Shown here: positions 1 through 45,534 of the stretch, piece after piece | How positions within the stretch are numbered: position 1 is the stretch's first letter | Layout of the letters: the number at the start of each line of letters is the position of its first letter | Origin: a virus | IMG/VR virus record: IMGVR_UViG_3300020058_000046 | Strand: one strand, 5' to 3' | Length of the DNA: 45,534 nt | Notes under the pieces: generated by a model | Seen by the model: only the letters and a program-made list of their open reading frames with translations | Told to the model about the DNA's origin: nothing | Databases searched by the model: none | Made by a program: the position numbers and the translations under genes

Positions 1-99
1 ACGTTCTTGTTGTGACGATACTGCGACGAACCGACCTTGCGTTCTATCTAAGTCCTTTCGCGTTTCGCCGACGATTGATTCAAGACTTCGGACCATTGC
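1..99. repeat. Terminal 99-bp direct repeat, most simply the assembly overlap of a circular or circularly permuted genome
   Basis: Bases 1-99 are identical to 45436-45534. The ATG at 45531 equals the complement of 94-96, so ORF 44608..45531 lies directly downstream of ORF 100..1560 on the closed circle. Confidence 0.95.
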
Positions 100-1560
100 T
101 TACAGACTAACGTTGCCCGATAGACTTAGGGTGACGTATCCGACATCGGTTCGACCGACTGAATACACGACGTATTCACCGTCGATATTTTCAGACGACC
201 ATGTCACCGACAACAGGGTGCCCGGTTCGACCTTCTTGAACCGTTCGTCGGCGACGGTGATTGTGATTGCACCGTCGTCGAACGCGTTGTCTTGCAGGTA
301 TCCGCGTGCCCGCCGTTTTGCCTGTTCGAACGTGCGAATCGACGGGTCGTCTATTGCGTCGGGTTTCGGTGACCGACTGCCATAGAATTCAATCGACTGC
401 GACGATTCAAAAGTTTCCCGTATGTCACCTTTACCCTGTATCGTGACGACGTTTGTGACATTGAAGTCGCGGTCGACTTCGAAGTCGACGACTGCCGGTG
501 TGCCGGCGTCTTCGTCGATTGGAATATCGAACGATTCGGACCCTGACGGCTTGTAGTTCAGTACGTTGTCTTCGTCGACGTACGCCGTGTATCCGTCTTC
601 GGTCGACAGTCTGTCGGCGATTTCAAGAATCGACCCGGTAAGCCGTCGCGTCGTTTCGCCCGATGTCGGCACCACGTTCGTCGTGATATTCGTGTCGCGG
701 TCGACCGTTTCGAACGTGATTGCCGACGCCGAATCTATCATAAAGGCACGTTCGTCGGGTATATTCCCGTCTGTGACAAATTCGTATCGCAACGTGCCGG
801 CAGGGTGGTCGTTGTCGGTCGTGATATCCGCGTCTTCGACCGGCAATTCGTACGTTCGGGTTTCGGCACGACCGGCAAGGGGCAATTCCCACTTGTATTC
901 GACGCCGGCGTCGTCGACAACGTACACGAAGCCGTCGAAGTTATCACCCTTGTCGGCGATAAGAAGCCGGGTTTCGATACGTTCTAAGCGTTTCGCAGGT
1001 ATGCCCGAAAAGTCGGTGTATTCGGCGAAGTATGTGCCTGTACCGCCGGCACGGAAACCGAAGTATAACGCATTGTCACCCACCTGTATCACGTCTGTCG
1101 CCGAATCCATCAATTCGAAGTCTTGCAGGTTGTGCGACCACCCTGTCGTTGTCTGCCCTTCGTGTATCTGTATCGTGTTCTTGTTCGGGTCGGCTTGTTC
1201 GGCGACGGCTTTTTCTATCAATTCCGAATTCGTCACTTCGATAAACGGTCGGTCGACCGTTCCGTATTCTAATGCCGTCGACGACCCTTCGGCAGACACG
1301 GTTAACGTCAGGTTATCTTTCGACGCGTTCGACGGCTTCGACGTGACTTCGCCGACCCAATCTTTCAGGTACACGTTCGGATTATCAGGGTCCGGCGTTT
1401 CGACTGTGACCGTCGCACCGGCTTCGAATAAGTCACGGTTCGGTTGCGTGTTTCCGGCTTCGATTGTGGCTTCGCCGATACCGCCGGAATCTGGTTTATC
1501 GTACGATACGCTAATTACCTGCGTTGCGACCGTTCCGTCGACGCGTACACGGTAAGGCAT
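100..1560 (-). CDS. Tail-tip / baseplate structural protein (putative), 486 aa
   Basis: ATG at 1560 and TAA at 100-102. Acidic product, second gene downstream of the tape measure in the tail module. No diagnostic motif recognised. Confidence 0.6.
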   Translation of the reverse strand: MPYRVRVDGTVATQVISVSYDKPDSGGIGEATIEAGNTQPNRDLFEAGATVTVETPDPDNPNVYLKDWVGEVTSKPSNASKDNLTLTVSAEGSSTALEYGTVDRPFIEVTNSELIEKAVAEQADPNKNTIQIHEGQTTTGWSHNLQDFELMDSATDVIQVGDNALYFGFRAGGTGTYFAEYTDFSGIPAKRLERIETRLLIADKGDNFDGFVYVVDDAGVEYKWELPLAGRAETRTYELPVEDADITTDNDHPAGTLRYEFVTDGNIPDERAFMIDSASAITFETVDRDTNITTNVVPTSGETTRRLTGSILEIADRLSTEDGYTAYVDEDNVLNYKPSGSESFDIPIDEDAGTPAVVDFEVDRDFNVTNVVTIQGKGDIRETFESSQSIEFYGSRSPKPDAIDDPSIRTFEQAKRRARGYLQDNAFDDGAITITVADERFKKVEPGTLLSVTWSSENIDGEYVVYSVGRTDVGYVTLSLSGNVSL

Positions 1561-1575
1561 GGTTGTGTTGTTGTT

Positions 1576-2022
1576 CTAACTGATAAATACGTCTAAGTAT
1601 GTCCATTCGATAGACGCGTCGTACTGTCGTGCCGGTCGTGACGATACGTCTTCGACAAGATTCAGATTCGTGAATACGCCGTTTAGACTTCGCCCGTCGT
1701 AATACAATTCGTCGAATCCGTCTTGTCTGTCCCAACCCCATTCTAACGACGCACGTTCAAGTTCGTTATAAAATCCGTAATCGTCGTCGGAATACGACCC
1801 ACTATTCGGGTAATCCGACGAATCCATACCCTGAATGTCTAAATCAATCTGCCATTGCCGTATATCTAAGACGAACTTGCCACCCAATATTTCACGCGAT
1901 ATTCCCGACACTATCGAATCGGTGACCAACCCGTTCGATACTTCGGTTTCGACACGGCTTGCTTTCAGTACGAATATTTCTGAACCGTCGTTGCGTCGTA
2001 ATTCGACTTCGGTATCTGACAT
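1576..2022 (-). CDS. Tail-associated protein of unknown function, 148 aa
   Basis: ATG at 2022, starting 2 nt after the tape-measure stop. Acidic, with codon usage like its neighbours. The call rests on position in the tail module. Confidence 0.6.
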   Translation of the reverse strand: MSDTEVELRRNDGSEIFVLKASRVETEVSNGLVTDSIVSGISREILGGKFVLDIRQWQIDLDIQGMDSSDYPNSGSYSDDDYGFYNELERASLEWGWDRQDGFDELYYDGRSLNGVFTNLNLVEDVSSRPARQYDASIEWTYLDVFIS

Positions 2023-2024
2023 TG

Positions 2025-4025
2025 TTACCGAACACCCGAACGACTGTTCGTCTTGCGACCGATTGCCTGCGATATCTGTTCGGCGAAGTCTTCAAGTTCG
2101 CGTCTGTTCATGTCTGACGGGTCGAAGTTACCGCCGTCGATGTTTACCGATACGTTTTCGACATTCGTGACTGTCGACCCGGCACCGCCGGCACCTGATT
2201 CGCCATTACTTGCGGCAGACACTATCGGTTCGGGTATCACGGCTTCACCACGGTCGACCACCGCGACGCCGGTTTCCTGAATCATACCGCCGGTGTTCAG
2301 TTGCGGCAAGTCTAACGACTGCCCGCCGATTGTGACTGACATACCACCTGCCCAATCCGGTGCCGACAAAGTCACAGACGGTATCGACACTTCGCCCGGA
2401 ACCACCGAATTGAACGCCGTTCGCACCGACCCGGTCATTGCCGACCCGATGTCTTCGACGAATCCGATTGCTGAACTTGCCATGTCTTCAAAGAAGTCGG
2501 GCACGATAGACGTGACTGTACTGAATATCGACCGAATCGTGTTACCGACCGAACGAACCGTGCCGATTATTCGGTCGAACGCACCTGTAATCGTACCGCG
2601 TACGGCATTGAACGCCGACGACGCAAGACCGCGTACGATACCGAACACGTTGCTTACCACCTGCCGAATGCGATTGAACACACCCGTCACGACGCCGATG
2701 TATGCCTGAATACCTGAACGCAGTACGCCGATTGCAGATTCGAAGACGCCGACGACGCGGTCGAATGCGCCCGTGACTGTACTGACGACGCGGTCGAACA
2801 CACCCGTCACGACGCCGATGTATGCCCGAATCCCTGAACGCAGTACGCCGATTGCCGACTGAAAAACGCCGACGATTCGATTGAACACACCTGCGACTGT
2901 GTTACGCACCCGATTGAACACACCCGTCACGACGCCGATGTATGCCTGCACACCGGAACGAAGGATACCGAACATTCGTCGACCGACGCCGATTATTCGA
3001 TTGAACACACCCGTCACGACACCGATTACGGTATTGAACGCACCGACGAACCGTGATTGTATCGCCGTCACCGCCGTCGCAATCACACCGCGTACCCTGT
3101 TGAAGATACCGACCACGAACGACACGTAATTGTTGAACAATCCGCGTAAGAATGCAAAGCCACTTGCGAACACCGACCGGATACCGCCGACGACACCGCC
3201 GACGAACGACCCGATACGCCGAAACCCGGATACGATACCGCCGATTACGCCGTCGAACAAGCCGGCAATAAAGTCGACTGCACCCATGACGACGCCGACG
3301 ACCCGGTCGAATTGCCGTTGCCATGACCCGATAAATATGTTCATAATCTGTGTTGCCCGGTCGATTGCACCACTAAACCCGTCTTCGAAAAATCCGATTA
3401 TCAAGCCACCTAACGCGGCAAGTGGTGCAATGAATATCGACATAATCTGCAAGATTCCGTCTTTCACGAATCCGGGCAGTATTCCGGCGACGAATTCGCC
3501 GAATCCCTTGATTGCGTCTAAGGCACCCGTGACGTGTAAAATCCATGCACCGAACAACCCGATTGCGGCACCGATTGCACCGGCGACTGCAAGGGCACCC
3601 GCCGACCCTGCCGCAAGCCATGCCGCAAAACCCTTCAAGGCACCAATTACCGACCCGACGATTCCCGAAAGCGAAAGACCACTTAGGGCACCCGTGACTG
3701 TACCGATTGCACCTGACAGGGTCGACATGATACCACCCAATCCGGCAAGACCCGCAATATAGGCACCGACCGACGCAATCGCCGACGTAATCGTACCACC
3801 CAACAGACGCGTCTTGTTGTCCATGATACCCGTCTGTCGACCCGTCTGTTCGGCTTCGTCGCCGGTGTCTTGAATGACGCCGGTAAACCCACGCATTCGA
3901 CCCGATGTCGATTCCGTCGTTTCACCTAACCGTTCTTGCGATTCCTGTAATTCCTGCGTCTTTTCGGTGGCTTCGTCGGCACCCGTGACTTTTGCTTGAT
4001 ATTCTATCGTTCCAATCTGAACCAT
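2025..4025 (-). CDS. Tail tape measure protein, 666 aa
   Basis: ATG at 4025. Long Gly/Ala/Ile-rich hydrophobic segment followed by 40-aa tandem repeats (AYIGVVTGVFNRV...). Lies between chaperone-like ORFs and tail-tip genes. Confidence 0.85.
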   Translation of the reverse strand: MVQIGTIEYQAKVTGADEATEKTQELQESQERLGETTESTSGRMRGFTGVIQDTGDEAEQTGRQTGIMDNKTRLLGGTITSAIASVGAYIAGLAGLGGIMSTLSGAIGTVTGALSGLSLSGIVGSVIGALKGFAAWLAAGSAGALAVAGAIGAAIGLFGAWILHVTGALDAIKGFGEFVAGILPGFVKDGILQIMSIFIAPLAALGGLIIGFFEDGFSGAIDRATQIMNIFIGSWQRQFDRVVGVVMGAVDFIAGLFDGVIGGIVSGFRRIGSFVGGVVGGIRSVFASGFAFLRGLFNNYVSFVVGIFNRVRGVIATAVTAIQSRFVGAFNTVIGVVTGVFNRIIGVGRRMFGILRSGVQAYIGVVTGVFNRVRNTVAGVFNRIVGVFQSAIGVLRSGIRAYIGVVTGVFDRVVSTVTGAFDRVVGVFESAIGVLRSGIQAYIGVVTGVFNRIRQVVSNVFGIVRGLASSAFNAVRGTITGAFDRIIGTVRSVGNTIRSIFSTVTSIVPDFFEDMASSAIGFVEDIGSAMTGSVRTAFNSVVPGEVSIPSVTLSAPDWAGGMSVTIGGQSLDLPQLNTGGMIQETGVAVVDRGEAVIPEPIVSAASNGESGAGGAGSTVTNVENVSVNIDGGNFDPSDMNRRELEDFAEQISQAIGRKTNSRSGVR
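2670..3050. repeat. Tandem ~120-bp (40-codon) repeats inside the tape measure gene, about 3 units
   Basis: The string cacccgtcacgacgccgatgtatgcc recurs at about 2690, 2810 and 2930, with a degenerate copy near 3010. The translated repeat is GVVTGVF[ND]R..(x)..AIGVLRSGI[QR]AYI. Confidence 0.85.
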
Positions 4026-4088
4026 TGTTACCTGAAAACACGGTGTCCGACCGACTTATGCGTACGGTGCCCGACGCGGTCGACGCCG

Positions 4089-4607
4089 TCAGGGTCGGTT
4101 ATTCTGTTGATTCGCCCGCCGGCGTTGTCGTTTCCGTTCTTTTTCGCGTTGCTCTTGTTCGTACTTCTTGCGTTCTTGCACTATCGCAAGCCGGCGTCGG
4201 AATTCGTCGCCGGTCATGCCGTCACTTCGTATCTTGCCGACCTTGTGCGTATCCGGCGGGTCGGTGAACACGGAATCGGGTGCCCGGTTCGCACCGGTTG
4301 CGACGCCGGCACAGACGACGGCAAGTATGCCGACCGTGACGGTGCCCGTGAACGCCGTGACGACGGCACACGCGACTGCCGCGACTGCCGACGCCGATTG
4401 CACCTGCCGACGACCGAACGCCGACAAGACGCGTCTGACTGTCGCAGTCGCGTCGTGTCGTGTCTGTGCGATTGCGACGGTTCGGTCGACGCCGTGTATA
4501 TCCTGCCGCGTCACACCTTCGTCGTGCAATAGTTGTTCGCCGATTTCACGGTGTATTAGTAGGTCGTCGGCGTCTTGCGGGCGACGACCACGTATCGCCC
4601 GCGTCAC
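4089..4607 (-). CDS. ORF in the -1 frame overlapping the end of the chaperone-like gene (gpT-like position); TM helix plus basic tail, 172 aa
   Basis: GTG at 4607 overlaps the TGA of 4604..5038 (GTGA). Its frame is open back to 4718. It sits directly upstream of the tape measure. Expression mode is unresolved. Confidence 0.45.
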   Translation of the reverse strand: MTRAIRGRRPQDADDLLIHREIGEQLLHDEGVTRQDIHGVDRTVAIAQTRHDATATVRRVLSAFGRRQVQSASAVAAVACAVVTAFTGTVTVGILAVVCAGVATGANRAPDSVFTDPPDTHKVGKIRSDGMTGDEFRRRLAIVQERKKYEQEQREKERKRQRRRANQQNNRP

Positions 4608-5038
4608 ACGTTTAATTCGGCTTCGTCGATGTCGGAAACCGGCGGTGGCACTTCGTTTTGCAGTTTTTCGAACACCGGATTTCCGACTTCGTTTCCGGTC
4701 GGTGCCTTTGTCAGTAGTTCACGAATGCCGGGTGCGTCAGGGTCGTCGGCACCGGACCAATCGACGACCATGTATTCAAGCATATCAATATAATAATCGT
4801 TCGACACCTTCGTACCCTGTTCGGTCATGGTCGCATTGTCTTCTAACACGTTGCCCTTCTTACGCACCGGCACCTGTTCGCGCAATTCGAACCACCATTT
4901 AAGTTCGCGTTCGTGGTCGACGACCCACACAACACGCGTCGACGAATCGTCGGCGATTGCGTCGTCGGCAGTACCTAATTCGTAATCCGCGACATCTTCG
5001 GGTGGTTCGGGCACCTTGTCAGGTGTGTCGTCAGACAT
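4604..5038 (-). CDS. Tail assembly chaperone (gpG-like position), 144 aa, acidic
   Basis: ATG at 5038 with a TATA (TTAATAC) 26 nt upstream. Lies between the tail tube gene and the tape measure. Confidence 0.55.
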   Translation of the reverse strand: MSDDTPDKVPEPPEDVADYELGTADDAIADDSSTRVVWVVDHERELKWWFELREQVPVRKKGNVLEDNATMTEQGTKVSNDYYIDMLEYMVVDWSGADDPDAPGIRELLTKAPTGNEVGNPVFEKLQNEVPPPVSDIDEAELNV

Positions 5039-5080
5039 ACCACACGGTTCGTCGATATTGGGTATTAACGTGTCGGTGCC
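5039..5080 (-). promoter_or_regulatory. Archaeal promoter for the tail operon
   Basis: Minus strand reads CCGACACG-TTAATAC, then about 26 nt, then ATG(5038). It matches the CGACAC(G)+T/A-rich box consensus seen at at least 10 other starts in this genome. Confidence 0.6.
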
Positions 5081-5151
5081 CGGTCGACCGTGTCTGCACA
5101 GTCGTCTTTGTCGGTGCGAACGACGGGTGTGTAAGTAACTGTCGCCGTAAT

Positions 5152-5400
5152 ACTATCAGGTACAGTACCGATACGCCCATATACACAGTTTCGATTCTAT
5201 GCCGTCTAAGCGGTCGCACAGTCGGTTTGAATTTTCGCCGACCCATACCACCTATTCATTTTTCAAACGGATTCGGCAAGTTCGGACTCTGTACTTGCCG
5301 ATATCCGGCGTTTCGGCAAAATACATGGGTACTTAAAGGCACCCGCCGATATTACCCTGTATCAGACTGCGTAAACAAAACGCGTCGGGTCCGGCGTCGG
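5152..5400. repeat. Long intergenic repeat, copy A (paralog of 26843..27089)
   Basis: About 250 bp aligns with copy B with scattered substitutions. Contains GCGTTTTGTTT, a TTTAAGTA TATA-like box and a hairpin CGGCAAGT-N11-ACTTGCCG. Confidence 0.85.
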
Positions 5401-5549
5401 TCGGTGCCTGTCGGTGCCTGCACAGTCGTCGTCAGAAACGGCACAGTCGGTCGTGACGCCGTCGCAGTCGAACGTGCCCGATTGGTCGGACCCTGTCGGC
5501 GACGACTGCACGCGCGTCGCACGTCGGCACGCACACCCTGCCGTGTCGA
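5401..5549. repeat. Phased-repeat boundary element, copy 1 (most diverged)
   Basis: Directly follows the stop of 5550..6482. Shares ctgcacagtcg..gtcagaaacggcacagtcggtcgtg..ccgtcgcagtcg.acgtgcc with the copies at 17809, 27090 and 36466. Confidence 0.8.
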
Positions 5550-6482
5550 TTACACCGTCGTATCCGGCACCCATTCGATGTATCCGGTATCGGGCACTAT
5601 CGTAATGCCGACTTCGGGTGACCCTTCGTCTGCCATTGGGTGACCGGCTTCGGTGAATCCGATTTTGTCGAACGTGAATGTCAGTTTTTGATTTTCGCGT
5701 TCGAATGCGATACTTGCTGTACCGGCGTCGTCACGACCGATTAGGTCTTGATAAAGTTGGTCGTCTGACGGTGTAATCGTCGCCGACACTTCGTGGTCGG
5801 CGTTTCCGAATGGGATTTCAAACGGGTCTTGCGCGTCGCCGTCGTGAATGTAGTGTCGCGGATTCACGTTGTTCGATAATTCCCATTCGAAGTCTGTGAC
5901 CCGTGCGTACGACGTGCCTGCAAGGGACAGGTTCGACTGTGCGTCATGGAATAACCACGGTGACCCTGACGCGGCAGACACGTCGGTCGGCGACGACCCG
6001 GTCGTGACACCTTGTGCGATGAAATCAAGGTCGACCGTAAGCCGTGATTCGTTGTCGACCGATATGGTGCCGGCGTCGGGTGCGTTTCCGACGAAGGTAC
6101 GCACGAAGTCGGATTGTGACCCACCCGTGCCGTAATATGTGGCTTCGACGGTCATGGTACGCGGCAATGCCGCGTTGTCGACTTCGATTTTACCCGACGA
6201 TTCGTCTTGCCCGAACAGAAATTCGAACGGTGTAAGGTCGACGGGTATGACGGTTAAAGAACCGCCGTCGTATGCGTTTTGACCCGGTTCTTTGCCTGAT
6301 AGTTCGCGGCTTTCGGCACCGATTGTTCTTTCCTCTTGCCATTCGACTGTTGGGTCAGGCATATCGCCGGCGTCGACGATTTTGCCTAACGTTGTGTCCG
6401 GCGTCACCGACACACCGTGGTCAGATTCGAAACCAACCGCAATCTGTGCGTTGTGCCGTGTGAACGGTGGTTGTGCCGACAT
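5550..6482 (-). CDS. Major tail (tube) protein, 310 aa
   Basis: ATG at 6482. Size, position (after connector genes, before chaperones) and sequence style fit siphovirus tail tube proteins. Confidence 0.65.
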   Translation of the reverse strand: MSAQPPFTRHNAQIAVGFESDHGVSVTPDTTLGKIVDAGDMPDPTVEWQEERTIGAESRELSGKEPGQNAYDGGSLTVIPVDLTPFEFLFGQDESSGKIEVDNAALPRTMTVEATYYGTGGSQSDFVRTFVGNAPDAGTISVDNESRLTVDLDFIAQGVTTGSSPTDVSAASGSPWLFHDAQSNLSLAGTSYARVTDFEWELSNNVNPRHYIHDGDAQDPFEIPFGNADHEVSATITPSDDQLYQDLIGRDDAGTASIAFERENQKLTFTFDKIGFTEAGHPMADEGSPEVGITIVPDTGYIEWVPDTTV

Positions 6483-6527
6483 ACACGTCGATATGTGAAC
6501 GACTGACTTAACGGTTCGTCGCCCGGT

Positions 6528-6974
6528 TCAGGTTTCGACGTTTCGACTGCGACTTTCGAATGCGATTACGACTTCGTGCAGAAACGCACCGAACGCGTTG
6601 TCGTCTAACGGCGTCACGTCTTCGAATATCATTCGGTCGTGGTCACCCGGTGTATCCGGGCGTTTCCGGTGCGATTCGATTATCCGTCTGAATTCGTCGA
6701 ATAGGTCGTCGCGTCGTTGTTCCGACGACGACTTGATTTCAACAAAGACGACGGTGTCGATGTCTTGCGTCGACATGAATAGGTCGGAATACGATATGTC
6801 GACCGGCGACGTAATCGACACTTCGATGTAATCGTACGTGCCGATGTCCCTGCCCTTGCCGATACTGTCTGACTTGTCGATAATCAGGTTTCGTCGTGGT
6901 ACGTTGTTACTGTCCCAATTGTCGTCTAACAACTGTACGACCGCGTCGGTCATGTTCACGTCTGGTTGTGTCAT
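6528..6974 (-). CDS. Tail terminator / tail completion protein (putative), 148 aa
   Basis: ATG at 6974, abutting the stop of 6975..7550 with no gap. Last small gene before the tail tube gene. Confidence 0.45.
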   Translation of the reverse strand: MTQPDVNMTDAVVQLLDDNWDSNNVPRRNLIIDKSDSIGKGRDIGTYDYIEVSITSPVDISYSDLFMSTQDIDTVVFVEIKSSSEQRRDDLFDEFRRIIESHRKRPDTPGDHDRMIFEDVTPLDDNAFGAFLHEVVIAFESRSRNVET

Positions 6975-7550
6975 TCACGAATCACCATCTTCGAAGGTGG
7001 TTTCGCCGTCGCGTTGTACCACGACGAAACCTGATTGCAGTAAGGTGCCCCTGTCTGTGGCTTCGTCGGCGACGATGTCTTGTGACTGTTGAAACGCGAA
7101 GTCGAACGTATCTTCGAATATCTTGCGTGCCGCGTCAGGGTCGTCGGTGCCTGCGTACGATTCGGCGAATTGTTCGGCGGCTTGTTTCGCGGCTTCGAAA
7201 CCGCGTCGCAACATGAAGACGCCGTCGGTGCCCGTCGCGGCAATCGACGATACGACCACCCATGCAACCGCGTCTTTGTGTTCAGGTGAACCGGGCGTAA
7301 TGTTCGTCGATTCGCCGTCTTCGTTCGTCAGGGGCACGTCTTTCAAGCCACCGTCTAAGTCGTCCCATTTTCTGTCGACCCATTCGCGCAACGGTTCGAA
7401 CGGTGGTTGCGTGCCGGTGTATTCAGTCGGGAATTCGACGTATGCCGCGTATTCGGCGGTGTACCCAACCTTCGCAACCACCTGCAAGTTACTGAATAGT
7501 TCGTCTAACTTGCCCGTGTCGAACGATACCGTCACGTTTGCGTCGGTCAT
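6975..7550 (-). CDS. Head-tail joining protein, HK97 gp10-like, 191 aa
   Basis: The motif AEYAAYVEFPTEYTGTQPPFEPL resembles the gp10-family A.yA..vE.GT....PF signature. ATGA overlap with the upstream gene. Confidence 0.55.
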   Translation of the reverse strand: MTDANVTVSFDTGKLDELFSNLQVVAKVGYTAEYAAYVEFPTEYTGTQPPFEPLREWVDRKWDDLDGGLKDVPLTNEDGESTNITPGSPEHKDAVAWVVVSSIAATGTDGVFMLRRGFEAAKQAAEQFAESYAGTDDPDAARKIFEDTFDFAFQQSQDIVADEATDRGTLLQSGFVVVQRDGETTFEDGDS

Positions 7551-8374
7551 GGTCGTCTGTATTCGTCGATTAGGTCGTCGGCTTCGGCTTTCAGGTTCGA
7601 TACCGCGTTCGACAACGACGGTTCGTCACCGCCGGAATCGGGCACAAGTTCACCGTATTGGTCCGACCCAATCAGTCGGGCAGTCGTAAGCAATGCGACC
7701 GCGTCGCGGATATCACCGGGCACGGCAGTCGATACCTGCACACCGTCGACCGTCTGTGCATTCGGTTCACGACCGTACCGATACGTCATTCGCACCCGTG
7801 CGTTGTCGATGTCGCGGGCACCGCGTCGACGCCGACCCGTCGGCACGAATAACGACACGTTCGGTCGTATCACACCCTTGCGCGTGTCGACGACCCATTG
7901 CCCGTCGTCACGACCTTCGTTGTCAGTCACGTCGTTCACGTTTCGCGGATTCAGGATTTCTACCGTGTCACCTTCGTTCGGGTCGATGTCGAAAATCTGT
8001 ATGTGTGGCAAGTCACCGAAGCCGCGTCGACCCGCGTTCGTCACGAAACCACCGGCACCGCGTCGACCGCGTCGTCGCAGTCGACCGCGTTTTTCCTGTT
8101 GCCTGAACTTGATTCGTACTTCGTACCCGTTCACCCGGCGTTTTCTCCATGCCCGCTTTGTCTGATTATCGACCCGTTCGGTGAATCGGGCAATCAAGTC
8201 GTTCACCTGCGACTGCGACAACGATGTACCTTCGCCCGGTGCCGGGTCGGTTGGGTGCGTTTCGACAAGGTCGGACCATGCCTTGTTTCGGATATGCGTA
8301 AAGACATCGGTGCCCGTGCAGTACACGATGTCGTCGTCGATAAGTTCGGTTTCGATTCGACCCGACGTGTTCAT
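7547..8374 (-). CDS. Head-tail connector/adaptor protein (putative), 275 aa
   Basis: ATG at 8374. Lies between the capsid genes and the gp10-like gene. Has an Arg-rich central loop. The call rests on position. Confidence 0.45.
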   Translation of the reverse strand: MNTSGRIETELIDDDIVYCTGTDVFTHIRNKAWSDLVETHPTDPAPGEGTSLSQSQVNDLIARFTERVDNQTKRAWRKRRVNGYEVRIKFRQQEKRGRLRRRGRRGAGGFVTNAGRRGFGDLPHIQIFDIDPNEGDTVEILNPRNVNDVTDNEGRDDGQWVVDTRKGVIRPNVSLFVPTGRRRRGARDIDNARVRMTYRYGREPNAQTVDGVQVSTAVPGDIRDAVALLTTARLIGSDQYGELVPDSGGDEPSLSNAVSNLKAEADDLIDEYRRP

Positions 8375-8439
8375 ACCGGCAGGTACACCGTCGCGGTACT
8401 TAGGGATTCGTCGCCGGAAAAGAAGTCTGCCCGCGTCGT

Positions 8440-9228
8440 TCAGTTGTCGCCCGACGGTTCAATAGTCACGTCGACCGACTGAATCCAATACCGAACGTTC
8501 TTGCGAACTATCGTCGTGTTGTGTTGTCGTTCGATTTTGTTGTCGTCGTCGCCGACTGCCGGCAGGTTCGATTGCCACATTGCGGTGTCGTACGACCCGC
8601 GACTTGTACTGTTCAGTTTCGACCGGGCACGTTCGACGATGTCGCCGGCACGACCCGGCACGACCGTCACGGTCACCGGCACGTCGATACGGGCACGGCG
8701 TTCGGTTCGGTCGGTCGACACCTGCACGTCTTCGACGTGTCGTTCGTCTTGCGGCGGTGACTGTGCGTCGTCGTAACTGTATTTGTCGACCGTGTGTTCG
8801 GTTGCGTCGTCGACGACTTCGTCGATGTCGTACGCCGTCGCATAGTTGCCTGCAAGACACCGGAACGTGACAGTCGCGTCGACCTTGTCGACCGACGCGT
8901 CAGGGTACGCAACCCATTCGGTCGTTCCGATTCGACCCGACGATTCCGACGTGTGTACGGCACCGCCGACGCCGATGTATCGGTCGGCTTCGGCGTCGGT
9001 GCCGATTACCCACCCGGACAGTCGACGGGCACGCGAATCGAACGGGTCTGACGGTCGCACCGGGTCGTTCAGTCGTTTCGTCGTCACGTCGTCGTCTGAA
9101 TAACTTGAATCGTACCCGACGACGATGAAATCGCAGTCAGGGATTACCGTACGTTTTTCGTGCCGCGTCAGTCTGTCGACCGGCACCTTAGTCAATTCGT
9201 CGCCGTCGGCGTCGGTGTGTCGCACCAT
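8440..9228 (-). CDS. MVRH-cassette gene of unknown function, 262 aa, embedded in the structural operon
   Basis: Starts ATGGTGCGACACACCGACGCCGAC at 9228, behind its own conserved promoter. The ORF-track start at 9276 just translates the promoter. Confidence 0.75.
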   Translation of the reverse strand: MVRHTDADGDELTKVPVDRLTRHEKRTVIPDCDFIVVGYDSSYSDDDVTTKRLNDPVRPSDPFDSRARRLSGWVIGTDAEADRYIGVGGAVHTSESSGRIGTTEWVAYPDASVDKVDATVTFRCLAGNYATAYDIDEVVDDATEHTVDKYSYDDAQSPPQDERHVEDVQVSTDRTERRARIDVPVTVTVVPGRAGDIVERARSKLNSTSRGSYDTAMWQSNLPAVGDDDNKIERQHNTTIVRKNVRYWIQSVDVTIEPSGDN

Positions 9229-9290
9229 TGCAGTCGACACTAATAGACGGGTGCATAAATAAGTGTCGTCTTGCACCGGCGGGTCGGCAC
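9229..9290 (-). promoter_or_regulatory. Conserved promoter cassette, sub-type I
   Basis: Minus strand reads GGTGCAAGACGACAC-TTATTTATGCAC-CCGTCTATTAGTGTCGACTGCA-ATG. Confidence 0.75.
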
Positions 9291-9305
9291 CGGGTCGGTT
9301 CCGGC

Positions 9306-9581
9306 TTATCGGTCACCGATTGCCATGACCGACACGGTGACATCGGTACTTGTGTCACCGCCGGATACGTCGACCGTTGCCTGCGACGTGCCGACTGCCG
9401 ACCACCCGGCTTCGCCCGACGCCGACGAAACCAGTAATGTCGGCGTCGAATCGAAGTCTTCGGACCACGATACCGTTGTCGAACCGTTGCCTGAACCGTC
9501 GGTCGACACCGTCGTTTCGTACACGTCGATGTCACCGCCGTCGTGCGTCGGGTCACCGAATGCTGTTTTTGCTTTTCCCAT
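9306..9581 (-). CDS. Small Ser/Thr/Gly-rich protein after the capsid gene (possible head decoration), 91 aa
   Basis: ATG at 9581, 14 nt after the capsid gene stop. Function inferred from position only. Confidence 0.45.
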   Translation of the reverse strand: MGKAKTAFGDPTHDGGDIDVYETTVSTDGSGNGSTTVSWSEDFDSTPTLLVSSASGEAGWSAVGTSQATVDVSGGDTSTDVTVSVMAIGDR

Positions 9582-9594
9582 TGTTCACACCTTC

Positions 9595-10818
9595 TTACTG
9601 CCCGACATTGTAGTGATACCGAATGCGCGAAGTCGACGACACGGCAAGGGTGCCGTAACTGTCGATTGCCATGTCTTCTTCGGGCGTCGTTCGCGCAAGT
9701 GGGTGAATCGTCGCGTCTTGTAGCATTGGCATGACGGTTTCCGACATATCAAGGGTCACCACGACCCTACTGCCGTCGGAATCAGGGGCACCGTGCGTTT
9801 CCATGACCGGCGTACCGTCAATGTTCAATGCCTGAAAGCCGAAGTCGACGGTGTCGCCCGGTGTGTCGTATCGCAGTACGTCGTCGACATCGTCTTTCAA
9901 GTCACCAAACACCGTATGGTCGACAAGGGTGACGATGTCGGCGTAATCGGCACCGCGTCGTCGCAGGTATTCGATGTCTTCGCGGATTTTCGACGTGCCG
10001 TACGTACCGCCGGATTCGGTGATAAGTTGGTCGGATTCGGAACGCACGACATCAGGCAAGCCGGGAAAACTGTTCGTGTCGAAACCGGACAGGTTCGACG
10101 CGTCGCCGTTGCCCCTGATTACCTGATTTTCCTCATAGAACCGTTGCGACCGCATTAGGCTTTCCTCTGTGATTGCCTGCGACGACCGTAACGTCTGTGC
10201 CGCAAGTTGCAGGAAATCGGTCACCGAAGTCTGCCGACCGTACGGCACGACATTGTACGAATGCGTGTCGAAGGTGTCGTCGGCTTCGACCCACGTTTCG
10301 TCTGTACCGCCGTTCGTACCCGGTTCGTAATACCGTTCGGCTTGCCCGTGGTCCGTCTGTTCGTCGACATTGTATTCGTCTGACTGTATCGCCGTGCGTG
10401 CCACCATGTCGGCAAACGGTGTCTGCCGTTCGTCGGTGACTGTGACATCGGGCGACACGAAAATCGGCAGACTGAACGACGGTCGGTTTATCTCTTTTGC
10501 GACCGTTTCGACTGCCGACCGAACCGACGCACCCTTGCGGATTGCCGCATTGAAGATGTCGTACGCGTCGGACCACACGGCGTCGTACATCTTCTTTTTC
10601 AGGTTCGTCGGGTCACCGCCGTTTTGGAAACCGAACGGGTCGTAATACAGCACTTCGTCACCGGGCAAGCCGGTGTTCTTTTCGACGACTTCGTGCAGGT
10701 TACTGAACGAAGCCGCGTACGCGTCGATTCGTTCTTTCTTGCTGATTCGACCACCGCGTCGACCACTTGCCTTTACGACTTCGGAACGCACCGGCGTTTC
10801 AGGGTAATCGTTTCGCAT
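9595..10818 (-). CDS. Major capsid protein (HK97-fold type), 407 aa
   Basis: ATG at 10818, 3 nt after the protease/scaffold stop. Size and order (portal, protease-scaffold, this gene) are typical for the major capsid protein. Confidence 0.8.
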   Translation of the reverse strand: MRNDYPETPVRSEVVKASGRRGGRISKKERIDAYAASFSNLHEVVEKNTGLPGDEVLYYDPFGFQNGGDPTNLKKKMYDAVWSDAYDIFNAAIRKGASVRSAVETVAKEINRPSFSLPIFVSPDVTVTDERQTPFADMVARTAIQSDEYNVDEQTDHGQAERYYEPGTNGGTDETWVEADDTFDTHSYNVVPYGRQTSVTDFLQLAAQTLRSSQAITEESLMRSQRFYEENQVIRGNGDASNLSGFDTNSFPGLPDVVRSESDQLITESGGTYGTSKIREDIEYLRRRGADYADIVTLVDHTVFGDLKDDVDDVLRYDTPGDTVDFGFQALNIDGTPVMETHGAPDSDGSRVVVTLDMSETVMPMLQDATIHPLARTTPEEDMAIDSYGTLAVSSTSRIRYHYNVGQ

Positions 10819-10820
10819 TG

Positions 10821-12560
10821 TCAGTCACCACCTTTCAGACGCGGATTCGCGTTGTTCGTCGACCCGGTCGTCGAACCGGTGTCGTCACCGTCGTCGTCGA
10901 AGTCGATGTCGTCGTACGCGTCTTCGACTTCGGAATCGGTGTCGACGCCGGCAGTCTGTTCGACCATGCCCTTGCGGGCGACTGTGCCACCGTCACCGCC
11001 GTCGTTGTCGGCGTCGGCGTCGACGCCGATTGCGTCGGCGATTTCATCGACGCGTTTTTCGACTGACTTCATTCGGTCGTTTTCGGGTGCGTCGTCGTCG
11101 ATGTCACCTTCGTCGATTCGGTCGTTCGGCACGTCGTCGCCGACTGCACCTTTCAGTTGTTCGACTTCGTCTTCGACCGTCGTAAGCCGGTCGTCGAAGT
11201 CGTCGACCTTTTCGTCGACACCTTTCACCATTGATTTCAATTCGTCGATACCGTCGGCGACATCGTCACCGCCGTCGCCGGTGTCCGTGCCCGTTTCCGG
11301 GTCGTCGTGTTCGTCTGTCATGGATTGCGAACCGCCGTCGTTCTTGCCTGACTGTTCGACTTCGTCTTCGTCGTCTTCGTCGTCGGATTCGCCGGCGTCA
11401 CCGCCGTCGCCGTCTGACATTGCCGATTCGATTATGTTACTGGCTTCGCGTAACATATCGACAATGGCTTCGGCGTCGTCGTCGGGCATTTCTGCCTTTG
11501 CCGATACCGTGCGTTCGGCAAGTGTGACACCGGGCGTATCCGACTGCAATGCAGTCTGAATCGGGTGTGTGCCGTCGTTGTCCATGTCTGTGCGTTCGTC
11601 GTTGTTACCGCCGTCACCGCCGGCTTTCGCGCGTCTGTCGACCGTGTCGACAAGGTCGTCGACAGGGATTGGTGTACCTGCACCGTATATCGAAAAGCCG
11701 GATAATTCACCTGACTGTACGCGGTTCCATTCGTCGTCGACGAACCGTTTGCCGACGACCCACGTACCGGCAGGGTACGTCACCGATTCACCGTCGGGCG
11801 TTTCGAATGACGTTTCCTCTTTCAGTATCCAACTTTCGACCGGCGTACCTGCACCGTCTTCAAGGTCGTGGTCGGAATCCATCTTGCGGTATTCCGACAT
11901 ATATTCGTGTGCCGTCTTTTCGACGACATACGGTGGTATCACGTCACCTTGTTTATCCGGTTGGTTGGGTATCAAGACTGCCGCGTAAGCAATCTGTTTT
12001 TCGCCGTCGTCGTTCCGTGCCGTGACATCGACATCGGCGTCTTTCGCCGTCATTCCGATGTCGTCAGGGTCGAAGTCGTCAGGGTCGAAGTCGTCGGGCA
12101 AGCCGGCACGCGTCGACCCTAAATCCGGCGGGTCGTCGACTTCGTCTTCGGGCACGCAATTCGGCACTTCGTCGCCCGAACCGTCAGGGTCCGGTTTCAT
12201 GCCGACCATGACCCACCCGTCTTCGCACGGGTCGTCTTCTTGCTTACACGGTCGACACAAGCCGTCGTCGTCGGCAGGAAAGACGAACGGTCGTTCGACT
12301 TCGCGTGCCTTTCGACGCGGTGTGTCGGCGTCTTTGAAAAGCAACCATTCGGAATCTTGTGCAGGTGTGTCGACAGACGACACGAATTCCGTTGTTAGTG
12401 ACGTAAGTACATTTTGCGCGTCAGGGTCGTCTAACACCTTCGCACGTTCTTGTAACCACGCGCAAAATGCGTCAGGGTCGTCGACTTCGCCGGTATTGTC
12501 ACGAACGCACGCGTCGAAGTCGTCGTACCCTGCAAACGGTTTCTGTATCGTCTGACTCAT
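10821..12560 (-). CDS. Prohead protease (XkdF-like) fused to an acidic coiled-coil scaffolding region, 579 aa
   Basis: The central segment IAYAAVLIPNQPDKQGDVIP...AHEYM...SDHD...WVVGKRFVDDEWNRVQSGELSGFSIYG matches the XkdF-type pattern. The C-terminal half is Asp/Glu-rich with heptad-like stretches. Confidence 0.7.
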   Translation of the reverse strand: MSQTIQKPFAGYDDFDACVRDNTGEVDDPDAFCAWLQERAKVLDDPDAQNVLTSLTTEFVSSVDTPAQDSEWLLFKDADTPRRKAREVERPFVFPADDDGLCRPCKQEDDPCEDGWVMVGMKPDPDGSGDEVPNCVPEDEVDDPPDLGSTRAGLPDDFDPDDFDPDDIGMTAKDADVDVTARNDDGEKQIAYAAVLIPNQPDKQGDVIPPYVVEKTAHEYMSEYRKMDSDHDLEDGAGTPVESWILKEETSFETPDGESVTYPAGTWVVGKRFVDDEWNRVQSGELSGFSIYGAGTPIPVDDLVDTVDRRAKAGGDGGNNDERTDMDNDGTHPIQTALQSDTPGVTLAERTVSAKAEMPDDDAEAIVDMLREASNIIESAMSDGDGGDAGESDDEDDEDEVEQSGKNDGGSQSMTDEHDDPETGTDTGDGGDDVADGIDELKSMVKGVDEKVDDFDDRLTTVEDEVEQLKGAVGDDVPNDRIDEGDIDDDAPENDRMKSVEKRVDEIADAIGVDADADNDGGDGGTVARKGMVEQTAGVDTDSEVEDAYDDIDFDDDGDDTGSTTGSTNNANPRLKGGD

Positions 12561-12866
12561 TACGACCCTTCGGTCGATATGTGTGCCCCTTCAAGTATTA
12601 GTGTAATCCGACCGTTTAGCACTATCGTCGGCAGAAACGTCGCGTGAACGGTAAACGTTCAGGGGAATACCTGAACCGAACCGTTCCTTGCAGGTTTTAG
12701 AAATCCGCCGGGTGTGACGCCGGCGGTGTGTGATTGCTCACAGACGACAACGACAGTCGGTTCGTTGCGGGCGACACACCGAACAACCGACCGACCCATG
12801 TTGTCGGCGGTGTCTGACACACCGCAACCGGAACAAGGCACACCGTCAGTAAAAACGTGTCGGGTA
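12561..12866 (-). other. 306-bp structured non-coding spacer between portal and protease genes, with its own promoter-like box
   Basis: Minus strand has CCGACACGTTTTTAC at 12850-12864. Hairpins at 12657-12676 (GTTCAGG/CCTGAAC), 12705-12726 (CCGCCGG/CCGGCGG) and 12809-12823 (GGTGT-CTGAC-ACACC). Confidence 0.5.
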
Positions 12867-15815
12867 TTACAGTACGTCGTTCAGTCGGTCGTCGTACTTG
12901 CGTTTCCAATTGTATAGGGTCGGCTTCGATACTAACCCGTGTTCGTCGTCGTCGTATGACGACGACCGCGTCAGTCGGTTGTTCAGGTGTCGTTTCGCCG
13001 GTTCGACCGACCCGCCGGATTCGGTGAATGCCGTGCGTAATGCCTGCACGATGGATTCACCTAATGCGCGTTCAATCTGCCGTTCGCGGTCGGAACGGGC
13101 AAGGTCGTCGGCAAGTTTCGACACCGTGTCGCGGTACGATTCGCCGGCGTCGTCGTCGACGCACCCACACTTGCCGACCGAATTGAAGACTTCGGCGTCG
13201 GGCACAGTCACGTCGATATCGGTGTCGGCAGTCGTGTCACGAACGAACGTGTGCCGGCAGTTAATGTGTGGTGTGTGCCGACGGTATTGCAGATTCGGAA
13301 AGTGGTTTTCACTTGCTTCGCGTTCCAATCGAACTAACGTCTTCATGTCGACAGGTTCACCGGGCACGAAGTCGAAGTCGGTGTCGGGCGTACCCGATTC
13401 CTGCCCGGTCGCAATCTTCAAGTCTTCGCACAATGCCGTCGTGCGACTGTCGCCCGGACCCTGCCAATAGTACACGAATCTGTCCGAATCGTCGCGGTCT
13501 TGATATCCGATTTCACGCGAACGGTTCAGTACCGAAGTCGTTTCTGTCCGTGCCACCGTTTCAAGGTCGTCGGCGTCGGCACCCGGAAACACGTCTTGCA
13601 TTCGGTCGACGATACTGTCTAACGACCACCCTTGCGGTTGCGTTAGTGATTCCTGTACGATGTCTTCGACCCTGTCGCGCAAGTCGGTCGGCACGGATTC
13701 GAACCGTTCGAACACGGCACCACGGTCGACGGCTTCGTTCACCGCGTCGCGTACGTATTCCGGCACGACATCGTCACGATTCCATGTTCGTTTTTCGATG
13801 TCGTCGACCGACGCCGGTTGTATCTGGTCTTTGTGTGCAGTTAACAGGTGCCGGTCGAATTCGACAAGTTCGGCGTCGGACAGTACGACGGTGCCGTCTG
13901 TGCCGTCGGTGGGTCCGTCACCGCCGTCGCCGTTTCCCGTGTCACCGCCGTCGGCAGGTTCGTACAAGTCCCATTCAGTCGACAACGACAGGGTTTCCCT
14001 GACTTCGTCGATTCGGTCGGCAAGACTGTCGGACCATTCGAAGCCGGCGTCACTTCCCCAAAGTTGGTCGGATAACCACCCATTGTCTTCGTATCGGTGG
14101 TCGTGGTCGTCGGCGTCGAATTCGTGATTGCCTTGTGCCCGGTGCCGGCGATGAAAGTTCGCAATTTCAACAACGTACGGCACACCGTCGTCGTTCGTGC
14201 CGATAAGCGGTTCGTCGTCTTCGTAATGCCTGATAATCTGCCGTGCCCGTTGTAAGGCTTCTTGCGTACCACCCGACGCCGTTTCCCTGCCGTGTTCGTC
14301 GATTAGTTCAAGGGCACGTTCGCAGGCTTCTTTTGCACCCTTCGGCGGTACGAACCTGTCTTCGGATATTTCAGACAAGACGGCTTCGGGTATCTGTTTC
14401 GTCACGTCGCCGGCGTCGTCGGTCGACATGAACAACCCACCGCCGGCGTCACCGCCGTCGTCTTCGGGCACGACCGTACCGTCTTCGACCACGATACGAC
14501 CGTCGCGGTACTGCACCTTGCCGTCAGGGTCGTCGGCGTCTTCGTCGACTGCACCCGCAATTGCCCGTGCCGCGTTTGCCTGCGATTCTATCAAGTCGGC
14601 ACGGTCTTTTCGTTCGGCGACTGTCTGTTCGCGTTCGAATTCGAATTTCAAGTCTTCGGATATGTCCGACCATATCAAACCCCTGTTAATTGATTCCTCT
14701 AACTGACGAAGTAAGACCCTGAATCCGCGTTGTGCATATGCTTCTTGTTGTGACGTATCGGTCGCACGGTTCGTATTTTCGAAGTCGAAACCCGCATACG
14801 ACGGGTTAACCTTGAACACGGAACCTAACACCGTCACCCAATACTTTGTACGTTCAAGTATCTGCAATTCCTGATATGACGGTGTAATCGGCGTAAAGTC
14901 GACGGGCACCTTGCTGTACCCGACGCGGTGTCGTTCACCTTCGTCTAACTGCATACCTTCGACGAATGTATCCCAATCTTCGTCGGGCACGGTGCCGAAT
15001 TCGTCTGTGAAATCCGGCGACACCACACCCGGCGGTGACCCGGCAATCAAGTCTAAGCGTTCTTTCGTCTGTAATTCCTCTATCAATTCGACTTCGTGTC
15101 GCGTCTTTTCTAACGGACCTTCGCCGTAATGCCTGTCCGGTCGTGGTGACCAACTGAACCACACGACTTCGTCGATGTCGAATTCGGCGGTGACATCTTG
15201 CGACCGCCGACTTGCCTGCATATATCCCTGCGTGATTCCGTGGTCGTTCACCTTCTTAAACATCGTTGCACTATCAACAAGCAAGATTTCAGCAAGGTCG
15301 TCGGAATTTTCAAAGTAGTGCTTTACCCAACAGGAATCGCCGAATTCTAATAGAATCCGTGACGTGCCCGCAAGTACGTCACGAAACGGCAATTCCGGGT
15401 GCAGGCTTCGCACATTGCGTTCGGCTTCGGATAATTCCTTGTCACTAAACGAATCCTGCATATCGGAATCACGCGGCTTAATCTGCCATGACGCCGAAGC
15501 CGCGTCTTGCGACAGGGTATCGACGTATGCCTGCACTATTGCGTTCGACGCAATGTCGCGCAAGAATATCGGGTCGTACGGCTTCGCAATCCCTGATTGG
15601 TCGACGACCGCGTCTTCAAGCAACCCGTACGTTTCTGCCCGCCGGTCGATTCCTTGTTTTTCGACGATATCCGACCCGTCGGTTCCGTCACGACGCCGTC
15701 GGAATTCGTGTCGGCGTCGGCGGGCACCGGCAGTCTGTTCCGGCGGTGTCGTCGACGACCCTGACGACGACAACGGTGACGTTAGTATGTTGATAAACGA
15801 ATCGCCGAATGACAT
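12867..15815 (-). CDS. Portal protein fused to a Mu-F/SPP1 gp7-like head morphogenesis domain, 982 aa
   Basis: ATG at 15815. The N-terminal ~450 aa are portal-like. The middle has the GT..AL.RAR.I......FHRRH...G motif block. The C-terminal part has the ...HTPHINCRHTFV Mu-F-type signature. Confidence 0.8.
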   Translation of the reverse strand: MSFGDSFINILTSPLSSSGSSTTPPEQTAGARRRRHEFRRRRDGTDGSDIVEKQGIDRRAETYGLLEDAVVDQSGIAKPYDPIFLRDIASNAIVQAYVDTLSQDAASASWQIKPRDSDMQDSFSDKELSEAERNVRSLHPELPFRDVLAGTSRILLEFGDSCWVKHYFENSDDLAEILLVDSATMFKKVNDHGITQGYMQASRRSQDVTAEFDIDEVVWFSWSPRPDRHYGEGPLEKTRHEVELIEELQTKERLDLIAGSPPGVVSPDFTDEFGTVPDEDWDTFVEGMQLDEGERHRVGYSKVPVDFTPITPSYQELQILERTKYWVTVLGSVFKVNPSYAGFDFENTNRATDTSQQEAYAQRGFRVLLRQLEESINRGLIWSDISEDLKFEFEREQTVAERKDRADLIESQANAARAIAGAVDEDADDPDGKVQYRDGRIVVEDGTVVPEDDGGDAGGGLFMSTDDAGDVTKQIPEAVLSEISEDRFVPPKGAKEACERALELIDEHGRETASGGTQEALQRARQIIRHYEDDEPLIGTNDDGVPYVVEIANFHRRHRAQGNHEFDADDHDHRYEDNGWLSDQLWGSDAGFEWSDSLADRIDEVRETLSLSTEWDLYEPADGGDTGNGDGGDGPTDGTDGTVVLSDAELVEFDRHLLTAHKDQIQPASVDDIEKRTWNRDDVVPEYVRDAVNEAVDRGAVFERFESVPTDLRDRVEDIVQESLTQPQGWSLDSIVDRMQDVFPGADADDLETVARTETTSVLNRSREIGYQDRDDSDRFVYYWQGPGDSRTTALCEDLKIATGQESGTPDTDFDFVPGEPVDMKTLVRLEREASENHFPNLQYRRHTPHINCRHTFVRDTTADTDIDVTVPDAEVFNSVGKCGCVDDDAGESYRDTVSKLADDLARSDRERQIERALGESIVQALRTAFTESGGSVEPAKRHLNNRLTRSSSYDDDEHGLVSKPTLYNWKRKYDDRLNDVL

Positions 15816-15845
15816 TCTTGTATCTGATTCGTGCGTCGCACGACT

Positions 15846-16766
15846 TTAGTGTTCGTCACGCGTCTGTGGTTGCACGTCACCGTCACACCGACACCTGCCG
15901 AATATGTGATAATCGGCAGTCGGTCGTGTCACACCGAATTCGCGGGCGATACGTGCGACGACCGGGTCGTCGCGTCGACTGTGTGACTGCCGCAATTCGT
16001 CACATAACGCCGTCGTGGTACTTGCCCGTGGTATCGGGTCGACATCGACATCGTGGTCGCAGTCGTCGCGCAAGTGCTTGTACGCCGTCGATACTGCGAT
16101 ACGATACGCCGACGCGCATTCGTCGACGGTTACCGTTTCGTTCCGTCTGTACGCGTGACGAAGGTGCCCGCATTCGGCAGTCGACAGTACGGCGTCGACC
16201 GGGTCGTCGCGTCGGCAGTCGTGGTCACACCTGCCCCAAAGGTGTTTATGAACCGCATTCGCCGACCGATGAAAGTCTGCCATGATGTCGGCTTTCGTTG
16301 CCCCTGCCCGGAACGCGTCGCGGATATCGCAACATTCGTCGACGCCGACACGCGGCGATGTCGTCGGCGGGTCGTCGTGGTCGTGGTTGCACCGACCTTC
16401 GGCATGACGGAATACTGCCGACGGGTGTACCGTGTCGTATCTGTCCATGACCGTCGACGGTCGACGTGCCTGCCGCATTCGGCGTCGTATGTCTGCACAG
16501 TCGTCGGCGTCGACTGCCGACGGTGATTGGTCCGACCCTGACGCCGACGCGTGTGACGTGCCGTCTGACGCCGTCTGTGACCGTTCACAGTCGCCGGATA
16601 ACATCGACGGTTTCCGTGCCGACCGTGGTAACTTGCCGAATCGCACGATTCGTTCGGCTTCGGAACGGTCGAACGCCGTGTCGCCGGTCGACAGATATTC
16701 GATTCGGGCACGGTCGGCGTCGTCTAAGTCGACCGACTGTAAGTCAGGGTCGGTTACTGTTGACAT
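15846..16766 (-). CDS. DNA-binding protein with four tandem Cys/His-decorated HTH-like repeats, 306 aa
   Basis: ATG at 16766 (the ORF-track start at 16775 is GTG). There are 4 repeats of about 48 aa with the pattern [DE]C..[IL]R-x18-25-[VA]..H[LAI].G[RD]C.[HC]D. Confidence 0.7.
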   Translation of the reverse strand: MSTVTDPDLQSVDLDDADRARIEYLSTGDTAFDRSEAERIVRFGKLPRSARKPSMLSGDCERSQTASDGTSHASASGSDQSPSAVDADDCADIRRRMRQARRPSTVMDRYDTVHPSAVFRHAEGRCNHDHDDPPTTSPRVGVDECCDIRDAFRAGATKADIMADFHRSANAVHKHLWGRCDHDCRRDDPVDAVLSTAECGHLRHAYRRNETVTVDECASAYRIAVSTAYKHLRDDCDHDVDVDPIPRASTTTALCDELRQSHSRRDDPVVARIAREFGVTRPTADYHIFGRCRCDGDVQPQTRDEH

Positions 16767-17092
16767 TCGTCGCACACGTTATATACCGACAGTTGGTCGA
16801 CCGGCGTAAGCCGGTAACAACGGGTGCATTCGCGTACTTGTGGGTGTTCGTCGTCAGGTTCACCGTTTCGGCAGACTTCGTCGACGTGCCCGGTGCAGAT
16901 ATACCGTCGGACACCTTCGGGCGTAAACACCCATGTCACCGCGTCGTTCTTGCACCTGTTGTCGACCGGACCTTCGGCGTTTAAGGGTCGTGCGTAACAA
17001 TTCGATTCGACGCCGTCGGCGGTGTCGTGCATACGTGTGGTTGCGCGTCGCCCGCCGAAAAAGTGCCGGTGAATGTCACCGACAGTCTGCAC
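16754..17092 (-). CDS. Cys-rich (zinc-binding) small protein, 92-112 aa
   Basis: GTG at 17092, or ATG at 17032. Multiple C..C / C...C pairs (CTGH..VC, CTRC, CDEC). Confidence 0.6.
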   Translation of the reverse strand: MQTVGDIHRHFFGGRRATTRMHDTADGVESNCYARPLNAEGPVDNRCKNDAVTWVFTPEGVRRYICTGHVDEVCRNGEPDDEHPQVRECTRCYRLTPVDQLSVYNVCDECQQ

Positions 17093-17333
17093 ACCGACCG
17101 CCGGTCAATATCCGATTGCAGGCAAGGAATCGTGCCGGTGCCCGTCGCGTCGGTTCGATTGCGTCGTCGCAGTCTGTGCAGTAAAGGTCGGTTTCCCTGA
17201 CGTACACGGTGGTCGTGCCGATAGTGACGCCGACACGCGGTTCGTGCCCGCCGTATCGACCCGAACCGACTTCGTCTGTCATGTGCAGGTAATACGCAAG
17301 TCCTTGCGGTGACCACATACCCGAATCAGTCAT
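17076..17333 (-). CDS. Zinc-ribbon protein, 85 aa
   Basis: ATG at 17333 overlaps the upstream stop (ATGACTGA). Contains CTDC...x19...C...CADC. Confidence 0.6.
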   Translation of the reverse strand: MTDSGMWSPQGLAYYLHMTDEVGSGRYGGHEPRVGVTIGTTTVYVRETDLYCTDCDDAIEPTRRAPARFLACNRILTGGRCADCR

Positions 17334-17724
17334 TGCCCCAATCGTCACCGTATCGCAGTCGGCGGGCAGGTGACAAGTTGCCTGCACCCGTCGCAGGGTC
17401 GGCGTTCGTACCGTGACAATACTTGCACCCGTCGCGGGTCGTGCAGGTGCCGACCGGCTTCAAGACGAAGTCGACCGCGTCAGGGTCACCCGAACGAAAT
17501 TCGCATTCGGGCAACGGTTGCGCGTTGTCGGCGTCGCGGTCGACGCGTTCCGTGTGGTCGTCGCCGTCGACGAACACGATTGTACCGTCGTCGTCAGTCT
17601 TCGGAACGTGCGTCGACCGACTGTTCTTACTGCGTGCCCGTACTGCGACTTCGACGCCGTCGTCGTACACGTCGGTCGATTGTGGGTCGGTACTGCCGTC
17701 GCCGTCGTCTGTTGCTTTCGACAT
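17326..17724 (-). CDS. Acidic protein of unknown function, 132 aa; first gene of the portal operon
   Basis: ATG at 17724, preceded by GGTGCGACACACCG and a TTTTAA box 38 nt upstream. Confidence 0.7.
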   Translation of the reverse strand: MSKATDDGDGSTDPQSTDVYDDGVEVAVRARSKNSRSTHVPKTDDDGTIVFVDGDDHTERVDRDADNAQPLPECEFRSGDPDAVDFVLKPVGTCTTRDGCKYCHGTNADPATGAGNLSPARRLRYGDDWGND

Positions 17725-17780
17725 CGGTGTGTCGCACCGGGTGCCCGTTCGGGCGTTCGCGTTAAAAGTCTGTCGTCGTC
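17725..17780 (-). promoter_or_regulatory. Promoter of the packaging/head operon
   Basis: Minus strand reads GACAGAC-TTTTAAC, then 27 nt, then GGTGCGACACACCG-ATG. Confidence 0.6.
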
Positions 17781-17808
17781 AGTCTAAAGATTGAATCTTC
17801 GCCCGGTC

Positions 17809-17956
17809 GACCCTGTCTGCACAGTCGGCGTCACAGTCGCCGTCAGAAACGGCACAGTCGGTCGTGTGACCGTCGCAGTCGTACGTGCCGTATGGGTCGA
17901 ATCAGGAAAAGAACCGTCGCGTGCCGTACGCCGTCGACCCTGACGACCCTGCCGCG
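17809..17956. repeat. Phased-repeat boundary element, copy 2
   Basis: Begins at the TGA of 17957..18526. Nearly identical to copies 3 and 4. Contains TTCTTTTCC (minus strand) and 4 copies of GACTG[TC]G. Confidence 0.9.
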
Positions 17957-18526
17957 TCAGTCGTCGTCGTTGTCGGCAGTACCCAACCCGTCGATGTCCG
18001 TACCGGCAAGTGCCGCGTCGACGACTTCGGTGTCGAACGCGTCGACTGCGTGTGCGACGATTGGGTCGGCGACTGTACTGTCAGGGTCGACCCTGTCGAA
18101 CAGTTGCGACAGGAATTCGACCCGACGGTCGAATTGCGGTCGTGTCTGACTGTCGTACAGGTGTTCGATTGGGATTCGTGCAAGCCGACCCGACGGGTAA
18201 TCGTACGTCTTGTCGGCAGGGTCGGCGGGTATGTCTTGCGGCTTCGTCGGCACGAACACGCATTCGAATATCGTGTCGTCGGGTCGGATTGGTAACCACG
18301 GGTGAACCTTGTACGTGGTTAGGTCGAAGTCTTCGTCGTCGAAGTATTCGACCGCCGTGTCTGCACGAACGCGACTGACGTACAACGGTCGACCTTGCAC
18401 AAGGTCGATTACGATGTCGCCCGGTTGTACCTGTCGCGGGAATTGCGACAGACTGTCAGTCAGTCGGTCGTGTGCCTTGCGTTCCGATTCGTCGAACGTG
18501 TTGTCGATTGCACCGTGTTCAGACAT
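17957..18526 (-). CDS. Acidic protein of unknown function, 189 aa
   Basis: ATG at 18526 (MSEHGAID...) overlaps the stop of 18519..19094 (ATGTCTGA). The longer ORF-track version (to 19072) runs through the upstream gene in a Ser/Thr/Arg-rich frame. Confidence 0.7.
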   Translation of the reverse strand: MSEHGAIDNTFDESERKAHDRLTDSLSQFPRQVQPGDIVIDLVQGRPLYVSRVRADTAVEYFDDEDFDLTTYKVHPWLPIRPDDTIFECVFVPTKPQDIPADPADKTYDYPSGRLARIPIEHLYDSQTRPQFDRRVEFLSQLFDRVDPDSTVADPIVAHAVDAFDTEVVDAALAGTDIDGLGTADNDDD

Positions 18527-19094
18527 GGTCTTGTGATTCGTCTTCGGTCGGTTCGACACCTGAAAACAGTACCACCGTGACAGTCGTGTCGGCGGTGATT
18601 CCGTCGGTGTCGTACAAGTCACGCAGGGTTTCGACAAGGTCGTCAGTCTGCCCGGTTTCCCAATCGCCGATACTGAATTCGCACACCCGACGAACGGGTA
18701 TGTCGATATAGGCTTCGACCGTCGCAGTTGCGAAGGTATCGCCGTCAGGGTCGACAAGGTCGAATCCTTGTCCGGGCACGAATTCGCGTTGTAAACCGTA
18801 CCGTATCGTCGTCGTCTTGTCGCCCGACAGTATCGGGTCGATGTACTGCGTATCGAATCGAAGGTACTGATTCGTCGCGTACCGTATGATGTCGGCGACA
18901 TCTTCGAAACCGTGCGTCGCGTGGTACGACAGGGACAAGTCGAACCGTGCCGCGTCGTCGGCGTCGACGCATTGCCCGGTTTCGGCGTCGGTGACGTGTA
19001 CCTGCCCGGATTCGATACCGTCGGCAAGCCGTCGCAACCCTGCCGCAAGTTCGTCGGTGTCGACATCGACACCTTGTATTATCCGTCGTTTCAT
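18519..19094 (-). CDS. ASCH (PUA-like) domain protein, 191 aa
   Basis: The C-terminal half carries ILSGDKTTTIR...ATVEAY...VVLF, typical of the ASCH fold. ATG at 19094. Confidence 0.6.
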   Translation of the reverse strand: MKRRIIQGVDVDTDELAAGLRRLADGIESGQVHVTDAETGQCVDADDAARFDLSLSYHATHGFEDVADIIRYATNQYLRFDTQYIDPILSGDKTTTIRYGLQREFVPGQGFDLVDPDGDTFATATVEAYIDIPVRRVCEFSIGDWETGQTDDLVETLRDLYDTDGITADTTVTVVLFSGVEPTEDESQDHV

Positions 19095-19160
19095 GGTCGT
19101 GTGTCGCCCGCCGGCGACGGTGGTACTTCGGCAGGGGTTGGTAAAAACGCGTCGGTGGTT
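19095..19160 (-). promoter_or_regulatory. Promoter-like box
   Basis: Minus strand has CCGACGCG-TTTTTAC about 48 nt before the ATG, with GGCGACACACGACC immediately before the ATG. Confidence 0.45.
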
Positions 19161-19206
19161 GGTCGAACGGTGAAAGAATTAGAAGTCGCAGTCGGCTTCG
19201 TCGGCG

Positions 19207-19842
19207 TCAGGGTGCGAAGTCGGTGACCGTCACGATTCGCCGTCGCGGGTTTCGGTTGCGCGTGAACCGTTCGTCGTGTTTCTTGTGGTGGTCGTACCTG
19301 TCGGGCACGTATTGGTCGATGAATCGGAACGCACCTTGTTTCGTCTGAAAGACGACTTCGACCGTGCCGTTGTTCACGTCGAAGTCGGCGTACGACACCG
19401 TGTCGACGTATGCGTTGTTGTCGGCACGCATATCGTCGATACAGTCACCCGCAACGGCGTCGACCACAATGACACCACGCAGGTAATCGACGATGTCGAC
19501 GACTGCACGGTTCGACAGGCACGCGTCGACGAACGCCGGCATACCCATGATATGCACGACGATATCAAGGTCGTCGGATATGGTCGACACGACACGACCG
19601 ATTTTGATTCCGTCGGTCGTCAGACAGTCGTTGTCGGTCACCCACCCGTGTTCGACCAACCGTGCCTTGCGGTCGGTGTCGACGGTTCCGGCTTCGCCGT
19701 CGACGTACCGGGCGACTGCCCGCAAGTCCTTGCGCGTTCGGTTCGTGCCCGCGTCGTCGTCGGCAAGTGCCTGCACCGCGTCGGCAAGGCTTAACGTCTG
19801 TTCGTCGGTTCGGTCGTCGTCGGCGTCGGTGTGTCGCACCAT
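19207..19842 (-). CDS. MVRH-cassette gene of unknown function, 211 aa
   Basis: ATG at 19842. The first ~30 aa (MVRHTDADDDRTDEQT..DAVQAL.DDD) are shared with 29017..29232; the rest is unrelated. Confidence 0.75.
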   Translation of the reverse strand: MVRHTDADDDRTDEQTLSLADAVQALADDDAGTNRTRKDLRAVARYVDGEAGTVDTDRKARLVEHGWVTDNDCLTTDGIKIGRVVSTISDDLDIVVHIMGMPAFVDACLSNRAVVDIVDYLRGVIVVDAVAGDCIDDMRADNNAYVDTVSYADFDVNNGTVEVVFQTKQGAFRFIDQYVPDRYDHHKKHDERFTRNRNPRRRIVTVTDFAP

Positions 19843-19900
19843 TGCAGTCGTCACTAATAGACGGGTGTATAAATATGTGTCGTCTTGCACCGCCAGTATG
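19843..19900 (-). promoter_or_regulatory. Conserved promoter cassette, sub-type I
   Basis: Minus strand reads GGTGCAAGACGACAC-ATATTTATACAC-CCGTCTATTAGTGACGACTGCA-ATG. Confidence 0.75.
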
Positions 19901-20098
19901 CGGGCGACAGATATATTAACACGGCACCCTTAGTACACCTGTCGGCGGGCGACGCCGACCGTACACGTCAGGAAACCCCTGCGCGTGTTCGCAAGTACGA
20001 CCGACCCATGACGGCACCAATCTGTGCCCGTGACACGGCACACGACCACGGTGTATCGTTCACAACCGACGCCGGTGCGTTCCGGGCAGGTGATTCCG

Positions 20099-20554
20099 AT
20101 GTCTGACGCCGATGTCGCGGCAGACATCGACTTCGTCGACACCGTGCCGACGCGCATTATGTCGACGACCGGCACCGTCACGAAGGAAACACCGCGTGAC
20201 ACGGCAGGCTTCGCGGTCAATATCCTGCCCGAAGGGGCACCCGCCGGCTTCGTCGAAGCCGTCGTCGATTGGTTCGACACGCGTGTCGACCCTGACGACT
20301 TCGACGACCGTACACCCGTCGGCGTTGTCGTCGTCGACGCCGACGACCCGTCGACGGTAATGCCGGTGTGCCTGTACGACACCGTCGCCGTCGACTTGCC
20401 GGCAGACTTCGAACAGGATACCGCAGCCGGCACCGTCGCAATCGTGTCGCGTTCCGGCAGTCTTCGATTGCGTGGTATCGGTGCAGTCGATGTCGAACCG
20501 ACCGACGTGTTAGAAGTTACCGACCGGCACTTCGACGCAATCGCCGGCGACTGA
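20099..20554 (+). CDS. Acidic protein of unknown function, 151 aa, plus strand
   Basis: ATG at 20099 (MSDADVAADIDF...). Codon usage (GAC/GAA/GTC) matches the rest of the genome. Converges on the terminase stop. The ORF-track start at 20024 is an upstream alternative. Confidence 0.65.
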   Translation: MSDADVAADIDFVDTVPTRIMSTTGTVTKETPRDTAGFAVNILPEGAPAGFVEAVVDWFDTRVDPDDFDDRTPVGVVVVDADDPSTVMPVCLYDTVAVDLPADFEQDTAAGTVAIVSRSGSLRLRGIGAVDVEPTDVLEVTDRHFDAIAGD

Positions 20555-20567
20555 CGACCCGACGGTG

Positions 20568-22079
20568 TTACCGTTTCGACACCGTCGACCCTGACGACCC
20601 TGACGACGACCCACGCAACGAATCGGTATATATCGCATACCGTAAACTGTCGACCGCGTGGTCGTCGGCGTCTTTCGCACCGACATCGTCTTCGGTGTAC
20701 GACAGTAATTCACTTATCAGATTTTCACATTCGGTACTGACAAGTAACCCGTACCTGTCTTCGTGGTCGGCACGCAGTCGGTGTTTCACTTCGTCGATTC
20801 CCGCGTCGATGTCCTTTTCGGCTTTGCCTGCCGGATACCCTGACGGTGGGTCGTCGATATTCGTTAGTGCCGGCTTTCGGAACTTGCGGATATCGCCCGG
20901 TTCGTGTTCGCAATAGATTCGACCCGACGGCTTACTGCCGTCACCCAACCACCTGATTGCGTCGGCGACGTGCGTGCCCGATTCGTAAAATTCGTCGACA
21001 ACGACGTACTGCCCGTACGACGACCGGGCGATTTCAAGCAAGACACGCGGGTCGGACCAACCCGCGTCGTACCCGTATATCCGGTGCGTGCCGGATATCG
21101 TCACGCGGTCGGTTGGGTTTCCGTCGTCGTCGACTGACGTGTACCCGCCGTCGTCTGTCTGCACAAGGTCGACGACGTGTGCCTGCCGACTGAACGGAAA
21201 GACTTGCCCTTCGGCACTTTCGAACGCACCGTGTAATGCCTGTTGGGATTGTTTCGACTGCCCGTGCGTTCGACGTAATCGTGCCTTGTCGTCGGCAGTC
21301 AGAAACGGATTATTTAGTGACGACGCCGTTATCAGTTTCACCGATTGCCCGATTGGATTGCCGTACGCGTCGACCCGTCGTTCTAAGATGTCGTGTGCCG
21401 GATTCAAGCCGTTGCCTGTCGTCGTCACAAGCATAACCTTCGGTTTCCCGAAGTCGAACCGTTCGGTCACCGTCTTGCGAATGCCGTGTATCTTGTCCGT
21501 GTCGTAATGCGCGAATTCGTCACACCACGCGAAGGAAAACGACCCGCCGTCGTACCTGTCCGACTTGTCTGCCGACGCAAGTATCACCGTCGAATCCGTC
21601 GCCGTCGTCAGGATACCGTCTTGTTTCGACCACGACTTGATTACCGGCGAATTCGTCGGGTCACCGTCGTACAGAAACGGGTCGACCTTTTCGGCAGGGG
21701 CACCCGGCAGTTGTTCGAACAGTACCGGGTACGTCGTCTTTTTGGCTTCGGCGTACGTCTTGCCCATTGCTAACGACCGCGTCTGTCCGAACGAATCGTC
21801 TAACGCAACCTGCCATGTGGCACGGGCACCCGTCACCGACTTGCCTGAACGAAACCCGCCGACCAACCCGACGATGTCGTAATCGCCGGAATAGACTGCC
21901 CGGAACGCGTCGACTTGCGGTTTCCAAAATGCCCATTTGACCGACAGACTGCCACCGACCGACTGTTCGACGACGCCGTCGTGTCGCAACCTGTCGACTT
22001 CGTCGTCGGCAAGGTCGTCGACGCCGTCGGGAACGACCAACTGCGTGCCGTCAGGTGCCGATATTGTCGATACAGACAT
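20568..22079 (-). CDS. terL: Terminase large subunit, 503 aa
   Basis: Walker A-like VGGFRSGKS, Walker B-like FAWCDEF, and a C-terminal nuclease-type half (...DHAVDSLRYAIY). ATG at 22079. Confidence 0.9.
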   Translation of the reverse strand: MSVSTISAPDGTQLVVPDGVDDLADDEVDRLRHDGVVEQSVGGSLSVKWAFWKPQVDAFRAVYSGDYDIVGLVGGFRSGKSVTGARATWQVALDDSFGQTRSLAMGKTYAEAKKTTYPVLFEQLPGAPAEKVDPFLYDGDPTNSPVIKSWSKQDGILTTATDSTVILASADKSDRYDGGSFSFAWCDEFAHYDTDKIHGIRKTVTERFDFGKPKVMLVTTTGNGLNPAHDILERRVDAYGNPIGQSVKLITASSLNNPFLTADDKARLRRTHGQSKQSQQALHGAFESAEGQVFPFSRQAHVVDLVQTDDGGYTSVDDDGNPTDRVTISGTHRIYGYDAGWSDPRVLLEIARSSYGQYVVVDEFYESGTHVADAIRWLGDGSKPSGRIYCEHEPGDIRKFRKPALTNIDDPPSGYPAGKAEKDIDAGIDEVKHRLRADHEDRYGLLVSTECENLISELLSYTEDDVGAKDADDHAVDSLRYAIYTDSLRGSSSGSSGSTVSKR

Positions 22080-22081
22080 TG

Positions 22082-22462
22082 TTACACGTACACCGTTTCA
22101 CCTTCAAGTAGTTCACCGTCACCGTGCCGACTGACTGCCCGCAATCCGTTCACGTCGTACCTGTCGCACCAATCTTCGAAGTCGAAGTCGTCTGAATACG
22201 CGTCGGCGACTGCCGTTTCGAACGCGTCGATGTCGATGTCGCCGTCGACGTACCGTTCACGCGCGACTGCGACGGCAATGTTCCGGTCGTCGAAGCCTGA
22301 CGCCGACCCGCGTGACGCGTCGTCTGACGCCGTCTGTGCCCGTCTGTGTGCCGACTGCATGACTAACGCCGTTCCGTACGATACGACGAACGCAACTGCG
22401 ACGATACACACGACGCCGGCGACACCTGCGACGACCCACAGTACGATTGATATTCCCGACAT
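22082..22462 (-). CDS. Membrane-anchored protein with a SHOCT-like motif, 126 aa
   Basis: N-terminal TM helix ISIVLWVVAGVAGVVCIVAVAFVV, then ARERYVDGDIDIDAFETAV. Stops 2 nt before the terL ATG. Confidence 0.65.
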   Translation of the reverse strand: MSGISIVLWVVAGVAGVVCIVAVAFVVSYGTALVMQSAHRRAQTASDDASRGSASGFDDRNIAVAVARERYVDGDIDIDAFETAVADAYSDDFDFEDWCDRYDVNGLRAVSRHGDGELLEGETVYV

Positions 22463-22464
22463 CG

Positions 22465-22662
22465 TCAGTACGGCGTATCGACCAACTGCCCGGATTCGTC
22501 GCGGTCGTGCCGACGGTTCGGGTCGACCATGAACACGGAATCGGTCGAATGCCGTTTACCGCAATCGTCACACCGTACGACTGTTTCCGGGTCGTCGTCT
22601 TTCCTGTAATACGTGTTGAACGACCCGCAACGGGTGCAGTTAAGCCGCAATTCCTGAACCAT
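22465..22662 (-). CDS. Zinc-ribbon protein, 65 aa
   Basis: Contains CTRC...x17...CDDC. ATG at 22662. Confidence 0.65.
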   Translation of the reverse strand: MVQELRLNCTRCGSFNTYYRKDDDPETVVRCDDCGKRHSTDSVFMVDPNRRHDRDESGQLVDTPY

Positions 22663-22703
22663 GACCGACGTTTAATCTTCATACGGCAAGTGCCTGTCGG
22701 CAG

Positions 22704-23153
22704 TCACAACCCGGCAGACACCGCAACGTACACGACTTGCGTTGCGAACAGACTTGTTAGAAAATACCACGGTTTTTCTTTGATGTCGTGTGCCCCAATG
22801 CCGTGATTGCAGGGTGAATCAGGATTATACTGCCGTCGACGTGCGAAGACGAAGTCGCCGACCATGTACGCGACACCGACGACGGCACCCGGAAAGCCGA
22901 ACGCGACTGCGAACGCGACGAAGACGCCGACGCCGACACCTAACTGCAATGCGTGCAGTTTCACCCACGACAGATTACGCAACCACGGTAAATTAGGTCG
23001 AACGGGTCGGTGACGGGTTTCTGCAAGCCACCGGATACCCGCGACTTCGACGCCGTCGGCAGGGTCCGGGTGGTCGTACCCGTCGTCGTCACCGCCGGCA
23101 CAGTCGCCGTCAGTCGCGGCAGACACGTCGTCACCGCCGTCTTTCCGGTTCAA
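22704..23153 (-). CDS. Membrane protein, 149 aa
   Basis: TTG start in a TTGA overlap with the upstream stop. Acidic N-terminus followed by 2-3 hydrophobic helices (LQLGVGVGVFVAFAVAFGF..., WYFLTSLFATQVVYVAV). Confidence 0.55.
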   Translation of the reverse strand: MNRKDGGDDVSAATDGDCAGGDDDGYDHPDPADGVEVAGIRWLAETRHRPVRPNLPWLRNLSWVKLHALQLGVGVGVFVAFAVAFGFPGAVVGVAYMVGDFVFARRRQYNPDSPCNHGIGAHDIKEKPWYFLTSLFATQVVYVAVSAGL

Positions 23154-23542
23154 TTGTTACCACCGTCGTTCGAATCTGTCGCGTCTTGTACGTCGGTCGA
23201 TTCGATTTCATAGTTATCTGCAATGCGGGCGATTGCGGTGACCAACCCGCCGACGAACGATACGCCGATTATGTTTAGCACTTGTGCAAGGGTGAACAAC
23301 ACGAATAACCCTGCAAGGGCAAGTGCAGTATATTCAACAATCCACCCAATCGACACCGTCGCAGTCACCTGAATCGACGGGTCGATTATACCGAATGCGA
23401 CCGACCCGACGATTGCACCCAATATCGTCAGGAATAACGCCGTGACGTACACGTACGAATATTTCTTACTTCCCTGCACTTCGGGCACTTCGTCGACGGC
23501 TTCGTCGACCGCGTCAGGGTCCGGTGTATCCGGTGCAGACAT
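23150..23542 (-). CDS. Multi-pass membrane protein, 130 aa
   Basis: ATG at 23542 with a TTTAG box 26 nt upstream. 3-4 hydrophobic helices. G+C is locally lower. Confidence 0.7.
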   Translation of the reverse strand: MSAPDTPDPDAVDEAVDEVPEVQGSKKYSYVYVTALFLTILGAIVGSVAFGIIDPSIQVTATVSIGWIVEYTALALAGLFVLFTLAQVLNIIGVSFVGGLVTAIARIADNYEIESTDVQDATDSNDGGNN

Positions 23543-23580
23543 GGTCGACGAAAGGTGCCGTCGGCACTAAACCATTCGTA
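23543..23580 (-). promoter_or_regulatory. Promoter of the membrane-protein/terminase operon
   Basis: Minus strand has GGTTTAGTGCC, then about 26 nt, then ATG(23542). Confidence 0.5.
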
Positions 23581-23605
23581 CCGTGTCGGAAAGAAACCGT
23601 GTGAC

Positions 23606-23645
23606 GTGCCGTCTGTGCCCGTCTGTGCCCGTCTGTGCCCGTCAG
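23606..23645. repeat. 10-bp tandem repeat (GTGCCCGTCT) x ~3.5
   Basis: The sequence gtgccgtct gtgcccgtct gtgcccgtct gtgcccgtca lies immediately after the stop of 23642..23851. Confidence 0.9.
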
Positions 23646-23851
23646 TCGCGTTCGTCGCGTTCGTCGCGTCGAACTAAGCAACCGGAAAGACCGGAATTCG
23701 ACGCCGATTGCGGGTCACACACCCAATGCCCGGCACGACCGCATTCAGTACACCGATACTTACCTGTACCACCGCGAATCGTGATTCGTTCGTACACCGT
23801 TTCGACTTCGTGCCCGCATTCACAGACGAAGCCGACTTCGTCGTCGGTCAT
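23642..23851 (-). CDS. Zinc-ribbon protein, 69 aa
   Basis: Contains CECGH...x19...CTECG. The C-terminal RDERDERD is encoded by a 9-bp tandem repeat. Confidence 0.65.
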   Translation of the reverse strand: MTDDEVGFVCECGHEVETVYERITIRGGTGKYRCTECGRAGHWVCDPQSASNSGLSGCLVRRDERDERD

Positions 23852-23852
23852 G

Positions 23853-23987
23853 TTACCACCGACCCGACGCGACTTCGTTGCCCTTGTCGAATAGCACTTG
23901 CGCGACTTCGGCGTCGTCGGCGTCGGTGTCTTCGATTAGTTGTTCAAGTTCCGATTCGAAGTCGCCCGCCGGCGATTCCGTCGTCAT
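23853..23987 (-). CDS. Small acidic protein, 44 aa (MTTESPAGDFESELEQLIED...), below the ORF-track cutoff
   Basis: ATGA overlap with 23984..24346. Shares the MTTES start and about 37 nt of junction sequence with 28658..29020. TAA at 23853, 1 nt before the next ATG. Confidence 0.5.
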   Translation of the reverse strand: MTTESPAGDFESELEQLIEDTDADDAEVAQVLFDKGNEVASGRW

Positions 23988-24346
23988 TGCGAACCACCGT
24001 CGTCACGCGGGTCGGTCGGCAGTCGCACGTCGTCGGCGTCGATTCGCAGTCGCGTACCGCCGTTGTGTCTGTCTTCGACTGTCACCGGCGGGAAATACGC
24101 GTCGTACATACCGGCGACTGCCGCGTCGATGTCCGACGCCGACCACGATTCGGGCAATTCGACCACCGCGTCGCCGGCGATAGCAATGAATTCGTCGATG
24201 TCCTTGCCGTGTACGTTGCGGTCGAACCACCGTTGCGCGTGTGCAAGCCAATATCGGGCATGGTCACCCGCGTCGGTGTCTTCGCCGGCGGTTCCGAACC
24301 GTTCGTACCGACCTTGTCGTTCGTCGGTTGTGGTGTGTCGCACCAT
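23984..24346 (-). CDS. MVRH-cassette gene, 120 aa, ending in the DPRDDGGSQ linker
   Basis: ATG at 24346 behind the conserved promoter. The C-terminal ...DPRDDGGSQ* is identical to that of 29017..29232. Confidence 0.75.
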   Translation of the reverse strand: MVRHTTTDERQGRYERFGTAGEDTDAGDHARYWLAHAQRWFDRNVHGKDIDEFIAIAGDAVVELPESWSASDIDAAVAGMYDAYFPPVTVEDRHNGGTRLRIDADDVRLPTDPRDDGGSQ

Positions 24347-24400
24347 ACCCCTACTTGCATACCCGTGTATAAATATGTGTCGTCTTGCACCGGCAAAAGG
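24347..24400 (-). promoter_or_regulatory. Conserved promoter cassette, sub-type II
   Basis: Minus strand reads GGTGCAAGACGACAC-ATATTTATACAC-GGGTATGCAAGTAGGGGT-ATGGTGCGACACACC. The TATA is at 24368-24375. Confidence 0.8.
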
Positions 24401-24415
24401 GGAAACCCGACGCCG

Positions 24416-24649
24416 TCAGTCGACGATGTCCGACCGCTTTTCGTTTAGCAACGATATCAGTTGCTTTCGAACCTGTCTGTCTTCGTGGTCGGCAAGCCAC
24501 AATTCGGCTTCGATGTATTCAGTCACCCGTTCCGGTTTCCTGATTCCTTTGATTACTGCCCGTACGGTTGCGTCGTTCTTTTCGGCAAGTACGTACGCGG
24601 CTTCGGTCGGATATTCCGACTTCGATGTCTGTGCCTGTTTCCGTGTCAT
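24416..24649 (-). CDS. Small Lys/Glu-rich protein, 77 aa, unknown function
   Basis: ATG at 24649 (MTRKQAQTSK...), 2 nt after the upstream stop. The longer ORF-track form overlaps the upstream gene. Confidence 0.55.
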   Translation of the reverse strand: MTRKQAQTSKSEYPTEAAYVLAEKNDATVRAVIKGIRKPERVTEYIEAELWLADHEDRQVRKQLISLLNEKRSDIVD

Positions 24650-24651
24650 GG

Positions 24652-24828
24652 TCACCGTTTGGATACGAACGACCCGCCGTCGTACCTGTCTTCGTCTGTG
24701 TACGACCCACACACCGGGCATTCGTACATCGTCTTCGGACCACCGGGCGACGGCACTTCGGTTCGGTGCAAGCCGACGTGCCCGCAATCGACGCATTCGA
24801 CATCGTACGTATCGCCGGCGTCACTCAT
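24652..24828 (-). CDS. Zinc-ribbon protein, 58 aa
   Basis: ATG at 24828 inside the conserved GGTGGTTCGAATGAGTGA linker. Contains CVDCGH...x19...CPVCG. Confidence 0.65.
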   Translation of the reverse strand: MSDAGDTYDVECVDCGHVGLHRTEVPSPGGPKTMYECPVCGSYTDEDRYDGGSFVSKR

Positions 24829-25081
24829 TCGAACCACCCGACAGGAATTCCGACACGTCGTCAGGGTGTGGCAGTACCCTCTTGCCGTCGGTCGTCTGTA
24901 CCACGACGCCGGCGACTGTTTCGCCGTCGTGCCGACTGTCGTTGTGTTCGTGTATCACGTCGGCAGATTCCGACCAATCGACCACCTTGTGCGTACCGCA
25001 TTGCGGGCACGCAACAGGTACGTGGTCCGGTGTGTCGTCGGCGTCGGCGGTACTGTCGTCGGCAGGTGTGTCGCCGGTCAT
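24821..25081 (-). CDS. Small acidic Cys-containing protein, 86 aa, ending in the GGSNE linker
   Basis: ATG at 25081 with a TTTTAA box 28 nt upstream. Contains CPQCG. The C-terminal EFLSGGSNE* parallels ECLPGGSNE* of 28658..29020. Confidence 0.7.
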   Translation of the reverse strand: MTGDTPADDSTADADDTPDHVPVACPQCGTHKVVDWSESADVIHEHNDSRHDGETVAGVVVQTTDGKRVLPHPDDVSEFLSGGSNE

Positions 25082-25125
25082 GCCTGCCGGTGACGACGTA
25101 CGCGGTGGTTAAAACCGTGTCGGCG
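25082..25125 (-). promoter_or_regulatory. Promoter
   Basis: Minus strand has CCGACACGG-TTTTAAC, then about 27 nt, then ATG. GACTTTTCTGTTC (T-tract) lies just upstream, after the 25159 stop. Confidence 0.6.
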
Positions 25126-25158
25126 ACTGCCGGACAGGTGAACAGAAAAGTCGCGTCG

Positions 25159-25947
25159 TCAGTCGTCGATTCGACCGTCGTGGTCGACCGTCACGTCGAA
25201 GTCGGAATCGACCGTGCGTTCGACGCCGGCTTCGATTCGGTCTTGCACGGTGTCGACGCGGTCGTCGGTGACGCCGTCGACGGTCACCGTGAACGTGTGA
25301 CCGGCAGGGAATTCGACGCGTGCCGTCTTGCCGATTTCTTGATTCCGTCGACCCTGCGTTTCGACGGTGCGTTCGTGAACCGCCGTCACTTCGACGTGCC
25401 TGTCGCGTCGACTGTCGTACCCACGAATCCGGTCACCATTCCATTCGACCGATACGTCTTGCAGGGTCATGGTTTTCAGATTGCCCGAACGGTTCGAACG
25501 GTACTGCACCGTCACGTCGACGCCGTCTTGCACGGCACCGTCGACGGGTGCCCGCCGACCCATGACCACGCAGGTTAGGTCGACCGCGTCGGCGACTTGC
25601 CTGAATTCGTAATCGTCACCCTGCCGGTACAGATTGCCGGCGTCGGTGTACGCGTACTTCGTGCCGTCGACGTACCAACTGTAAACGCCGACGCCGTCGT
25701 CGGTGTCGACCTTGTCGGCGTCGCGGGTCGACTTCGTCGGCGTAACTGCCCGAACCGTCTTGCGCGTGTCGCGTCGGGTCGTGTACGTGAATTCGATTGC
25801 CTTGCGGTTGTGGTCACAGTCGACGACATCGTCAGACACGGTAAGACCCGTGAATCGGTCGTGAAATAGGTCGTCGGCTTCGATGTCGACCGTTCGTTCG
25901 TGGTATTCGTCGGCGATTCGGTCGTCGGTTGCGGTGTGTCGCACCAT
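25159..25947 (-). CDS. MVRH-cassette gene of unknown function, 262 aa
   Basis: ATG at 25947 (MVRHTATDDRIADEY...). The ORF-track N-terminal extension translates the promoter and the upstream repeat. Confidence 0.75.
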   Translation of the reverse strand: MVRHTATDDRIADEYHERTVDIEADDLFHDRFTGLTVSDDVVDCDHNRKAIEFTYTTRRDTRKTVRAVTPTKSTRDADKVDTDDGVGVYSWYVDGTKYAYTDAGNLYRQGDDYEFRQVADAVDLTCVVMGRRAPVDGAVQDGVDVTVQYRSNRSGNLKTMTLQDVSVEWNGDRIRGYDSRRDRHVEVTAVHERTVETQGRRNQEIGKTARVEFPAGHTFTVTVDGVTDDRVDTVQDRIEAGVERTVDSDFDVTVDHDGRIDD

Positions 25948-26002
25948 ACCCCTACTTGCATACCCGTGTATAAATACGTGTCGTCTTGCACCGGCGGGCA
26001 AG
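25948..26002 (-). promoter_or_regulatory. Conserved promoter cassette, sub-type II
   Basis: Minus strand reads GGTGCAAGACGACAC-GTATTTATACAC-GGGTATGCAAGTAGGGGT-ATG. Confidence 0.8.
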
Positions 26003-26074
26003 CCGGTGTCGACCGTGTCGTGTCGACGCAACTGCAAGGGTCGAAGTCGGCAAGAAGGGTCGGCAGGGTGGTCG
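26003..26074. repeat. ~72-bp intergenic repeat, copy 1 (paralog of 28156..28230)
   Basis: The string ggtgtcgaccgtgtcgtgtcgacg..actgcaagggtcga..cggcaagaagggtcggcagggtggtcgtc is shared. It follows a stop codon and precedes a promoter in both places. Confidence 0.85.
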
Positions 26075-26350
26075 TCAGACGCGTTCGATTCGCGGGTGAC
26101 CGTACACGTCGTCAGGGTCGACGACCGTGCCGTCGACGTACTGACGTGCATACCCGGCACAGTCGGCACCCGTGCCCGGTTCGTTCGGGTGACTGTCTAA
26201 CCACGACTGCGTGACGTGTATGACGGTTTCGTCGTGTGGCACGATATAGTGCATGAATACGTCGACTTCGATGTAATAGAAGCCGTGTGGGTGCCCCTGC
26301 ACCTGCCACCGGATTGTGAACGGGTCGGTGTCGATGTCGGCGTCAGTCAT
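26075..26350 (-). CDS. Small protein of unknown function, 91 aa
   Basis: ATG at 26350 in the GGTGGTTCGCAATGAC linker (MTDADIDTDPFTIRW...). Confidence 0.65.
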   Translation of the reverse strand: MTDADIDTDPFTIRWQVQGHPHGFYYIEVDVFMHYIVPHDETVIHVTQSWLDSHPNEPGTGADCAGYARQYVDGTVVDPDDVYGHPRIERV

Positions 26351-26799
26351 TGCGAACCACCGTCGGCGTCGTCGTCGTCGTCGTCGTCGCGTCGTTCGGG
26401 CACTTCGACGTACAGTCGAACGCAACCGGCACCGTCACGGAATCGAACCGTTCGGTCGGTCGATTCGTCGGCGTACCCGGCAAGCCTGACAAGTGACATC
26501 GGCGTCGCGTGTGGGTCGTCTTGCCCGAACGAATCGTATTCGACTTTCACTTCGTCGGCACGGTCGAAGTCTATCATAGACAACACGTCGAAGCCGACCG
26601 CGTCGGCACACAGTTTTGCGGCAAGACCGACCGGCGTTAGAACCTTCGACGATTCCGGGTCGTGGTCGTCGGCGTCGTATTCGGCTTCGACCGCGTCGAC
26701 GACCGCGTCGAACGCGTCAGACGACGGGTCGTCGGCGTACGCAGTCGCAGTCTGTTCCGGCGTCGGTTCGGCGTCGTCGGCGTCGGTGTGTCGCACCAT
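26347..26799 (-). CDS. MVRH-cassette gene, 150 aa, ending in the ...DGGSQ linker
   Basis: ATG at 26799 (MVRHTDADDAEPTPEQ...). The C-terminus is DDDDDDDADGGSQ*. Confidence 0.75.
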   Translation of the reverse strand: MVRHTDADDAEPTPEQTATAYADDPSSDAFDAVVDAVEAEYDADDHDPESSKVLTPVGLAAKLCADAVGFDVLSMIDFDRADEVKVEYDSFGQDDPHATPMSLVRLAGYADESTDRTVRFRDGAGCVRLYVEVPERRDDDDDDDADGGSQ

Positions 26800-26842
26800 A
26801 CCCGTACTTGCATACCCGTGTATAAGTATCTGTCGGTGGTTT
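26800..26842 (-). promoter_or_regulatory. Conserved promoter cassette, sub-type II, with the upstream half replaced by the long repeat
   Basis: Minus strand reads CCGACAGAT-ACTTATACAC-GGGTATGCAAGTACGGGT-ATG. Confidence 0.7.
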
Positions 26843-27089
26843 ACTATCAGGTACAGTACCGATACAGTCATATACGCAGTTTCGATTCTAAGCCGTCTTA
26901 GCGGTCGCACAGTCGGCTTCAATTTTCGCCGACCCATACCACCTATTCTTTTTTCAAACGGATTCGGCAAGTTCGGACCCTGTACTTACTGATATCGGGC
27001 GTTTCGGCAAAATACACGGGTATTTAAAGGCACCCGCCGATATCACCCTGTATCATAATACCGAAACAAAACGCGTCGGTTCCGGTGTC
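26843..27089. repeat. Long intergenic repeat, copy B (paralog of 5152..5400)
   Basis: See copy A. Contains GCGTTTTGTTT, CCTTTAAATACCC, and a conserved stem GTCGG-N12-CCGAC whose loop differs between the copies. Confidence 0.85.
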
Positions 27090-27237
27090 GACCCTGTCTG
27101 CACAGTCGGCGTCACAGTCGCCGTCAGAAACGGCACAGTCGGTCGTGTGACCGTCGCAGTCGTACGTGCCCGATTGGTCGCAGTCACAGACGAACCGTCG
27201 CGTGCCGTACACCGTCGACCCTGACGACCCTGCCGCG
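27090..27237. repeat. Phased-repeat boundary element, copy 3
   Basis: Begins at the TGA of 27238..28041. Minus strand has GACTGCGAC-N15-GACTGCGAC-N12-GACTGTGCC-N12-GACTGTGAC-N3-GACTGTGCA. Confidence 0.9.
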
Positions 27238-28041
27238 TCAGTCGCCGTCGTCTTCGTCGCCGTCTTCGTCGGTCGGTGGTTCGGTCACCTGTACGTGCGT
27301 GATATCGACTTCGGTGACACCGTCGTCGTCGACCGTCACGTCGTGGTCACCGTCGACATTCACGTCGACACCGTCTGATATCTTCTTGTACGTGTCTATC
27401 AGGTTCGCAAGGTGGCTTTCCTTGCGTTCGATTGCCTTGTCACCGAACGATACGAACCGTTCACCCGTCGGTTCGAAGTCGCCCGAACGTACGTCGCACG
27501 GCGTCGGGTTACCGTCAGACATATCGAAGCCGGTGCAGACTTCGGGCAACGGTGACGATTCCGACGCCGTGTACGTGTTGCCACACTTCGGGCAACTGTA
27601 CTTGTCGACCCGTTCGGCTTCGGGTATCTTGTCGACTGCCCGAACCAACCGGGTGAATTCCCACCCGATTGATTGCTTTAGCATATCTGCCATGTCGTCG
27701 ACCGACAGTAAGTCGCCGTCGTCTGTCTGCACGACCGCGTCGAAGACTTCGGCGTCGTCGTCGTTCATTCGTTCGGAATACAACAGGTGTCGGGCGTTTT
27801 GGTTTTGCCACCCTTCTAAGCCACCGACGCCGTGCCCGTTGTGTTTCCTGCAATGCCCGGTCGTACGGTCGGTGCCCCAACCTGCGGCTTGCAGACAAAA
27901 CGCGTAATCCCACCGTTTGTTTCCGTTCACGTCTGTCGCGTCTGTCTTTTCACGACCGCATATCGGATATCCGTTTTCCGGGTGTATCGGTACGCCGTCG
28001 TCGTTCGTCGGTGCGTCAGGGTGTACGTTCGACCATGCCAT
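27238..28041 (-). CDS. HGGxSTG-like Zn-binding protein; possible small terminase subunit, 267 aa
   Basis: ATG at 28041. The N-terminus CGREK..x..CLQAAGWGTDRTTGHCRKHNGHGVGG..WQNQNARHLLYS resembles the C..C..GRC..HGG...G..GN.NA.KHG.YS block seen in some phage TerS-annotated proteins. Middle CPKCG. Acidic tail. Confidence 0.35.
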   Translation of the reverse strand: MAWSNVHPDAPTNDDGVPIHPENGYPICGREKTDATDVNGNKRWDYAFCLQAAGWGTDRTTGHCRKHNGHGVGGLEGWQNQNARHLLYSERMNDDDAEVFDAVVQTDDGDLLSVDDMADMLKQSIGWEFTRLVRAVDKIPEAERVDKYSCPKCGNTYTASESSPLPEVCTGFDMSDGNPTPCDVRSGDFEPTGERFVSFGDKAIERKESHLANLIDTYKKISDGVDVNVDGDHDVTVDDDGVTEVDITHVQVTEPPTDEDGDEDDGD

Positions 28042-28155
28042 ATTACGCACCTGCCGTCTGTGTGTTTTCAGTCATGTTTACGTGTTCGGGCGATTGCCCG
28101 TCGTGTTACTGGTTGGTTCGGCAGGTGCAGGTAAAGTCGTGTCGGCGTCAGACGG

Positions 28156-28230
28156 CAGGTGTCGACCGTGTCGTGTCGACGTGACTGCAAGGGTCGACAC
28201 CGGCAAGAAGGGTCGGCAGGGTGGTCGTCG
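28156..28230. repeat. ~72-bp intergenic repeat, copy 2
   Basis: Paralog of 26003..26074. Follows the stop of 28237..28665. Confidence 0.85.
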
Positions 28231-28236
28231 GTCGGT

Positions 28237-28665
28237 TCAGTCGTCGCAGTCGTGAATCTTCTTGCGGGCACGGGAAACAGACGTGCCGACGGTGCCGCGT
28301 TCGACACCGCGTTCACGGGCACGTTCACCGCCGGTCTTGCCGTCGACTTCGACTGCGAAGTAATCACGTTCTTGCGTTTCGGTGACGTGACTGCCGGCAA
28401 GGTCGTCGAAGTCGTCGAAGGTGCCGACGTACGACTGCGACGTTATTTTTCGGTCGAAGATGTCGAAGCCGTCAGGGAATTCACGCGGCTTTTCCGACCC
28501 GTCGTCGTACGTTTCGGTACCCATGCACGACGGGCAAGCCATAACGTCGGTGCGTTCGAAGTCGTCGGCGTCGTCGAAGACACTAACGAATTCTTGCCTG
28601 CACCGGCGACAGGAAAGCAAGAATGCAAGTCGTGCCCGACTGCCGTGTTCGGCGGTATCACTCAT
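28237..28665 (-). CDS. Zinc-ribbon plus sigma-70 region-4-like HTH regulator, 142 aa
   Basis: ATG at 28665 in the GGSNE linker. The N-terminus has CRRC...CPSC. The C-terminal LAGSHVTETQERDYFAVEVDGKTGGERARERGVERGTVGTSVSRARKKI fits the LT..Q..V......G.s..EIA...gv..gTV.s...RAr.Ki pattern. Confidence 0.6.
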   Translation of the reverse strand: MSDTAEHGSRARLAFLLSCRRCRQEFVSVFDDADDFERTDVMACPSCMGTETYDDGSEKPREFPDGFDIFDRKITSQSYVGTFDDFDDLAGSHVTETQERDYFAVEVDGKTGGERARERGVERGTVGTSVSRARKKIHDCDD

Positions 28666-29020
28666 TCGAACCACCCGGCAGGCATTCAGACGTGTCGTCG
28701 ACCGCGTCGGCGACGGTTCGGCGAATGGTCGACAGGTACGGCGTCTTCGTGAATATCGCAACGGCGTCGAACCTGTCCGACAGACGGTCGACTGCGTACT
28801 GCCGGTCGTCGACTGCCCATGCAAGTGCCGGGTACACGGCACGCGACAAGTCGTCGGCGTCGAATAGGTCGGTCGACGCGTCGAACGCGACTGCGACGAA
28901 TCGGCAGTCGTCACGAAGCCGCGACTGCACGATGTCTTGCGTTTCCTGCCCGAATGCCGACCACACGGTTTCGTCGTCGGCGTCGCGGATTGCGTCGGCA
29001 AGGTCCGATTCCGTCGTCAT
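28658..29020 (-). CDS. Acidic protein, 120 aa, with an MTTES start and a GGSNE end
   Basis: ATGA overlap at 29017-29020. Both termini lie in conserved linker sequences. Confidence 0.7.
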   Translation of the reverse strand: MTTESDLADAIRDADDETVWSAFGQETQDIVQSRLRDDCRFVAVAFDASTDLFDADDLSRAVYPALAWAVDDRQYAVDRLSDRFDAVAIFTKTPYLSTIRRTVADAVDDTSECLPGGSNE

Positions 29021-29232
29021 TGCGAACCACCGTCGTCACGCGGGTCGTCGAAGCCGTCGACGTACGTGACTGCAAGGTCGATAATCTGGTTCGGGTCGTC
29101 GATTGAACCGACTTCGTCGACGATGAATTCGGGCACGTCGTCGTCGCCGGTTAGTGCCTGCATTGCGTCGAACGCGTGTGCTTTCGTCTGTTCGTCGGTT
29201 CCGTCGTCGTCGGCGTCGGTGTGTCGCACCAT
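29017..29232 (-). CDS. MVRH-cassette gene, 71 aa, ending in DPRDDGGSQ
   Basis: ATG at 29232 behind the conserved promoter. Confidence 0.75.
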   Translation of the reverse strand: MVRHTDADDDGTDEQTKAHAFDAMQALTGDDDVPEFIVDEVGSIDDPNQIIDLAVTYVDGFDDPRDDGGSQ

Positions 29233-29285
29233 ACCCGTACTTGCATACCCGTGTATAAAAATGTGTCGTCTTGTACCGGCAGGTG
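29233..29285 (-). promoter_or_regulatory. Conserved promoter cassette, sub-type II
   Basis: Minus strand reads GGTACAAGACGACAC-ATTTTTATACAC-GGGTATGCAAGTACGGGT-ATG. Confidence 0.8.
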
Positions 29286-29286
29286 T

Positions 29287-29634
29287 CTATGCAGTTGCGA
29301 ACAGGATAATCGCAAGGTTCGACCCGGTGATTAGGGCACCGACTGTCGTTAGTGACGCCGGTATCGCCGTTCGATACTTCGTGTTCGCGGTGAAATAGAA
29401 GCCGACTGCGACTGCAAGAACCACCGCTTTCATGCCGACCATTAGCAAGGGTCCGAAGTCGACGATTGTACTGCCGACAGGGTGCGTTTCGGTCACACCG
29501 GGCAGGGATAACCCGACGACTGTTGTGATTACGTCGCCGACGACGAAGGTTAGTGCCGACGCAACCCAAAGCCACCCGTCGGTGTCTGTACTGCGTTCGT
29601 CTAACGCGTCGATTGGATTGGTCACAGTCTGCAC
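29287..29634 (-). CDS. Membrane protein (3-4 TM helices), 115 aa
   Basis: GTG start at 29634. Hydrophobic helices WLWVASALTFVVGDVITTVVGL, LLMVGMKAVVLAVAVGFYF and VGALITGSNLAIILFA. Confidence 0.6.
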   Translation of the reverse strand: MQTVTNPIDALDERSTDTDGWLWVASALTFVVGDVITTVVGLSLPGVTETHPVGSTIVDFGPLLMVGMKAVVLAVAVGFYFTANTKYRTAIPASLTTVGALITGSNLAIILFATA

Positions 29635-29767
29635 GTCGACCGTGTCGAAGATAAGGTCTTGTTGTTCGTCGCCGTTTCCCGTGACGTGTCACGTCGTTCG
29701 ACAGGTACAAACGCCGGCGTTTGTTCGACGATTCGCACGACGACACTTTGTATGCTTGCCGTATGTA

Positions 29768-29935
29768 TCACGTAATCGACCGTACGTCGTTGTCGGCTTC
29801 GCGCAACCGTCGGATACACCGGGCACACAACGGCTTTCGTTTCGGTCGTCGGTCGTCGTCGAAAAAGACTGTGTGAACGGTACTGCGTACGTCGTCGCGT
29901 TCGCACCGAACGCAGGGTCGTGATTCGGTGACCAT
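29768..29935 (-). CDS. Zinc-ribbon protein, 55 aa, below the ORF-track cutoff
   Basis: Hand translation gives MVTESRPCVRCERDDVRSTVHTVFFDDDRRPKRKPLCARCIRRLREADNDVRSIT*. It has CxxC...CxxC like the many other small Zn-ribbon genes here. Confidence 0.4.
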   Translation of the reverse strand: MVTESRPCVRCERDDVRSTVHTVFFDDDRRPKRKPLCARCIRRLREADNDVRSIT

Positions 29936-30033
29936 GACCGTGCCGTCGGTGTCTGCCGTCTTAGTGATTCGCCCGCGTCTGTCGGCGATTGTGTAAACCG
30001 TATGGTGCGATACAAAGTCGGCGTCGTCGGCAG

Positions 30034-33000
30034 TCAGTCGTCAGGGTCGACCGCGTCTTCAACCGTCACGGCTTCGATTCGCGTAATCGTGCGTGGTTCG
30101 TCGAAGTCGGCACCGTGCAGTTGCGGTCGGTATGCGTTCACCTGTCTGTCGTCGGTGTCGCCGGTGGTTCCGACGCGTGTTTCTGTCCATTCGACCGATA
30201 CCATGCAGTCGTCACGAAGCCATCGGAACGACGCCGTGTGTGCCGTCTTCGTTCCGTACTTGTGGTCGGTCGTCGACCGTGCGTGTCGTCTGAATTCGGC
30301 GGTGACCGTGCCTGCGACGGTTCGCAGGTGGTACGCGTCGCCGGATTCGACTGTGACCGTCGTGTCTTCGTTCACGGGTATGTCGACCGATACGTACGGC
30401 GTCGCGGCAGGGTCGACCACGGTGTCGAAGTCGCCGTCGTCGCCGTCGTCGCCGGCACCCTGCCCGCCGTCGGTTCGAACCGCGTGCAGGGTTGCGTCGA
30501 ACGATATGACTGCAAGCCACCCGTCGGTGTCGACGACGGACAGTCGACCGCCGGCATTCCATACTAACTGCTTGCCGTCGGCGTCGGCAAGTTTCACGAT
30601 GTTAGATAGTTCCGTGCCGTCGACCGTCTTGATGTCCGTGTCGGTCACCGTTCCGGCGATTCGACCTTTGCCGTCGTCGCCGGCAATCGGTTCGGCTTGC
30701 ACGACCACGTTGTCACCGCGTTCAAGGTCGTGTGCGTCGACTTCGGTGTCGTCGTCGGTATCCTGCCCGCCGTCGGTTCGAATCCTGCCGTCGCCGGCGT
30801 CACAGTCGTCGTCAGACGCGTCAGACGTGCCGTCAGGGTCGTCGTCGGTGTCGTCGGTGGTTTCGTCACCGTCGTCGACGCGGTCGACGTGCCGTGCAGA
30901 CACGACGATAGACGTGCCGTCGTACGCGACGTGCCCGTCACCGTCGCGGGTCGTGGTCGCAGTCAGTTGTGACCCGTCGACTTCGTCGACCGTTGCCTGC
31001 CCGCCGTCGACGAAGGTGCCCGAATGTTCGTCGGGCACGAACACGGTGTCGCCGGCGGTGATATCGTGGTCGTAATTGTACTTCGGGTCGTCGAAGTCGA
31101 CGCCGGCGTCGGTTAGTTCGTCGACGACCGCGTCTGACGACCGGATTTCAGGCACCGCGAAGTCGCGGTCGTCACCGGCTTCGAACGCGACGAATTCGAT
31201 ATCGCCGATGTACGTGTGATTCCCTGCCGACGACACCGAATGTATCTGTCCGGTCGTAAACTTGTCATTGCCGAACCGGAACGACCCGTCGTGGTCGTCG
31301 GTTTCGAAGACGATTCGGTGCAATTCGCCGTGTGCGTGATTGTACGTCACGTTCGTCACCGTGCCCGACTTCGTCAGGGTCGACGACGAACGGTTCGAAT
31401 CGTACGCGACGAACACCCTGTCGCCGATTGCGATATCGCCGGCGTCGAAGGGCACTTCTTGATACGTACCCAATGACTGCAAGCCGGAACCTGACGTGCC
31501 GGCGGTGACGTGACTGTCGTACGATTCGGCGGTTTCGTACGCGACTGCACCGGGTCGGTCGTCGTTGTAGACTTCGCCCGACGATTCCTGCACGTACCAC
31601 CTGTCGTCGTCGGTTGCGGTGAACCGAACGACACCGTCGGACACCTTCGTCACCGTGCCCGCGACGACGGTGTCGTCGTGATTGCAGTCTTTGCCCGTGA
31701 CGACGATACTGTCGCCGGCTTCGAACCTGCCGTCGAATGCGTCACAGTCGTCGTCAGACGCGTCAGACGCGTCGTCAGGGTCGTCGTCGGCGTCGTGCCC
31801 GCCGTCGGTCACCGGGTCGGCACGTTCGACAGTCAGGTGCCGGTCGTCTGATTCCTGCACGGCGTCGACACCGTCGAAGTGTCGTAACATTGCGTCGCCC
31901 GCGTCGACCGCCGTGTCGTCGCCGGTGAATGACATCGACAATTCGTGTAACTGAACGCCGACGACGCGTTCGTCGGCAGGGTCGACCGCGAAGTGTCCGT
32001 ACCGGGCACCACCTTTCACCGTTCGCAAGTCGACCGCGTCAGTCAGGGTCGACAATGCCGACTGCACTTCGTCGACGACGCCGTACTGTTCGGCGACGAT
32101 TTTGTCAGGTTCGAACCACCCGGCAAGACCCGTTCCGAAGTCGAACGTGGTTCGGTCACCGGAACGGTCGGCGACGAATCTGATTTTGTGCCGGTCGGCG
32201 TCATTCATCGGTTTGTCGACTGCGACTTCGAACGGGTCGGCGTCTTCGTCGCGGGCAGACAAGACACGACGGCACGTTTCCGTCGCCGTGTCTGCCACCG
32301 GAACGAAGACACCGGATTCGACGGATTCGACGAAGTCGTCGATAGTGTCTGCCGAACCGTTGTCGTACCGAACGACCGTGTCGAACGACGCGTCGTCGAC
32401 GGTTTCGACGGTGTAAACCTTGTCGTTGTGAACGCCGACGAACGTGTCGCCCGGCGACGGCATATCGGCGTTGTCGGCGTCGTCGGTGCCGTCGTCGACG
32501 ATGTCGATGTCGTCGACACGACCCAACTGCGTATTGTGTTTGCGTGACGGACCCGTCGACTTGTGCAGAAACACGGGCACGGTGTCGCCGTCGGCACGAA
32601 CGTACCGCGTCGAACCGTCGTAATCGGCGTCGGGTGCCGTCGCGTTCGTTTGCAGTCGGATTCGGGCAGGGGCACCGTCGTCGTCGGTCGTCGTCACGGC
32701 TTCGGTGACCCACACGTCGACCGTCGTGGTTTCGTCGTATTCGTCTTTGTAGTGACGCGACTTGTGTGCGTACGTCACTTCGATTCGGTCACCGGCTTCA
32801 AGACCCTGCACGATGTCGAACGCGTCGGCAAACGGCAGGTGGTCGGTCGTCGATTCGTCGGCGTCGTCGGCGGGCACAAGTTCGATTACGTCGGCGTCTT
32901 TCAGTCTGTACGACAGCGTGCCGTGTGGTTCCGGGTCGACCCATGTGGTGCGACCCGACGCCGAATCGTCTGTCGTCACGCGGTACACGTCTGTCGTGCC

Positions 33001-33195
33001 CGGTATCGGGTCGTGTCGCCGTCTGAACTTGTCTAACGTGTCGGCGTCTGTGTGCCACCGTTTGCCTTGCCGCAAGACGATTAGCGATTCGTCTTCGGGC
33101 AGGTTCGGCAGGATTGCCGCGACGGTTAGGGCAGTACGATACGACAGGGGCACACCGACGCGTAAGTTGTTCCAATCTGTCGGTTTCCGTGTCAT
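30034..33195 (-). CDS. Giant acidic protein with repeated small beta-barrel-like modules, 1053 aa, unknown function
   Basis: ATG at 33195 (ATGA overlap). At least 7 copies of [FL][ED]AGD.[IV].V...G.V..V. Three (R/V)TDGG(Q/H) Asp-rich linkers, two of which follow the SDASDDDCDA segment. No P-loop seen. Confidence 0.8.
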   Translation of the reverse strand: MTRKPTDWNNLRVGVPLSYRTALTVAAILPNLPEDESLIVLRQGKRWHTDADTLDKFRRRHDPIPGTTDVYRVTTDDSASGRTTWVDPEPHGTLSYRLKDADVIELVPADDADESTTDHLPFADAFDIVQGLEAGDRIEVTYAHKSRHYKDEYDETTTVDVWVTEAVTTTDDDGAPARIRLQTNATAPDADYDGSTRYVRADGDTVPVFLHKSTGPSRKHNTQLGRVDDIDIVDDGTDDADNADMPSPGDTFVGVHNDKVYTVETVDDASFDTVVRYDNGSADTIDDFVESVESGVFVPVADTATETCRRVLSARDEDADPFEVAVDKPMNDADRHKIRFVADRSGDRTTFDFGTGLAGWFEPDKIVAEQYGVVDEVQSALSTLTDAVDLRTVKGGARYGHFAVDPADERVVGVQLHELSMSFTGDDTAVDAGDAMLRHFDGVDAVQESDDRHLTVERADPVTDGGHDADDDPDDASDASDDDCDAFDGRFEAGDSIVVTGKDCNHDDTVVAGTVTKVSDGVVRFTATDDDRWYVQESSGEVYNDDRPGAVAYETAESYDSHVTAGTSGSGLQSLGTYQEVPFDAGDIAIGDRVFVAYDSNRSSSTLTKSGTVTNVTYNHAHGELHRIVFETDDHDGSFRFGNDKFTTGQIHSVSSAGNHTYIGDIEFVAFEAGDDRDFAVPEIRSSDAVVDELTDAGVDFDDPKYNYDHDITAGDTVFVPDEHSGTFVDGGQATVDEVDGSQLTATTTRDGDGHVAYDGTSIVVSARHVDRVDDGDETTDDTDDDPDGTSDASDDDCDAGDGRIRTDGGQDTDDDTEVDAHDLERGDNVVVQAEPIAGDDGKGRIAGTVTDTDIKTVDGTELSNIVKLADADGKQLVWNAGGRLSVVDTDGWLAVISFDATLHAVRTDGGQGAGDDGDDGDFDTVVDPAATPYVSVDIPVNEDTTVTVESGDAYHLRTVAGTVTAEFRRHARSTTDHKYGTKTAHTASFRWLRDDCMVSVEWTETRVGTTGDTDDRQVNAYRPQLHGADFDEPRTITRIEAVTVEDAVDPDD

Positions 33196-33497
33196 TGTTT
33201 GGGTCCGTGTTCAGTCAGGATATCGCCGATTCGGTCGAACAATGCGTCGCGGTCGTCGAAGTCGTCGCCGTCGACTGTCGCAACCCGTTCGTTGTCGATG
33301 TCGATTCGGTAATCGGGCACACCGAAGCCGTCAGGTTGCACGAAGACGTGTGCCGTCGACCCGTCGTGTATCCGGTCGTCGTCGCCGTCGTCGGCACCGT
33401 GTCGGTACGACAGTACGTCACCTTCGACCCAATTGACCGACCAGTCACCCGGTGCCGGGTATTCCGTTCCGTTCACAGTTTCGGTTTCGTGTTTCAT
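33192..33497 (-). CDS. Acidic protein, 101 aa, unknown function
   Basis: ATGA overlaps at both ends. Confidence 0.7.
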   Translation of the reverse strand: MKHETETVNGTEYPAPGDWSVNWVEGDVLSYRHGADDGDDDRIHDGSTAHVFVQPDGFGVPDYRIDIDNERVATVDGDDFDDRDALFDRIGDILTEHGPKQ

Positions 33498-33922
33498 TGT
33501 GTCACCCGTTGCATTACTGCAAGGATTGCGAACGCGTACAGGAAAGCAAACGCACCGCCGACGATTAAGCCGACGTGAACACCGCCGAACGACGCCGACA
33601 CCGCCGTCGTGCCGTACGCGACGGACAAGGCACCCACCGCAAGGGTGCCGTATAATCCTGCCGTGACGGTCGTTCGTGCCGGTGGCACGGCGTCGACAAT
33701 GCCGGTCGTTGTCGTCGATAGTGTCTTCGACATTGCCGTCAGTACGTCGTCGCCGTCGTCGTGCGTGTCAGTTTCGTCGACCGCGTCGCCGGCGTCGTCG
33801 TGCGTCGGTGCGTCAGGGTCGGCTTCGCCGGCGTTCGGTTGCACTTTCCGATTCACCGTTCGGTCGTCGTGGTCGTCGCCGTCACCGTCACCGTCGACAG
33901 TACCGCCGTCGGCGTCGGTCAT
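33494..33922 (-). CDS. Membrane protein with an acidic N-terminal region and two C-terminal TM helices, 142 aa
   Basis: ATG at 33922 overlaps the PCNA stop (ATGA). The ORF-track start at 33988 lies inside the PCNA gene. Confidence 0.65.
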   Translation of the reverse strand: MTDADGGTVDGDGDGDDHDDRTVNRKVQPNAGEADPDAPTHDDAGDAVDETDTHDDGDDVLTAMSKTLSTTTTGIVDAVPPARTTVTAGLYGTLAVGALSVAYGTTAVSASFGGVHVGLIVGGAFAFLYAFAILAVMQRVTQ

Positions 33923-34716
33923 GCTGATTTTGGTAATCGTGGTGCCTGCATTATCTTCGTGTCTATCGTGTCGTGTCGCGTTGTCCATACGTGGTATGGC
34001 ATATTGTCGCCGGTTACCATACGGAACGTGTCGGCGTCGATTATCGACACGAAGTCTTGCAGGTACGATAGTGACTGTTTTACCGTGACGCGTGTGTCCG
34101 GTGTGCCGTCGTCGTTGTACGCGAAGTCGTCGGCGTCGTGAATGTCGACCGATACTGAATCGGTGTCGCCGTCACCCGTCACCGTGAACGCCGAATCGTC
34201 GTCGAACGTGAATGTGCAATAGTTGGTCACCATGTCAGTCACGTCGACGGCACGGTCGAACTTGTCTGTCGGTACTGTGCAGTCGACGACGTACCCGTCT
34301 TTGTCTGCCGGCGGTACGTCGAACGGTGACCCGGTGACGGAATCGACGGTAAGACCCGCCATTCGGAATTCGATTTCTCCGGCTTCGATTACGAATTCGT
34401 AATTGTCCCAATCGTACCACAAGTGTACGGGTGCGTCGACCTTGCCGATTACGTCGCCGAACCGTTCGATATTCACACCCAACCGGAACGTGCCGGATAC
34501 GTCGTAATGGTCGAAGTCGTCGGCGTCGACCGTCTGTCGGACCATTGCGACGTTTGCCGCGTCGACACTTCTGTTTTCGAAACCGTCAGGTGTGAATTCG
34601 AAGACGGTTTCGAAGCGATTGATTGCCTGCAATCCGTTTGCGATACTGTCCCATACGTCGCAGTCGATTATCGTGTCGACGGTTACTTCGCCGTCGGAAC
34701 CTGTTTCGGGTGGCAT
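33919..34716 (-). CDS. pcn: PCNA sliding clamp, 265 aa
   Basis: ATG at 34716 (MPPETGSDGEVTVDTIID...). Length and two-domain pattern fit PCNA, and the C-terminal ...KIMQAPRL matches the PCNA-type ..APRI ending. The upstream part of the ORF-track ORF covers the tRNA. Confidence 0.75.
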   Translation of the reverse strand: MPPETGSDGEVTVDTIIDCDVWDSIANGLQAINRFETVFEFTPDGFENRSVDAANVAMVRQTVDADDFDHYDVSGTFRLGVNIERFGDVIGKVDAPVHLWYDWDNYEFVIEAGEIEFRMAGLTVDSVTGSPFDVPPADKDGYVVDCTVPTDKFDRAVDVTDMVTNYCTFTFDDDSAFTVTGDGDTDSVSVDIHDADDFAYNDDGTPDTRVTVKQSLSYLQDFVSIIDADTFRMVTGDNMPYHVWTTRHDTIDTKIMQAPRLPKSA

Positions 34717-34774
34717 GGTTGTTCGGTGGGTCCGAATTGCGGGTCGGATACCCGCCGACCGCGTGGTCGGAAAG

Positions 34775-34857
34775 TGGCACCTGCCGGATTCGAACCGGCG
34801 AAGTCCTGCGACGCACGGTCTTAAGCCGTGTGCAGTCGACCACTTTGCTAAGGTGCC
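34775..34857 (-). tRNA. tRNA-Leu (anticodon UAA), class II, 83 nt, no encoded CCA
   Basis: Acceptor GGCACCT/AGGTGCC. D stem GCA/TGC with GG in the loop. Anticodon stem CACGG/CCGTG with loop CTTAAGA. 14-nt variable arm. T arm GCCGG-TTCGAAT-CCGGC. Discriminator A. Confidence 0.85.
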
Positions 34858-34883
34858 CCAAACGAACCGGCGTGCGCCGGTGG

Positions 34884-35171
34884 TTAATGCGTGTCGGCGT
34901 CGTCTGTCGGCATATTCGGCACAGTCGCGTCGACCGACAGGGTTTCGTTCAGGATTCGTTTCACGCAGTCGTCGCACACCGTTGCTTTCGTGTTCGACGG
35001 TGCCGGCGAATTTTGGTTTTGTACGTATTCGCCGACAAAGTGCCCGATGTCGACTTCGTGCCCGTTGTCGTCGGCAGTCAGGAATCGGTCACACCCTGCA
35101 CCGTCGCACACGTCACCGCGTTCGATATCCGATTCGTCGATTACCGTACCGTCGGGTAATTTCAATGCCAT
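34884..35171 (-). CDS. Small Cys-containing protein, 95 aa
   Basis: ATG at 35171, 4 nt after the upstream stop. Contains CDGAGC...CDDC. Confidence 0.65.
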   Translation of the reverse strand: MALKLPDGTVIDESDIERGDVCDGAGCDRFLTADDNGHEVDIGHFVGEYVQNQNSPAPSNTKATVCDDCVKRILNETLSVDATVPNMPTDDADTH

Positions 35172-35175
35172 GTTG

Positions 35176-36339
35176 TCAGTTGTCGTCGGTGTCGTTTTGG
35201 TCGTGATACGCCGGCACGACGCCGGTTGCGTCGTCGACGATTGCGTCGATTAGGTCGTCTGTGTCCGGTGTCGCACCGGCGTCGACTTCGTCGCGGTTCG
35301 ACGCAATCACCTTCAAAGCGTTGTAATTCAGTACGCCGTCGACTGCCGCGTCGAACGACTGTCGACGAACCTGTCGGTCGATGTCGTCACGACCGAATTG
35401 CACGGTTAACCCTGACACGTCGCCGTGCCCGTCGTCGTCGGCGACTGTGACCGTCGCGGTGTCGAAGTCGGTGCCGTCGACCGCGTCGTCTGTGCCGGCG
35501 TCAGGGTCGTCAGACGCGTCGTCACCGCCGTCGCCGTCGTCGGTGGTATCGTCGCCGGTGTCGCCGTCGAAGTCAGACAAGGCTTTGTGTGCCTTTGCAG
35601 TCGCGTCGTCGTCTGATATCGGTTCACCACGGTCGACGATATCAAGCCGACCCGTCTTCGCAAAGTCGACTGCCCATTGCGGGCAGTCAGGGTCGTCGGG
35701 CGTTGCCCGCGTTCCGGTCGTGAACACGCACCGCGTCAGGTAACTGTACCCGATAATCGCCGGTCGGTTTTCACCTGCACCGTGTGGGTGAATTATCCAT
35801 ACACGGGTACGCAACGGTTCGATTACCGGCGGTTGTTGTTTCGACGACACGGGAATTCGAAGGTTCAAGCCGCGTTCACGGCATTCGTCGATGTAATCTT
35901 CGGGCGTTTCCCAATTGCTCTTACCCACGGACATCAATAGGTCGATTGCCCGCGTCGACGTGATATCGCCGAAGTGTGACCCGTCGAAGCCGAACCGCGA
36001 CAGTCGGTCGATATGGTTGGGAATGTCGTCAGACGGTGTCGTCGTACCACCGTCGGCAATGTAGTGCAGACTGAACGCGTTGCCCGGAAACGGTCGGTAT
36101 CCGGGTATAATCGCACCTTTGCCGGTGTATTCCTTGTATTCGACCGGGTCGTCTAATTCGACGAATCGTGGTATGTCGCCGTCAGGTGCCGAAAGTGCAG
36201 ACACGTCACACCTGACGTAAGCCGCGTTCGGTTTCAAGTGCCCGCAACCGCGTTCTTTGTTGTCGATTGTTTCGCGTTCGTCGTCGGGTATGCCTTTTTC
36301 TAACTGTTCGTCGACGGCTTGCCGCAAGGGGTTGGTCAT
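35176..36339 (-). CDS. Unknown replication-module protein with a C-terminal HeH/SAP-like motif, 387 aa
   Basis: ATG at 36339 behind a TTTTATAC box. N-terminal ERGCGHLKPNAAY motif. Asp-rich linker. C-terminal YNALKVIASNRDEVDAGATPDTDDLIDAIV. Confidence 0.75.
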   Translation of the reverse strand: MTNPLRQAVDEQLEKGIPDDERETIDNKERGCGHLKPNAAYVRCDVSALSAPDGDIPRFVELDDPVEYKEYTGKGAIIPGYRPFPGNAFSLHYIADGGTTTPSDDIPNHIDRLSRFGFDGSHFGDITSTRAIDLLMSVGKSNWETPEDYIDECRERGLNLRIPVSSKQQPPVIEPLRTRVWIIHPHGAGENRPAIIGYSYLTRCVFTTGTRATPDDPDCPQWAVDFAKTGRLDIVDRGEPISDDDATAKAHKALSDFDGDTGDDTTDDGDGGDDASDDPDAGTDDAVDGTDFDTATVTVADDDGHGDVSGLTVQFGRDDIDRQVRRQSFDAAVDGVLNYNALKVIASNRDEVDAGATPDTDDLIDAIVDDATGVVPAYHDQNDTDDN

Positions 36340-36392
36340 GGGTCGGTCACCACGGTCGACGATTGTTTCGGCGGGTATAAAACCGTGTCGGT
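36340..36392 (-). promoter_or_regulatory. Promoter of the PCNA operon
   Basis: Minus strand has CCGACACGG-TTTTATAC, then about 36 nt, then ATG, with GGTGACCGACCC before the ATG. Confidence 0.6.
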
Positions 36393-36465
36393 GATTGGGT
36401 GAATGGTGGGCCGGACATTGCCACCGGCAGGTGTGACCCGCGTGTGTCGGTCGGTGTCTGTCGAT

Positions 36466-36607
36466 GTCTGCACAGTCGGCGTCACAGTCGTCGTCAGAAA
36501 CGGCACAGTCGGTCGTGACGCCGTCGCAGTCGTACGTGCCGTATGGGTCGAATCAGGAAAAGAAACGTCGCGTACCGTACGCCGTCAGTCGTGACGACCC
36601 TGCCGCG
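36466..36607. repeat. Phased-repeat boundary element, copy 4
   Basis: Begins at the TGA of 36608..38305. Near-identical to copy 2. Confidence 0.9.
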
Positions 36608-38305
36608 TCAGTCGTCGGTGTACTTGTCGTGCAGGGTCGTGAATGACCCGTTTCGGGAATCACGGCACCCACACGGGCACCGCAAGGTTAGTTCGCGGTC
36701 GGTCGTCGTGTTGTATCGACTGATTTTGTAGGTGTGAACGCGAAGGGTCGGTCGAAGTCGGTCACCACACCACGGGCACACCGCAAGTTCGTGCAAGACT
36801 TCGGTGCCCTTGTCGGTGATATCCCACCGGGCATTAGGGTCGTCGAAGTCGGCGTCGTCATTGCCGTCGACGCGTTCAATCAAGCCGACTTCGCGTGCCT
36901 TGCGAATGACCGTTCGAAAGTGTGCGTCGCCGTGTGCGAAGCCGTCGGGTCGACGGAAACCCGTGCCCGGTGACCCATGACCCTGCACCTTGCGAACACC
37001 TTGCTTACCCGTCGGGCACGGTGCGATATCGTCAGGGTCGACATCGTCGTCGTACGTGTTCACGGTGAACATACCGCCGTCGCCCGACGCGTCTTCGCGT
37101 GCCGACGCAATGAATTCCTGCCACCACGCGACATCGGTAAGCAACGACCGAACCTTCGTCGGCGTCACCGACGCGTATTCGTCGAACACGTCGGCGACAT
37201 CGTCGGGCACGTCGGCGTCGTCGACGGACCACACGCGGTCGTCTTTGCAGTCGATACACACCGGGTCGTCGTGTGCCGGGTGGTCGTGTTCGGCACCGGC
37301 GTCGTGCGTGTCACCGCAACGGGCACAGTCGAACGTGTCGATGTACCTGTCGGCGGTCTTTTTGCCGTCGTCGTTGTACTGTGCCTTGTTGTAAGCCGCG
37401 TCGCGGATTCGTTCGACGTTTCGGTTCACGGACAGTCGGCGAAACGTCTGTGCGACTTCGGTTCGGTTGTTGTCCGACGCGTCGACAAGGTCGGAATACG
37501 AAGCCGCGTCGAATTCGTCGTCGAAGTCGTGTGGTATCGTCGCACGATACCACAAGGGTCGTTCGTAATCAGGGTCGTCGTATGACGGCAAGCCGTCGTC
37601 GACATCGTCGCCCGCCGTGCCTGCACGCAATGCGATAGTTGCGTCGAAGGGGCAGTCGCCGTCGTCGCCGTCGCAGGTGTATCGCAGTCGAATGATTCCG
37701 TCGTCGTCGACACGGGTGCGTTCGCGGTTCCGGTGACCGTCGTGAACCGGGCACGTCGGCGGTGCGTGTGACAACGATTCACCGTCGGCGTCGTCGGAAT
37801 ACTGTTCGACGACCTTGTGAACGACGGTGCCGTCTTCGACGACCGTTCGAATCGACCCGTCGTGCCGAATCTTGATGTCGTACTGTTCCGGTTCGGCGTC
37901 GCGCAAGAAGTGTTCCGTGTCGGCGTCGGAGTGTGCGTCGACTTTGGCTTCGACCGGGTCGGTGTCACCGCCGTCGGTCACCGCGTCGGCGACTGCCGTT
38001 TCGAACGCGTCGACGGTGTCGCCGAATCCGCGTTCGGCGTCGGTCGGTTCGCGGTCGTCGGCGTTCAGGTGGTCGTCGGCGTCGGCGGTGTCGTCGCGGT
38101 CGACGCCGTACGGATTGCGCGACTTTAGTTCGGCGATTGCGACTTCGGCGTTCGCGGTAAGGACAGGTTCGGCGTATTCGCCGTCGGGCAGGTTCGCGGC
38201 AGTCTGTGCGACGCGGTCGATGTACTGAATCAGTTGGTCGGTCGACATCGTCGTCGGGTCGATGTCGGCGGGCGATTCGTCGTCGGCGTCGGTGTGTCGC
38301 ACCAT
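36608..38305 (-). CDS. MVRH-cassette gene: large Zn-finger / winged-helix-like protein, 565 aa, candidate replication or regulatory factor
   Basis: ATG at 38305 (an in-frame ATG also sits 6 nt upstream). Cys clusters CARCG..CIDC and CPWCG..CPCGC. FRTVIRKAREVGLIERV resembles a wHTH recognition helix. Confidence 0.75.
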   Translation of the reverse strand: MVRHTDADDESPADIDPTTMSTDQLIQYIDRVAQTAANLPDGEYAEPVLTANAEVAIAELKSRNPYGVDRDDTADADDHLNADDREPTDAERGFGDTVDAFETAVADAVTDGGDTDPVEAKVDAHSDADTEHFLRDAEPEQYDIKIRHDGSIRTVVEDGTVVHKVVEQYSDDADGESLSHAPPTCPVHDGHRNRERTRVDDDGIIRLRYTCDGDDGDCPFDATIALRAGTAGDDVDDGLPSYDDPDYERPLWYRATIPHDFDDEFDAASYSDLVDASDNNRTEVAQTFRRLSVNRNVERIRDAAYNKAQYNDDGKKTADRYIDTFDCARCGDTHDAGAEHDHPAHDDPVCIDCKDDRVWSVDDADVPDDVADVFDEYASVTPTKVRSLLTDVAWWQEFIASAREDASGDGGMFTVNTYDDDVDPDDIAPCPTGKQGVRKVQGHGSPGTGFRRPDGFAHGDAHFRTVIRKAREVGLIERVDGNDDADFDDPNARWDITDKGTEVLHELAVCPWCGDRLRPTLRVHTYKISRYNTTTDRELTLRCPCGCRDSRNGSFTTLHDKYTDD

Positions 38306-38355
38306 ACCCATACTTGCGTACCCGTGTATAAAAATGTGTCGGCTTGTACCGGGCA
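38306..38355 (-). promoter_or_regulatory. Conserved promoter cassette, sub-type II
   Basis: Minus strand reads GGTACAAGCCGACAC-ATTTTTATACAC-GGGTACGCAAGTATGGGT-ATG. Confidence 0.8.
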
Positions 38356-38365
38356 GTCGGTGAAT

Positions 38366-38405
38366 GCCGACACGTTTTTACCTGCCGTCGGCGTACCCTG
38401 CACCG
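38366..38405 (+). promoter_or_regulatory. Divergent promoter of the plus-strand TFB-like operon
   Basis: Plus strand has GCCGACACG-TTTTTAC (38375-38380), then 26 nt, then ATG(38406). Confidence 0.6.
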
Positions 38406-39407
38406 ATGTCAGGTGCAAAAACCGACCCGCCGACCCTTCGCCGTCTTGCCGATTCCGTCGGCTTCGACGACGGTGATATCGACTTCGCCGAACAGTTAGA
38501 CGACCAACTGCCGAACGACGGTGGTTTCGCCGACCGTGACGCCGGTATCGTGTACGCCGTCGCGCGTATCAATAACGTGCCGATTCGACCCGGCGAAGTC
38601 GCCGACGCGTCGCAGTACGACGATGTCGACGCCGATACTGTCGTGAACGACACGCGACGTATCGCCGACACTATGCCCTTCGACTTACACGTCGACGACC
38701 CGTCGGCGTTCGTAAAACGATTCGTCGACGACGTATCCGATGTCTGCCGGGTGCCCGACGGTTTCCGGCAGACTGCCCTTCGTCTGTGTGCCGACGCAAC
38801 GAACGCCGGCTTGCAGTCAGGTAAGTCGCGTTCCGGTTTTGCCGCGTCGGTCGTGTACGCGGCTTCGGTCGTCACCGACGCCGATATCGGGCAATACGAA
38901 GTCGCCGACATCGTCGACGTGTCACCCGTAACAATCCGAAACCAGTACCGACCGATTATCGACTGCACCGACGAACACGATTGGACAATGCACGACGCCG
39001 ACGACTTGCCCGAACTTGTCGACGCAATCGCCGACGACATCGACCGCGTACCTGACGACGTGCGTGACGACGCGGTCGGCGTCGCCGAATCAGTCGTCGC
39101 CGACGAACCGGAATTCGTCACGTCGACGAAGGTGACCGGAACCGCCGGCGGTGTCTTCTATGTCGTTGCTGAACGACACCGTTTCGACGTTTCCATGCAA
39201 GAAGTCGCCGATACCGCCGGCGTCAGTAAGCATACAGTCGTTGCCCGTGTTCACGACGTGCGTGATTACTGCCGTCGCGTTCAGTACCGAACGATGAATT
39301 ACAACCGTCTGAAAGAACTTGCCGCGTCGCACGACCTTGATGTCGGCACGACGCCGGCGAAGTCAGACATCGTCGACGCGTTAGTTCGCAACAAAATCGA
39401 CGCATAA
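38406..39407 (+). CDS. TFB/TFIIB-like protein (two cyclin repeats, no Zn-ribbon or B-reader) with an extra HTH and a C-terminal HeH/SAP-like motif, 333 aa
   Basis: LQSGKSRSGFAASVVYAASVVTDADIGQYEVADIVDVSPVTIRNQYRPI matches the TFB second-repeat signature (sGrsP..lAAAalY.As......tQ.evA....VtevTIRNrY.e). The first repeat has RDAGIVYAVARINNVPIRPGEVA. There are no Cys pairs at the N-terminus. An ATG at 38364 is an alternative start. Confidence 0.7.
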   Translation: MSGAKTDPPTLRRLADSVGFDDGDIDFAEQLDDQLPNDGGFADRDAGIVYAVARINNVPIRPGEVADASQYDDVDADTVVNDTRRIADTMPFDLHVDDPSAFVKRFVDDVSDVCRVPDGFRQTALRLCADATNAGLQSGKSRSGFAASVVYAASVVTDADIGQYEVADIVDVSPVTIRNQYRPIIDCTDEHDWTMHDADDLPELVDAIADDIDRVPDDVRDDAVGVAESVVADEPEFVTSTKVTGTAGGVFYVVAERHRFDVSMQEVADTAGVSKHTVVARVHDVRDYCRRVQYRTMNYNRLKELAASHDLDVGTTPAKSDIVDALVRNKIDA

Positions 39408-39409
39408 CC

Positions 39410-39595
39410 ATGCCTGAATACCTGAAATTCCGTGAACCGTGCGACGCCGACGACTGTGACCACACAGTCACGACATGGTTTCCGAAAAACGTGTCGCCGG
39501 TGCGTGTTCGGTGTGCCGAATGTCGACGTATAAACCGTATCGAATCGTCGCCGGTCGAATCGGCAGTCGTCGCAAACAAGGGTACGGGCACATGA
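39410..39595 (+). CDS. Zinc-ribbon protein, 61 aa
   Basis: Contains CDADDCDH...x21...CAECR. ATG lies 2 nt after the upstream TAA. Confidence 0.6.
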   Translation: MPEYLKFREPCDADDCDHTVTTWFPKNVSPVRVRCAECRRINRIESSPVESAVVANKGTGT

Positions 39596-40203
39596 CGGTC
39601 GACGAATCCTGCCCGGTGTGTGACGATACCGGGTGCGTCGTCTGTTGGTCGGTCGACGATGTCACTATCGGCACGACTGACGACTGCACGTACGACAATA
39701 TCGCCGGCTTCGATGTCGACGTGACTGACGAACGGGTGCGAAGTCGTGACGGCTTCGATATCGGCGACTGCGAAGTGTCGTTCAATGCTGAATTGACCGT
39801 GCCGCAATCCGTCGTTCGAAAGACGAACCGGCGGGCAGTCGATACCCTGCAATCGAAAGCAACCCACGAATTCGACTGTGACGGATTCGACCGGGAAACC
39901 TTCGACGACGCCGTGCATTCGATTGAATCGGCAGGGTACGATACTGCACGGTGGGTTATGCCGTCGTCGGTCGTCGAATCCCTGCGTTCGTGGTACGACG
40001 ATAGGTTCCGTGTCAGTCAGTTCGACGGTGCGTTCGTCGACGACCGTGTGTCATGGCAGTACCCAATCGTCGAAGTATCTGACGATGTCGAAGATACCGA
40101 CGCGTTGCTTGTTGCCACCGACGCCGTGTCGAATGGCCCGTCGCCGTTCACCGACCGAATTATCGTCGTCGACCCTGACGGTGTCGCGGTGATTCACACA
40201 TGA
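39592..40203 (+). CDS. Protein with an N-terminal CxxCxxxGCxxC knuckle, 203 aa, unknown function
   Basis: ATG at 39592 in an ATGA overlap (MTVDESCPVCDDTGCVVCW...). The ORF-track start at 39475 overlaps the upstream gene. Confidence 0.65.
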   Translation: MTVDESCPVCDDTGCVVCWSVDDVTIGTTDDCTYDNIAGFDVDVTDERVRSRDGFDIGDCEVSFNAELTVPQSVVRKTNRRAVDTLQSKATHEFDCDGFDRETFDDAVHSIESAGYDTARWVMPSSVVESLRSWYDDRFRVSQFDGAFVDDRVSWQYPIVEVSDDVEDTDALLVATDAVSNGPSPFTDRIIVVDPDGVAVIHT

Positions 40204-40625
40204 CCGGGTCGATATTGGGGCACTTCGAAGACTGGTTCAAAAGCCGCGACACGCGGATTCGACACCGATACGAAGACGATGTCGGGCAATGGGCATTCGT
40301 CGTTCAGGTGCGTGGTGACGAACTTGTCTGTGCCGCAAGGTCGTCGTACCGTGACGACGACGCGTCGCAGGTGTCGATTATGAAACGCGTCGCAGGTAGG
40401 GCACAAGTCCGTGACGGCTTCGTCTGTCTTCGCGTTCGTGACGATATCCTTGTCTTCGACCCGGTCGCAATCCTTGCGGCAGGGTCGAATGACGAAGTCT
40501 TCGAAGACGACCGCAAGAAACGCGGTGAACAATGGGTCGTCGTGCCTGTCGATGTCGCCGTTCCGTTCGACAGGTGGTTCGACGGTGTCGACCCTGCCAC
40601 CTTCGGCGATATTACTGATTACTGA
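40200..40625 (+). CDS. Protein of unknown function, 141 aa
   Basis: ATGA overlap at 40200. Its 3' end overlaps the convergent gene 40612..41373 by 14 nt. Confidence 0.65.
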   Translation: MTGSILGHFEDWFKSRDTRIRHRYEDDVGQWAFVVQVRGDELVCAARSSYRDDDASQVSIMKRVAGRAQVRDGFVCLRVRDDILVFDPVAILAAGSNDEVFEDDRKKRGEQWVVVPVDVAVPFDRWFDGVDPATFGDITDY

Positions 40626-41373
40626 ACGCACCGCCGTCGCGTGCCTTGCGATACGTCGTCTGTTTCACCCTGTCGCCGATGTCGGCGACTTCGGCGTCGA
40701 CCGCGTCTTCGGTTCGACCGATTACGATTTTCCATGCCGACCCGTCACCCGTATCTGCCGGCTTCGCAACGACTGCGTTGTACTTGTCGACGACGCGTTC
40801 AATCAGGGATTCGCGGGCACGGTCACCGAACGACCACCTGTCGTCTATTATGTTCGTCAGTACGGCACGCGGTACTGCGACCGCGTCGTCGGTGGTTCGC
40901 AAGAGGTATTCGGCGATGTATTCGGCTTTGTCGCGTTTCGGTGCCTTTGCGTGTGGTACGTCGTCAGGGTCGAAGTCGGAACCGCCGTCGTCGGTACTGT
41001 CGTCGGCGTCGTCTGTGCCGGCGTCACAGTCGCCGACAGACGCGTCAGACGTGCCGTCAGGGTCGACCCGTGCAGTCTGCCCGGTGTGTGTGTGCGACGG
41101 TCGTGAAACGGTGCGTGTGGTGTCTGTACCGCCGTCACAATCGACGACGACCGCGTCTTCAAGCCGCGACAATTGTGCCTGAATCGTTGCGACATCGTTT
41201 TCTAACCGGGCGATTTCATCGGTCGGTCGGTCGGCGTCGATGTACTGCCGTATTGCGTTTTCAAGTTCGTCACGCAAGACACCGCGTCGTTGCCCGTGCC
41301 TGTCTTCGACGTACCGAACGAACCTGTCGTACAAGTCGGCGTCTATCGGCGTCGGTTGTTTGGTGTCACCCAT
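40612..41373 (-). CDS. Ribbon-helix-helix (CopG/Arc-like) regulator with a long acidic C-terminal extension, 253 aa
   Basis: ATG at 41373 (MGDTKQPTPIDADLYDRFVRYVEDRHGQRRGVLRDELENAIRQYI, a beta-alpha-alpha pattern). A TATTTACA box lies 27 nt upstream. Contains one in-frame copy of the DPDGTSDAS..DCDAG segment. Confidence 0.6.
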   Translation of the reverse strand: MGDTKQPTPIDADLYDRFVRYVEDRHGQRRGVLRDELENAIRQYIDADRPTDEIARLENDVATIQAQLSRLEDAVVVDCDGGTDTTRTVSRPSHTHTGQTARVDPDGTSDASVGDCDAGTDDADDSTDDGGSDFDPDDVPHAKAPKRDKAEYIAEYLLRTTDDAVAVPRAVLTNIIDDRWSFGDRARESLIERVVDKYNAVVAKPADTGDGSAWKIVIGRTEDAVDAEVADIGDRVKQTTYRKARDGGAFSNQ

Positions 41374-41415
41374 TGCAGATTTCTGTTTTGTACCCTGTTG
41401 TAAATACGTGCCGGT
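41374..41415 (-). promoter_or_regulatory. Promoter of the RHH regulator gene
   Basis: Minus strand has GGCACG-TATTTACA, then about 27 nt, then ATG(41373). Confidence 0.55.
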
Positions 41416-41463
41416 TGTTTCGATTAAGATTGTACTAACTGTGCGTCTTGTGTGCAAGCCGAC

Positions 41464-41505
41464 ACTACTTACTACTTAGTTTGTACTGTAAAAGTAGTAA
41501 GTAGT
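41464..41505. promoter_or_regulatory. AT-rich perfect inverted repeat of tandem heptads: (ACTACTT)x2 - 14 nt - (AAGTAGT)x2
   Basis: Read directly from actacttactactt agtttgtactgtaa aagtagtaagtagt. It is the most AT-rich spot of the divergent intergenic region. Confidence 0.9.
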
Positions 41506-41508
41506 AAC

Positions 41509-41554
41509 AGGTGGGTCGGTTCACCGACCCACCTAATCGGGTCACCGACCCGAT
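41509..41554. promoter_or_regulatory. Two adjacent GC-rich hairpins/palindromes sharing TCACCGACCC
   Basis: AGGTGGGTCGG-ttca-CCGACCCACCT (11-bp stem) and ATCGGGTC-acc-GACCCGAT (8-bp stem). Confidence 0.85.
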
Positions 41555-41672
41555 GTCTTGCGATTCGACGAATCCGTCGAATCTGCACCGTACCGTCTGA
41601 CACCGTCTGCACACACACACCGCAATCGGCACCGACACGCGTATCGGTCACCCGTTCAATGTTCACGATACC

Positions 41673-42146
41673 ATGTCTTCGACAAAGGGTGACAGGTGGG
41701 AAAGAAATTATCGAAACGCGTTGTGTGCAACTGATTCCGAAGCCGACGCCGACGACATCGACCGCGTCGGTGTCGATAGTGTCGACGCCGTCGAACCGTT
41801 CGTCGCCGTTCGTATGCCGTCGTCAGGGTCGGCGACACGCGAAGACTTGCCCGACTTGCACGTCTGGTATGTTTCCGGGTCGGTCGTTCGGGAATTCGCC
41901 GTCGAAGTGAAAGCCGGTCGTGACAGGGTTAGATTGGATAATTCCGAAGTACCTGCACTTCGTCGGTATGCTGATTCGACCGCGTCTGAACCAATCGTGT
42001 TCGTACATATTGATTACGTCGGCGACTTCGTCGTGCCCGTCGACGACCTACACAGTACCGATAAAGGGTACACGTTCACCGAAAGTCGTGACGCCGGCGA
42101 CGCCGTCACATTCGCCGAATGGGTGCAGTCTGTGCCGACTGTTTAA
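41673..42146 (+). CDS. hjc: Holliday junction resolvase, archaeal Hjc-like, 157 aa
   Basis: KGDRWERNYRNAL...AVRMPSSGSATREDLPDLHV...FAVEVKAG...VRLDNSEVPAL fits the Hjc pattern G...E......L...G..v.R...SG.....PD..a......EvK. Confidence 0.7.
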   Translation: MSSTKGDRWERNYRNALCATDSEADADDIDRVGVDSVDAVEPFVAVRMPSSGSATREDLPDLHVWYVSGSVVREFAVEVKAGRDRVRLDNSEVPALRRYADSTASEPIVFVHIDYVGDFVVPVDDLHSTDKGYTFTESRDAGDAVTFAEWVQSVPTV

Positions 42147-42517
42147 TCGTCACTATCGGCGGGCGATTCGGAATCTGCCGACGACCCGCGAAACAGGATT
42201 GTGTCGATGTCGGCTTTGTCTGCAATCTTCTTTAGAAGTCTGTAATTCCTGTCCGTCTTGTTGTCGACTTCGTCGACCTTGTGTTCGACGCCGTCGACGC
42301 GTTCGCGCAAGGTCGAATTCGACTGTTCAAGGGTTTCAAAGCGGTCGTCTGTCGATTGTAAGTGCCCTTCGTCTAATTCCGTTCCGGCAAGGGTTTCGTA
42401 TGCGGGTTTCGCATACCGATAGTGCCTGACTGTAAGCCACACAAGCCAACTGAAAATTGACCCGAAGCCGAATGCGATTACCCACACGGCAAGGTTGGCA
42501 ACGACTGATTGCACCAT
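42143..42517 (-). CDS. Membrane-anchored coiled-coil protein, 124 aa, last gene of the tail module
   Basis: ATG at 42517 with a TTTAG box 26 nt upstream. TM helix VVANLAVWVIAFGFGSIFSWLVWLTV, then heptad-like ...LEQSNSTLRERVDGVEHKVDEVDNKTD... Confidence 0.7.
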   Translation of the reverse strand: MVQSVVANLAVWVIAFGFGSIFSWLVWLTVRHYRYAKPAYETLAGTELDEGHLQSTDDRFETLEQSNSTLRERVDGVEHKVDEVDNKTDRNYRLLKKIADKADIDTILFRGSSADSESPADSDD

Positions 42518-42560
42518 TGCCTGATTTCAAGGCACCCGGAACCTAAAGGTTCGCGTACTG
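42518..42560 (-). promoter_or_regulatory. Promoter-like box
   Basis: Minus strand has CCTTTAGGTTCC, then 26 nt, then ATG(42517). Confidence 0.45.
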
Positions 42561-42586
42561 TCTGTTATGTTGTTTATACGTCGCGC

Positions 42587-43000
42587 CTATTCCGCAACTA
42601 ACGTCAGTTGCCCGACTTCGATTTTGATTTCTGTGAAATCTTCAAGATTGCGCGTACTGTCTAACGCGGCAATTGCGACAAGTTCGTCACCCGATATCGA
42701 CGGTACATTGCCCAATATGAACACATGGTCGACCGTCTGTGACGAATCCGACGTGTCGAAAGTCAGGGTACTGTCGTTTTCGAAGCCGTACGAATCGCCG
42801 ACGACATCGGCACTTGTCGTCACCGACGACGACTGCCGACTGTATGCCGACCCGGTCGGTTCGGTCGTAATATCGGATTCGGTCGACGTGTCGTCTAACG
42901 AATCGTTCACCTGATTGTATAACCCGACGGTGACCGACTGCCCGTCTAAATTCGAATCGACGACCCATTCTTCGCCGTTGTCCGTGACTTCATTCGGCAT
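42587..43000 (-). CDS. Tail fibre-associated protein, 137 aa
   Basis: ATG at 43000. Ser/Thr/Asp-rich and beta-rich, with a pattern similar to the middle of 44608..45531 (..DD.S....D.T.EPTG....). Confidence 0.55.
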   Translation of the reverse strand: MPNEVTDNGEEWVVDSNLDGQSVTVGLYNQVNDSLDDTSTESDITTEPTGSAYSRQSSSVTTSADVVGDSYGFENDSTLTFDTSDSSQTVDHVFILGNVPSISGDELVAIAALDSTRNLEDFTEIKIEVGQLTLVAE

Positions 43001-43074
43001 ATCTGTGCGTTGTCGCCGTCATGCAATAGTCCTTTGCGAACGACCGTTTGAATAATCCAGATTGCGACATAGTT

Positions 43075-44577
43075 TTATAATTTAACGATATCGTCGAAGT
43101 AACAAATTGCCGTGTCATCACTAAACAAGGTCAGATTTATTCCCCAATCGTCGCGGTCATTAATAGATGGGGAAATATTAAGTGTTCCTACATTCACACC
43201 CGAATTATTTTGCACACGTAGTTCGACGGCACCAGATACAAAATCAAGACTGTACTTGTACCATTCAGGGTGGGATAAGCCGGGATTCAAACCGTTAGAT
43301 GTAGTTACTTGCGACCCGTCCCAATGCCTAAGAAATATTTCATCTCTGCCTTGAATATTCGCTGATAACCGACAGTCGACGTTTTCACTTGTTGATTCTG
43401 CACGCACCTGAAATACTGCGACAGGTCCAGCGTTCGGGTCGATGTGTTTTACCCACCATTCGACTGTGTCACCTTCTTGTGGGTAAATCGGCAATCCGTC
43501 ACCCGGAAAAGAACCTGCAGCCGGCGAATCATTGGCAGAGTTATTACTCTGTTCCATGCCGAACGACCCGGTCTTTGCCGCGTCACTTGTTACGTCGACA
43601 TACGCCGACCCGCCGACATCAGATAATGAATATTCCGACAAGTCGCCGTCTTCAAAGTCGTCGATTGTTTGTATTGCGGATACCGTCACCGTCGACACGG
43701 CAGTATCGTCGTCGGCAGTTAATCGCGCGTCGTAATCTTGTGCCGTTGTCGACGATTGCGTCGACCATGTCCATGTGTCCGATACTGTTGTGTTCGGTGA
43801 CACCTGCGAAAAGAAGACTGAATCTTCTTGTGTGTATGCCGATTCGGAATCATTGAAGGGTTTTATTTCAAGGGGCACAGTCACGTCGCCGGTGCCGTCG
43901 CCGTTGTTCGACAAGTCGCCGTCGACGGTAAGGTCGGACCCTTGCACGACCGGCGAATTCGTGCCGGTGATTGTGATTGCGAAGTCAGGGGCAACGATGT
44001 CGGTGGTCGTCGTGTCGGTGTCGTCGTCGGAATTGATACGCAAGTCGTACGTTCCGGTATCGGCATTACTGTCGACGAACCACGACCATGTGAACGACTT
44101 TGTGTCACCGGGTTGTATGTCACCTTCGCCGATGAATACGGACCCTTCTTGTGCGTATTCCGATTCGGATTCGGTCGATTTTTTCACTTCTAAGGGTATG
44201 CTTTCCGATGTCGCGGCAAAGTCGGCGTCGTTCGTCACGTCGGCATTCACGTCGACGGTTTCACCGGGTTGTGCCTGTTGTGTTCGGCTTGTAATCGTAA
44301 TCAGGTACACACCCGTCGCGTCGGTCACCGTTTCCGTCACCGCCGGCGTCAGGGGCACGTTCACCGTCTGTACTGTGCCACCGACGCCGAACGATTCGGT
44401 TACTGCCGGCGTTAGGTCGACCGTGATATTGTCCGATATGACATCGGCAATCGACGTTTCGGTCACACCCGGCGTTAACTGCACTTCGACGGCACCGGAT
44501 TCGAACCTGTCGACAAGGTCGGCGTCACGGACCACGCGCAACCGTTCTAACTTCGTCGATTCAAGCAAGTTCGACAT
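43075..44577 (-). CDS. Tail fibre / receptor-binding protein: two Ig-like (CARDB-type) repeats plus a C-terminal lectin/jelly-roll-like domain, 500 aa
   Basis: Internal repeat PLEVKKSTESESEYAQEGSVF...TKSFTWSW vs PLEIKPFNDSESAYTQEDSVF...VSDTWTWS. The last ~160 codons (43075-43560) are visibly AT-richer. Confidence 0.65.
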   Translation of the reverse strand: MSNLLESTKLERLRVVRDADLVDRFESGAVEVQLTPGVTETSIADVISDNITVDLTPAVTESFGVGGTVQTVNVPLTPAVTETVTDATGVYLITITSRTQQAQPGETVDVNADVTNDADFAATSESIPLEVKKSTESESEYAQEGSVFIGEGDIQPGDTKSFTWSWFVDSNADTGTYDLRINSDDDTDTTTTDIVAPDFAITITGTNSPVVQGSDLTVDGDLSNNGDGTGDVTVPLEIKPFNDSESAYTQEDSVFFSQVSPNTTVSDTWTWSTQSSTTAQDYDARLTADDDTAVSTVTVSAIQTIDDFEDGDLSEYSLSDVGGSAYVDVTSDAAKTGSFGMEQSNNSANDSPAAGSFPGDGLPIYPQEGDTVEWWVKHIDPNAGPVAVFQVRAESTSENVDCRLSANIQGRDEIFLRHWDGSQVTTSNGLNPGLSHPEWYKYSLDFVSGAVELRVQNNSGVNVGTLNISPSINDRDDWGINLTLFSDDTAICYFDDIVKL

Positions 44578-44607
44578 ACCTGACGACAGGGTCGGCAGGT
44601 GGTTAAA

Positions 44608-45531
44608 TTATTGCACCGTGACTTGTGCCTGCGTGACGAAACCACGGTCGTCGACTGTGATTGCGTGACTGTTGGCAAGCCACACAAGCCGGTTCGAATC
44701 GTCGTGAACACCCACCTGTACGATGTCGTACGGTGACCCGCCGGATACCGCCGAATCCGGCACAGACGCCGTCACGACGACAGACGTGCCGTCATGTGCC
44801 ACCGTCACCGACTGCCGCAAGACTTCATTCGGCAGTTGGTCGTAATCCTGTATCGTATCCTGCGTGTCGGAATACACGAATGCACGGAACGGGTCGGCAG
44901 GATTGGTCGACACGACCGCGTCGGCAATCTGTTCGAACGCGTACGGTGCCACCCATTGCGACGTACCACGGGCACGACCCGATATCGTGACTTCGGTTTC
45001 GAATTTTACGTCGTCGTTCGACGGGTCGACGCCGGTTGCGTCGAAGACTTCGCGTGTAAGCAAGGCACCGCCGTCGTCGATAATGCCGACTTCGTACCCG
45101 TTGTCGATGTACGACGGTGCCGCAATCGGGTCGGATTCGACGCGTACGTTCTTACCCGTCGCCGATACCGTCGCCGACACGTCGCCGGTCTTGTTGCTTA
45201 GTGTCGTGTCTGTCACGTCGGCGTCGTCGCCGGTGCCGTCACCGTATGCAATCTTGTCGGGCACCGACCCGTCGCCCGCCGTCGAAGCCGCGACAAGTTC
45301 ACGACCGCGTCGCGTCGATACCACCGACGACCGTGTCTGCCCGACTTCGGTGAACGGGTCGGTCGTGCCCGACGGTCGTGTGAATAGTGTCGTGTCGACA
45401 TCTAACTGCACGTACTGCCGACCATAGAACCGGGCACGTTCTTGTTGTGACGATACTGCGACGAACCGACCTTGCGTTCTATCTAAGTCCTTTCGCGTTT
45501 CGCCGACGATTGATTCAAGACTTCGGACCAT
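44608..45531 (-). CDS. Tail-tip / baseplate protein, 307 aa
   Basis: The ATG at 45531 lies in the terminal overlap. On the circle it follows 100..1560 with a 3-nt gap. Confidence 0.6.
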   Translation of the reverse strand: MVRSLESIVGETRKDLDRTQGRFVAVSSQQERARFYGRQYVQLDVDTTLFTRPSGTTDPFTEVGQTRSSVVSTRRGRELVAASTAGDGSVPDKIAYGDGTGDDADVTDTTLSNKTGDVSATVSATGKNVRVESDPIAAPSYIDNGYEVGIIDDGGALLTREVFDATGVDPSNDDVKFETEVTISGRARGTSQWVAPYAFEQIADAVVSTNPADPFRAFVYSDTQDTIQDYDQLPNEVLRQSVTVAHDGTSVVVTASVPDSAVSGGSPYDIVQVGVHDDSNRLVWLANSHAITVDDRGFVTQAQVTVQ

Positions 45532-45534
45532 TGC
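45436..45534. repeat. Second copy of the terminal 99-bp overlap
   Basis: Identical to 1-99. Confidence 0.95.

Follow-up and report, generated by a model that had tools for sequence, protein, structure and literature searches.

Haloarchaeal viruses purge the motifs of restriction-modification (R-M) systems from their genomes (PMC7911831, PMC8651126). In Hardycor1, the HF1 group and the arTVs, short words such as CTAG, GATC, AGCT and TGCA are wholly lost (PMC7911831, PMC7230728, PMC8651126), the word set differs by virus, and a purged motif goes with the lack of a cognate methylase. For Hardycor1, loss of the non-palindromic tetramers CAGC, CCAG and CATC has been reported (PMC7911831, PMC7230728, PMC8651126), and these are also avoided in the genome described here. 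However, published analyses of halovirus avoidance end at 4-6-mers, whereas the window, i.e., the whole stretch of 45,534 nucleotides that was analyzed (IMG/VR record IMGVR_UViG_3300020058_000046), has lost a 3-mer, GAG/CTC, with approximately 900 expected sites. Further unlike the published cases, the purge removes codons that cultured haloviruses prefer, it extends clade-wide, and most relatives lose a second 3-mer, CAG/CTG. By analogy, the GAG/CTC purge may be regarded as restriction-site avoidance, new in reaching a 3-mer.

The only natural enzymes with approximately 3-bp non-palindromic specificity that we can cite are those of Chlorella viruses, namely the nickases Nt.CviQII (R^AG; paired with M.CviQII) and Nt.CviPII (^CCD) (PMC3017599). 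The RAG core of Nt.CviQII overlaps GAG, and a nick carries a small cost per site; however, these enzymes are encoded by eukaryotic algal viruses that guard their own DNA by methylation, and the window yielded no homologue of them. Since AAG is not avoided in the window (observed/expected, O/E, 0.93), the specificity of an agent acting there would need to be GAG or SAG. To our knowledge, no enzyme recognizes bare GAG, nor do we know of one that has a 3-bp site and is encoded by a prokaryotic host. The archaeal R-M survey, the methylome papers and the other literature searched gave no 3-bp archaeal enzyme, and a literature search for a GAG or CAG trinucleotide purge found none.

Two further systems invite comparison. 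The bacterial Ssp phosphorothioate (PT) system targets CCA, a word that is mildly low in the window (CCA/TGG O/E 0.34). Haloarchaeal DndCDEA-PbeABCD marks GpsATC (PMC6459918). PT systems have a 3-4 nt consensus and occur in haloarchaea, and GATC is missing from the window; however, GAG/CTC has not been reported as a PT motif, modification reaches just 1-3% of sites, and virus escape from Pbe via motif loss is a candidate only. Of the purged words, only GATC fits the PT modification mentioned in the initial annotation. In vertebrate viruses, CpG and UpA suppression under ZAP and similar sensors reshapes codon choice genome-wide by removal of a host-sensed short word. That suppression acts at the RNA level on dinucleotides, is 2-5-fold and concerns eukaryotic hosts, whereas in the window both DNA strands are affected and the depletion is 40-70-fold.

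Identity of the virus

The window is a complete genome of approximately 45,435 bp, circular or terminally redundant, with identical terminal direct repeats (Table 1). Its gene content marks it as an uncultured haloarchaeal tailed virus (Caudoviricetes) from a lineage of uncultured haloarchaeal siphoviruses: an HK97-type capsid module, a terminase and a portal with haloviral relatives were found, and the TFB-like, PCNA-like and Hjc-like genes place the virus in archaea. Approximately 60% of ORFs have no assigned function, including those for proteins of 1053, 567 and 387 aa. The window holds 168 ORFs of at least 100 aa, and gene callers are confronted with many spurious antisense ones. A nucleotide search of the phage collection gave no match to the window, no provirus was found in 185,579 genomes scanned with the capsid and 387-aa alignments as queries, and no relatives emerged from scans of viral contigs in which the TFB, a 189-aa protein and the 1053-aa protein served as queries.

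Table 1. Features of the window, with positions counted from its first nucleotide
Feature	Position	Strand	Remarks
Whole window	1..45534	.	GAG/CTC 22 copies; GATC, CTAG, AGCT 0 each; GGCC 2; about 15 more avoided 4-6-mers
Terminal direct repeat, copy one	1..99	+	Identical to 45436-45534
Terminal direct repeat, copy two	45436..45534	+	Identical to 1-99
Major capsid protein (MCP)	9595..10818	-	Clade-defining; 46% identity to HHTV-2, 54-80% to uncultured relatives
Terminase large subunit (TerL)	20568..22079	-	Identity 38% with Halorubrum virus BJ1 and 52-72% with members of the clade
PCNA-like gene	33919-34716	-	
tRNA-Leu(UAA)	34774..34857	-	Reads TTA/TTG
387-aa protein	35176..36339	-	Clade-conserved; fold not assigned; candidate viral agent; homologues in HHTV-1 and HRTV-25
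TFB-like transcription factor	38406..39407	+	Archaeal hallmark
Hjc-like gene	41721-42146	+	
Fibre gene	43075-44577	-	
Fibre 3' end	43057..43550	-	Residual GAG/CTC
GAG sites (3)	37929, 40903, 43538		
CTC sites (19)	4152, 5287, 6333, 8145, 10132, 10165, 10492, 11817, 12556, 12737, 14697, 15078, 24824, 24879, 28661, 34377, 35918, 43344, 43547		
Two GAG-GAA pairs	10132..10167	-	Conserved capsid motifs YEEN and TEES
Other four GAG-GAA pairs	6333, 11817, 14697, 15078		
Gene junction AATGAGTGA	24821..24828	-	Retains GAG; stop overlaps the ATG-AGT start of the next gene
Same gene junction AATGAGTGA, second copy	28658-28665		
Third ATG-AGT start	12556-12560		

Depletion of short words and its context

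The initial annotation had noticed by eye a near-absence of GAG/CTC, GATC, CTAG and AGCT, and exact counts revealed a depletion stronger than claimed: 22 GAG/CTC against 905 ± 24 expected from dinucleotide-preserving shuffles and approximately 1612 from base composition alone, and no copy of GATC (243 ± 14 expected), CTAG or AGCT (each approximately 23 by a first-order Markov model and 18 by codon shuffle). The five positions that it quoted (4152, 6333, 24824, 28661 and 37929) were accurate. GGCC, absent from its list, occurs twice against 112 ± 10 expected, and further avoided words include GGACG, GTGGA, CCCCG, CGCCA, GGAAG, AGGCG, CTACG, GCATC, CACTG, GGATG, GACGTC, CCAG, CAGC and GCGC. CAG/CTG is not purged from the window, unlike in most relatives. 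GGA, GAG and AGG are all low, and against Markov expectation CTT and AAG are the most over-represented trinucleotides (1.86 and 2.0), with GAA/TTC at 1.25. Avoidance of UV-sensitive dipyrimidines was rejected, as TC is enriched and CT depleted. We take GATC, CTAG, AGCT, GGCC, GGATG, GCATC, CACTG and GACGTC to be sites of known enzymes (partly PMC7911831).

For a codon-aware null, synonymous codons were shuffled within genes, keeping proteins and codon usage. Against this null, off-frame GAG was seen 9 times where 165 were predicted, off-frame CTC twice (244 predicted), GATC never (132) and GGCC once (150), and short words are significantly under-represented against both composition-aware and codon-aware nulls. 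The same shuffle gave counts near or above expectation in HHTV-2 and BJ1, with no depletion, indicating that the null model is sound. In the 5.9 kb outside called genes, no GAG (98 expected) and two CTC (110 expected) were present. The depletion is blind to frame, strand and coding status, and words are removed by whichever synonymous change works, transversions included. That selection acts on double-stranded DNA is well supported. Avoidance of the Shine-Dalgarno-like GGAGG was rejected because the complementary words are equally depleted on the coding strand.

Codon usage follows the same pattern. Glu is nearly always GAA, as had been claimed (737 GAA, 10 GAG), whereas Leu CTC, said to be unused, occurs once; TTA/TTG supply 272 of 635 Leu codons because CTC is excluded. 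The reported switch of Asp from GAC to GAT before TCN, drawn from four peptides that do exist and do use GAT TCN, extends to all cases (47 GAT, 0 GAC), compared with 1299 GAC and 164 GAT elsewhere. GAT is followed by C in 0 of 252 instances, NCT by C in 0 of 212, and CGA by G in 0 of 225, the replacements before G being CGC (121) and CGT (103). The virus thereby loses the codons favored by cultured haloviruses (in HHTV-2 and BJ1, 81-84% of Glu codons are GAG and 57-60% of Leu codons are CTC), its protein composition shifts slightly, and it encodes a tRNA that reads the Leu codons used instead. Replacement of GAG/CTC by GAA and TTA/TTG also lowers GC, which makes GC content a poor guide to the host.

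Relatives, cultured haloviruses and residual sites

Comparison with related viruses, which the initial annotation had recommended, indicated that the GAG purge is common to the clade. Among relatives from many metagenomes (identities in Table 1), every one with an MCP identity of at least 54% shows the GAG/CTC depletion (O/E 0.02-0.12; 0.3-0.5 in partly relaxed lineages), and the words are normal in HHTV-2-like outgroups, BJ1, HCTV-2, HRTV-DL1 and those groups whose TerL identity is at most 47%. The same purge was recovered from independent assemblies of at least 12 samples (JGI, ENA and Logan), and on these sequence comparisons it is a clade trait. Most relatives additionally purge CAG/CTG, and one of these (L009) carries tRNA Gln-UUG. 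The avoidance of palindromic 4-mers toggles independently from relative to relative, as expected for patchy host R-M repertoires; a relative with a Dam-type methylase gene (L025) keeps GATC (45 against 77 expected). The avoided set differs between related viruses, and no cognate methylase was found in the window. Two relatives nested within the clade (L005 and L010) and the one with the closest TerL (L029) are relaxed only for CGAG followed by A, C or T. Shielding of the surviving CGAG by TCGA methylation was rejected, as NCGAG was found with any N. The clade-wide extent, the added CAG/CTG purge and the behavior of the purge as several context units go beyond the initial reading.

Re-analysis of two cultured viruses revealed trinucleotide purges of which no description was found in the literature searched: in HHTV-1, CAA/TTG is at 0.10 and both GAC/GTC and GAG/CTC at 0.21, and in Hardycor1, CAG/CTG is at 0.24. 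Both depletions are frame-independent and strand-symmetric, with survivors in one flank context (CGAGG and GCAGG, respectively). Compared with the window, they are weaker (4-10-fold), involve other word sets and occur in different virus families, and HHTV-1 has a Mom-like modification gene. Hardycor1, an unrelated virus of Halorubrum, avoids much of the same set as the window, namely CCAG, CAGC, most CAG contexts, GGAG, GCATC, CACTG, GGATG, AGCT, CTAG and TGCA; this largely shared set argues for a common external pressure. Viruses of the same laboratory host have entirely different profiles, i.e., HHTV-1 versus HHTV-2 (Haloarcula hispanica) and Hardycor1 versus the HF2 group (Halorubrum coriense).

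Three of the 22 residual GAG/CTC sites, rather than the two noted previously, lie at the fibre 3' end, together with 12 other near-forbidden words. The GC content there is approximately 48%, and the 15 rare-word matches in that kb compare with approximately 2 per kb elsewhere; this segment is probably a recent import, so far unameliorated. Six residual GAG codons sit in GAG-GAA (Glu-Glu) pairs, and only two Glu-Glu pairs are GAA-GAA.

Candidate selecting agents and implications

A methyltransferase or restriction gene was sought in 52 ORFs with Pfam, PHROGs and PADLOC together, and none was found; the search returned only the Hjc-like resolvase and an ASCH domain, which argues for avoidance rather than self-methylation. 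No domain of a nickase and methylase pair with approximately 3-bp specificity was detected in the 52 ORFs, a weak negative given the many unannotated ORFs. A PDB sequence search with the 1053-aa and 567-aa proteins gave no match. The AF2 model of the 387-aa protein is confident (pLDDT 80); it matched no PDB fold and nothing nuclease-like, its sole viral match being HHTV-1 gp52, and the homologues in HHTV-1 and HRTV-25 imply that the protein is not clade-specific.

On balance, and with moderate confidence, we favor long-term DNA-level selection by DNA-targeting systems of short specificity, probably host-encoded and composite. In this lineage, purifying selection has long acted on the DNA to keep out certain very short double-stranded words, and the selecting agents would be sequence-specific defences of the hosts, such as R-M-like nucleases or nickases, with GATC possibly marked as well by a haloarchaeal PT system; the combined effective specificity of these defences would reach 3 bp. 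At least two units (CGAG and DGAG/GAGG) probably add up to the GAG purge, unless one agent with flank preferences produces it. The cost per site would be small and additive, for instance because the DNA is nicked there or may be cut before it is protected, which would explain both the stepwise loss of approximately 900 sites and the tolerance of GAG where the sole alternative is GAAGAA. Differing word sets among relatives would reflect differing host strains. The probable fibre import still holding forbidden words and the compensating tRNAs (Leu-UAA in the window, Gln-UUG in L009) are in keeping with this selection. The initial proposal of selection on very short motifs is thus upheld at the DNA level, its mutational variant is disfavored, and for its host agent we have inference only. 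Several observations weigh against a host origin. Viruses of the same laboratory host differ fully, which a purely host-driven model could accommodate only with further assumptions; the GAG purge persists among relatives though the 4-mers of the relatives imply different R-M repertoires, which also fits a vertically inherited virus-encoded cause; and an efficient classical restriction enzyme facing 900 sites leaves no stepwise route to the purge.

That cause could be a frequent-cutting nuclease or nickase of the clade with a GAG (or SAG) core that would shred the host chromosome, rich in GAG/CTC, so as to shut off the host and recycle its nucleotides; the virus would be protected by site absence rather than methylation. 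We consider this unlikely, even though the only citable natural 3-bp nucleases are viral (PMC3017599), the purge is inherited across the clade and differs between viruses of one laboratory host, the ORFs with no assigned function leave room for such an enzyme, and GAG/CTC-rich haloarchaeal DNA would make the weapon effective. The domain searches detected no nuclease but the Hjc-like resolvase, and the 387-aa protein has no nuclease-like fold match and is present in other haloviruses; moreover, each of the 22 residual sites would expose the virus to its own enzyme, the many words shared with Hardycor1 suggest an external cause, and the genome must be nearly clean before the enzyme is tolerable, a hard evolutionary start. 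Also quite unlikely, in our judgment, are promiscuous host methyltransferases or modifiers (3-4 bp) that mark viral DNA for attack by Type IV, Mrr-like nucleases of the next host, with word deletion keeping the DNA unmarked. Among the genes of Halorubrum coriense are two for Mrr and one for a Dam methylase, and orphan methylases occur widely across Halobacteria (PMC7911831); M.CviQII, according to an entry in the reference list of PMC3017599, methylates AG, so such short methylase specificities exist. An additive per-site cost would arise naturally, and avoidance would be accounted for in communities whose R-M systems are patchy. However, the papers searched report no haloarchaeal GAG or CAG methylase, the reported motifs being 4-6 bp or longer, and nothing in the sequence tells this route from direct restriction.

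Context-specific mutation, such as methyl-cytosine deamination at CTC (like CpG decay) or an APOBEC-like deaminase, would yield the observed enrichment of C-to-T products (CTT, AAG and GAA/TTC), yet it is very improbable: sites where transitions alter the protein, such as CGA before G and NCT before C, are purged equally, via transversions, the 40-70-fold depletion is far above known mutational decay, proteins remain conserved, palindromes and many unrelated 5-mers are purged simultaneously, and relaxed lineages regain one context only. Deamination-type decay was rejected, as the loss is neither explained by transitions nor concentrated where they are tolerated; independence of frame, strand and coding status, removal by transversion, the relaxed nested lineages and the fibre exception together disfavor a mutational process. 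Ordinary codon or translational preference, to which the extreme in-frame use of GAA and the tRNA might point, is barely credible, as is an assembly or sequencing artefact: off-frame and non-coding depletion is as strong, both strands are hit, the avoided codons are those that cultured haloviruses prefer, and the purge recurs in independent assemblies. Pure codon preference is refuted by the codon-shuffled null, a check proposed in the initial annotation, under which the depletion persists, and by the intergenic counts; the bias is not confined to in-frame sense codons.

More speculatively than the composite host selection favored above, a DNA-targeting system of hypersaline archaea or their viruses, so far undescribed, might recognize the bare trinucleotide GAG, with a sister activity on CAG. 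If true, though we regard it as doubtful, no prokaryotic system of defence or attack would have a shorter specificity, entire lineages of viruses would have been driven to recode away from the codons that cultured haloviruses prefer, and HHTV-1 and Hardycor1, culturable and with comparable purges, would allow a direct test; these two virus-host pairs, with their weaker effect, make experiments possible.

Motif avoidance is a tool to infer the defences that viruses face, and it is normally scored for 4-8-bp sites only. Here, a 3-bp word expected approximately 900 times is gone from a 45-kb genome and kept out clade-wide. The price is that the preferred Glu and Leu codons are given up, that protein composition measurably shifts and that an additional tRNA is needed. 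Attempts to predict the host of such a virus from its GC content, k-mers or codon usage will fail. Cumulative short-site pressure in hypersaline communities may far exceed what has been assumed; alternatively, an undescribed agent of approximately 3-bp specificity may exist, which would be of interest both to defence biology and as an enzyme.

Short-word depletion in the window

The window (45,534 bp, G+C 57.8%) contains 3 GAG and 19 CTC, whereas dinucleotide-preserving shuffles expect 905 ± 24 GAG/CTC; GATC, CTAG, and AGCT do not occur (243 ± 14 expected by shuffling for GATC; approximately 23 each by first-order Markov and 18 by codon shuffle for CTAG and AGCT), and GGCC occurs twice against 112 ± 10. 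These exact counts bear out the near-absence that the initial annotation had reported by eye, and every GAG/CTC position it quoted was recovered, along with others. In the 52 genes called by an iterative codon model, the calls being rough, Glu is nearly always GAA, as had been claimed (737 GAA, 10 GAG); CTC, described as unused for Leu, is nearly so, with a single use.

The avoidance is far broader than was then reported. Against a null model in which synonymous codons are shuffled inside each gene so that proteins and codon usage stay unchanged, observed versus expected counts are 2 vs. 249 for GGACG, 1 vs. 118 for GTGGA, 0 vs. 107 for CCCCG, 2 vs. 90 for CGCCA, 2 vs. 81 for GGAAG, 0 vs. 82 for AGGCG, 1 vs. 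78 for CTACG, 0 vs. 65 for GCATC, 0 vs. 64 for CACTG, 0 vs. 59 for GGATG, and 0 vs. 56 for GACGTC; the 4-mers CCAG (12 vs. 190), CAGC (16 vs. 135), and GCGC (31 vs. 130) are also avoided.

Under the same null model, off-frame GAG is seen 9 times versus 165 predicted, off-frame CTC 2 versus 244, GATC 0 versus 132, and GGCC 1 versus 150. The model behaves properly, since the cultured viruses HHTV-2 and BJ1 lie near or above its expectation, without depletion. The codon-context rule is all-or-none: ahead of TCN, the Asp codon is GAT in 47 of 47 cases, confirming the switch before Ser that had been noticed earlier, while other contexts hold 1299 GAC and 164 GAT. GAT is never followed by C (0/252), nor NCT by C (0/212), nor CGA by G (0/225), though 45% of codons begin with G; CGC and CGT substitute. 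The 5.9 kb of non-called DNA contains no GAG (98 expected) and 2 CTC (110 expected). Thus, the constraint acts on double-stranded DNA. Strong depletion remains under the Markov and codon-shuffled expectations that the initial annotation had proposed, and codon preference is ruled out by the off-frame and non-called-DNA depletion; the residual probability of codon preference or artefact is negligible.

TCGA is approximately 5-fold over-represented (801 vs. 166 expected), with a CpG observed/expected ratio (O/E) of 1.77, as noted for both the entire window and every clade locus. ORFs of 100 aa or longer number 168; many run antisense to real genes, which may stem from the few stop triplets of such a composition (TAG is rare).

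The virus and its relatives

The window is an uncultured haloarchaeal siphovirus, with TerL 37–39% identical to that of the Halorubrum viruses BJ1, Humcor1, and HRTV-28 and of HSTV-1, a capsid protein 46% identical to that of HHTV-2, and genes for a portal, XkdF-type protease, tail tube, TFB, PCNA-like protein, and Hjc; the phage collection searched held no nucleotide match. Because the 99-nt repeat stands at both ends, the genome is complete at approximately 45.4 kb, circular or terminally redundant. A promoter-like element of approximately 60 nt (..TTTATACACGGGTATGCAAGTAsGGGT-ATG GTG CGA CAC ACC..) recurs in seven copies and runs into the coding sequence, so that seven ORFs begin MVRHT(D/A/T); several terminate in GGSQ or GGSNE, and together they are probably a co-regulated early gene set. 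The AF2 model of the 387-aa protein is confident (pLDDT 80) and has no fold match in the PDB; HHTV-1 gp52 is its sole structural relative, and PCNA adjoins both the window gene and its HHTV-1 counterpart.

Features of the window and of one relative
Feature	Position	Strand	Remarks
Terminal direct repeat, 99 nt	1-99 = 45436-45534		identical copies
Promoter-like element, 7 copies	ATG at 38305, 29232, 26799, 25947, 24346, 19842, 9228	-	
387-aa protein	35176-36339	-	clade-conserved; invariant motifs RGCGHL, RTRVWxIHP
tRNA-Leu(UAA)	34774-34857	-	
tRNA-Gln(UUG)	38-109 of L009	+	L009 is a CAG-purged relative
Fibre gene 3' end	43057-43550 (43.05-43.55 kb)		GC 48%; 15 otherwise near-forbidden words

Relatives were drawn from IMG/VR, JGI, ENA, and Logan assemblies (at least 12 samples; 54–80% capsid and 52–72% TerL identity to the window), with zero-order expectations unless otherwise stated. 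Extending the k-mer count to related viruses, as had been suggested, revealed GAG/CTC depletion in all those recovered (O/E usually 0.02–0.12; window 0.01) and normal levels outside the clade, i.e., in HHTV-2, an HHTV-2-like contig (48% identity), BJ1, HCTV-2, HRTV-DL1, groups with TerL identity ≤47%, and distant low-GC capsid relatives. The purge is a clade trait, separable from palindrome avoidance, which switches independently: GATC and CTAG are at expectation in two relatives (L006, L012), CTAG is in excess in a third (L007), and CATG numbers 0 in several versus 90 in the window. CAG/CTG is depleted, independently of frame, in every relative (O/E 0.02–0.36, mostly 0.02–0.16) but not in the window (0.70).

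A purged relative with a Dam-type methylase (L025, 890–1732; PF02086) retains GATC (45 vs. 77 expected), which fits the published rule that a motif is either methylated or purged. Another clade member (L008/L018) comes from contig SL_4KL_010_BRINE, a soda-lake brine if the name is correctly read; the clade would then extend beyond neutral salterns.

GAG stands at 0.3–0.5 in three relatives: L010; L005, which nests within the purged clade in the capsid NJ tree; and L029, which among the long relatives is closest in TerL (72%). Their remaining GAGs are almost solely CGAG(A/C/T), with GGAG and GAGG at or near zero, and the CAGs left in L029 are mostly CCAG(A/C). Such context-limited relaxation indicates either that the purge divides into two or more separable context units or that a single agent prefers certain flanks; the purge is kept up actively and is no inert legacy. 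In L029 (ENA ERZ10759792 NODE_372, 1–15638), GATC is 3.5-fold over-represented (192 vs. 54 expected), while TGCA, CTAG, and AGCT number 0.

Costs and residual sites

The clade avoids preferred codons, since in cultured haloviruses GAG makes up 81–84% of Glu and CTC 57–60% of Leu codons. In aligned orthologous columns, the window has less Glu (6.9–7.0% vs. 8.7–9.0%) and Leu (5.7–5.9% vs. 6.7–7.6%) and more Asp (9.6–10.6% vs. 7.9–8.3%) than non-purged outgroups, and Gln is lower in CAG-purged relatives. The tRNA-Leu(UAA) and tRNA-Gln(UUG) each read substitute codons forced by the purge.

Ten of the 22 residual GAG/CTC are in-frame GAG codons, six of them GAG-GAA (Glu-Glu) in structural proteins that are conserved. 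Just two Glu-Glu pairs are written GAA-GAA, and the window has only two copies of GAAGAA/TTCTTC; here constraints collide, and GAG is tolerated as the less harmful choice, which supports a small cost per site. Glu-Glu dipeptides number 8 versus approximately 42 expected from Glu frequency, and GAAGAA/TTCTTC is common in relatives. Three residual sites are ATG-AGT starts, two of which lie in the repeated AATGAGTGA gene junction; not one of the 22 is CGAG. The fibre 3' end counts 3 of the 22 among its 15 near-forbidden words and is probably a recent, un-ameliorated import, a receptor-binding domain exchanged not long ago.

Candidate agents of the purge

Motif purging in haloviruses is established for 4–6-mers (PMC7911831, PMC7230728, PMC8651126), and haloarchaeal phosphorothioation marks GATC (PMC6459918). 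Hardycor1, a cultured virus of Halorubrum coriense, was originally described as devoid of AGCT, CTAG, and TGCA and as avoiding CAGC, CATC, and CCAG (PMC7911831). That description named tetramers only; our re-analysis (L033, MT152698) adds a trinucleotide depletion, with CAG/CTG at O/E 0.24 (off-frame 19 vs. 128 expected), nearly all CAG contexts depleted, survivors essentially all GCAGG, and GGAG, GCATC, CACTG, and GGATG also purged. These words overlap those of the window, though the viruses are unrelated, which favors a pressure from outside, on the host side, and is a hint that the hosts are Halorubrum-like. Short-site defences of hosts, probably several, would select against the words, and we lean toward them as the agent. 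The search of the window ORFs yielded neither a methylase nor a restriction gene, and the strategy is therefore passive avoidance.

The host system for very short motifs proposed in the initial annotation is favored by this overlap, but its simple form is opposed by HHTV-1 and HHTV-2, two viruses with the same laboratory host of which only HHTV-1 shows trinucleotide purges. In the cultured virus HHTV-1 (L038+L036, NC_021322), CAA/TTG (O/E 0.10), GAC/GTC (0.21), GAG/CTC (0.21), and CTA/TAG are depleted 5–10-fold in all frames, and Asp is 93% GAT (582 GAT, 46 GAC); a k-mer survey flagged this virus as an outlier and nothing further (PMC7962313), and the open-access literature searched holds no description of the depletion. 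Its 15-kb stretch L036 over-represents GATC 5-fold and carries an annotated Mom-like modification gene. The same difference on a shared host speaks for a virus-encoded nuclease against host DNA, self-immune through site absence, as does the fact that the only citable natural 3-bp nucleases, Nt.CviPII (CCD) and Nt.CviQII (RAG), are virus-encoded (PMC3017599); given the overlap with Hardycor1, we regard this as unlikely. Avoidance of promiscuous modification, with Type IV restriction following modification, seems rather improbable. A mutational origin, raised earlier as a viral process specific for these contexts, is very improbable, as sites losable by transition only with protein change are purged equally, via third-position transversions.

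In the open-access literature searched, neither a trinucleotide purge nor an archaeal 3-bp-site enzyme is reported; should a single 3-bp agent exist, the present case would be categorically new.

Follow-up and report, generated by a model that had tools for sequence, protein, structure and literature searches.

Why should the same short stop/start sequences stand between unrelated genes? The question is raised by a set of linker-joined genes, all on the minus strand, in a haloarchaeal tailed-virus genome (virus record IMGVR_UViG_3300020058_000046; "the window" means the whole analysed stretch of 45,534 nucleotides). The reading favoured here, with a probability of about 0.7, is that the linkers are termination–reinitiation junctions that would act as portable 5′ expression adapters for the internal genes of leaderless operons.

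Organization of the Locus

The mini-operon layout proposed in the initial annotation is upheld: a promoter cassette is followed by a variable acidic ORF, a linker, another ORF, and then a further linker or a zinc-ribbon ORF. The linker region is no assembly artefact, because contigs from two further JGI samples, 5.1 kb and 44 kb long, match it with 100% identity. The repeats and genes are as follows, the four promoter cassettes belonging to repeat family D6 (alignment, exact 15-mer).

29203–29280 (−), promoter/leaderless-start cassette of operon A: TTTATA, 21 nt, then ATGGTGCGACACACC, encoding MVRHT
26770–26847 (−), promoter/leaderless-start cassette of operon B
25918–25995 (−), promoter/leaderless-start cassette of operon C
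24317–24394 (−), promoter/leaderless-start cassette of operon D
28158–28238 (−), post-operon repeat (~82 nt), immediately behind the A3 stop
26005–26086 (−), post-operon repeat, second copy, immediately behind the B2 stop
29017–29232 (−), A1, 71 aa, first ORF of operon A, a chimera
28658–29020 (−), A2, 120 aa, between linker 1 and linker 2
28237–28665 (−), A3, 142 aa, with CxxC zinc-ribbon motifs and an MSD start behind linker 2
26347–26799 (−), B1, 150 aa, first ORF of operon B
26075–26350 (−), B2, 91 aa, behind linker 1
25159–25947 (−), C1, 262 aa, first ORF of operon C, with orthologues in relatives L002 and L007
24821–25081 (−), C2, 86 aa, DUF8149 zinc-ribbon protein ending ..GGSNE-stop
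24652–24828 (−), C3, 58-aa zinc-ribbon protein, starting MSD here and MPELF or MPDDD in orthologues
24416–24649 (−), C4, 77 aa, last gene of operon C, kept in relatives
23984–24346 (−), D1, 120 aa, first ORF of operon D, with the added tail PTDPRDDGGSQ
23853–23987 (−), D2, 44 aa, behind linker 1
23642–23851 (−), D3, 69-aa zinc-ribbon ORF behind a GGTGGTAAC-ATG junction

The coding sequence between the linkers is unrelated, as had been claimed: all-against-all BLASTP matches are confined to the shared ends. An hhalign comparison of D1 with B1 gives an alignment restricted to the region from the shared MVRHT (probability 39%), and A2 and B2 yield no alignment. In the chimeric A1, the first 31 aa duplicate the beginning of gene 19207–19842, and the last 9 aa are a relic of the A1′ family. 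The C-terminus of A3, a putative regulator, carries a weak, sub-threshold signal resembling sigma-70 region 4. Fold searches found no match for A2; in its AlphaFold (AF2) model (pLDDT 70), the linker-encoded tail (residues 113–120) is disordered, and the tail TSECLPGGSNE is adapter-derived. The proposal that the cargo comprises anti-defence or host-takeover genes gained no support, as Pfam, PHROGs, and fold searches of the cargo returned no match.

Anatomy of the Two Linkers

Linker 1 (GACGGTGGTTCGCAATGAC) has exact matches at 23983–24001, 26346–26364, and 29016–29034, and exact extension gives a 20-nt core common to all three copies. With three mismatches allowed, shuffled sequences contain on average 0.08 matches, and none of 100 shuffles reaches three. 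Linker 2 (GGGTGGTTCGAATGAGTGA) matches exactly at 24821–24839 and 28658–28676, where 0.01 matches are expected; its 20-nt core lies within a patch in which 40 of 50 positions are identical.

29016–29035 (−), linker 1 at the A1/A2 junction: extended Shine–Dalgarno (SD) sequence GGTGGTTCG, spacer CA, ATGA overlap; ..DGGSQ-stop / MTTES
26346–26365 (−), linker 1 at the B1/B2 junction, exact match; ..DADGGSQ-stop / MTDAD
23983–24002 (−), linker 1 at the D1/D2 junction, exact match; ..DPRDDGGSQ-stop / MTTES
29006–29047 (−), 42-nt patch at the A1/A2 junction: seven codons of the A1′-family 3′ end (DPRDDGGSQ-stop), the linker, and five first codons (MTTES)
23973–24014 (−), the same 42-nt patch again, at the D1/D2 junction, by exact extension
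28658–28677 (−), linker 2 at the A2/A3 junction: GGGTGGTTCG, spacer A, ATGAGTGA overlap; ..GGSNE-stop / MSD
24821–24840 (−), linker 2 at the C2/C3 junction, exact match over the 20-nt core

The encoded ends are those described initially: ..DGGSQ-stop followed by MT(TES) with a 4-nt ATGA overlap for linker 1, and ..GGSNE-stop followed by MSD with an 8-nt ATGAGTGA overlap for linker 2. The identity between the D1/D2 and A1/A2 junctions, given as 37 nt, in fact extends over 42 nt. A related sequence noted in the long repeat, GGTGGTATG, is present there, although it does not form a gene junction.

The origin of linker 1 can be read from its longer patch, whose upstream half is, by its sequence match, recognisable as the 3′ end of the A1′ gene family. 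A relative, L031, carries GACGACCCGCGTGACGACGGGGGGTCGGACGAATGA, the first 20 nt of which equal the upstream 20 nt of the 42-nt patch, and has GGGGGG at the position of GGTGGT in the window's copy; GGGGG does not occur in the window, and the genome also lacks GGAGG. Searches of IMG/VR and GTDB genomes for linker 1 as such gave only chance matches outside the present virus and a close strain.

In L008, GCGGTGGTTCGCCTATGAGTG is read in another frame (..VAVVRL-stop/MSV), and the start of the 72-aa gene, ATGAGTGAT, overlaps the upstream gene by 4 nt in L008 and by 8 nt in the window, L005, L006, and L009. Since ATGAGTGA contains TGA in both non-zero frames, it is able to terminate an upstream ORF entering in either of them, and both cases are present in the family. 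Judged from these frames, linker conservation is at the nucleotide level, not at the peptide level.

Predicted Pairing with 16S rRNA and Probable Translational Coupling

In each linker, GGTGGTTCG is predicted to form 9–10 bp with the conserved 16S rRNA 3′ end; it lies 1–2 nt ahead of an ATG whose overlap with the upstream stop is 4 or 8 nt. Calculated for the 22 nt upstream of the linked start against CUGGAUCACCUCCU, a generic 16S tail and not one taken from the host, the duplex energies are −12.6 kcal/mol for linker 1 and −13.3 kcal/mol for linker 2, in the top ~1% of positions (background mean −5.6, 1st percentile −12.7 kcal/mol). Across the window and its relatives, a strong SD (below −8.4 kcal/mol) stands at 31 of 59 tightly spaced junctions and at 16 of 121 other starts. 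Elsewhere in the genome, this SD stands at junctions with other spacers (GGTGGTAAC-ATG, GGTGATTCGTGA-ATG, and GGGTGACACA-ATG).

In Haloferax volcanii, SD sequences are inactive in 5′ UTRs but are enriched 3–7 nt ahead of distal operon genes, and 4-nt and 8-nt overlaps are standard classes (PMC3986360). Strict coupling has been found for 13 of the 14 overlapping gene pairs tested (nine from H. volcanii and five from E. coli), and SD removal in seven H. volcanii pairs lowered reinitiation by about 20–80% (PMC6728339). The claim of translational coupling is accordingly well supported by sequence and by the published Haloferax work: extended SD complementarity, 4- and 8-nt overlaps, leaderless first genes, and SD tails found only with a coupled downstream gene all point the same way, and it is quite likely that the linkers are coupling junctions.

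The working of such a junction may be pictured as follows. Every mini-operon would be opened by the TTTATA box, the 21-nt spacing, and ATGGTGCGACACACC, so that the first protein begins MVRHT; from this layout the mRNA probably starts at or near the start codon. Ribosomes would read the first ORF to its end, where the last five or six codons hold GGTGGTTCG, which would pair with the 16S rRNA 3′ end (..UGGAUCACC..). With the stop codon overlapping the next ATG, in ATGA for linker 1 or ATGAGTGA for linker 2, this pairing could hold the terminating ribosome and let it restart on the next gene. Because haloarchaea do not use SD sequences in de novo initiation, an internal gene would be translated only behind such a junction, and a moving gene would have to bring an adapter or land on one. 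Such a need would explain why a few former upstream codons (..DPRDDGGSQ-stop, ..SE(C/F)L(P/S)GGSNE-stop) and N-terminal codons (MTTES, MSD) move together, why the same junction stands between unrelated genes, and why strain mosaic boundaries fall at junctions and at the promoter cassette.

Tails and Starts in Related Genomes

In three gene families, the "GGS..-stop" tail is restricted to genes that have a coupled gene downstream. In L002, a monocistronic D1 orthologue ends ..RLSVPY-stop; the B1 orthologue adjoins it and has another C-terminus and no linker, so that both are without the tail. A2 ends ..DAVDD-stop with no gene behind it in the close strain L018, and its homologues P0001 and P0002 (the latter 55% identical) have other ends. 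Monocistronic members of the A1′ family end ..DPRED-stop or ..AAEN-stop, and coupled members ..DPRDDGGSDE-stop or ..TADGGSQ-stop. Starts vary likewise: A3 homologues (65–71% identical) are leaderless and open with MVRH(T/H) after a complete promoter cassette; A3 in the window begins with the MSD of linker 2. The C2 orthologue in L006/L028 ends EGDSNE-stop with GGTGATTCGAATGAGTGA, and a 72-aa gene starting MSD comes next. As read from these comparisons, linkers are separable from gene bodies, and the same body occurs with alternative adapters. The expectation that related genomes would show the same or derived linkers flanking different cargo is borne out.

Gene Replacement and Loss in a Close Strain

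The sharpest boundaries come from L018. Its identity to the window is 98.5% as far as A1 codon 9; an unrelated 291-nt gene body follows, and from CGACGGTGGTTCGCAATGA (linker 1 at A1/A2) onward the match resumes at 99.1%. The different first gene of L018 is placed exactly between the promoter cassette of operon A, the left boundary of the replaced body, and linker 1. A second difference is a block that includes A3, with its right-hand end at the post-operon repeat.

29036–29191 (−), A1 body, replaced in L018 by the unrelated 291-nt body (115-aa A1′ protein)
28247–28693 (−), 447-nt block that the window has and L018 lacks, made up of A2 tail, linker 2, and A3, its ends sharing CGACGAC (coordinates converted from reverse-complement BLAST)

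This comparison uses a single metagenomic contig of 1877 bp, in which joining at repeats by the assembler is conceivable; against such a misassembly, repeats of 20 nt are shorter than the k-mers commonly used, and the flanks show 1–2% divergence from the window.

The idea of modular exchange holds in part. Replacement and loss in L018 are bounded by the promoter cassette, linker 1, and the edge of the linker-2 patch, and it is quite likely, judging from these alignments, that the linkers mark module boundaries. Their role as homology patches for crossover stays a proposal: one end of the indel is a 7-nt CGACGAC microhomology outside the linkers, which points to illegitimate recombination and selection, not to linker-guided exchange. 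An adapter that merely travels with its gene, which otherwise would go untranslated, fits the data equally well as crossover patches. That the linkers are the actual crossover site is doubtful, somewhat short of an even chance, although the 20–42-nt identities might serve as recombination substrates.

Alternative Explanations

The shared junctions might be what is left of old duplicated gene pairs that diverged, with only the junction kept by selection on SD and start and with no gene exchange at all. The conserved core is exactly the constrained part (SD, spacer, ATGA), the promoter and MVRHT are common to all first genes, and the A1 codons shared with gene 19207–19842 show that intragenomic duplication does occur. 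Yet the bodies measure 71, 150, and 120 aa among first genes and 120, 91, and 44 aa among second genes, with no profile similarity; D1 and B1 each have their own tail-less orthologue, side by side in L002; A2 and A3 homologues have other ends; and the 42-nt identity takes in synonymous and spacer positions. Divergence cannot yield a whole body swapped between conserved ends in a strain that is 98–99% identical, and such drift is improbable. Still less probable is that each junction evolved the same optimal reinitiation sequence under the odd composition of the genome, leaving identities without history. Part of the similarity can indeed arise in this way: the exact 18-mer GGTGATTCGAATGAGTGA, the L006-type linker 2, also stands at ..GDSNE-stop/MSE junctions in two unrelated contigs of non-halophilic bacterial phages, and, throughout the family, unrelated genes are repeatedly joined by GG-x-x-stop tails and ..GACGA-ATGA junctions. 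By this distribution, which reaches even bacterial phages, the generic pattern (GG-x-x-stop, GACGA-ATGA) is convergent. The full linkers go further, since their identity continues into the codons on either side for 42 nt, or for ~50 nt at 80%, the linker-1 patch includes the recognisable A1′ end, and other junctions of this genome combine the SD with other spacers.

The conserved ends, variable insides, and direct orientation of the repeats, together with a strain replacement bounded by those ends, could also suggest cassettes inserted and excised at the promoter cassettes and linkers by a viral or host recombinase, as in integrons or shufflons. A scan of the large ORFs revealed no recombinase or integrase domain, the linkers have on inspection no evident inverted-repeat or stem-loop character, the post-operon repeat (85 nt) folds no better than shuffles (z = −1.6), and the plain microhomology at one indel endpoint likewise argues against dedicated sites, which are the least likely of these explanations.

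Comparison with Known Systems

Portable reinitiation adapters, as proposed here, share most of their elements with the overlapping gene pairs of H. volcanii (Huber et al. 2019, PMC6728339; Kramer et al. 2014, PMC3986360): in both, neighbouring genes run in the same direction and overlap by 4 nt (ATGA) or 8 nt, an SD inside the upstream gene stands a few nucleotides ahead of the distal start, the first genes are leaderless, and the SD is used for reinitiation only. Unlike in Haloferax, one junction sequence, together with a handful of codons on its flanks, recurs between unrelated pairs and marks mosaic boundaries, and the SD is the 9-nt, G-U-tolerant GGTGGTTCG rather than GGAGGUGA. Another haloarchaeal tailed virus, HF2, has a multi-copy promoter-bearing repeat ahead of its transcription units (PMC8707807). 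The HF2 repeats (58 and 29 bp) are intergenic, whereas the present cassette enters the ORF and fixes its five first codons (MVRHT), and no equivalent of the stop/start linkers has been described in HF2.

Short conserved sequences also lie at the module borders of lambdoid phages, where, from Susskind and Botstein in 1978 through later lambdoid comparisons, such "linker" sequences were reportedly proposed as sites of homologous exchange. That idea has since largely been replaced by illegitimate recombination and selection. In contrast to the lambdoid boundaries, the linkers would be retained at borders because the conserved sequence serves an identifiable function of its own.

The closest analogue is the PeSL (promoter-early stem-loop) cassette of T4-type phages (Arbiol et al. 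2010, PMC2839356; PMC4122927). There, too, small variable ORFs without known function lie between mobile expression signals that are short and repeated, and insertions, deletions, and replacements between very close relatives stop at the signals. PeSLs are transcriptional (a sigma-70 promoter and a terminator hairpin), intergenic, and found in bacterial viruses; the linkers are instead translational (SD and stop/start overlap), lie inside coding sequence, and add residues to both proteins. Recombination between linker copies, or mini-circles, would be conjecture here. In this virus, the same stop/start junction is reused between unrelated genes, at the points where genes seem to be swapped, gained, and lost among related viruses.

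Genome Context and Promoter Cassettes

The window is an almost complete genome of a haloarchaeal tailed virus that, besides a portal and a large terminase (TerL), codes for an XkdF-type protease, a major capsid protein, and a TFIIB-like protein. Its TerL is only ~38% identical to those of the nearest isolates (the Halorubrum/Haloarcula viruses BJ1, Humcor1, HRTV-28, and HSTV-1), and a megablast search of the linker region against GenBank phages returned no match. Four mini-operons, A–D, all precede the terminase on the minus strand and share its orientation. At five junctions within them, small variable ORFs (cargo) are joined either by linker 1, at a 4-nt ATGA stop/start overlap, or by linker 2, at an 8-nt overlap.

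12867-15815, portal
20568-22079, large terminase (TerL)
29017-29232, 28658-29020, and 28237-28665, minus strand, operon A (A1, A2, A3)
26347-26799 and 26075-26350, minus strand, operon B (B1, B2)
25159-25947, 24821-25081, 24652-24828, and 24416-24649, minus strand, operon C (C1, C2, C3, C4)
23984-24346, 23853-23987, and 23642-23851, minus strand, operon D (D1, D2, D3)
24317-24394, 25918-25995, 26770-26847, and 29203-29280, minus strand, promoter cassettes heading operons D, C, B, and A
9214-9228, 19828-19842, 24332-24346, 25933-25947, 26785-26799, 29218-29232, and 38291-38305, minus strand, copies of ATGGTGCGACACACC
23984-23987, 26347-26350, and 29017-29020, minus strand, ATGA overlaps of linker 1
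24821-24828 and 28658-28665, minus strand, 8-nt overlaps of linker 2

In each promoter cassette, a TTTATA box is followed by 21 nt and then by ATGGTGCGACACACC. The TTTATA-21 nt-ATG layout is found in 4/4 cassettes and in relatives (contigs L003, L022, and L028); it is that of leaderless haloarchaeal promoters, so that a leaderless start is predicted for all four operons. Since the cassette carries ATGGTGCGACACACC, every first protein of operons A–D starts with MVRHT. This 15-mer has seven exact copies in the window, all on the minus strand and each behind a similar TATA-containing cassette, and the genes headed by it are spread across the genome, beyond the linker region. The ATGGTGCGA start is kept in all related contigs, though the upstream promoter sequence differs; this points to a constraint on the nucleotides with which transcription and translation of leaderless mRNAs begin. 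One MVRHT cassette is divergent from the TFIIB/TFB-like gene (38364-39407, plus strand; Pfam TFIIB repeat, E = 2e-15), whose product is a candidate for the factor recognising the repeated virus promoters.

Anatomy of the Linkers

The initial annotation described two conserved linkers between mostly unrelated coding sequences, and this description holds. Linker 1 is present in three exact copies against ~0.08 expected and linker 2 in two against ~0.01, each with a shared core of 20 nt. The identity extends to 42 nt between the A1/A2 and D1/D2 junctions, and both copies of linker 2 are embedded in a ~50-nt patch of 80% identity. Past the shared ends, neither sequence comparison nor hhalign detected any similarity between the linked genes. 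An assembly artefact can be dismissed, as two other samples yielded independent contigs that match the window at 100% identity across the linker region.

Both linkers have the stop/start overlap of termination–reinitiation pairs, as well as strong predicted Shine–Dalgarno (SD) pairing close to the distal start. Their GGTGGTTCG core pairs with the conserved 3′ end of 16S rRNA (..CUGGAUCACCUCCU) over 9–10 bp, G-U included, and the duplex ends 1–2 nt short of the ATG. The predicted energies, −12.6 kcal/mol for linker 1 and −13.3 kcal/mol for linker 2, fall at about the 1st percentile of coding-strand positions; the calculation assumes a generic 16S tail, which may differ from that of the host. 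A sixth junction of the window reads GGTGATTCG-TGA-ATG. When strong SD is defined as predicted 16S pairing below −8.4 kcal/mol, it is found at 31 of 59 tightly spaced junctions in the window and its relatives, as against 16 of 121 other starts. The other GGTGGTTCG sites (4888, 24223, 27275, 32112, 40573, and 40891) were set aside as non-junctions, being within genes or antisense to them.

This arrangement follows the pattern of coupled gene pairs in Haloferax volcanii, where SD motifs are inactive in 5′ UTRs and enriched 3–7 nt ahead of distal operon genes, and where 4-nt and 8-nt overlaps are common (PMC3986360). Strict termination–reinitiation coupling has been found in 13 of the 14 overlapping pairs tested (nine from H. 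volcanii and five from E. coli), and removal of the SD in seven H. volcanii pairs lowered reinitiation by about 20–80% (PMC6728339). The window linkers likewise have an SD before the distal gene and 4- or 8-nt overlaps. Given the SD pairing and the match with H. volcanii, the terminal GGSQ and GGSNE residues can be explained as an SD read in frame.

Judging from comparison of the junctions, linker conservation sits at the nucleotide level. In contig L008, GGTGGTTCGCCTATGAGTG is translated in a different frame (ending ..VAVVRL), and the ATGAGTGAY start lies in a 4-nt overlap there but in an 8-nt overlap elsewhere. Moreover, ATGAGTGA has a TGA in both non-zero frames and so could stop an upstream ORF entering in either.

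Several other readings of the linkers were discarded. The 9-nt direct repeats TGACGACGG and GACGCCGAC, which flank the linker-1 core, resemble target-site duplications, an explanation rejected because the coding strand contains these words 7 and 61 times. The GGTTCGAAT segment of linker 2 was considered as a tRNA T-loop and is not followed by a complementary stem. Inspection for a frameshift or fusion found no slippery site. In exact scans, linker 1 gave only an in-frame chance match to a high-GC phage in IMG/VR and a single Gammaproteobacteria MAG among GTDB genomes, while the promoter-core 20-mer and the full linker-2 19-mer had no match in IMG/VR. Rfam returned nothing but tRNA.

Linkers in Related Genomes

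Scanning IMG/VR and JGI metagenomes with TerL and A4 gave a handful of relatives, and protein searches gave more; an A4-based scan of GTDB genomes revealed no provirus. The proposal that related genomes should carry the same linkers around different cargo was borne out for linker 2 or its close variants. In contigs L005 and L009, linker 2 joins a 503-aa protein (ending ..GEGGSNE) to a 157-aa MSD protein; a variant in L009 joins a 96-aa membrane protein (..GGGRNE) to a 67-aa protein, and another in L006, L010, and L028 joins a C2 orthologue (..EGDSNE) to a 72-aa protein. Since the 67-aa and 72-aa proteins are homologues, linker 2 would seem to be the initiation region native to their family. 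No gene of this family is found in the window, which nevertheless retains an initiation region of this type, with the MSD start, on C3 and A3; C3 orthologues elsewhere start with MPELF.. or MPDDD...

The generic part of the junction pattern is convergent. Many unrelated junctions in the virus family have tails of the GG-x-DE type together with GACGA-ATGA, and the 18-mer GGTGATTCGAATGAGTGA lies at true gene junctions (..GDSNE/MSE..) in L025 (288-305) and L026 (882-899). These two are unrelated contigs of non-halophilic bacterial phages, with 51% and 37% GC and no GAG depletion, and their junctions are convergent SD/overlap junctions.

Tails and Heads Are Separable from Gene Bodies

Comparison with homologues indicates that a gene body can occur with or without its linker-encoded tail or head. 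In L002, D1 has a monocistronic orthologue that ends with ..RLSVPY, at the very point from which D1 goes on to ..PTDPRDDGGSQ, and the B1 orthologue is 70% identical across residues 1–101 and divergent beyond. A 98% identical homologue of A2 ends with ..DAVDD and has no coupled gene behind it, another ends with ..NDGSDD, and one starts with MSD rather than MTTES; in the predicted model of A2, the linker-encoded tail is outside the fold. Homologues of A3 (65–71% identical) start with MVRH(T/H) behind a full promoter cassette, convergent to terL, and the homology of the A3 body begins at about codon 11.

The family of A1′, the 115-aa protein that replaces A1 in the close strain L018, provides a further case. 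Its monocistronic members end with ..DPRED or ..AAEN, and those with a close downstream gene with ..DPRDDGGSDE, ..DPRDDEGGA, or ..TADGGSQ. The 3′ end of the family member in L031 is GACGACCCGCGTGACGACGGGGGGTCGGACGAATGA, and its first 20 nt are the upstream half of the 42-nt patch of the window; the ..DPRDDGGSQ tail on A1 and D1 is thus a relic of the A1′ family. The GGGGGG of the L031 end is replaced by GGTGGT in the tails of the window, a genome that lacks GGGGG. The first 31 codons of A1 (29140-29232) are a diverged copy of 19750-19842 (74% amino acid identity), the start of a 211-aa gene at 19207-19842, and the last 9 of its 71 codons are the A1′-family relic. A1 is thus a chimera that draws on three sources, with its start copied from that gene, and it may have no function as a separate protein.

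A Strain Pair with Exchanged Cargo

Strain-level evidence comes from one pair, the window and L018, a short metagenomic contig (JGI 3300054977). L018 is 98.5% identical to window positions 29192-29789, which span the upstream gene, the promoter, and MVRHTDADD. An unrelated 291-nt body then replaces 29036-29191, and 99.1% identity resumes precisely at CGACGGTGGTTCGCAATGA and runs through A2 (28694-29035). L018 lacks 28247-28693, i.e., the A2 tail TSECLPGGSNE, linker 2, and A3, and 98% identity resumes in the post-operon repeat and A4. The missing block starts precisely at the start of the patch resembling the C2 tail, and its ends share CGACGAC. In this single pair, the exchange of the A1 body runs from the promoter/MVRHTDADD cassette to linker 1, and the indel stops at the post-operon repeat; differences between near-identical genomes start and end at cassettes, as in PeSL systems.

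The post-operon repeat, about 82–85 nt long, has two copies on the minus strand (26005-26086 and 28158-28238; 90% identical), immediately behind the B2 and A3 stop codons; in L018, it follows A2. The copies after B2 and A3 fold no better than shuffled sequences (z = −1.55 and −1.59), and the repeat may be a transcript-end or recombination element.

Motif Avoidance and Other Repeats

GAG/CTC is nearly absent from both strands of the whole window (22 occurrences against ~1605 expected). GATC, CTAG, AGCT, CGAG, GGAGG, and GGGGG do not occur, and GGCC occurs four times. The GAG/CTC avoidance is shared by L004, L008, L009, L010, L011, L014, L022, L028, and L031 (e.g., 9 against 746 expected in L009 and 1 against 201 in L031). 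Haloviruses are known to avoid tetramers (PMC7911831), but no equally strong purge of a trinucleotide was found in the literature. Many of the remaining GAGs are part of ATGAGT(G) starts, among them those in both copies of linker 2. The tRNA-Leu (anticodon UAA; 34774-34857, minus strand) may offset the skew in codon usage that results from avoiding CTC and other motifs. A DpdA-like protein of the 7-deazaguanine DNA modification family (L017, 1753-2949) in a more distant virus contig with an A2 homologue hints at DNA modification in neighbouring lineages.

A long repeat of ~360–400 bp (5127-5488 and 26818-27180; 87% identity), with a partial third copy (17806-17970; 93% over 166 nt), is relatively AT-rich and apparently non-coding and contains the GGTGGTATG cited in the initial annotation. 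It has no Rfam match and could serve as an origin or a promoter or give rise to an RNA.

Interpretation

The linkers are best read as re-initiation junctions serving as portable expression adapters. An internal gene would need such a junction for translation; being untranslated otherwise, it would either keep its adapter or survive only where it lands on one, and mosaic boundaries would consequently fall at junctions. The initial annotation had cast the linkers as translational-coupling signals and as homology patches for swapping accessory genes, perhaps anti-defence ones. Coupling is likely, and module boundaries do coincide with linkers, while a role of the linkers as crossover sites is unproven. 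The A1 replacement, bounded by two repeats, fits such a role, and the 20–42-nt identities together with the ~80-nt promoter cassettes might be recombination substrates of the PeSL kind; the CGACGAC end of the indel fits illegitimate recombination followed by selection instead. The anti-defence suggestion found no support in Pfam, PHROGs, or fold searches. No cargo function emerged from PHROGs or Pfam, except for C2 (DUF8149, a precomputed Pfam match) and a weak, sub-threshold signal in A3 resembling a zinc ribbon or sigma-70 region 4. Searches of PDB and BFVD with the A2 model (moderate, pLDDT 70) found no similar fold, and the A3 model (pLDDT 38) is unusable.

Beyond the reading as portable adapters, one may envisage a standardised plug-and-play system for accessory genes, in which adapter copies of the same or different genomes recombine through short homology and so drive swapping; we give it a probability of about 0.3. 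One adapter would be the leaderless promoter cassette setting the N-terminus to MVRHT, and the other a frame-tolerant re-initiation linker (SD plus ATGAGTGA/ATGA), while some first ORFs, such as the chimeric A1, would mainly be leaders delivering ribosomes to the following gene. If the portable-adapter reading holds, the re-initiation-only rule for internal genes of haloarchaeal operons would have an evolutionary consequence: genes would move only with or onto a working stop/start junction, and junctions would become standard connectors. Sharp mosaic boundaries in archaeal viruses would then be explained without a special recombination system, and proteins would be left with short "foreign" tails and heads, adapter-derived residues that annotators can recognise. 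The leaderless promoter/start cassette and the 20-nt coupling linker would be candidate natural parts for haloarchaeal operons. Given the differences seen between strains, metagenomic reads from the same salterns would allow a direct test of the idea.

Comparison with Known Cassette Systems

PeSL cassettes act as recombination substrates in T4-type phages (PMC2839356). As in these systems, a repeated regulatory sequence (seven copies of ATGGTGCGACACACC, three of linker 1, and two of linker 2) stands beside variable, mostly orphan ORFs. However, a PeSL consists of a promoter and a terminator stem-loop, whereas the linkers are inside coding sequence and have no stem-loop, and the post-operon repeat folds no better than shuffled sequence; the linkers are therefore an analogue of PeSLs and not a member of the class. 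As regards integrons, no recombinase domain was detected among the large ORFs scanned, and the linkers have no inverted repeat. If the plug-and-play system is real, it would be a translational counterpart of PeSL and integron cassettes and the first in archaeal viruses. Overall, the region is a mix of known kinds, combining haloarchaeal coupled gene pairs with modular shuffling bounded by regulatory cassettes in a new variant form.

What the first reader, a model, noticed from the sequence alone, without database searches (positions are those of the whole stretch)
27090..27237. A ~145-bp phased-repeat element marks the 3' end of four transcription units
Seen: copies lie at 5401-5549, 17809-17956, 27090-27237 and 36466-36607. 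Three begin exactly at a ...GAC TGA stop, and the copy after the tail-tube gene is more diverged. On the minus strand the element reads TGACGCGGCAGGGTCGTCAGGGTCGAC..., then a T-tract (TTCTTTTCC, in copies 2 and 4 only), then 4-5 copies of GACTG(T/C)G(A/C)C with start-to-start spacings of 21, 21 and 12 nt, ending ...GTGCAGAC. Copies 2, 3 and 4 are nearly identical even though their flanking genes are unrelated. Copies 1 and 3 continue into a further ~250-bp shared repeat. The short motif CCGTCTG(C/T) / CCTGTCTGCAC also recurs with a 10-bp period at 23606-23645 and 41592-41613.
Known: archaeal terminators are short oligo-T tracts and need nothing this elaborate. Repeats phased by about two helical turns are typical of protein-binding arrays such as iterons, pac boxes or partition sites.
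Inference: this is a boundary element bound by a viral DNA-binding protein. The four-HTH-repeat protein at 15846..16766 is an obvious candidate, pairing 4 HTH modules with 4-5 boxes. It could act in termination or antitermination, packaging recognition or replication.
Basis: partly seen in the sequence, partly recalled or inferred. Interest (0 to 1): 0.75.

Follow-up and report, generated by a model that had tools for sequence, protein, structure and literature searches.

The report
Coding-derived repeat behind four virus genes
Four copies of a ~150-bp repeat sit right behind the stop codons of four unrelated genes in an uncultivated salt-loving archaeal virus, but its "phased boxes" are leftover Asp-Cys-Asp codons of a gene-derived module that spread by recombination and now lies next to simple oligo-T terminators, not a demonstrated protein-binding array.

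Summary
Four same-orientation copies lie at 5401-5549, 17809-17956, 27090-27237 and 36466-36607. Each abuts the stop codon of an unrelated minus-strand gene and lies 47-84 nt upstream of the next TATA box.

The element is a chimera. Its ~55-nt 5' spacer looks non-coding. Its 74-86-nt core has gene-like codon usage in the Asp-Cys-Asp frame. The core shares a 22-mer, and ~78% identity over 60 nt, with an acidic linker module translated in frame in at least three genes of the same virus. Box spacings (24, 21, 21, 12) are all multiples of 3, so codon phase explains them better than helical phase.

The core is not a conserved gene: two copies carry an in-frame TGA and no start codon, and no homologue turned up in two very large protein searches. 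There is no RNA structure signal and no Rfam match. The element is absent from 153 kb of related viruses, which still keep the 4xHTH protein. Every copy carries or abuts a sense-strand T-tract. Variants among copies are mosaic, which indicates recombination.

Best reading: an untranslated, coding-derived boundary cassette in the 3'-UTR and terminator zone. Interest is modest.

The parts
27087..27240 (-). Copy c3 of the element, including the TGA stop (27238-27240) of the upstream 267-aa gene. This is the copy named in the finding.
27182..27237 (-). c3 5' spacer. It shows no coding signature in any frame. It is shared with c2 and c4 but not with c1.
27096..27181 (-). c3 core. Boxes GACTGYGMC lie at 27177-27185, 27153-27161, 27132-27140 and 27111-27119, with GACTGTGCAGAC at 27096-27107. 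Codon usage is gene-like in the Asp-Cys-Asp frame (+0.68 bits per codon).
17806..17959 (-). Copy c2, including the TGA stop of gene 17957-18526. Core at 17815-17900.
17905..17913 (-). T-rich patch TTCTTTTCC inside c2. It is terminator-like (T4C) and is followed by the in-frame TGA that breaks the Asp-Cys-Asp frame.
36466..36610 (-). Copy c4, including the TGA stop of gene 36608-38311. Core at 36466-36551. T-rich patch TTTCTTTTCC at 36556-36565.
5416..5489 (-). Copy c1 core, with a 12-nt deletion of one box unit.
5490..5549 (-). Sequence between the tail-tube TAA stop and the c1 core. It is not homologous to the 5' spacer of c2-c4. It aligns with the short tail-tube 3' region of relatives, including CGACCAATCGG.
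27064..27071 (-). TTTTGTTT T-tract directly behind c3, at the start of the 273-nt repeat. Likely terminator.
5373..5380 (-). TTTTGTTT T-tract directly behind c1.
26818..27090 (-). 273-nt repeat D11 behind c3. It comprises a T-tract, a TATA box TTTAAATA (27021-27028), and a ~150-nt region (26845-26994) that folds better than shuffles.
5127..5399 (-). Second copy of D11, behind c1 (89% identical). TATA box TTTAAGTA at about 5330-5337.
5078..5106 (-). Second copy of the element's 3' end (GACGACTGTGCAGACACGGTCGACCGGGC), lying after D11 in the c1 region. It matches the c2 3' junction, so D11 looks inserted into an older element copy.
27024..27212 (-). 62-aa GTG-start ORF across c3, called as a gene by JGI (P0001). 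Judged a chance ORF around the coding-like core. It runs through the T-tract and ends inside the TATA box.
30784..30850 (-). In-frame coding paralogue of the core (..DPDGTSDASDDDCDAG..) in gene 30034-32811. It shares the 22-mer TCTGACGACGACTGTGACGCCG with c4.
31726..31817 (-). Second in-frame paralogue in the same gene.
41011..41084 (-). In-frame paralogue in gene 40612-41457. It lies in an acidic linker that is about 25 aa shorter in the L031 homologue.
23074..23151 (-). Weaker in-frame paralogue (..ATDGDCAGGDD..) at the N-terminus of gene 22704-23153.
17761..17768 (-). TATA-like CTTTTAAC of the promoter downstream of c2. The promoter is conserved in relative L035, which lacks the element.
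36375..36383 (-). TATA-like GTTTTATAC of the promoter downstream of c4.

Best explanation
The element is an untranslated, lineage-specific intergenic cassette with two parts.

1. A ~55-nt non-coding spacer that starts at the stop codon. It is present in c2, c3 and c4.
2. A 74-86-nt core that is a fossil or paralogue of a coding module. The same Asp/Cys-rich acidic-linker DNA is translated in frame inside at least three other genes of this virus.

The periodic GACTGYGMC 'boxes' are Asp-Cys-Asp/Ala codons, which is why they are spaced in multiples of three.

Inferred: the cassette was copied to four gene ends by homologous or microhomology-driven recombination and gene conversion between GAC-rich tracts. 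Acidic C-terminal tails ending GAC(GAC)TGA provide the upstream junction. In its present places it forms the 3'-UTR and spacer of four transcription units. Termination itself is probably done by ordinary archaeal oligo-T signals, which are either built into the cassette (c2, c4) or delivered with the adjoining 273-nt terminator-promoter module (c1, c3).

Shown: repeat structure, positions, codon signature, homology to coding modules, absence of a conserved ORF or RNA structure, absence in relatives, mosaic variation.

Inferred: mode of spread, lack of translation, termination at the T-tracts.
For: Copies and sub-structure: four copies with sharp sub-structure.

Codon signature:
- The core scores +0.68 to +0.84 bits per codon in the Asp-Cys-Asp frame, and -0.4 and about -1.1 in the other two frames.
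- Real genes in frame score 0.53 +/- 0.30. No off-frame gene window exceeds 0.35.
- The 5' spacer, D11 and most other intergenic DNA score about 0 or below in all frames.

Homology to coding DNA:
- The 22-mer TCTGACGRCGACTGTGACGCCG occurs in c2, c3 and c4. It also occurs in frame in genes at 30795, 31737 and 41019, against 0 expected.
- Local alignments of core against coding modules run about 60 nt at about 78% identity, with a net 3-nt gap.
- The coding modules themselves are 91-96% identical between unrelated genes.

Phase: box spacings of 24, 21, 21 and 12 are all multiples of 3.

Not a gene:
- c2 and c4 have an in-frame TGA and no start codon.
- The c1 and c3 tails are read in different frames.
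- Most substitutions between copies fall at codon positions 1 and 2 (read by eye from the alignments).
- The 62-aa ORF has no homologue among 5.8 billion proteins or 1.84 billion representatives, and no Pfam match.

Not a structured RNA: fold z-scores range from -0.55 to +1.16, and there is no Rfam hit.

Lineage-specific:
- No hit in 153 kb of relatives, the phage or plasmid databases, or the IMG/VR, metagenome and GTDB scans.
- Relatives have a 123-153-nt gap after the tail-tube gene and unrelated 63-64-aa ORFs after the homologue of the c2-upstream gene.

Mosaic variation: CAATCG/CCATAC groups c1+c3 against c2+c4, while GGCGTC/GGTCAC and GAC/GGC group c1+c4 against c2+c3. A duplicated GACGACTGTGCAG flanks D11 in c1.

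T-tracts: the four element regions hold most of the few T-rich sense-strand 8-mers found in intergenic DNA. The implied 3'-UTRs of about 55 or about 175 nt fall within the range reported for Haloferax volcanii, whose intergenic terminators are T-stretches (PMC7237163).
Against: - No transcript, ribosome or binding data exist. All available genomes of this virus are 100% identical, so selection on the core cannot be measured.
- A 26-nt block including box B is invariant in all four copies. All four copies keep the same orientation and lie a similar 47-84 nt from the next TATA box. Both facts would also fit a cis-acting site.
- Two copies (c1, c3) retain open reading frames of 70 and 62 codons.
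- The direction of descent is not resolved: coding module to intergenic copy, or the reverse.
- The recombination mechanism is inferred from junction sequences only.
Confidence: 0.5

Rival explanations
1. The core would be a cis-acting array of direct-repeat binding sites for a viral or host DNA-binding protein. It would work as a roadblock terminator or insulator at the end of a transcription unit, or as an upstream activating or operator region for the next promoter.
For: - Four or five similar 9-nt boxes sit in direct orientation, with two 21-nt spacings.
- A 26-nt block is invariant in all four copies.
- Orientation is constant, and the core ends 47-84 nt upstream of a TATA box in every copy.
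- The position of the T-tract relative to the core is not fixed. It lies before the core in c2 and c4 and after it in c1 and c3. A DNA-level role tolerates that better than an RNA-level role does.
Against: - The 12- and 24-nt spacings are off helical phase, whereas all spacings are multiples of 3.
- The core has a coding-type codon signature and is homologous to translated modules.
- The boxes are not enriched outside the elements once GAC periodicity is allowed for.
- The candidate 4xHTH protein is conserved in relatives that lack the element and the boxes.
- The promoter downstream of c2 is conserved in relative L035 without the element.
- Conservation among copies is patchy and mosaic. It is not concentrated on the boxes.
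Confidence: 0.2
2. The element would be a small gene family encoding an acidic Cys-rich mini-protein. It would be intact in c1 (70 aa, ATG) and c3 (62 aa, GTG), and recently pseudogenised in c2 and c4.
For: - ORFs exist in c1 and c3, and JGI called the c3 ORF as a gene.
- The core has gene-like codon usage.
- In relatives, unrelated small ORFs of 63-64 aa occupy the slot behind the homologue of the c2-upstream gene.
Against: - c2 and c4 carry an in-frame TGA and have no start codon.
- Only about 25 residues are shared between c1 and c3. Their N-termini differ, and their C-termini come from the same DNA read in different frames.
- The c3 ORF runs through a T-tract and stops inside a TATA box.
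- The 5' spacer that holds the c3 start codon has no coding signature.
- Substitutions are mostly non-synonymous.
- No homologue and no Pfam family were found.
Confidence: 0.1
3. The element would act at the RNA level, in the 3'-UTR, as a stability, processing or regulatory element or as a target site for a small RNA.
For: - The position directly after stop codons and the constant orientation relative to transcription fit a 3'-UTR element.
- Haloarchaeal 3'-UTRs are long enough to carry such elements (PMC7237163).
- A small hairpin, GCGTACGGTACGC, precedes the T-tract in c4.
Against: - No fold is better than shuffled sequence for the whole element or for its 5' half.
- There is no Rfam match, even at permissive thresholds.
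- If the T-tracts terminate transcription, the core is transcribed in c1 and c3 but lies behind the terminator in c2 and c4. The most conserved part would then not be consistently in the RNA.
Confidence: 0.1

Closest known systems
Intergenic repeats (IR class I and II) of halovirus HF2 and relatives (Russ, Pfeiffer and Dyall-Smith 2021, PMC8707807)
   Same: Both are dispersed, same-orientation repeats in the intergenic regions of a tailed haloarchaeal virus, and both delimit transcription units.

This window also has a true analogue of the HF2 IRs. It is the 78-nt promoter and leaderless-start cassette, present in at least seven copies. That cassette is also found in relatives.
   Different: - HF2 IRs are 29-58 bp, AT-rich and carry experimentally shown promoters upstream of genes.
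- The element here is about 150 bp and GC-rich, has no TATA or BRE, lies behind stop codons, and has a coding-derived core.
PeSL composite terminator/promoter cassettes of T4-like phages (Arbiol et al. 2010, PMC2839356; Comeau et al. 2014, PMC4122927)
   Same: Both are repeated regulatory cassettes at gene boundaries that serve as substrates for homologous recombination and flank lineage-specific genes.

The element plus D11 (c1, c3) is a composite of 3' spacer, T-tract terminator and promoter. The copies are mosaic.
   Different: - PeSLs are short bacterial early promoters plus a stem-loop.
- Here there is no stem-loop, the signals are archaeal (TATA box, oligo-T), and the conserved core is neither promoter nor terminator.
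- Modular exchange between genomes has not been observed here, because no close relative carrying the element is available.
Rickettsia palindromic elements (RPE), short repeats found both in intergenic DNA and inserted in frame in protein genes (from my own knowledge: Ogata et al. 2000)
   Same: One DNA repeat family occurs both translated in frame inside unrelated genes and untranslated between genes. In gene 40612-41457 it sits in a linker that is shorter in a homologue.
   Different: - RPEs are palindromic and number tens to hundreds per bacterial genome.
- This family shows no terminal or internal inverted repeats.
- It has about 8-9 copies in one virus.
- It may spread simply by gene conversion between low-complexity acidic tracts.
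Archaeal oligo-T intrinsic terminators (Haloferax volcanii Term-seq, Berkemer et al. 2020, PMC7237163)
   Same: Each copy has a sense-strand T-tract (T4CC, or TTTTGTTT followed by C or A) 47-175 nt after the stop codon. This is the same kind of signal and the same 3'-UTR range.
   Different: The T-tracts are only a few nucleotides of the cassette. The 86-nt core has no known role in archaeal termination.
Stoperators of cluster A mycobacteriophages (from my own knowledge: Brown et al. 1997)
   Same: Many same-orientation repeated sites lie at gene ends and in short intergenic gaps, where a bound repressor blocks elongating RNA polymerase.
   Different: Stoperators are single 13-bp sites with a known cognate repressor. 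Here no binding protein is identified, and the boxes are explained by codon phase.

Membership tests
Iteron, pac-box or partition-site type protein-binding array | Three or more direct repeats of one motif spaced in register with the DNA helix (about 10.5 or 21 bp) | tested here: inconclusive
   Two spacings are 21 nt. The others are 12 and 24 nt. All are multiples of 3, and codon phase explains all of them.
Iteron, pac-box or partition-site type protein-binding array | Co-occurrence with a cognate DNA-binding protein | tested here: not met
   For the proposed 4xHTH protein, homologues (40-61% identity) occur in relatives L031, L033 and L035. No element was found in the 153 kb of relatives held, and the boxes number 0-1 per locus. 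Other candidate proteins were not tested.
Iteron, pac-box or partition-site type protein-binding array | A single locus at an origin, a packaging site or a partition operon | tested here: not met
   The four sites are dispersed, 9.3-12.4 kb apart, behind unrelated genes.
Protein-coding gene | An open reading frame with a start codon in every copy | tested here: not met
   c2 and c4 have an in-frame TGA and no ATG, GTG or TTG before the core. c1 and c3 have ORFs with different N- and C-termini.
Protein-coding gene | Homologues, or a family match, elsewhere | tested here: not met
   Only a self-hit was found among 5.8 billion proteins and among 1.84 billion representatives by full HMMER. No Pfam match at E<=1.
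Protein-coding gene | Codon usage and three-base periodicity of the genome's genes | tested here: met
   Met for the core only: +0.68 to +0.84 bits per codon in one frame. Not met for the 5' spacer. This shows a coding origin, not present translation.
Structured RNA family | A stable or conserved secondary structure, or a match to a curated family | tested here: not met
   Fold z-scores range from -0.55 to +1.16. No Rfam match at gathering score or at E<=1.
Archaeal oligo-T terminator | A run of T on the sense strand shortly downstream of a stop codon | tested here: met
   TTCTTTTCC (c2) and TTTCTTTTCC (c4) lie inside the element. TTTTGTTT lies directly after c1 and c3. Such tracts are rare in this genome's intergenic DNA.
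Archaeal oligo-T terminator | Transcripts end there | not testable with these tools
   No transcriptome is available for this uncultivated virus.
HF2-type promoter-bearing intergenic repeat | An AT-rich TATA/BRE motif inside the repeat, located upstream of a gene start | tested here: not met
   The element has no TATA-like motif. The separate 78-nt cassette and D11 do have one.
PeSL-like composite terminator/promoter recombination cassette | Terminator and promoter joined in one repeated unit | tested here: inconclusive
   True of the element plus D11 in c1 and c3 by sequence motifs only. c2 and c4 are followed by unique promoters.
PeSL-like composite terminator/promoter recombination cassette | Acts as a crossover point between otherwise unrelated sequences | tested here: inconclusive
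   The flanking genes are unrelated. The copies are mosaic. There is a duplicated junction around D11. No pair of genomes differing by such an exchange is available.
MITE (miniature inverted-repeat transposable element) | Terminal inverted repeats and target-site duplications | tested here: not met
   No terminal inverted repeats were found. A 10-nt direct repeat, CAGGGTCGAC, occurs near both ends in c2 and c3 only.
RPE-like repeat that also occurs in frame in genes | The same repeat is found both within ORFs in frame and in intergenic DNA | tested here: met
   The shared 22-mer and the 60-nt alignments link the four intergenic cores to in-frame modules in three genes.
RPE-like repeat that also occurs in frame in genes | Palindromic sequence able to form a hairpin | tested here: not met

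The most novel reading that the evidence does not exclude
The Asp-Cys-Asp module would be an active, self-propagating DNA element of an archaeal virus. It would insert either in frame into acidic linkers of proteins or directly behind stop codons, as an RPE-like selfish repeat without palindromes. Its four post-stop copies would have been exapted as a protein-bound insulator or roadblock that separates transcription units.
Probability: 0.12. Interest if true: 0.6.

Novelty: new variant of a known kind. Interest (0 to 1): 0.3.

Why it matters
- The result is a caution: in halophile genomes with strong GAC periodicity, 'phased boxes' can be fossil codons. Multiples of 3 and a codon-usage test should be checked before calling iterons.
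- It describes a halovirus genome built from repeated boundary modules. There are promoter cassettes at 5' ends, as in HF2, and a previously undescribed 3'-end cassette.
- It shows one short DNA module living both inside proteins and behind stop codons. This is a small, concrete case of recombination between low-complexity acidic tracts reshaping an archaeal virus genome.
- If the cassette proved to bind a protein or to control termination, it would be a new type of archaeal viral regulatory element. On present evidence that is the less likely outcome.

Tried and rejected
- DNA pattern scans for the invariant core or for a three-box array in IMG/VR, JGI metagenome contigs and GTDB genomes returned only chance seeds or unrelated 21-nt tandem coding repeats.
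- BLAST searches of the phage and plasmid collections gave no hits.
- The search for related loci with two upstream proteins found no relatives in IMG/VR.
- Other contigs of the same virus are 100% identical, so there is no variation to analyse. The single apparent difference is a run of N.
- tRNA and Rfam searches found nothing at the element.
- RNA folds of the whole element and of its 5' half were not better than shuffles.
- The genome-wide enrichment of GACTGYGMC was rejected as evidence for dispersed binding sites after a GAC-NNN-GMC control.
- +1 frameshifting at GAC-UGA-C, stop-codon readthrough, and an antizyme-like UCC-UGA-U site in c2 and c4 were considered. All were rejected because no frame stays open in all copies and the 5' spacer lacks a coding signature.
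- A resemblance of GTTTCTGACGG to the start of haloarchaeal type I-B CRISPR repeats was recalled from memory. It is limited to about 10 of 11 nt and lacks the repeat's 3' handle. It was not tested further and is treated as chance.
- A hairpin at CGACCAATCGG, shared with the tail-tube 3' regions of relatives, was looked at. The helices differ between genomes, so there is no covariation.
- A search for analogous phased k-mer arrays in relatives found none.

Full report
CONTEXT

The window is a complete, circularly closed contig. Bases 1-99 are identical to 45436-45534. It comes from an uncultivated haloarchaeal siphovirus. Its tail-tube protein (5550-6482, minus strand) is 39-44% identical to those of HHTV-2, HCTV-2, HCTV-5 and HVTV-1. 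Nothing in the phage collection matches the DNA. Identical copies of the virus occur in two other JGI samples. Nearly all genes are on the minus strand.

THE OBSERVATION

A profile of the core finds exactly four strong matches, with E from 3e-29 to 9e-23. The next best hit has E 6e-5.

Each copy begins at the stop codon of an unrelated gene. These are the tail-tube gene (TAA) and genes 17957-18526, 27238-28041 and 36608-38311 (all GAC TGA). GACTGA is the commonest gene ending in this genome, at 9 of 52 genes.

The following details are all confirmed:
- the boxes and their 21/21/12 spacing;
- the T-rich patch present only in c2 and c4;
- the 273-nt repeat behind c1 and c3.

c3 has one more box 24 nt upstream.

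ANATOMY

The element is a chimera.
- c2, c3 and c4 share a ~55-nt 5' part that starts at the stop codon.
- c1 does not share it. Its first ~60 nt instead align with the short tail-tube 3' region of related viruses.
- All four copies share a 74-86-nt core at about 93-96% identity.
- c1 and c3 also share the following 273-nt module, D11. It opens with TTTTGTTT and carries a TATA box (TTTAAATA or TTTAAGTA). It is followed by a ~150-nt region that folds better than shuffles, with z of -2.3 and -2.4.
- In the c1 region a second copy of the element's 3' end lies after D11, so D11 looks inserted into an older copy.

Variants among the copies are mosaic. One site groups c1+c3 against c2+c4. Two others group c1+c4 against c2+c3. 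That pattern requires recombination or gene conversion between copies.

WHAT THE BOXES ARE

All box spacings (24, 21, 21, 12) are multiples of three, and 12 and 24 are not whole helical turns. In the frame that reads the boxes as Asp-Cys-Asp/Ala, the core scores +0.68 to +0.84 bits per codon on a codon-usage log-odds built from this genome's long genes. The other two frames score about -0.4 and -1.1. This is the profile of real genes, which score 0.53 +/- 0.30 in frame, and no off-frame gene window exceeds 0.35. The 5' part, D11 and most other intergenic regions score about 0 or below in every frame.

The core is also homologous to translated DNA of the same genome:
- The 22-mer TCTGACGRCGACTGTGACGCCG is found in c2, c3 and c4. 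It is also found in frame in gene 30034-32811 (twice) and gene 40612-41457, where none is expected by chance.
- Local alignments extend to about 60 nt at about 78% identity, with a net gap of three bases.
- In the proteins the module reads ..DPDGTSDASDDDCDAG...
- In gene 40612-41457 it lies in an acidic linker that is about 25 residues shorter in a relative's homologue.
- The coding copies are 91-96% identical to one another in unrelated genes, so the module moves at the DNA level.

The genome-wide excess of GACTGYGMC (48 against 2.1) mostly reflects GAC-NNN-GAC codon periodicity. Outside the elements, TGY is only 36 of 472 such sites.

IS IT TRANSLATED?

Probably not.
- c2 and c4 carry an in-frame TGA just before the core and have no start codon.
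- c1 (ATG, 70 codons) and c3 (GTG, 62 codons) have ORFs, but only about 25 residues are shared between them.
- Their C-terminal tails come from the same DNA read in different frames.
- The c3 ORF runs across the T-tract and stops inside the TATA box.
- Differences between copies are mostly at codon positions 1 and 2.
- The c3 ORF, called as a gene by JGI, has no homologue among 5.8 billion proteins or 1.84 billion representatives searched exhaustively. It has no Pfam match.

IS IT AN RNA ELEMENT?

There is no evidence for one. Folds of the whole element and of its 5' half are no better than shuffles. Rfam gives nothing, even at E<=1.

COMPARATIVE EVIDENCE

Relatives were reached through the tail-tube protein (61-67% identity) and through the gene upstream of c2 (47-57% identity). 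They share the structural genes at about 65-72% DNA identity, the 78-nt promoter cassette, and the 4xHTH protein at 40-61% identity.

They show no trace of the element in 153 kb. After the tail-tube gene they have a 123-153-nt gap. After the homologue of the c2-upstream gene they have unrelated 63-64-aa ORFs, followed by a promoter that is conserved with the window. The element is therefore a recent acquisition of this lineage. The proposed pairing of four HTH modules with four or five boxes is not supported.

POSITION AND LIKELY ROLE

T-rich 8-mers on the sense strand are rare in this genome, with 19 in all and 8 of them intergenic. The four element regions hold most of the intergenic ones. 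These are TTTTGTTT directly behind c1 and c3 and TTTCTTTTCC inside c4. c2 carries TTCTTTTCC, which the scan's criterion just misses.

Haloferax volcanii terminates intergenic transcripts at T-stretches, with a median 3'-UTR of 97 nt (PMC7237163). The 3'-UTRs implied here are about 55 nt (c2, c4) or about 175 nt (c1, c3). Each core ends 47-84 nt upstream of the next TATA box. The element occupies 4 of about 16 intergenic gaps of at least 90 nt on the minus-strand gene train.

It therefore does mark boundaries between transcription units. The terminating signal, however, is the ordinary one. It lies before the core in two copies and after it in the other two.

CONCLUSION

The best-supported reading (about 0.5) is an untranslated, coding-derived cassette. 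It spread by recombination between GAC-rich tracts and now forms the 3'-UTR and spacer zone of four transcription units next to oligo-T terminators.

The rivals are:
- a protein-binding array acting as roadblock, insulator or upstream promoter element (about 0.2);
- a small Cys-rich protein family with two intact members (about 0.1);
- an RNA-level 3'-UTR element (about 0.1).

The closest known systems are the promoter-bearing intergenic repeats of HF2 (PMC8707807), the PeSL terminator/promoter cassettes of T4-like phages (PMC2839356, PMC4122927), and, for the in-frame/intergenic duality, Rickettsia palindromic elements (from my own knowledge). It is a member of none of these by their defining features. 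I class it as a new variant of a known kind, namely dispersed boundary repeats in virus genomes. Interest is modest.

Noticed in passing
whole window; relatives L031-L040: The trinucleotide GAG/CTC is almost absent. It occurs 22 times in 45.5 kb against about 904 expected from dinucleotide content. Relatives show the same avoidance: L032 has 3 against 248, L033 20 against 435, L035 16 against 529, and L039 20 against 291. Relatives, but not the window, also deplete CTG/CAG (L033 has 15 against 176). This looks like avoidance of a very short restriction or defence target, or a consequence of DNA modification.
   Followed up: partly
window 26845-26994 and 5154-5303 (minus strand), within the 273-nt repeat 26818-27090 / 5127-5399: Behind a TATA box (TTTAAATA or TTTAAGTA) lies a ~150-nt stretch, present twice, closed by a long stem (UAUCAG..GUACAG..CCGA / UCGG..CUGUAC..CUGAUA). 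It folds better than shuffles, with z of -2.3 and -2.4. It is a candidate structured small RNA or leader. It has no Rfam match.
   Followed up: partly
window 9198-9284, 19796-19896, 24316-24395, 25906-25998, 26750-26836, 29186-29284, 38271-38353: There are at least seven copies of a ~78-nt cassette holding a TATA box (TTTATACA) about 27 nt before an ATG, plus the first codons MVRHT. This is a repeated promoter plus leaderless start that gives several genes the same N-terminus. Its core is also present in relatives (L033, L031). It is the analogue of the HF2 intergenic repeats.
   Followed up: partly
window 23606-23665 (minus strand), in the 441-nt gap 23543-23983: Tandem short repeats GACGAACGC (about 3 copies) and GGGCACAGAC (3 copies, 10-nt period) are followed by GGTTTCTTTCC. 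This is an iteron-like array and a better candidate than the finding for an origin or operator.
   Followed up: no
window about 41465-41560: A long near-perfect palindrome (TACTACTTACTACTTTTACAGTACAAACTAAGTAGTAAGTAGT) lies next to an inverted repeat (GGGTCGGTGA / CCGACCC). Both are in the divergent intergenic region between 40612-41457 (minus strand) and 41673-42146 (plus strand).
   Followed up: no
window 1-99 and 45436-45534: The ends are identical over 99 bp. The contig is a closed circle or a terminally redundant assembly, so this is a complete genome of about 45,435 bp.
   Followed up: yes
window 15846-16775 (minus strand): The 309-aa protein does have four ~45-aa HTH-like repeats. Each is bracketed by Cys and His residues (..C.DIR......H..GRC.HD..), suggesting metal-stabilised HTH units. 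It lies directly upstream of the portal gene and is conserved in relatives.
   Followed up: partly
window 30777-30854, 31720-31796, 41017-41065, 35431-35566: An acidic linker module (..DPDGTSDASDDDCDAG..) is repeated at 91-96% DNA identity inside unrelated genes. This points to DNA-level copying between coding regions.
   Followed up: partly
window 34775-34857 (minus strand): A tRNA-Leu gene with anticodon TAA (57 bits against Rfam tRNA) lies inside the span of a long mechanical ORF (33919-34977). The gene map there needs revision.
   Followed up: no
window 2670-3029: Three tandem 120-nt repeats (70-80% identity) lie inside the 666-aa ORF 2025-4025. By its position after the tail-tube and chaperone-sized genes, this is probably the tape-measure gene.
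   Followed up: no
L035 10687-10878; L039 1323-1517: In relatives, the slot occupied by copy c2 holds small ORFs (63-64 aa) that are unrelated to each other and overlap the upstream stop as ATGA. This is a variable small-gene slot.
   Followed up: partly

Follow-up and report, generated by a model that had tools for sequence, protein, structure and literature searches.

A shared 5'-terminal box in the promoter cassettes of an archaeal virus as a candidate pairing target of one predicted viral non-coding RNA

Most haloarchaeal mRNAs are leaderless, and little is understood about their post-transcriptional regulation. For archaeal tailed viruses, the control of gene expression is, to our knowledge, almost unexplored. 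In bacteriophages, the c4 RNA of P1/P7 and the CI RNA of P4 are small RNAs that carry recognition sequences in loops and pair in trans with short targets in phage mRNAs, and regulator and targets co-vary among related phages. Short (13-14 bp), invariant, orientation-specific words are repeated in mycobacteriophages, as start-associated sequences in Cluster K, located ahead of the start codon with the ribosome-binding site inside them, and as stoperators in Cluster A, which are repressor-binding DNA sites dispersed through operons. The classical morons of tailed phages described by Hendrix and colleagues bear unrelated promoters. Two systems come from archaeal viruses. The class I/II intergenic repeats of halovirus HF2 are near-identical copies that hold a BRE, a TATA box and a conserved start-spanning motif (Russ, Pfeiffer and Dyall-Smith 2021, PMC8707807), and mutation of the start-site motif abolished promoter activity (PMC8707807). 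In the Tant/T1 system of phiH1, an antisense RNA base-pairs with a lytic transcript in its 5' part, and the transcript is inactivated as a result (summarised in PMC8707807).

We analyzed a 45,534-nucleotide stretch of DNA from a halophilic archaeal virus (IMG/VR record IMGVR_UViG_3300020058_000046; hereafter the window). The 15-mer ATGGTGCGACACACC matches exactly at seven places, all on the minus strand, with ATGs at 9228, 19842, 24346, 25947, 26799, 29232 and 38305. By chance, 0.34 matches with up to 2 mismatches are expected, and 8 matches were reached in 0 of 100 shuffles. In every copy the 15-mer lies 21-25 nt 3' of a TATA box, so that leaderless mRNA starts are predicted at all seven sites. 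Each cassette runs from an upstream box, GGT(G/A)CAAG(A/C)CGACAC, through (A/T)TATTTATACAC and a spacer of 18 or 22 nt to the 15-mer, which continues as GACGCCGAC in five copies and as GACGCCGACGAC in four; beyond ACACC, the 24346 and 25947 copies diverge. The copies at 19842 and 29232 share 80% identity across 160 nt. Seven full cassettes and one non-coding copy were counted, 55-80 nt long and 83-96% identical. An earlier note on this DNA had described such a promoter/5'-end cassette, and our analysis reproduced the seven copies with their strand and ATGs, the layout, the two spacer types, the five and four continuations and the two divergent copies. Its observation that a long repeat replaces the upstream box at 26799 was also borne out (26818-27180 matches 5127-5488 at 87%), although CCGACAG is still kept before the TATA box. 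The seven proteins are otherwise unrelated, as the note had held, and none had a family match in Pfam or PHROG.

The shorter versions that the note had placed ahead of the 17724 and 19094 starts are real, the one with an exact 13-mer core and the other with 3 mismatches. At 17724 the 13-mer sits inside a leader of ~16 nt, untranslated and out of frame with the ATG, an arrangement with an orthologous counterpart in three related loci (L021, L309 and L310). The word CGACACACC appears in a different reading frame at the 5038 and 25081 starts, and at 25081 it is read as D-T-P.

Table 1. Positions in the window of the cassettes, their shorter versions, the predicted gap RNA and the TFB-like gene.
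Feature	Coordinates	Strand	Remarks
Cassette copy, 71-aa ORF (29017-29232)	29218-29277	-	upstream box GGTACAAGACGACAC, TATA TTTTTATAC, 18-nt spacer, 5' box ATGGTGCGACACACC at 29218-29232
Cassette copy, 262-aa ORF, structural module	9214-9277	-	22-nt spacer containing CCCGTCTATTAG; slot between g9306 and g7547 genes
Cassette copy, 211-aa ORF	19828-19891	-	22-nt spacer; L021 orthologue likewise with cassette
Cassette copy, 120-aa ORF (MVRHTTTDE)	24332-24391	-	L026 orthologue likewise with cassette
Cassette copy, 262-aa ORF (MVRHTATDD)	25933-25992	-	L007 and L026 orthologues likewise with cassettes
Cassette copy, 150-aa ORF	26785-26836	-	without GGTGCAAG upstream box, CCGACAG kept; L026 orthologue likewise with cassette
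Cassette copy, 565-aa Cys-rich ORF	38291-38350	-	divergent from TFB-like gene; L030 orthologue likewise with cassette
Non-coding module	17722-17775	-	promoter CGACAG-ACTTTTAAC, then exact 13-mer GGTGCGACACACC at same TATA distance
ASCH-domain gene promoter and leader (ATG 19094)	19099-19155	-	GCGGGCGACACAC (19099-19111), 13-nt perfect complement to gap-RNA loop
Degenerate module	25065-25123	-	promoter CCGACACGGTTTTAAC, start ATGACCGGCGACACACC; 11-nt complement to gap-RNA loop
Gap-RNA promoter (predicted), CCCGACACGTTTTTAC	12849-12864	-	directly after portal stop codon
Gap RNA (predicted, ~130 nt, non-coding)	12700-12828	-	MFE -64 kcal/mol, z = -4.6
Hairpin 2 of gap RNA	12746-12805	-	-29.2 kcal/mol, z = -3.4; antisense element at tip
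Antisense element UCGGUGUGUCGCCCGC	12767-12782	-	10-13 nt perfect complement to 7 cassette mRNAs, 17724/19094 leaders and 25081 start
Second antisense segment GUUGCGGUGUGUC	12816-12828	-	gap-RNA 5' end; specific match to 25947 copy (GACACACCGCAAC)
TFB/TFIIB-like protein, virus-encoded	38406-39407	+	cyclin-fold core only; without zinc ribbon or B-reader

The geometry of the cassette would fit an HF2-type promoter if transcription starts at the ATG. TTTATA would then fall at -27..-22 and CGACAC at -37..-31, and in HF2-type promoters the TATA box begins at about -26/-27 and the BRE spans -33..-37 relative to the start site (PMC8707807). The CGACAC box occupies the BRE position in about 14 viral promoters. 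The virus encodes a TFB-like protein, which is a candidate reader of this box and may in that way be linked to the cassettes, as well as several small zinc-ribbon proteins. The note had described the downstream box as a mini-palindrome that nearly repeats the box before the TATA; 5 of 6 pairs of the 13-mer fit dyad symmetry, a level met by just 1% of 13-mers in the window, and the CGACAC word upstream of the TATA recurs within it. We rejected a GGUG-N5-CACC hairpin at the RNA 5' end as the main explanation, as it reached just -3 kcal/mol (z = -1.75) and was lost in longer contexts.

We compared the window with related loci, which are syntenic and share 40-75% amino acid identity with it. The 13-mer was found in 29 non-redundant exact copies across the window and 14 related loci, and variants with 1-2 mismatches were almost absent. 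No synonymous codon variant of the box occurred among ~30 copies, and two untranslated copies (17740 in the window and 5655 in L021) keep the TATA distance unchanged. Given these observations and the other-frame reading at 5038 and 25081, the 5' box is conserved at the nucleotide and not the peptide level, as the note had proposed, and the MVRHT peptide is apparently a by-product of what the label encodes. The same 15-mer, letter for letter, precedes orthologous genes in these relatives, and 6 of the 8 window copies stand before genes whose orthologues likewise bear the box. The 15-mer is thus maintained by purifying selection and not by recent gene conversion or duplication. Unlike the 15-mer, the spacer and promoter sequences are lineage-specific: their identity is 70-75% within genomes and 37-42% between genomes, orthologous cassettes included, and these parts evolve in concert inside each genome. 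The suggestion that gene conversion or cassette recombination keeps the cassette uniform is supported for promoter and spacer and not supported for the 15-mer. The search of relatives that the note had called for found the box before orthologues and not merely as recent whole-gene duplication, and its idea of one co-regulated gene set with promoter/5'-end modules is supported.

With 26 kb of the window as query, megablast gave no match among deposited phages, and distant BLAST with two cassette copies returned only GAC-rich coding sequence or chance 18-mers. Among the matches listed for the 15-mer in genome contigs, only chance ones in unrelated bacteria appeared, and matches to a 14-nt probe derived from the gap described below were mostly due to chance. 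No related loci came up when the 565-aa protein or the TFB-like protein was used alone as query, and a metagenome scan for such loci gave one uninformative 1.6-kb match. The distant portal relatives L296-L301 (45-50% identity) differ in organisation, and a simple promoter scan recognised no cassettes in them.

A non-coding gap of 306 nt (12561-12866) separates the portal and protease genes. All relatives keep the promoter predicted in it, in the form C(C/G)G(A/G)CACG(C)TTTT(A/C)C. The predicted RNA opens with a 5' hairpin, continues with hairpin 2, which is long, and closes with a GC hairpin that has AUUUC behind it. The T-run of the predicted terminator is weak (3 T's), and an Rfam search of the gap gave no match. 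An element complementary to the 5' box is predicted to lie at the apex of a long hairpin in six genomes when the whole gap RNA is folded, and in seven when the hairpin segments are folded separately; the z-scores of the hairpin ranged from -2.6 to -4.3 in 5 of 7 genomes. Less favourable to pairing with a target, some bases of the element are taken up by a small apical helix of its own in the minimum-energy folds. The stem sequence varies between viruses. Before the protease ATG is reached, this module is followed by another promoter-like element and by a GTAGGGTCG leader that is conserved; in L173 and L307 an ORF for an HNH endonuclease also intervenes. As a point against pairing, RNAduplex energies of whole sequences did not separate targets from non-targets, because GC-rich sequences yield spurious long duplexes; we scored targets by counts of contiguous seeds instead. 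RNAalifold on a MAFFT alignment of the gap missed the stems of variable length; the partner that it gave to the antisense element was the promoter box, which is not transcribed.

In 6 of the 7 genomes first tested, the longest perfect complement of the genome's own box in the whole locus falls in the portal-protease gap. The lengths were 12, 13, 14, 10, 17 and 11 nt, and they were equalled by 0-3 of 2000 shuffles; in the seventh genome, L173, the gap complement is present as 9 + 4 bp with a bulge. To replicate this, we used genomes obtained independently by protein search (L304 and L306-L311). The pattern of box and antisense element recurred in L304, L306, L307, L309, L310 and L311, and L308 has the antisense loop with no box within its 14-kb locus. 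The complements are 10-17 nt long and reach from +1/+6 to +14/+17, or else cover the leader as far as the ATG. Their register differs among viruses (+1..+14, +2..+14, +5..+17, +6..+15 and +2..+12), and they reach into gene-specific flanks, extending over 17 nt with the ATG in L174 and a trailing ...CCUA in L304.

The lineage-specific box variants …ACGCC, …AAGCAC and AGGUG… are mirrored in the antisense loop. Thus box GCGACACGCC stands with antisense GGCGUGUCGC in L174, UGGUGCGAAGC with GCUUCGCACCA in L172/L173, and AGGUGCGACAC with GUGUCGCACCU in L311. Variation among the copies inside one genome lies just beyond the paired footprint, and in the window the divergent continuation of the 25947 copy, GCAACC, has its match in the gap RNA's second antisense segment. 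A second module behaves in the same way: the gap block UCGGUGUCGCUUCCC is complementary to the ASCH-gene leader at -18..-4, with 15 Watson-Crick pairs in L306, and 15 pairs including one G·U in L310 and L304. L309 has G-C where these two have G·U, and in L294 compensatory changes leave 13 of 14 positions paired. In the window it is the loop of hairpin 2 that is complementary to this leader. As the relatives share ancestry, the independent covariation events are few (about 4-6). In the window lineage the loop is complementary to +6..+17 only, while +1..+5 is equally invariant, so a further constraint such as the start codon or an initiator must act as well.

We propose that the shared 5' box is the pairing target of one predicted viral non-coding RNA that would control about ten genes, and we assign this reading a probability of roughly 0.6. 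The cassette would serve as both a transcription and an "address" module, with CGACAC at the BRE and the TATA box from about -27. The predicted first transcribed base is the A of the ATG, or a base about 5 nt earlier in the copies with a 22-nt spacer (9228 and 19842), giving mRNAs that would be leaderless or nearly so and begin with the 15 nt AUGGUGCGACACACC. The box would be kept invariant as the base-pairing target of the gap RNA, which would be transcribed as a discrete molecule from the minus strand and show its antisense element at a hairpin tip. Pairing in vivo over the first 10-17 nt of ~10 mRNAs (the seven cassettes and the 17724, 19094 and 25081 transcripts) would be expected to repress them, by blocking ribosome loading on leaderless mRNAs and/or marking them for decay, and a single RNA would switch the whole gene set at once. 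A gene landing behind a cassette would acquire promoter and address label together, which is consistent with moron-like swapping of payloads among slots in the structural module. For the fuller proposal, in which one viral small RNA rules a set of leaderless mRNAs through a universal 5'-terminal label in a standard promoter cassette and captured genes are wired in automatically, we consider the odds to be about even.

Several other explanations were weighed against this one, and three of them concern the box or the cassette alone. That MVRHT with its D/E-rich continuation is a functional N-terminal tag for targeting, stability or packaging is hardly credible. Seven proteins share it, and in many relatives too MVRHT leads into an acidic stretch, but a peptide tag should conserve amino acids, tolerate synonymous change and always be translated, and what we found was zero synonymous variation in ~30 copies, a 13-mer that is untranslated at 17724 and in L021 (out of frame in the window copy), the word in another frame at two starts, and MVRSTT, MARHT or MAQKTQ in other lineages. 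It is also very improbable that the cassette is chiefly a recombination handle for exchange of accessory genes among slots and viruses, with its expression signals secondary. One slot does hold different payloads across relatives and one payload different slots, a 1053-aa ORF is split by a cassette in three relatives, and orthologues of m9228 sit elsewhere without the box, their alignment to m9228 beginning at residue 8. Against such a handle, homologous recombination needs more than 16 invariant bases, the element has no linked recombinase, 6 of 8 copies are stably tied to orthologous genes, and the non-coding and antisense copies would be left unexplained. Somewhat less remote, though still quite unlikely, is a good promoter copied together with its initiator or initially transcribed sequence and homogenised by recombination, the complementarity in the gap being incidental. 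The repeated promoter cassettes of HF2 are a precedent (PMC8707807), promoter and spacer do evolve in concert, and a 12-nt identity connects two copies to the HF2 gamma motif. Concerted evolution within genomes, however, cannot make the 15-mer identical between genomes with differing spacers, and an incidental complement would neither recur at the same locus in every gap-bearing relative nor follow the variants of the box.

The remaining two explanations also account for the gap, and we regard both as unlikely. In principle, proteins could bind the co-varying inverted words as paired sites, the 13-mer at +3..+15 being a DNA operator for a dimeric viral or host regulator that gates recruitment of RNA polymerase, and the gap copies being operators of a late promoter. 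The near-dyad symmetry, the CGACAC word on both sides of the TATA, the TFB-core-like and small zinc-ribbon proteins of the virus, and the overlap with the transcription start all fit this; classical archaeal repressor sites overlap the transcription start (review PMC5569661). An operator sits poorly with an inverted copy whose register shifts between viruses and which is bulged in L173, with a complement that runs into gene-specific flanks, with a variant box in L172 that is no longer palindromic, and with a G·U state in the ASCH-leader module. Moreover, the ~10 targets all face the same way, and inverted copies are confined to the gap, always at hairpin tips on stems of non-conserved sequence. 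Two to three words would need two to three proteins, each with a site in one 150 nt, and since all 2-3 target words have an inverted counterpart inside this one ~150-nt region, one RNA is the simpler account. The operator-like DNA element of the earlier note thus gives way, with a co-varying antisense partner found in the gap, to an RNA target as the more likely reading. The polarity could also be the opposite, with the cassette transcripts acting on the gap as a long leader of the protease-capsid operon, in which the opening and closing of hairpin 2 sets read-through or translation of late genes. The protease/major-capsid operon does follow immediately on the gap, whose terminator-like T-run is weak, and 8-10 transcripts with the same box would make an abundant effector. 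Yet the second promoter-like element and the GTAGGGTCG leader intervene before the protease ATG, and the HNH ORF in L173/L307 shows that the module need not adjoin the protease gene. The second block targets the leader of a single-copy ASCH gene, which looks like a regulator on its target and not the reverse.

If the proposed pairing of gap RNA and 5' box is correct, no trans-acting riboregulator with multiple targets would have been described before it in an archaeal virus, and it would naturally explain how mRNAs lacking a 5' UTR can come under the control of small RNAs. It would offer a compact test system of one RNA of about 130 nt, a label of 13-16 nt and about ten targets, for which the relatives already supply natural compensatory variants. 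Identical first codons on unrelated proteins would be explained as a regulatory by-product, and a route would be suggested by which newly acquired accessory genes come under co-regulation at once. The label and the antisense loop are also simple signatures for spotting this virus family and its regulon in metagenomes.

Among known systems, the moron resembles the cassette genes of the structural module, which are self-contained units of promoter and gene inserted between conserved neighbours in some relatives only; the slots g9306/g7547 and g6528/tail tube hold differing payloads or none in the window, L001, L003, L005 and L028. Unlike classical morons, all units of the window share one standard promoter and 5' label. 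The words of mycobacteriophage Clusters K and A are likewise repeated beside the starts of many otherwise unrelated genes, but they do not form the 5' ends of leaderless mRNAs, and no antisense RNA is known to partner either of them. The Tant RNA of phiH1, like the proposed gap RNA, is antisense to the 5' part of an archaeal-virus transcript. It is cis-encoded on the opposite strand and has a single target, whereas the antisense element of the window lies at another locus, kilobases away, on the strand of its many targets.

The closest known counterparts of the cassettes and their proposed antisense RNA are the promoter repeats of HF2 and the c4 and CI RNAs of P1/P7 and P4. No BLAST similarity was found between the window cassettes and HF2, and identity to the HF2 gamma motif is limited to the 12 nt CCCGTCTATTAG in two window copies, 6-7 nt out of register. 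In both cases several near-identical intergenic copies per genome carry a BRE, a TATA box and a conserved motif across the start site, which in the window is a predicted one. Both kinds of repeat also recur in related viruses and probably mark out genes that are regulated together. In the window, however, the conserved block is predicted to form the first 15 nt of leaderless mRNAs, which would give a shared translated N-terminus, the box is identical across far more divergent viruses, and an antisense element at another place in the genome co-varies with it, a partner of a kind that has not been reported for HF2. With c4 and CI, the window system shares a complement near the translation start, an antisense sequence displayed in a loop (here by prediction only) and compensatory variation with its targets. 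Those RNAs are bacterial and serve one target operon (ant; P4 alpha), upstream of the ribosome-binding site or acting on termination, whereas the gap RNA would address ~10 separate leaderless archaeal mRNAs through a 5'-terminal box that includes or adjoins the AUG.

The cassette pattern is real and highly non-random. ATGGTGCGACACACC is present in seven exact copies in the window, all on the minus strand, with only 0.34 expected even when two mismatches are permitted. Inspection of the copies bore out the layout described in the earlier note, with its two spacer subtypes, its continuations and two shorter versions. The seven cassette-led proteins (71-565 aa) showed no relationship past their first codons, and none matched a Pfam or PHROG family. 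In the copies with an 18-nt spacer, TTTATA lies at -27 to -22 and CGACAC at -37 to -31, counted from the A of the ATG, a spacing that agrees with the promoter standard of HF2 and Haloferax (TATA from -26, BRE at -33 to -37; PMC8707807). Cassette mRNAs are therefore predicted to be leaderless, with a leader of ~5 nt expected for the two copies with a 22-nt spacer. Operon-internal genes carry a GGTGA-type Shine-Dalgarno sequence 5-8 nt upstream of the ATG. The 22-nt subtype also carries CCCGTCTATTAG, identical to the gamma-motif core of HF2 class I intergenic repeats and here 6-7 nt nearer the TATA; the gamma motif contains the mapped transcription start (PMC8707807). Either a host-factor or initiator-like motif common to both, or an exchange of promoter modules between unrelated families of haloviruses, may explain this identity.

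On its sense strand, the non-coding gap that separates the portal gene from the protease gene carries UCGGUGUGUCGC, which complements 12 nt of the cassette 5' end perfectly. In the related locus L005 the same gap contains the 13-mer, the core of the 15-nt 5' box, in inverted orientation. Relatives were gathered independently of the box, through their protease, capsid and portal proteins. In six of the first seven genomes this gap contained the longest perfect complement, locus-wide, to the genome's own box (12, 13, 14, 10, 17 and 11 nt; 0-3 of 2000 shuffles reached each length), and in the seventh, L173, the complement is 9 + 4 bp with a one-base bulge. The pattern recurs in six more genomes (L304, L306, L307, L309, L310 and L311). 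L308 has the antisense loop, and the box is absent within its 14-kb locus.

Box and gap also covary. In L174 the box variant is GGTGCGACACGCC and the gap sequence GACAUACGGCGUGUCGC, a 17-nt complement that takes in the variant and the target's ATG. The box of L172 and L173 is ATGGTGCGAAGCACTACC (MVRSTT) versus GCUUCGCACCA in the gap, and that of L311 is AGGUGCGACAC versus GUGUCGCACCU. Copies within one genome differ just beyond the paired footprint. In the more distant L294, AAAGACCCAA is invariant in all five cassettes of a second class, and the gap has a perfect 10-bp hairpin with the loop UUCGGGUCUUU; taken alone this 8-nt match is weaker, with 87 of 2000 shuffles equalling it. The different standard start of L294 indicates that shared first codons are general in this virus group and that the labels, the 5' boxes, are lineage-specific.

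A second gap block, UCGGUGUCGCUUCCC, pairs with the leader of an ASCH-domain gene at -18 to -4. L306 forms 15 Watson-Crick pairs. L310 and L304 also form 15, one of them a G·U (L309 has G-C there), and L294, with double compensatory changes, forms 13 of 14; random windows used as controls equalled the 15-bp cases 0-1 times in 500. In the window, the ASCH-gene leader (19099-19111) pairs across 13 nt with the loop of hairpin 2 of the gap RNA, the ncRNA predicted from the gap, and a further antisense segment at the RNA's 5' end matches the divergent 25947 copy. The gap RNA also has CAUGGGUCGGUC at 12789-12800 (minus), a 12-nt perfect complement to 36337-36348 (minus). This complement spans -9 to +3, including the AUG, of a 387-aa gene that starts at 36339 behind a CGACAC-TATA promoter and a short leader and may be an additional target.

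Gap RNAs folded from the predicted start to the first T-run were far more stable than shuffles; five of six gave z = -2.3 to -4.6. In every genome folded, a long predicted hairpin bears the antisense element at its apex, on stems of differing sequence, and hairpins folded in isolation gave z = -2.6 to -4.3 in five of seven. No Rfam family matched the gap RNA. In L173 (~7940-8120) and L307 (~2015-2420) an HNH endonuclease ORF has inserted between the antisense module and the protease gene; the module can thus be separated from the protease leader.

Coordinates of the features discussed
Feature	Position	Strand	Remarks
CGACAC-TATA promoters, examples	5062-5076, 12849-12864, 25108-25123, 36375-36391, 38367-38381 (+)		CGACAC at BRE position, directly 5' of TATA
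Non-coding gap, 306 nt	12561-12866		between portal and protease genes; starts with promoter 12849-12864
Gap RNA (predicted); hairpin 2	12700-12828; 12746-12805	minus	antisense element at hairpin tip
CCCGTCTATTAG in 22-nt spacers	9240-9251, 19854-19865	minus	
407-aa gene	9595-10818		taken to be major capsid protein
1053-aa ORF	30034-33195	minus	no family match
TFB/TFIIB-like protein, virus-encoded	38406-39407 (annotated ORF from 38364)	plus	Pfam TFIIB 2e-15; PDB 1ais_B 4e-16
Second repeat family, ~165 nt	17806-17975, 27087-27256, 36457-36626; partial 5421-5488		88-93% identity
Duplicated segment, 366 nt	5127-5488, 26818-27180		87% identity; in place of the 26799 cassette's upstream box
Shared 3' gene junctions, GACGGTGGTTCGCAATGACGACGGAATC	23973-24033, 29006-29067; also 24828, 28665		
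Second cassette class (n=5) in L294 (IMGVR_UViG_3300000575_000016)	270, 4072, 4688, 5460, 6165		start ATGGC.CAAAAGACCCAA (MAQKTQ)

The exact 15-mer occurs in several copies per genome in other IMG/VR halovirus contigs, at an equal distance behind the TATA and with different spacer sequences. Across the window and 14 related loci the 13-mer GGTGCGACACACC has 29 non-redundant exact copies, with almost no variants at one or two mismatches and no synonymous variant of the MVRHT codons. At 17740 the 13-mer lies in a leader at the usual TATA distance, in a different frame from the true start codon at 17724, and at the orthologous place in L021 it again lies in a leader. CGACACACC follows the ATG at the 5038 and 25081 starts, where it is read in another frame (D-T-P); its overall strand bias is 14:2, and of the 14 copies on the minus strand 10 are no more than 20 nt from a predicted start. 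Constraint thus acts on the nucleic acid and not the peptide. The earlier note had left the shared peptide as either a by-product or a tag; the leader copies, the other-frame copies and the missing synonymous variants all point to a by-product.

Window bases 1-99 are repeated exactly at 45436-45534, which indicates a complete genome of ~45.4 kb, circular or terminally redundant. Nearly all genes are on the minus strand, and the genome encodes a large terminase, portal protein, prohead protease/scaffold, tail tube protein and tape-measure-like protein; the capsid assignment of the 407-aa gene, which had no Pfam match, comes from position and conservation. The most similar terminases (~38%) belong to the tailed viruses BJ1, Humcor1, HRTV-28 and HSTV-1 of Halorubrum and Haloarcula. 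Given this similarity, the gene set and the lack of a nucleotide-level relative among deposited phages, we regard it as a new haloarchaeal siphovirus-like virus.

The search of related haloviruses that had been proposed located the box in syntenic relatives whose proteins are 40-75% identical in amino acids (capsid 68%, terminase 70%, portal 63%, TFB-like protein 40-42%, the last in L020 and L030). Six of eight window copies head genes whose orthologues (33-65% identity) also bear the box. The similarity is not confined to recent whole-gene duplications, since relatives this divergent share it, and conservation of the box is ancient rather than the product of recent copying. Promoter and spacer are lineage-specific and homogenised inside each genome: spacer identity is 70% within genomes versus 40-42% between them, and orthologous cassettes give the same result. 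Together with the constant 15-mer, these values indicate two processes, so the gene conversion or cassette recombination suggested earlier holds for the promoter part, as concerted evolution, and gives way to strong purifying selection for the 15-mer.

Cassette-led genes of the structural module are moron-like: the g9306-g7547 slot and the one preceding the tail tube gene are empty or differently filled from virus to virus, and orthologues of m9228, the gene behind the 9228 copy, are located elsewhere without the box. In three relatives (L007, L020 and L032) a cassette splits the 1053-aa ORF. There its first ~116 residues form a separate gene; the cassette comes next, and then a gene that corresponds to residues ~110-230 and ~810-930. 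L001, L003 and L005 carry a domain corresponding to residues ~300-430 as a cassette-led gene of its own within the structural module.

The simplest reading of these comparisons is that the gap would encode a non-coding RNA, or at minimum contribute a sense-strand segment to late transcripts, and that this RNA would pair with the shared 5' label of ~10 viral mRNAs. The label would be kept because many targets must remain complementary to one regulator, changing only jointly with it. Pairing across the first 10-17 nt of a leaderless mRNA would prevent ribosome loading or trigger decay; the sign and timing of regulation are likewise our inference. It is possible, and less likely, that the 13-mer is a DNA operator. 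Five of its six pairs are dyad-symmetric, which only 1% of window 13-mers reach, and the CGACAC word stands on both TATA flanks. Counting against an operator are a complementarity register that varies between viruses, the bulge in L173, the G·U state in the second module, the single orientation of all targets, antisense elements at hairpin tips, and two or three different antisense words within one 150-nt region. The mRNA's own weak 5' hairpin (-3 kcal/mol, z = -1.75) is insufficient as an explanation. The earlier note's regulon stands in outline, and its mechanism is likely RNA-RNA pairing with a previously unnoticed antisense element, judging from comparative sequence evidence.

CGACAC is also the core of the 5' box (+7 to +12), so that the same word lies on both sides of the TATA. 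The untranscribed upstream box is consequently also complementary to the antisense loop, and RNAalifold pairs the two. The CGACA(C/G)-TATA signature marks ~14 promoters genome-wide, among them that of the TFB-like gene, CCGACACGTTTTTAC. This gene is divergent from the 38305 cassette, and its protein has the cyclin-fold core only and lacks both the B-reader and the N-terminal zinc ribbon. Reading the unusual CGACAC box at the BRE position is one possible role for this protein; another is as a decoy of host TFB. Each ~165-nt repeat begins at the upstream gene's stop codon, just upstream of a CGACAC-TATA promoter, and contains a T-run (TTCTTTTCC) and then a series of GACTGTG/GACTGCG motifs. Its role may be that of a terminator combined with a regulatory or iteron-like element, or of a further non-coding RNA. 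The 366-nt duplicate also encodes similar short N-termini, MGRRK(F/L)KPTVRPLRR... The GACGGTGGTTCGCAATGACGACGGAATC junctions contain a GGTGG Shine-Dalgarno sequence and an overlapping ATGA stop/start for the downstream gene (MTTES...), which is why the proteins encoded upstream terminate in ...DGGSQ*; both ends are thus standardised in some small genes.

The cassettes would act as promoter-bearing intergenic repeats do in HF2, where activity requires the gamma motif, which extends across the mapped start site (PMC8707807). They share no homology with those repeats except the 12-nt identity in two copies. A full-text literature search found no description of MVRHT, this cassette or a trans-acting small RNA of an archaeal virus. 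The proposed RNA-RNA regulation is open to direct testing and appears to be a variation on known kinds of viral regulation. It resembles the riboregulators c4 RNA of P1/P7 and CI RNA of P4. A looser parallel is the cis-antisense Tant of phiH1 (PMC8707807). In contrast to c4, CI and Tant, the proposed gap RNA would act in trans on many leaderless archaeal mRNAs.

Follow-up and report, generated by a model that had tools for sequence, protein, structure and literature searches.

The genome of an uncultivated tailed virus of haloarchaea analysed here, a stretch of 45,534 nucleotides that we refer to as the window and that is complete, with a 99-bp terminal repeat, encodes a paralogue of the archaeal transcription factor TFB that consists of three cyclin repeats and lacks the N-terminal module of TFB. 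To regard it as a truncated TFB to which a helix-turn-helix (HTH) has been added would be incorrect. The gene (38406-39407, plus strand, stop codon at 39405-39407) specifies a product of 333 aa, and its extent is defined by the ORF list, the N-termini of homologues and matches to the Pfam family PF00382 and the structure 1ais_B. Within the open reading frame that spans it (38364-39407, plus strand), the upstream in-frame ATG at 38364 is located 5' of the gene's own BRE and TATA elements, and every homologue has an N-terminus corresponding to that of the 333-aa form, equivalent to a start at 38406; ATG 38406 is therefore taken as the start codon. The possibility that an upstream start or exon supplies a Zn-ribbon was rejected, because the sole in-frame extension consists of 14 aa without a cysteine and begins 5' of the TATA that serves the gene itself.

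The preliminary description of this DNA had attributed to the plus-strand product both cyclin-repeat signatures of TFB/TFIIB and had called for profile and structure searches, which bear this out. The TFIIB repeat of Pfam (PF00382) matches the protein with E=2.2e-15 (56.9 bits; cut-off 23.6), a phmmer search of the PDB with the single protein retrieves P. woesei TFBc (1ais_B) with E=5e-16, and the family profile matches the same structure with E=4.9e-30 and aligns over its positions 1-201 to residues 1-184 of human TFIIBc. The AF2 model of the full-length protein (pLDDT 84.6, pTM 0.51) contains three five-helix bundles, and its best Foldseek matches are 1ais_B and 1d3u_B (185 aligned columns, TMt 0.63-0.66). 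These structures, in which TFBc is bound to TBP and DNA, fit repeats 1 and 2, whereas the apo form 5wh1 fits at an rmsd of 13 Å. According to the model, repeats 1 and 2 are present in the canonical order and relative geometry.

Cyclin repeat 1 (aa 8-92; 38427-38681, plus strand) comprises the modelled helices 10-17, 22-34, 44-55, 62-68 and 76-89. Its residue R54 (38565-38567) is invariant in alignment A1 and is aligned with R169 of human TFIIB, a TBP contact, the profile reading 'YaaaRirdiP' opposite 'YIACRQEGVP' of TFIIBc; the R169E exchange in human TFIIB abolishes TBP-TATA binding (PMC6004067). The equivalent of K188, the second TBP-side contact of human TFIIB, is acidic or variable in the viral protein, and the homologues differ in the length of the loop that joins helices 2 and 3 of repeat 1, so that the affinity for TBP could be altered or lost. 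Cyclin repeat 2 (aa 97-188; 38694-38969, plus strand) contains the best Pfam stretch and is aligned with 1ais_B. The recognition helix of its HTH, V175-T-I-R178-N-Q-Y-R182 (38928-38951), aligns with V283-T-I-R286 of human TFIIB, of which V283 and R286 are base contacts to the BRE (structure 1C9B). Here the profile reads 'vspvtiRnqYR' opposite 'VTEVTVRNRYK' of 1ais_B, VSPVTIRNQYR is also found opposite VADVTIRQSYR, and V172, R178, Y181 and R182 are invariant. An altered BRE specificity was considered, but since cellular TFBs have almost the same helix, none can be deduced from it and we conclude nothing on this point. Overall, the alignments support the view that the BRE contacts, and probably those to TBP, are retained.

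The Zn-ribbon, B-reader and B-linker of TFB dock on the dock domain of the RNA polymerase (RNAP) and load the template strand (PMC7289017). Pfam reports no TF_Zn_Ribbon in the 333-aa protein, whose just four cysteines (114, 128, 187 and 289) are scattered and do not form a CxxC pair. Position 1 of the profile is aligned with the residue at which the TFIIB core construct 1tfb_A begins, and helix 1 is preceded by only about 9 residues. The protein thus starts at the TFB core and, as the preliminary description stated, has no N-terminal CxxC...CxxC, and the B-reader and B-linker, which lie between ribbon and core, are missing as well. The match to the curated NCBIfam model of whole TFB, NF001658, is far under the cut-off (73.9 bits; cut-off 384) and covers model positions 171-303 of 312 only. 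All three elements are also absent from the 10 closest homologues and from the tail-less relatives inspected, and no TFB-type ribbon was found adjoining the gene. A split TFB, with its ribbon supplied by the 61-aa Cys4 ORF downstream (39410-39595), was rejected, as this ORF yields a sub-threshold match to a generic Zn-ribbon and is not conserved: in L001, the TFB-like gene is followed by genes for proteins of 136 and 91 aa, neither of which has a CxxC motif, and the downstream genes in L002-L005 differ from it in size.

The C-terminal part of the protein had been described as about 150 extra residues with another HTH. It does have an HTH of its own, GVSKHTVVARVHDVR, which is followed by a basic patch in this otherwise very acidic protein, but the 'extra' region is a complete third cyclin repeat (aa 196-296; 38991-39293, plus strand), a duplicate of repeat 2. 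The comparison of repeats 2 and 3 by hhalign gives a probability of 98.5% (E=2.5e-15), the C-terminal fragment modelled alone by AF2 reaches a pLDDT of 90, and Foldseek matches this fragment to the cyclin repeats of TFB, TFIIB and Brf (e.g. 1d3u_B, 89 columns, rmsd 1.5 Å); the Pfam family DUF6398 matches repeat 3 with E=7e-6, just under the cut-off. It should be noted that the placement of repeat 3 is uncertain, because the pTM of the full-length model is only 0.51. The protein ends in a SAP/HeH-like tail of two helices (aa 297-333; 39294-39404, plus strand; YNRLKELA...DVG..P....IVDAL), for which AF2 predicts two short helices (299-308 and 319-328) and in which Y299, N300, L302, K303, A306, V313, G314, P317 and L326 are invariant. 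A HeH/SAP-like end had been proposed earlier, but the assignment to that family is weak, since the matches to SAP (E=0.02) and Ish1 (E=0.0012) are both under the Pfam gathering cut-offs. The C-terminal region of phrog_3281 matches the tail with E=9e-5, and the shorter homologues P0015, P0016 and P0019 do without it.

The promoter of the TFB-like gene (38368-38382, plus strand) is composed of the BRE CGACAC (38368-38373) and the TATA TTTTTACC (38375-38382). The TATA is located about 26 nt before ATG 38406, and the mRNA is therefore leaderless; the same BRE-TATA-ATG layout recurs in front of the homologues in L001, L002, L003, L005 and L008. Just as the preliminary description stated, this promoter lies back to back with a cassette promoter (38327-38341, minus strand; BRE CGACAC 38341-38336, TATA TTTTTATA 38334-38327), the divergent start codons being 100 bp apart. 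The cassette promoter, a member of the 78-nt repeat family D20, drives a leaderless gene from ATG 38305. Immediately upstream of the BRE of the TFB-like gene is the element GTCGGTGAATGC (38356-38367, plus strand), which in the promoter alignment resembles GCCGGTGCAAGA of the cassette promoters and might be contacted by repeat 3; the sequence preceding the BRE is weakly conserved, at positions -9 and -5 to -1 (27 sites from 6 sources, namely the window and 5 related viral contigs). Allowing at most one mismatch, CGACACNTTTTTA occurs 12 times against 0.33 expected. CGACAY+TATA promoters number 27 in 150 kb of these viruses, compared with 0 in 92 kb of BJ1 and HHTV-2 and 3 in 92 kb of cellular haloarchaeal DNA, and throughout the virus clade this promoter type accompanies the TFB-like gene. 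For the host BRE, the consensus in the literature is CGAAA (PMC4983044). Because the promoter of the TFB-like gene itself carries CGACAC, the host TFB must be able to use this element for the first transcript, which argues against CGACAC promoters strictly requiring the viral factor. Moreover, neither a TBP nor a full or second TFB was found among the larger ORFs scanned in this complete genome, and viral transcription must therefore still use host factors.

The divergent neighbour (36608-38305, minus strand) encodes an acidic Cys-rich protein of 565 aa with an N-terminus of the cassette type, MVRHTDADD. Searches of Pfam, PHROGs and the PDB gave no match for this protein, nor for a neighbouring protein of 1053 aa. 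A homologue of the 565-aa protein is encoded in the same divergent position in L001, and L003 and L002 have a gene of similar size there (524 and 460 aa), as judged by size and not by sequence. On the other side, the TFB-like gene is followed by the rest of a short operon (39410-40625, plus strand), made up of the 61-aa ORF mentioned above, a 203-aa ORF (39592-40203) and a 141-aa ORF (40200-40625). ATGA overlaps form the last two junctions, and none of the three products was assigned to a Pfam family. The 141-aa protein is kept downstream of the TFB-like gene in L001, according to its sequence, and a gene for 133-138 aa is found downstream in L002, L003, L005 and L008.

The family is confined to contigs of tailed haloarchaeal viruses, in which the gene always opens a short operon that is preceded by a leaderless CGACAY-TATA promoter and borders the replication/early block; in the window, this block includes a PCNA-like protein and large proteins of no assigned family. 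A scan of 185,579 species genomes returned nothing beyond ordinary TFBs at 24-30% identity, and the cluster members are all metagenomic, on which grounds a provirus or cellular origin was rejected. Neither megablast nor tblastn matched the locus or the protein to isolated viruses; the capsid and terminase of the window are 37-46% identical to those of HHTV-2, HCTV-2 and BJ1.

The viral protein shares with the TFB/TFIIB cores of known structure (P. woesei TFBc, 1AIS/1D3U; human TFIIBc, 1VOL/1C9B) the order and geometry of two repeats, the R169-type arginine and the V-T-I-R helix, and differs from them in the missing Zn-ribbon, B-reader and B-linker, in the third repeat and SAP-like tail, and in being restricted to viruses. 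Virus-encoded TFB homologues have been recorded before, in the rudiviruses ARV3/SSRV1, the Sulfolobales viruses YNP1/2, the Halorubrum tailed virus DL1, Asgard viruses (WyrdV1) and the halite virus Ha38. Those of DL1 (ORF43), ARV3/SSRV1, YNP1/YNP2 and WyrdV1 likewise belong to archaeal viruses without an RNAP and are functionally uncharacterised. When translated, DL1 ORF43 turned out to be full-length, with a Zn-ribbon (CEECGG...CDDCG) and two repeats, and the other full-length viral TFBs align over nearly the whole cellular TFB; the architecture of the window protein is different, its match to the full-length viral TFB-like phrog_20431 being limited to positions 151-282 of 293. The statement that no truncated viral TFB of this type has been characterised therefore needs qualification: a Zn-ribbon-less or three-repeat viral TFB was not found in the searchable literature, but full-length viral TFBs, themselves uncharacterised, were already on record. 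Among metagenomic proteins, P0063 and P0120 also carry a third repeat on a TFB core but are non-acidic and retain the N-terminal module in full, whereas P0059, P0097 and P0131 are acidic, lack the Zn-ribbon and have three repeats but differ in their N-terminal extension and have no SAP-like tail; no description of either type was found in the searchable literature.

A non-canonical TFB paralogue is also known from Sulfolobus. This protein, TFB3, keeps the N-terminal Zn-ribbon and is devoid of the DNA- and TBP-binding core, which makes the window protein, with its core kept and its N-terminus missing, its mirror image. TFB3 is cellular and an activator, in which it also differs from the viral protein as we interpret it; it is unable to take the place of TFB and influences transcription by other means (PMC7289017).

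Taken together, the sequence supports that the BRE contacts, and probably those to TBP, have been kept and the RNAP-recruiting module lost, and the target promoters cannot be deduced from it. The interpretation we favour, to which we nonetheless give slightly less than an even chance, is that the viral protein is a TBP/BRE-binding decoy that is unable to recruit RNAP and competes with the host TFBs. It would be made early from its leaderless promoter, after which repeats 1 and 2 would dock on TBP-TATA and read the BRE like the host TFB. Without Zn-ribbon, B-reader and B-linker, the resulting complex could not recruit or position RNAP, and the viral protein would thus compete with host TFBs and silence the promoters it occupies. 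The targets might be host promoters, resulting in shut-off, or a class of viral promoters, resulting in a temporal switch or autoregulation, and repeat 3 and the tail may set the choice of promoter through additional contacts to DNA beyond the BRE on its upstream side. In this proposal, we infer that the protein binds TBP, that repeat 3 binds DNA, that host TFBs are competed with and in which direction the effect goes, whereas the analysis shows the domain architecture, the missing N-terminal module, the conserved TBP-contact arginine and BRE-reading helix, the restriction to viruses, the constant genomic position and the association with CGACAY-TATA promoters. The preliminary description had already suggested that a core-only TFB might act in this manner at host promoters or be a factor specific for the viral BRE, and either may be true. 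A virus-encoded core without Zn-ribbon, B-reader and B-linker, expressed from a leaderless promoter that faces a cassette promoter, is indeed present, with three repeats in place of two. A viral protein that interferes with archaeal initiation has a precedent in ORF145/RIP of ATV, a repressor of archaeal RNAP that partly mimics the B-linker of TFB (PMC9501531). RIP, however, has an unrelated fold and binds RNAP in the DNA channel, whereas the window protein would act on the promoter/TBP side.

A more far-reaching version of the proposal is that the protein is the first natural 'anti-TFB', whose core repeats capture TBP-promoter complexes without RNAP and whose third repeat reads an element upstream of the BRE, together forming a promoter-selective switch for shut-off or for the early-to-late transition. 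This is possible, and we hold it more tentatively than the decoy function as such. Several observations weigh against a decoy. A global decoy would also strike the virus's own promoters with their uniform BRE unless it were selective, and selectivity is hypothetical; the conservation upstream of the BRE is weak and the position of repeat 3 uncertain; and the acidic K188 equivalent and variable loop of repeat 1 mean that TBP affinity could have changed or been lost.

The co-occurrence of the unusual CGACAY-TATA promoters with the gene across the clade might instead reflect a positive role, in which the protein is a virus-specific initiation factor or activator that binds TBP and the CGACAY BRE, together with the upstream element, and raises the use of viral promoters. 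RNAP would then be recruited via a non-canonical contact of repeat 3 or the tail, or the protein would act in trans with the host TFB like Sulfolobus TFB3. Full-length viral TFBs, which are presumed to direct viral transcription, do exist, TFB paralogues without canonical parts can activate in trans, as TFB3 does (PMC7289017), and some function must account for the conservation of the additional repeat and the tail. However, the sole established modules of TFB for RNAP recruitment and DNA loading are missing, and neither repeat 3 nor the tail shows any likeness to an element that binds RNAP. In addition, the viral protein and host TFB would compete for one TBP/BRE surface, and this BRE is also found in the promoter of the gene itself, where host TFB must already use it. 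Taking both routes together, we regard an activator as unlikely.

Less probable still is that the protein regulates transcription independently of TBP, its repeats serving as an HTH array on a viral operator, such as the 100-bp divergent region, and switching between the plus-strand operon and the minus-strand cassette genes. The three HTH-bearing repeats and SAP-like tail would suit such a role, as would the sub-threshold matches to a PHROG 'transcriptional repressor' and numerous HTH families, the position between two divergent promoters, an arrangement typical of switch regions in phages, and the lack of conservation at the K188-equivalent TBP-side residues. Yet the R169 equivalent is invariant and the geometry of repeats 1 and 2 matches TBP-bound TFBc, and simple inspection of the region between the divergent genes noted no obvious palindromic or repeated operator beyond the promoter elements. 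A non-transcriptional use of the TFIIB fold at a replication origin or in DNA architecture, as in eukaryotic Orc6 and tied to the neighbouring replication module, is very improbable: the gene does border the block with the PCNA-like protein and large uncharacterised proteins, SAP-like tails are typical of chromosome-associated proteins, and the C-terminal fragment has a weak structural match to human Orc6 (6kvg), among others, but that match has E=0.67, no origin-like repeats adjoin the gene, and the similarity is specifically to TFB/TFIIB, with the TBP- and BRE-contact residues conserved.

Archaeal viruses carry no RNAP, and how they take over host transcription is little understood; RNAP-binding repressors such as RIP and small RHH or HTH regulators are all that has been studied so far, and the viral TFB homologues have remained uncharacterised. 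The analysis presented here documents TFB-like architectures with three cyclin repeats, of which we found no description in the searchable literature. By keeping the core, deleting the RNAP-recruiting module and adding a repeat, this conserved viral family provides a natural experiment on ways to block or re-target the TBP-TFB-DNA platform, and the protein may become a tool for promoter-specific repression in haloarchaea. If the 'anti-TFB' interpretation is true, the viral switch would act directly on the pre-initiation platform of archaea.

The product of the TFB-like gene (38406-39407, plus strand) contains TFB-type cyclin repeats, as the preliminary description had proposed: the TFIIB repeat is detected by Pfam (E=2.2e-15), Pyrococcus woesei TFBc (1ais_B) is matched in a phmmer search of the PDB (E=5e-16), and TFBc and TFIIB rank on top in Foldseek. 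A family profile built from 11 members matches 1ais_B with E=4.9e-30, and its positions 1-201 align with the human TFIIB core construct over residues 1-184; the viral protein therefore begins exactly at the start of the core domain. The absence of a Zn-ribbon was likewise borne out, as the protein has no CxxC pair, its four cysteines being scattered, and no TFB-type ribbon was found adjoining the gene or among the homologues whose sequences were inspected. Only the C-terminal part of the NCBI curated TFB model was matched (73.9 bits versus a cut-off of 384). The plus-strand ORF at 38364-39407 is real according to the ORF list of the window, and the start is best read at ATG 38406, giving 333 aa, because ATG 38364 sits 5' of the gene's own promoter (plus strand; CGACAC at 38368-38373, TTTTTACC at 38375-38382) and the homologues begin like the 333-aa form. 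The promoter lies ~26 nt before ATG 38406, the usual spacing for leaderless haloarchaeal mRNA, and all homologues have N-termini matching the 333-aa form and an identical promoter layout, which argues against an upstream start adding a Zn-ribbon. Judged from its sequences, the family has neither the ribbon nor the reader/linker, two features that define a TFB.

The AlphaFold2 model based on the family alignment (pLDDT 84.6) has three five-helix bundles in a row (aa 10-89, 100-186 and 198-295), followed by two short helices. Its top Foldseek matches in the PDB are TBP/DNA-bound TFBc and TFIIB (185 aligned columns, TMt 0.63-0.67), and apo TFIIBc fits poorly. The extra C-terminal residues, previously thought to carry another HTH-like stretch, turned out to be a third cyclin repeat: in hhalign comparisons of alignment slices repeat 3 is homologous to repeat 2 (98.5%, E=2.5e-15), as is repeat 1 (97%, E=8e-11), and aa 192-333 modelled on their own (pLDDT 90, pTM 0.81) best match TFB/TFIIB/Brf cyclin repeats (e.g., 1d3u_B, 89 columns, rmsd 1.5 A). 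The last 37 residues, described as a HeH/SAP-like end, are strongly conserved within the close family, but their matches to SAP and Ish1 are sub-threshold and they also match a PHROG annotated as endonuclease VII in its C-terminal part, so that the label is plausible but unproven. In the closest isolate as judged by capsid, Haloarcula hispanica tailed virus 2, the uncharacterised 94-aa protein R4TG19 (BFVD) superimposes on just one of the model's cyclin-like repeats (88 columns, rmsd 3.0 A, TMt 0.66) and may be a one-repeat TFB-like fragment.

The invariant R54 of the family aligns with human TFIIB R169, and TFIIB with the R169E change no longer associates with TBP-TATA (Tansey and Herr 1997, cited in PMC6004067). 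In repeat 2, the recognition helix VSPVTIRNQYR resembles VADVTIRQSYR of human TFIIB and VTEVTVRNRYK of P. woesei TFB, with V172, R178, Y181 and R182 invariant in the family; the K188-equivalent position is acidic in the viral protein, and the helix 2-3 loop of repeat 1 varies in length. In TFB, RNAP recruitment via the dock domain is the task of the Zn-ribbon, and template loading that of the B-linker and B-reader (PMC7289017). A protein that keeps TBP- and BRE-contact features but lacks these modules would be expected to form dead-end promoter complexes and to compete with host TFBs, while repeat 3 and the tail would extend the DNA footprint upstream and confer promoter selectivity. This decoy or occluder model is our preferred but tentative reading, with somewhat less than an even chance of being correct; its targets could be host promoters or a viral promoter class.

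A positive virus-specific factor, working by non-canonical recruitment or in trans, is a rather unlikely alternative. As to the viral promoters, the window has 12 sites that match CGACACNTTTTTA with at most one mismatch (0.33 expected), 11 of them at a gene 5' end. Seven of the 12 belong to cassettes, in which upstream CCGGTGCAAGA is followed by CGACAC, TATA and ATG GTG CGA CAC ACC GAC GCC GAC GAC, so that CGACAC occurs twice per cassette and seven otherwise different minus-strand genes have the common N-terminus MVRHTDADD. They lie at 24317-24394, 25918-25995, 26770-26847, 29203-29280 and 38276-38353, and near 9210-9280 and 19820-19890 there are diverged ones (minus being the functional strand throughout). 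CGACAY plus TATA was found 27 times in 150 kb of gene-carrying viruses; BJ1 plus HHTV-2 (92 kb) had 0 such sites and cellular haloarchaeal DNA (also 92 kb) had three. For the host BRE, the consensus CGAAA has been proposed (PMC4983044). Conservation just upstream of the BRE is weak across the clade, and more distant three-repeat viruses have other sequences at the BRE position. Because the promoter of the TFB-like gene itself carries CGACAC, host TFB must be able to use this BRE in the first transcription round; neither TBP nor a full TFB was found among the larger ORFs of the window. A 61-aa Cys4 ORF (39410-39595, plus strand), which directly follows the TFB-like gene and shares an ATGA overlap with the next gene, has a sub-threshold Zn-ribbon match and lacks conservation across related viruses.

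The divergent pairing with a cassette promoter noted earlier holds: the two promoters point away from each other, and their BREs are 26 bp apart. That the protein is a TBP-independent HTH-array regulator of this pair seems improbable, and an Orc6-like non-transcriptional role very improbable.

The window, whose ends 1-99 and 45436-45534 form an exact 99-bp terminal direct repeat, is a tailed haloarchaeal virus genome that is complete (~45.4 kb, circular or terminally redundant). It encodes acidic proteins, including a tail tube protein, HK97-type capsid protein, prohead protease, portal, large terminase and Hjc resolvase; its capsid and terminase share 37-46% identity with their HHTV-2, HCTV-2 and BJ1 counterparts. 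The close family comprises 11 clusters (38-45% identity), all metagenomic, and a profile search run exhaustively over 1.8 billion representatives yields 21 proteins below 1e-30; beyond this threshold lie three-repeat proteins of 290-310 aa that are acidic and tail-less, the ribbon being absent in those inspected. Scanning 185,579 species genomes returned ordinary TFBs alone (24-30% identity), and isolated viruses gave no match to the locus or protein. The longer retrieved contigs (20-52 kb; L001-L003, L008, L010) all look like tailed viruses, L001-L003 being IMG/VR viral genomes and the others having Hjc or tail-fibre-type domains. On these, the TFB-like gene comes first in a short operon that borders the replication/early block, often divergent to a large Cys-rich protein. 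In the window this is a 565-aa protein (36608-38305, minus), the conserved partner in L001, with similar-sized genes at that position in L003 and L002; neither it nor a 1053-aa protein (30034-33195, minus), both in the presumed replication block, matches Pfam, PHROGs or the PDB. The minus-strand block also encodes a 352-aa protein (33919-34977) with a weak PCNA_N match (E=0.0012), and the related virus L008 has a PCNA-like gene in the same block (6722-7495). Three copies of a 170-nt direct repeat (17806-17975, 27087-27256 and 36457-36626; 88-91% identity) each begin immediately behind a minus-strand gene's stop codon; the repeat holds a T-run (TTCTTTTCC) as well as a possible hairpin, GGCAC...GTGCC with TTTCT behind it, and may be a conserved terminator or small RNA.

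TFBs encoded by viruses are already on record, all of them uncharacterised: in Italian rudiviruses (PMC9501531), Asgard viruses and MGEs (bioRxiv 10.1101/2021.07.29.453957), a halite metagenomic virus (bioRxiv 10.1101/029934), Halorubrum tailed virus DL1, YNP1/2, ARV3 and SSRV1. These known viral TFBs match cellular TFB over almost the full length, whereas the window family consists of the core and a third repeat, an architecture for which we found no description in the searchable literature. Among metagenomic proteins, P0063 and P0120 (431-433 aa, not acidic) combine a Zn-ribbon with a third C-terminal cyclin repeat, and P0054, P0059, P0097, P0109 and P0131 represent further acidic, ribbon-less three-repeat groups with a different N-terminal extension. 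The DL1 gene (OP630574.1, 1447-2379), which closely follows a viral PCNA gene, encodes a full-length TFB; its translation, ORF43, has a canonical Zn-ribbon and two repeats. Coming from an isolated haloarchaeal tailed virus, it would be a useful experimental comparator for a family that lacks the ribbon and reader/linker, adds a third repeat and is a new architectural variant within the TFB family, outside the functional TFB class.
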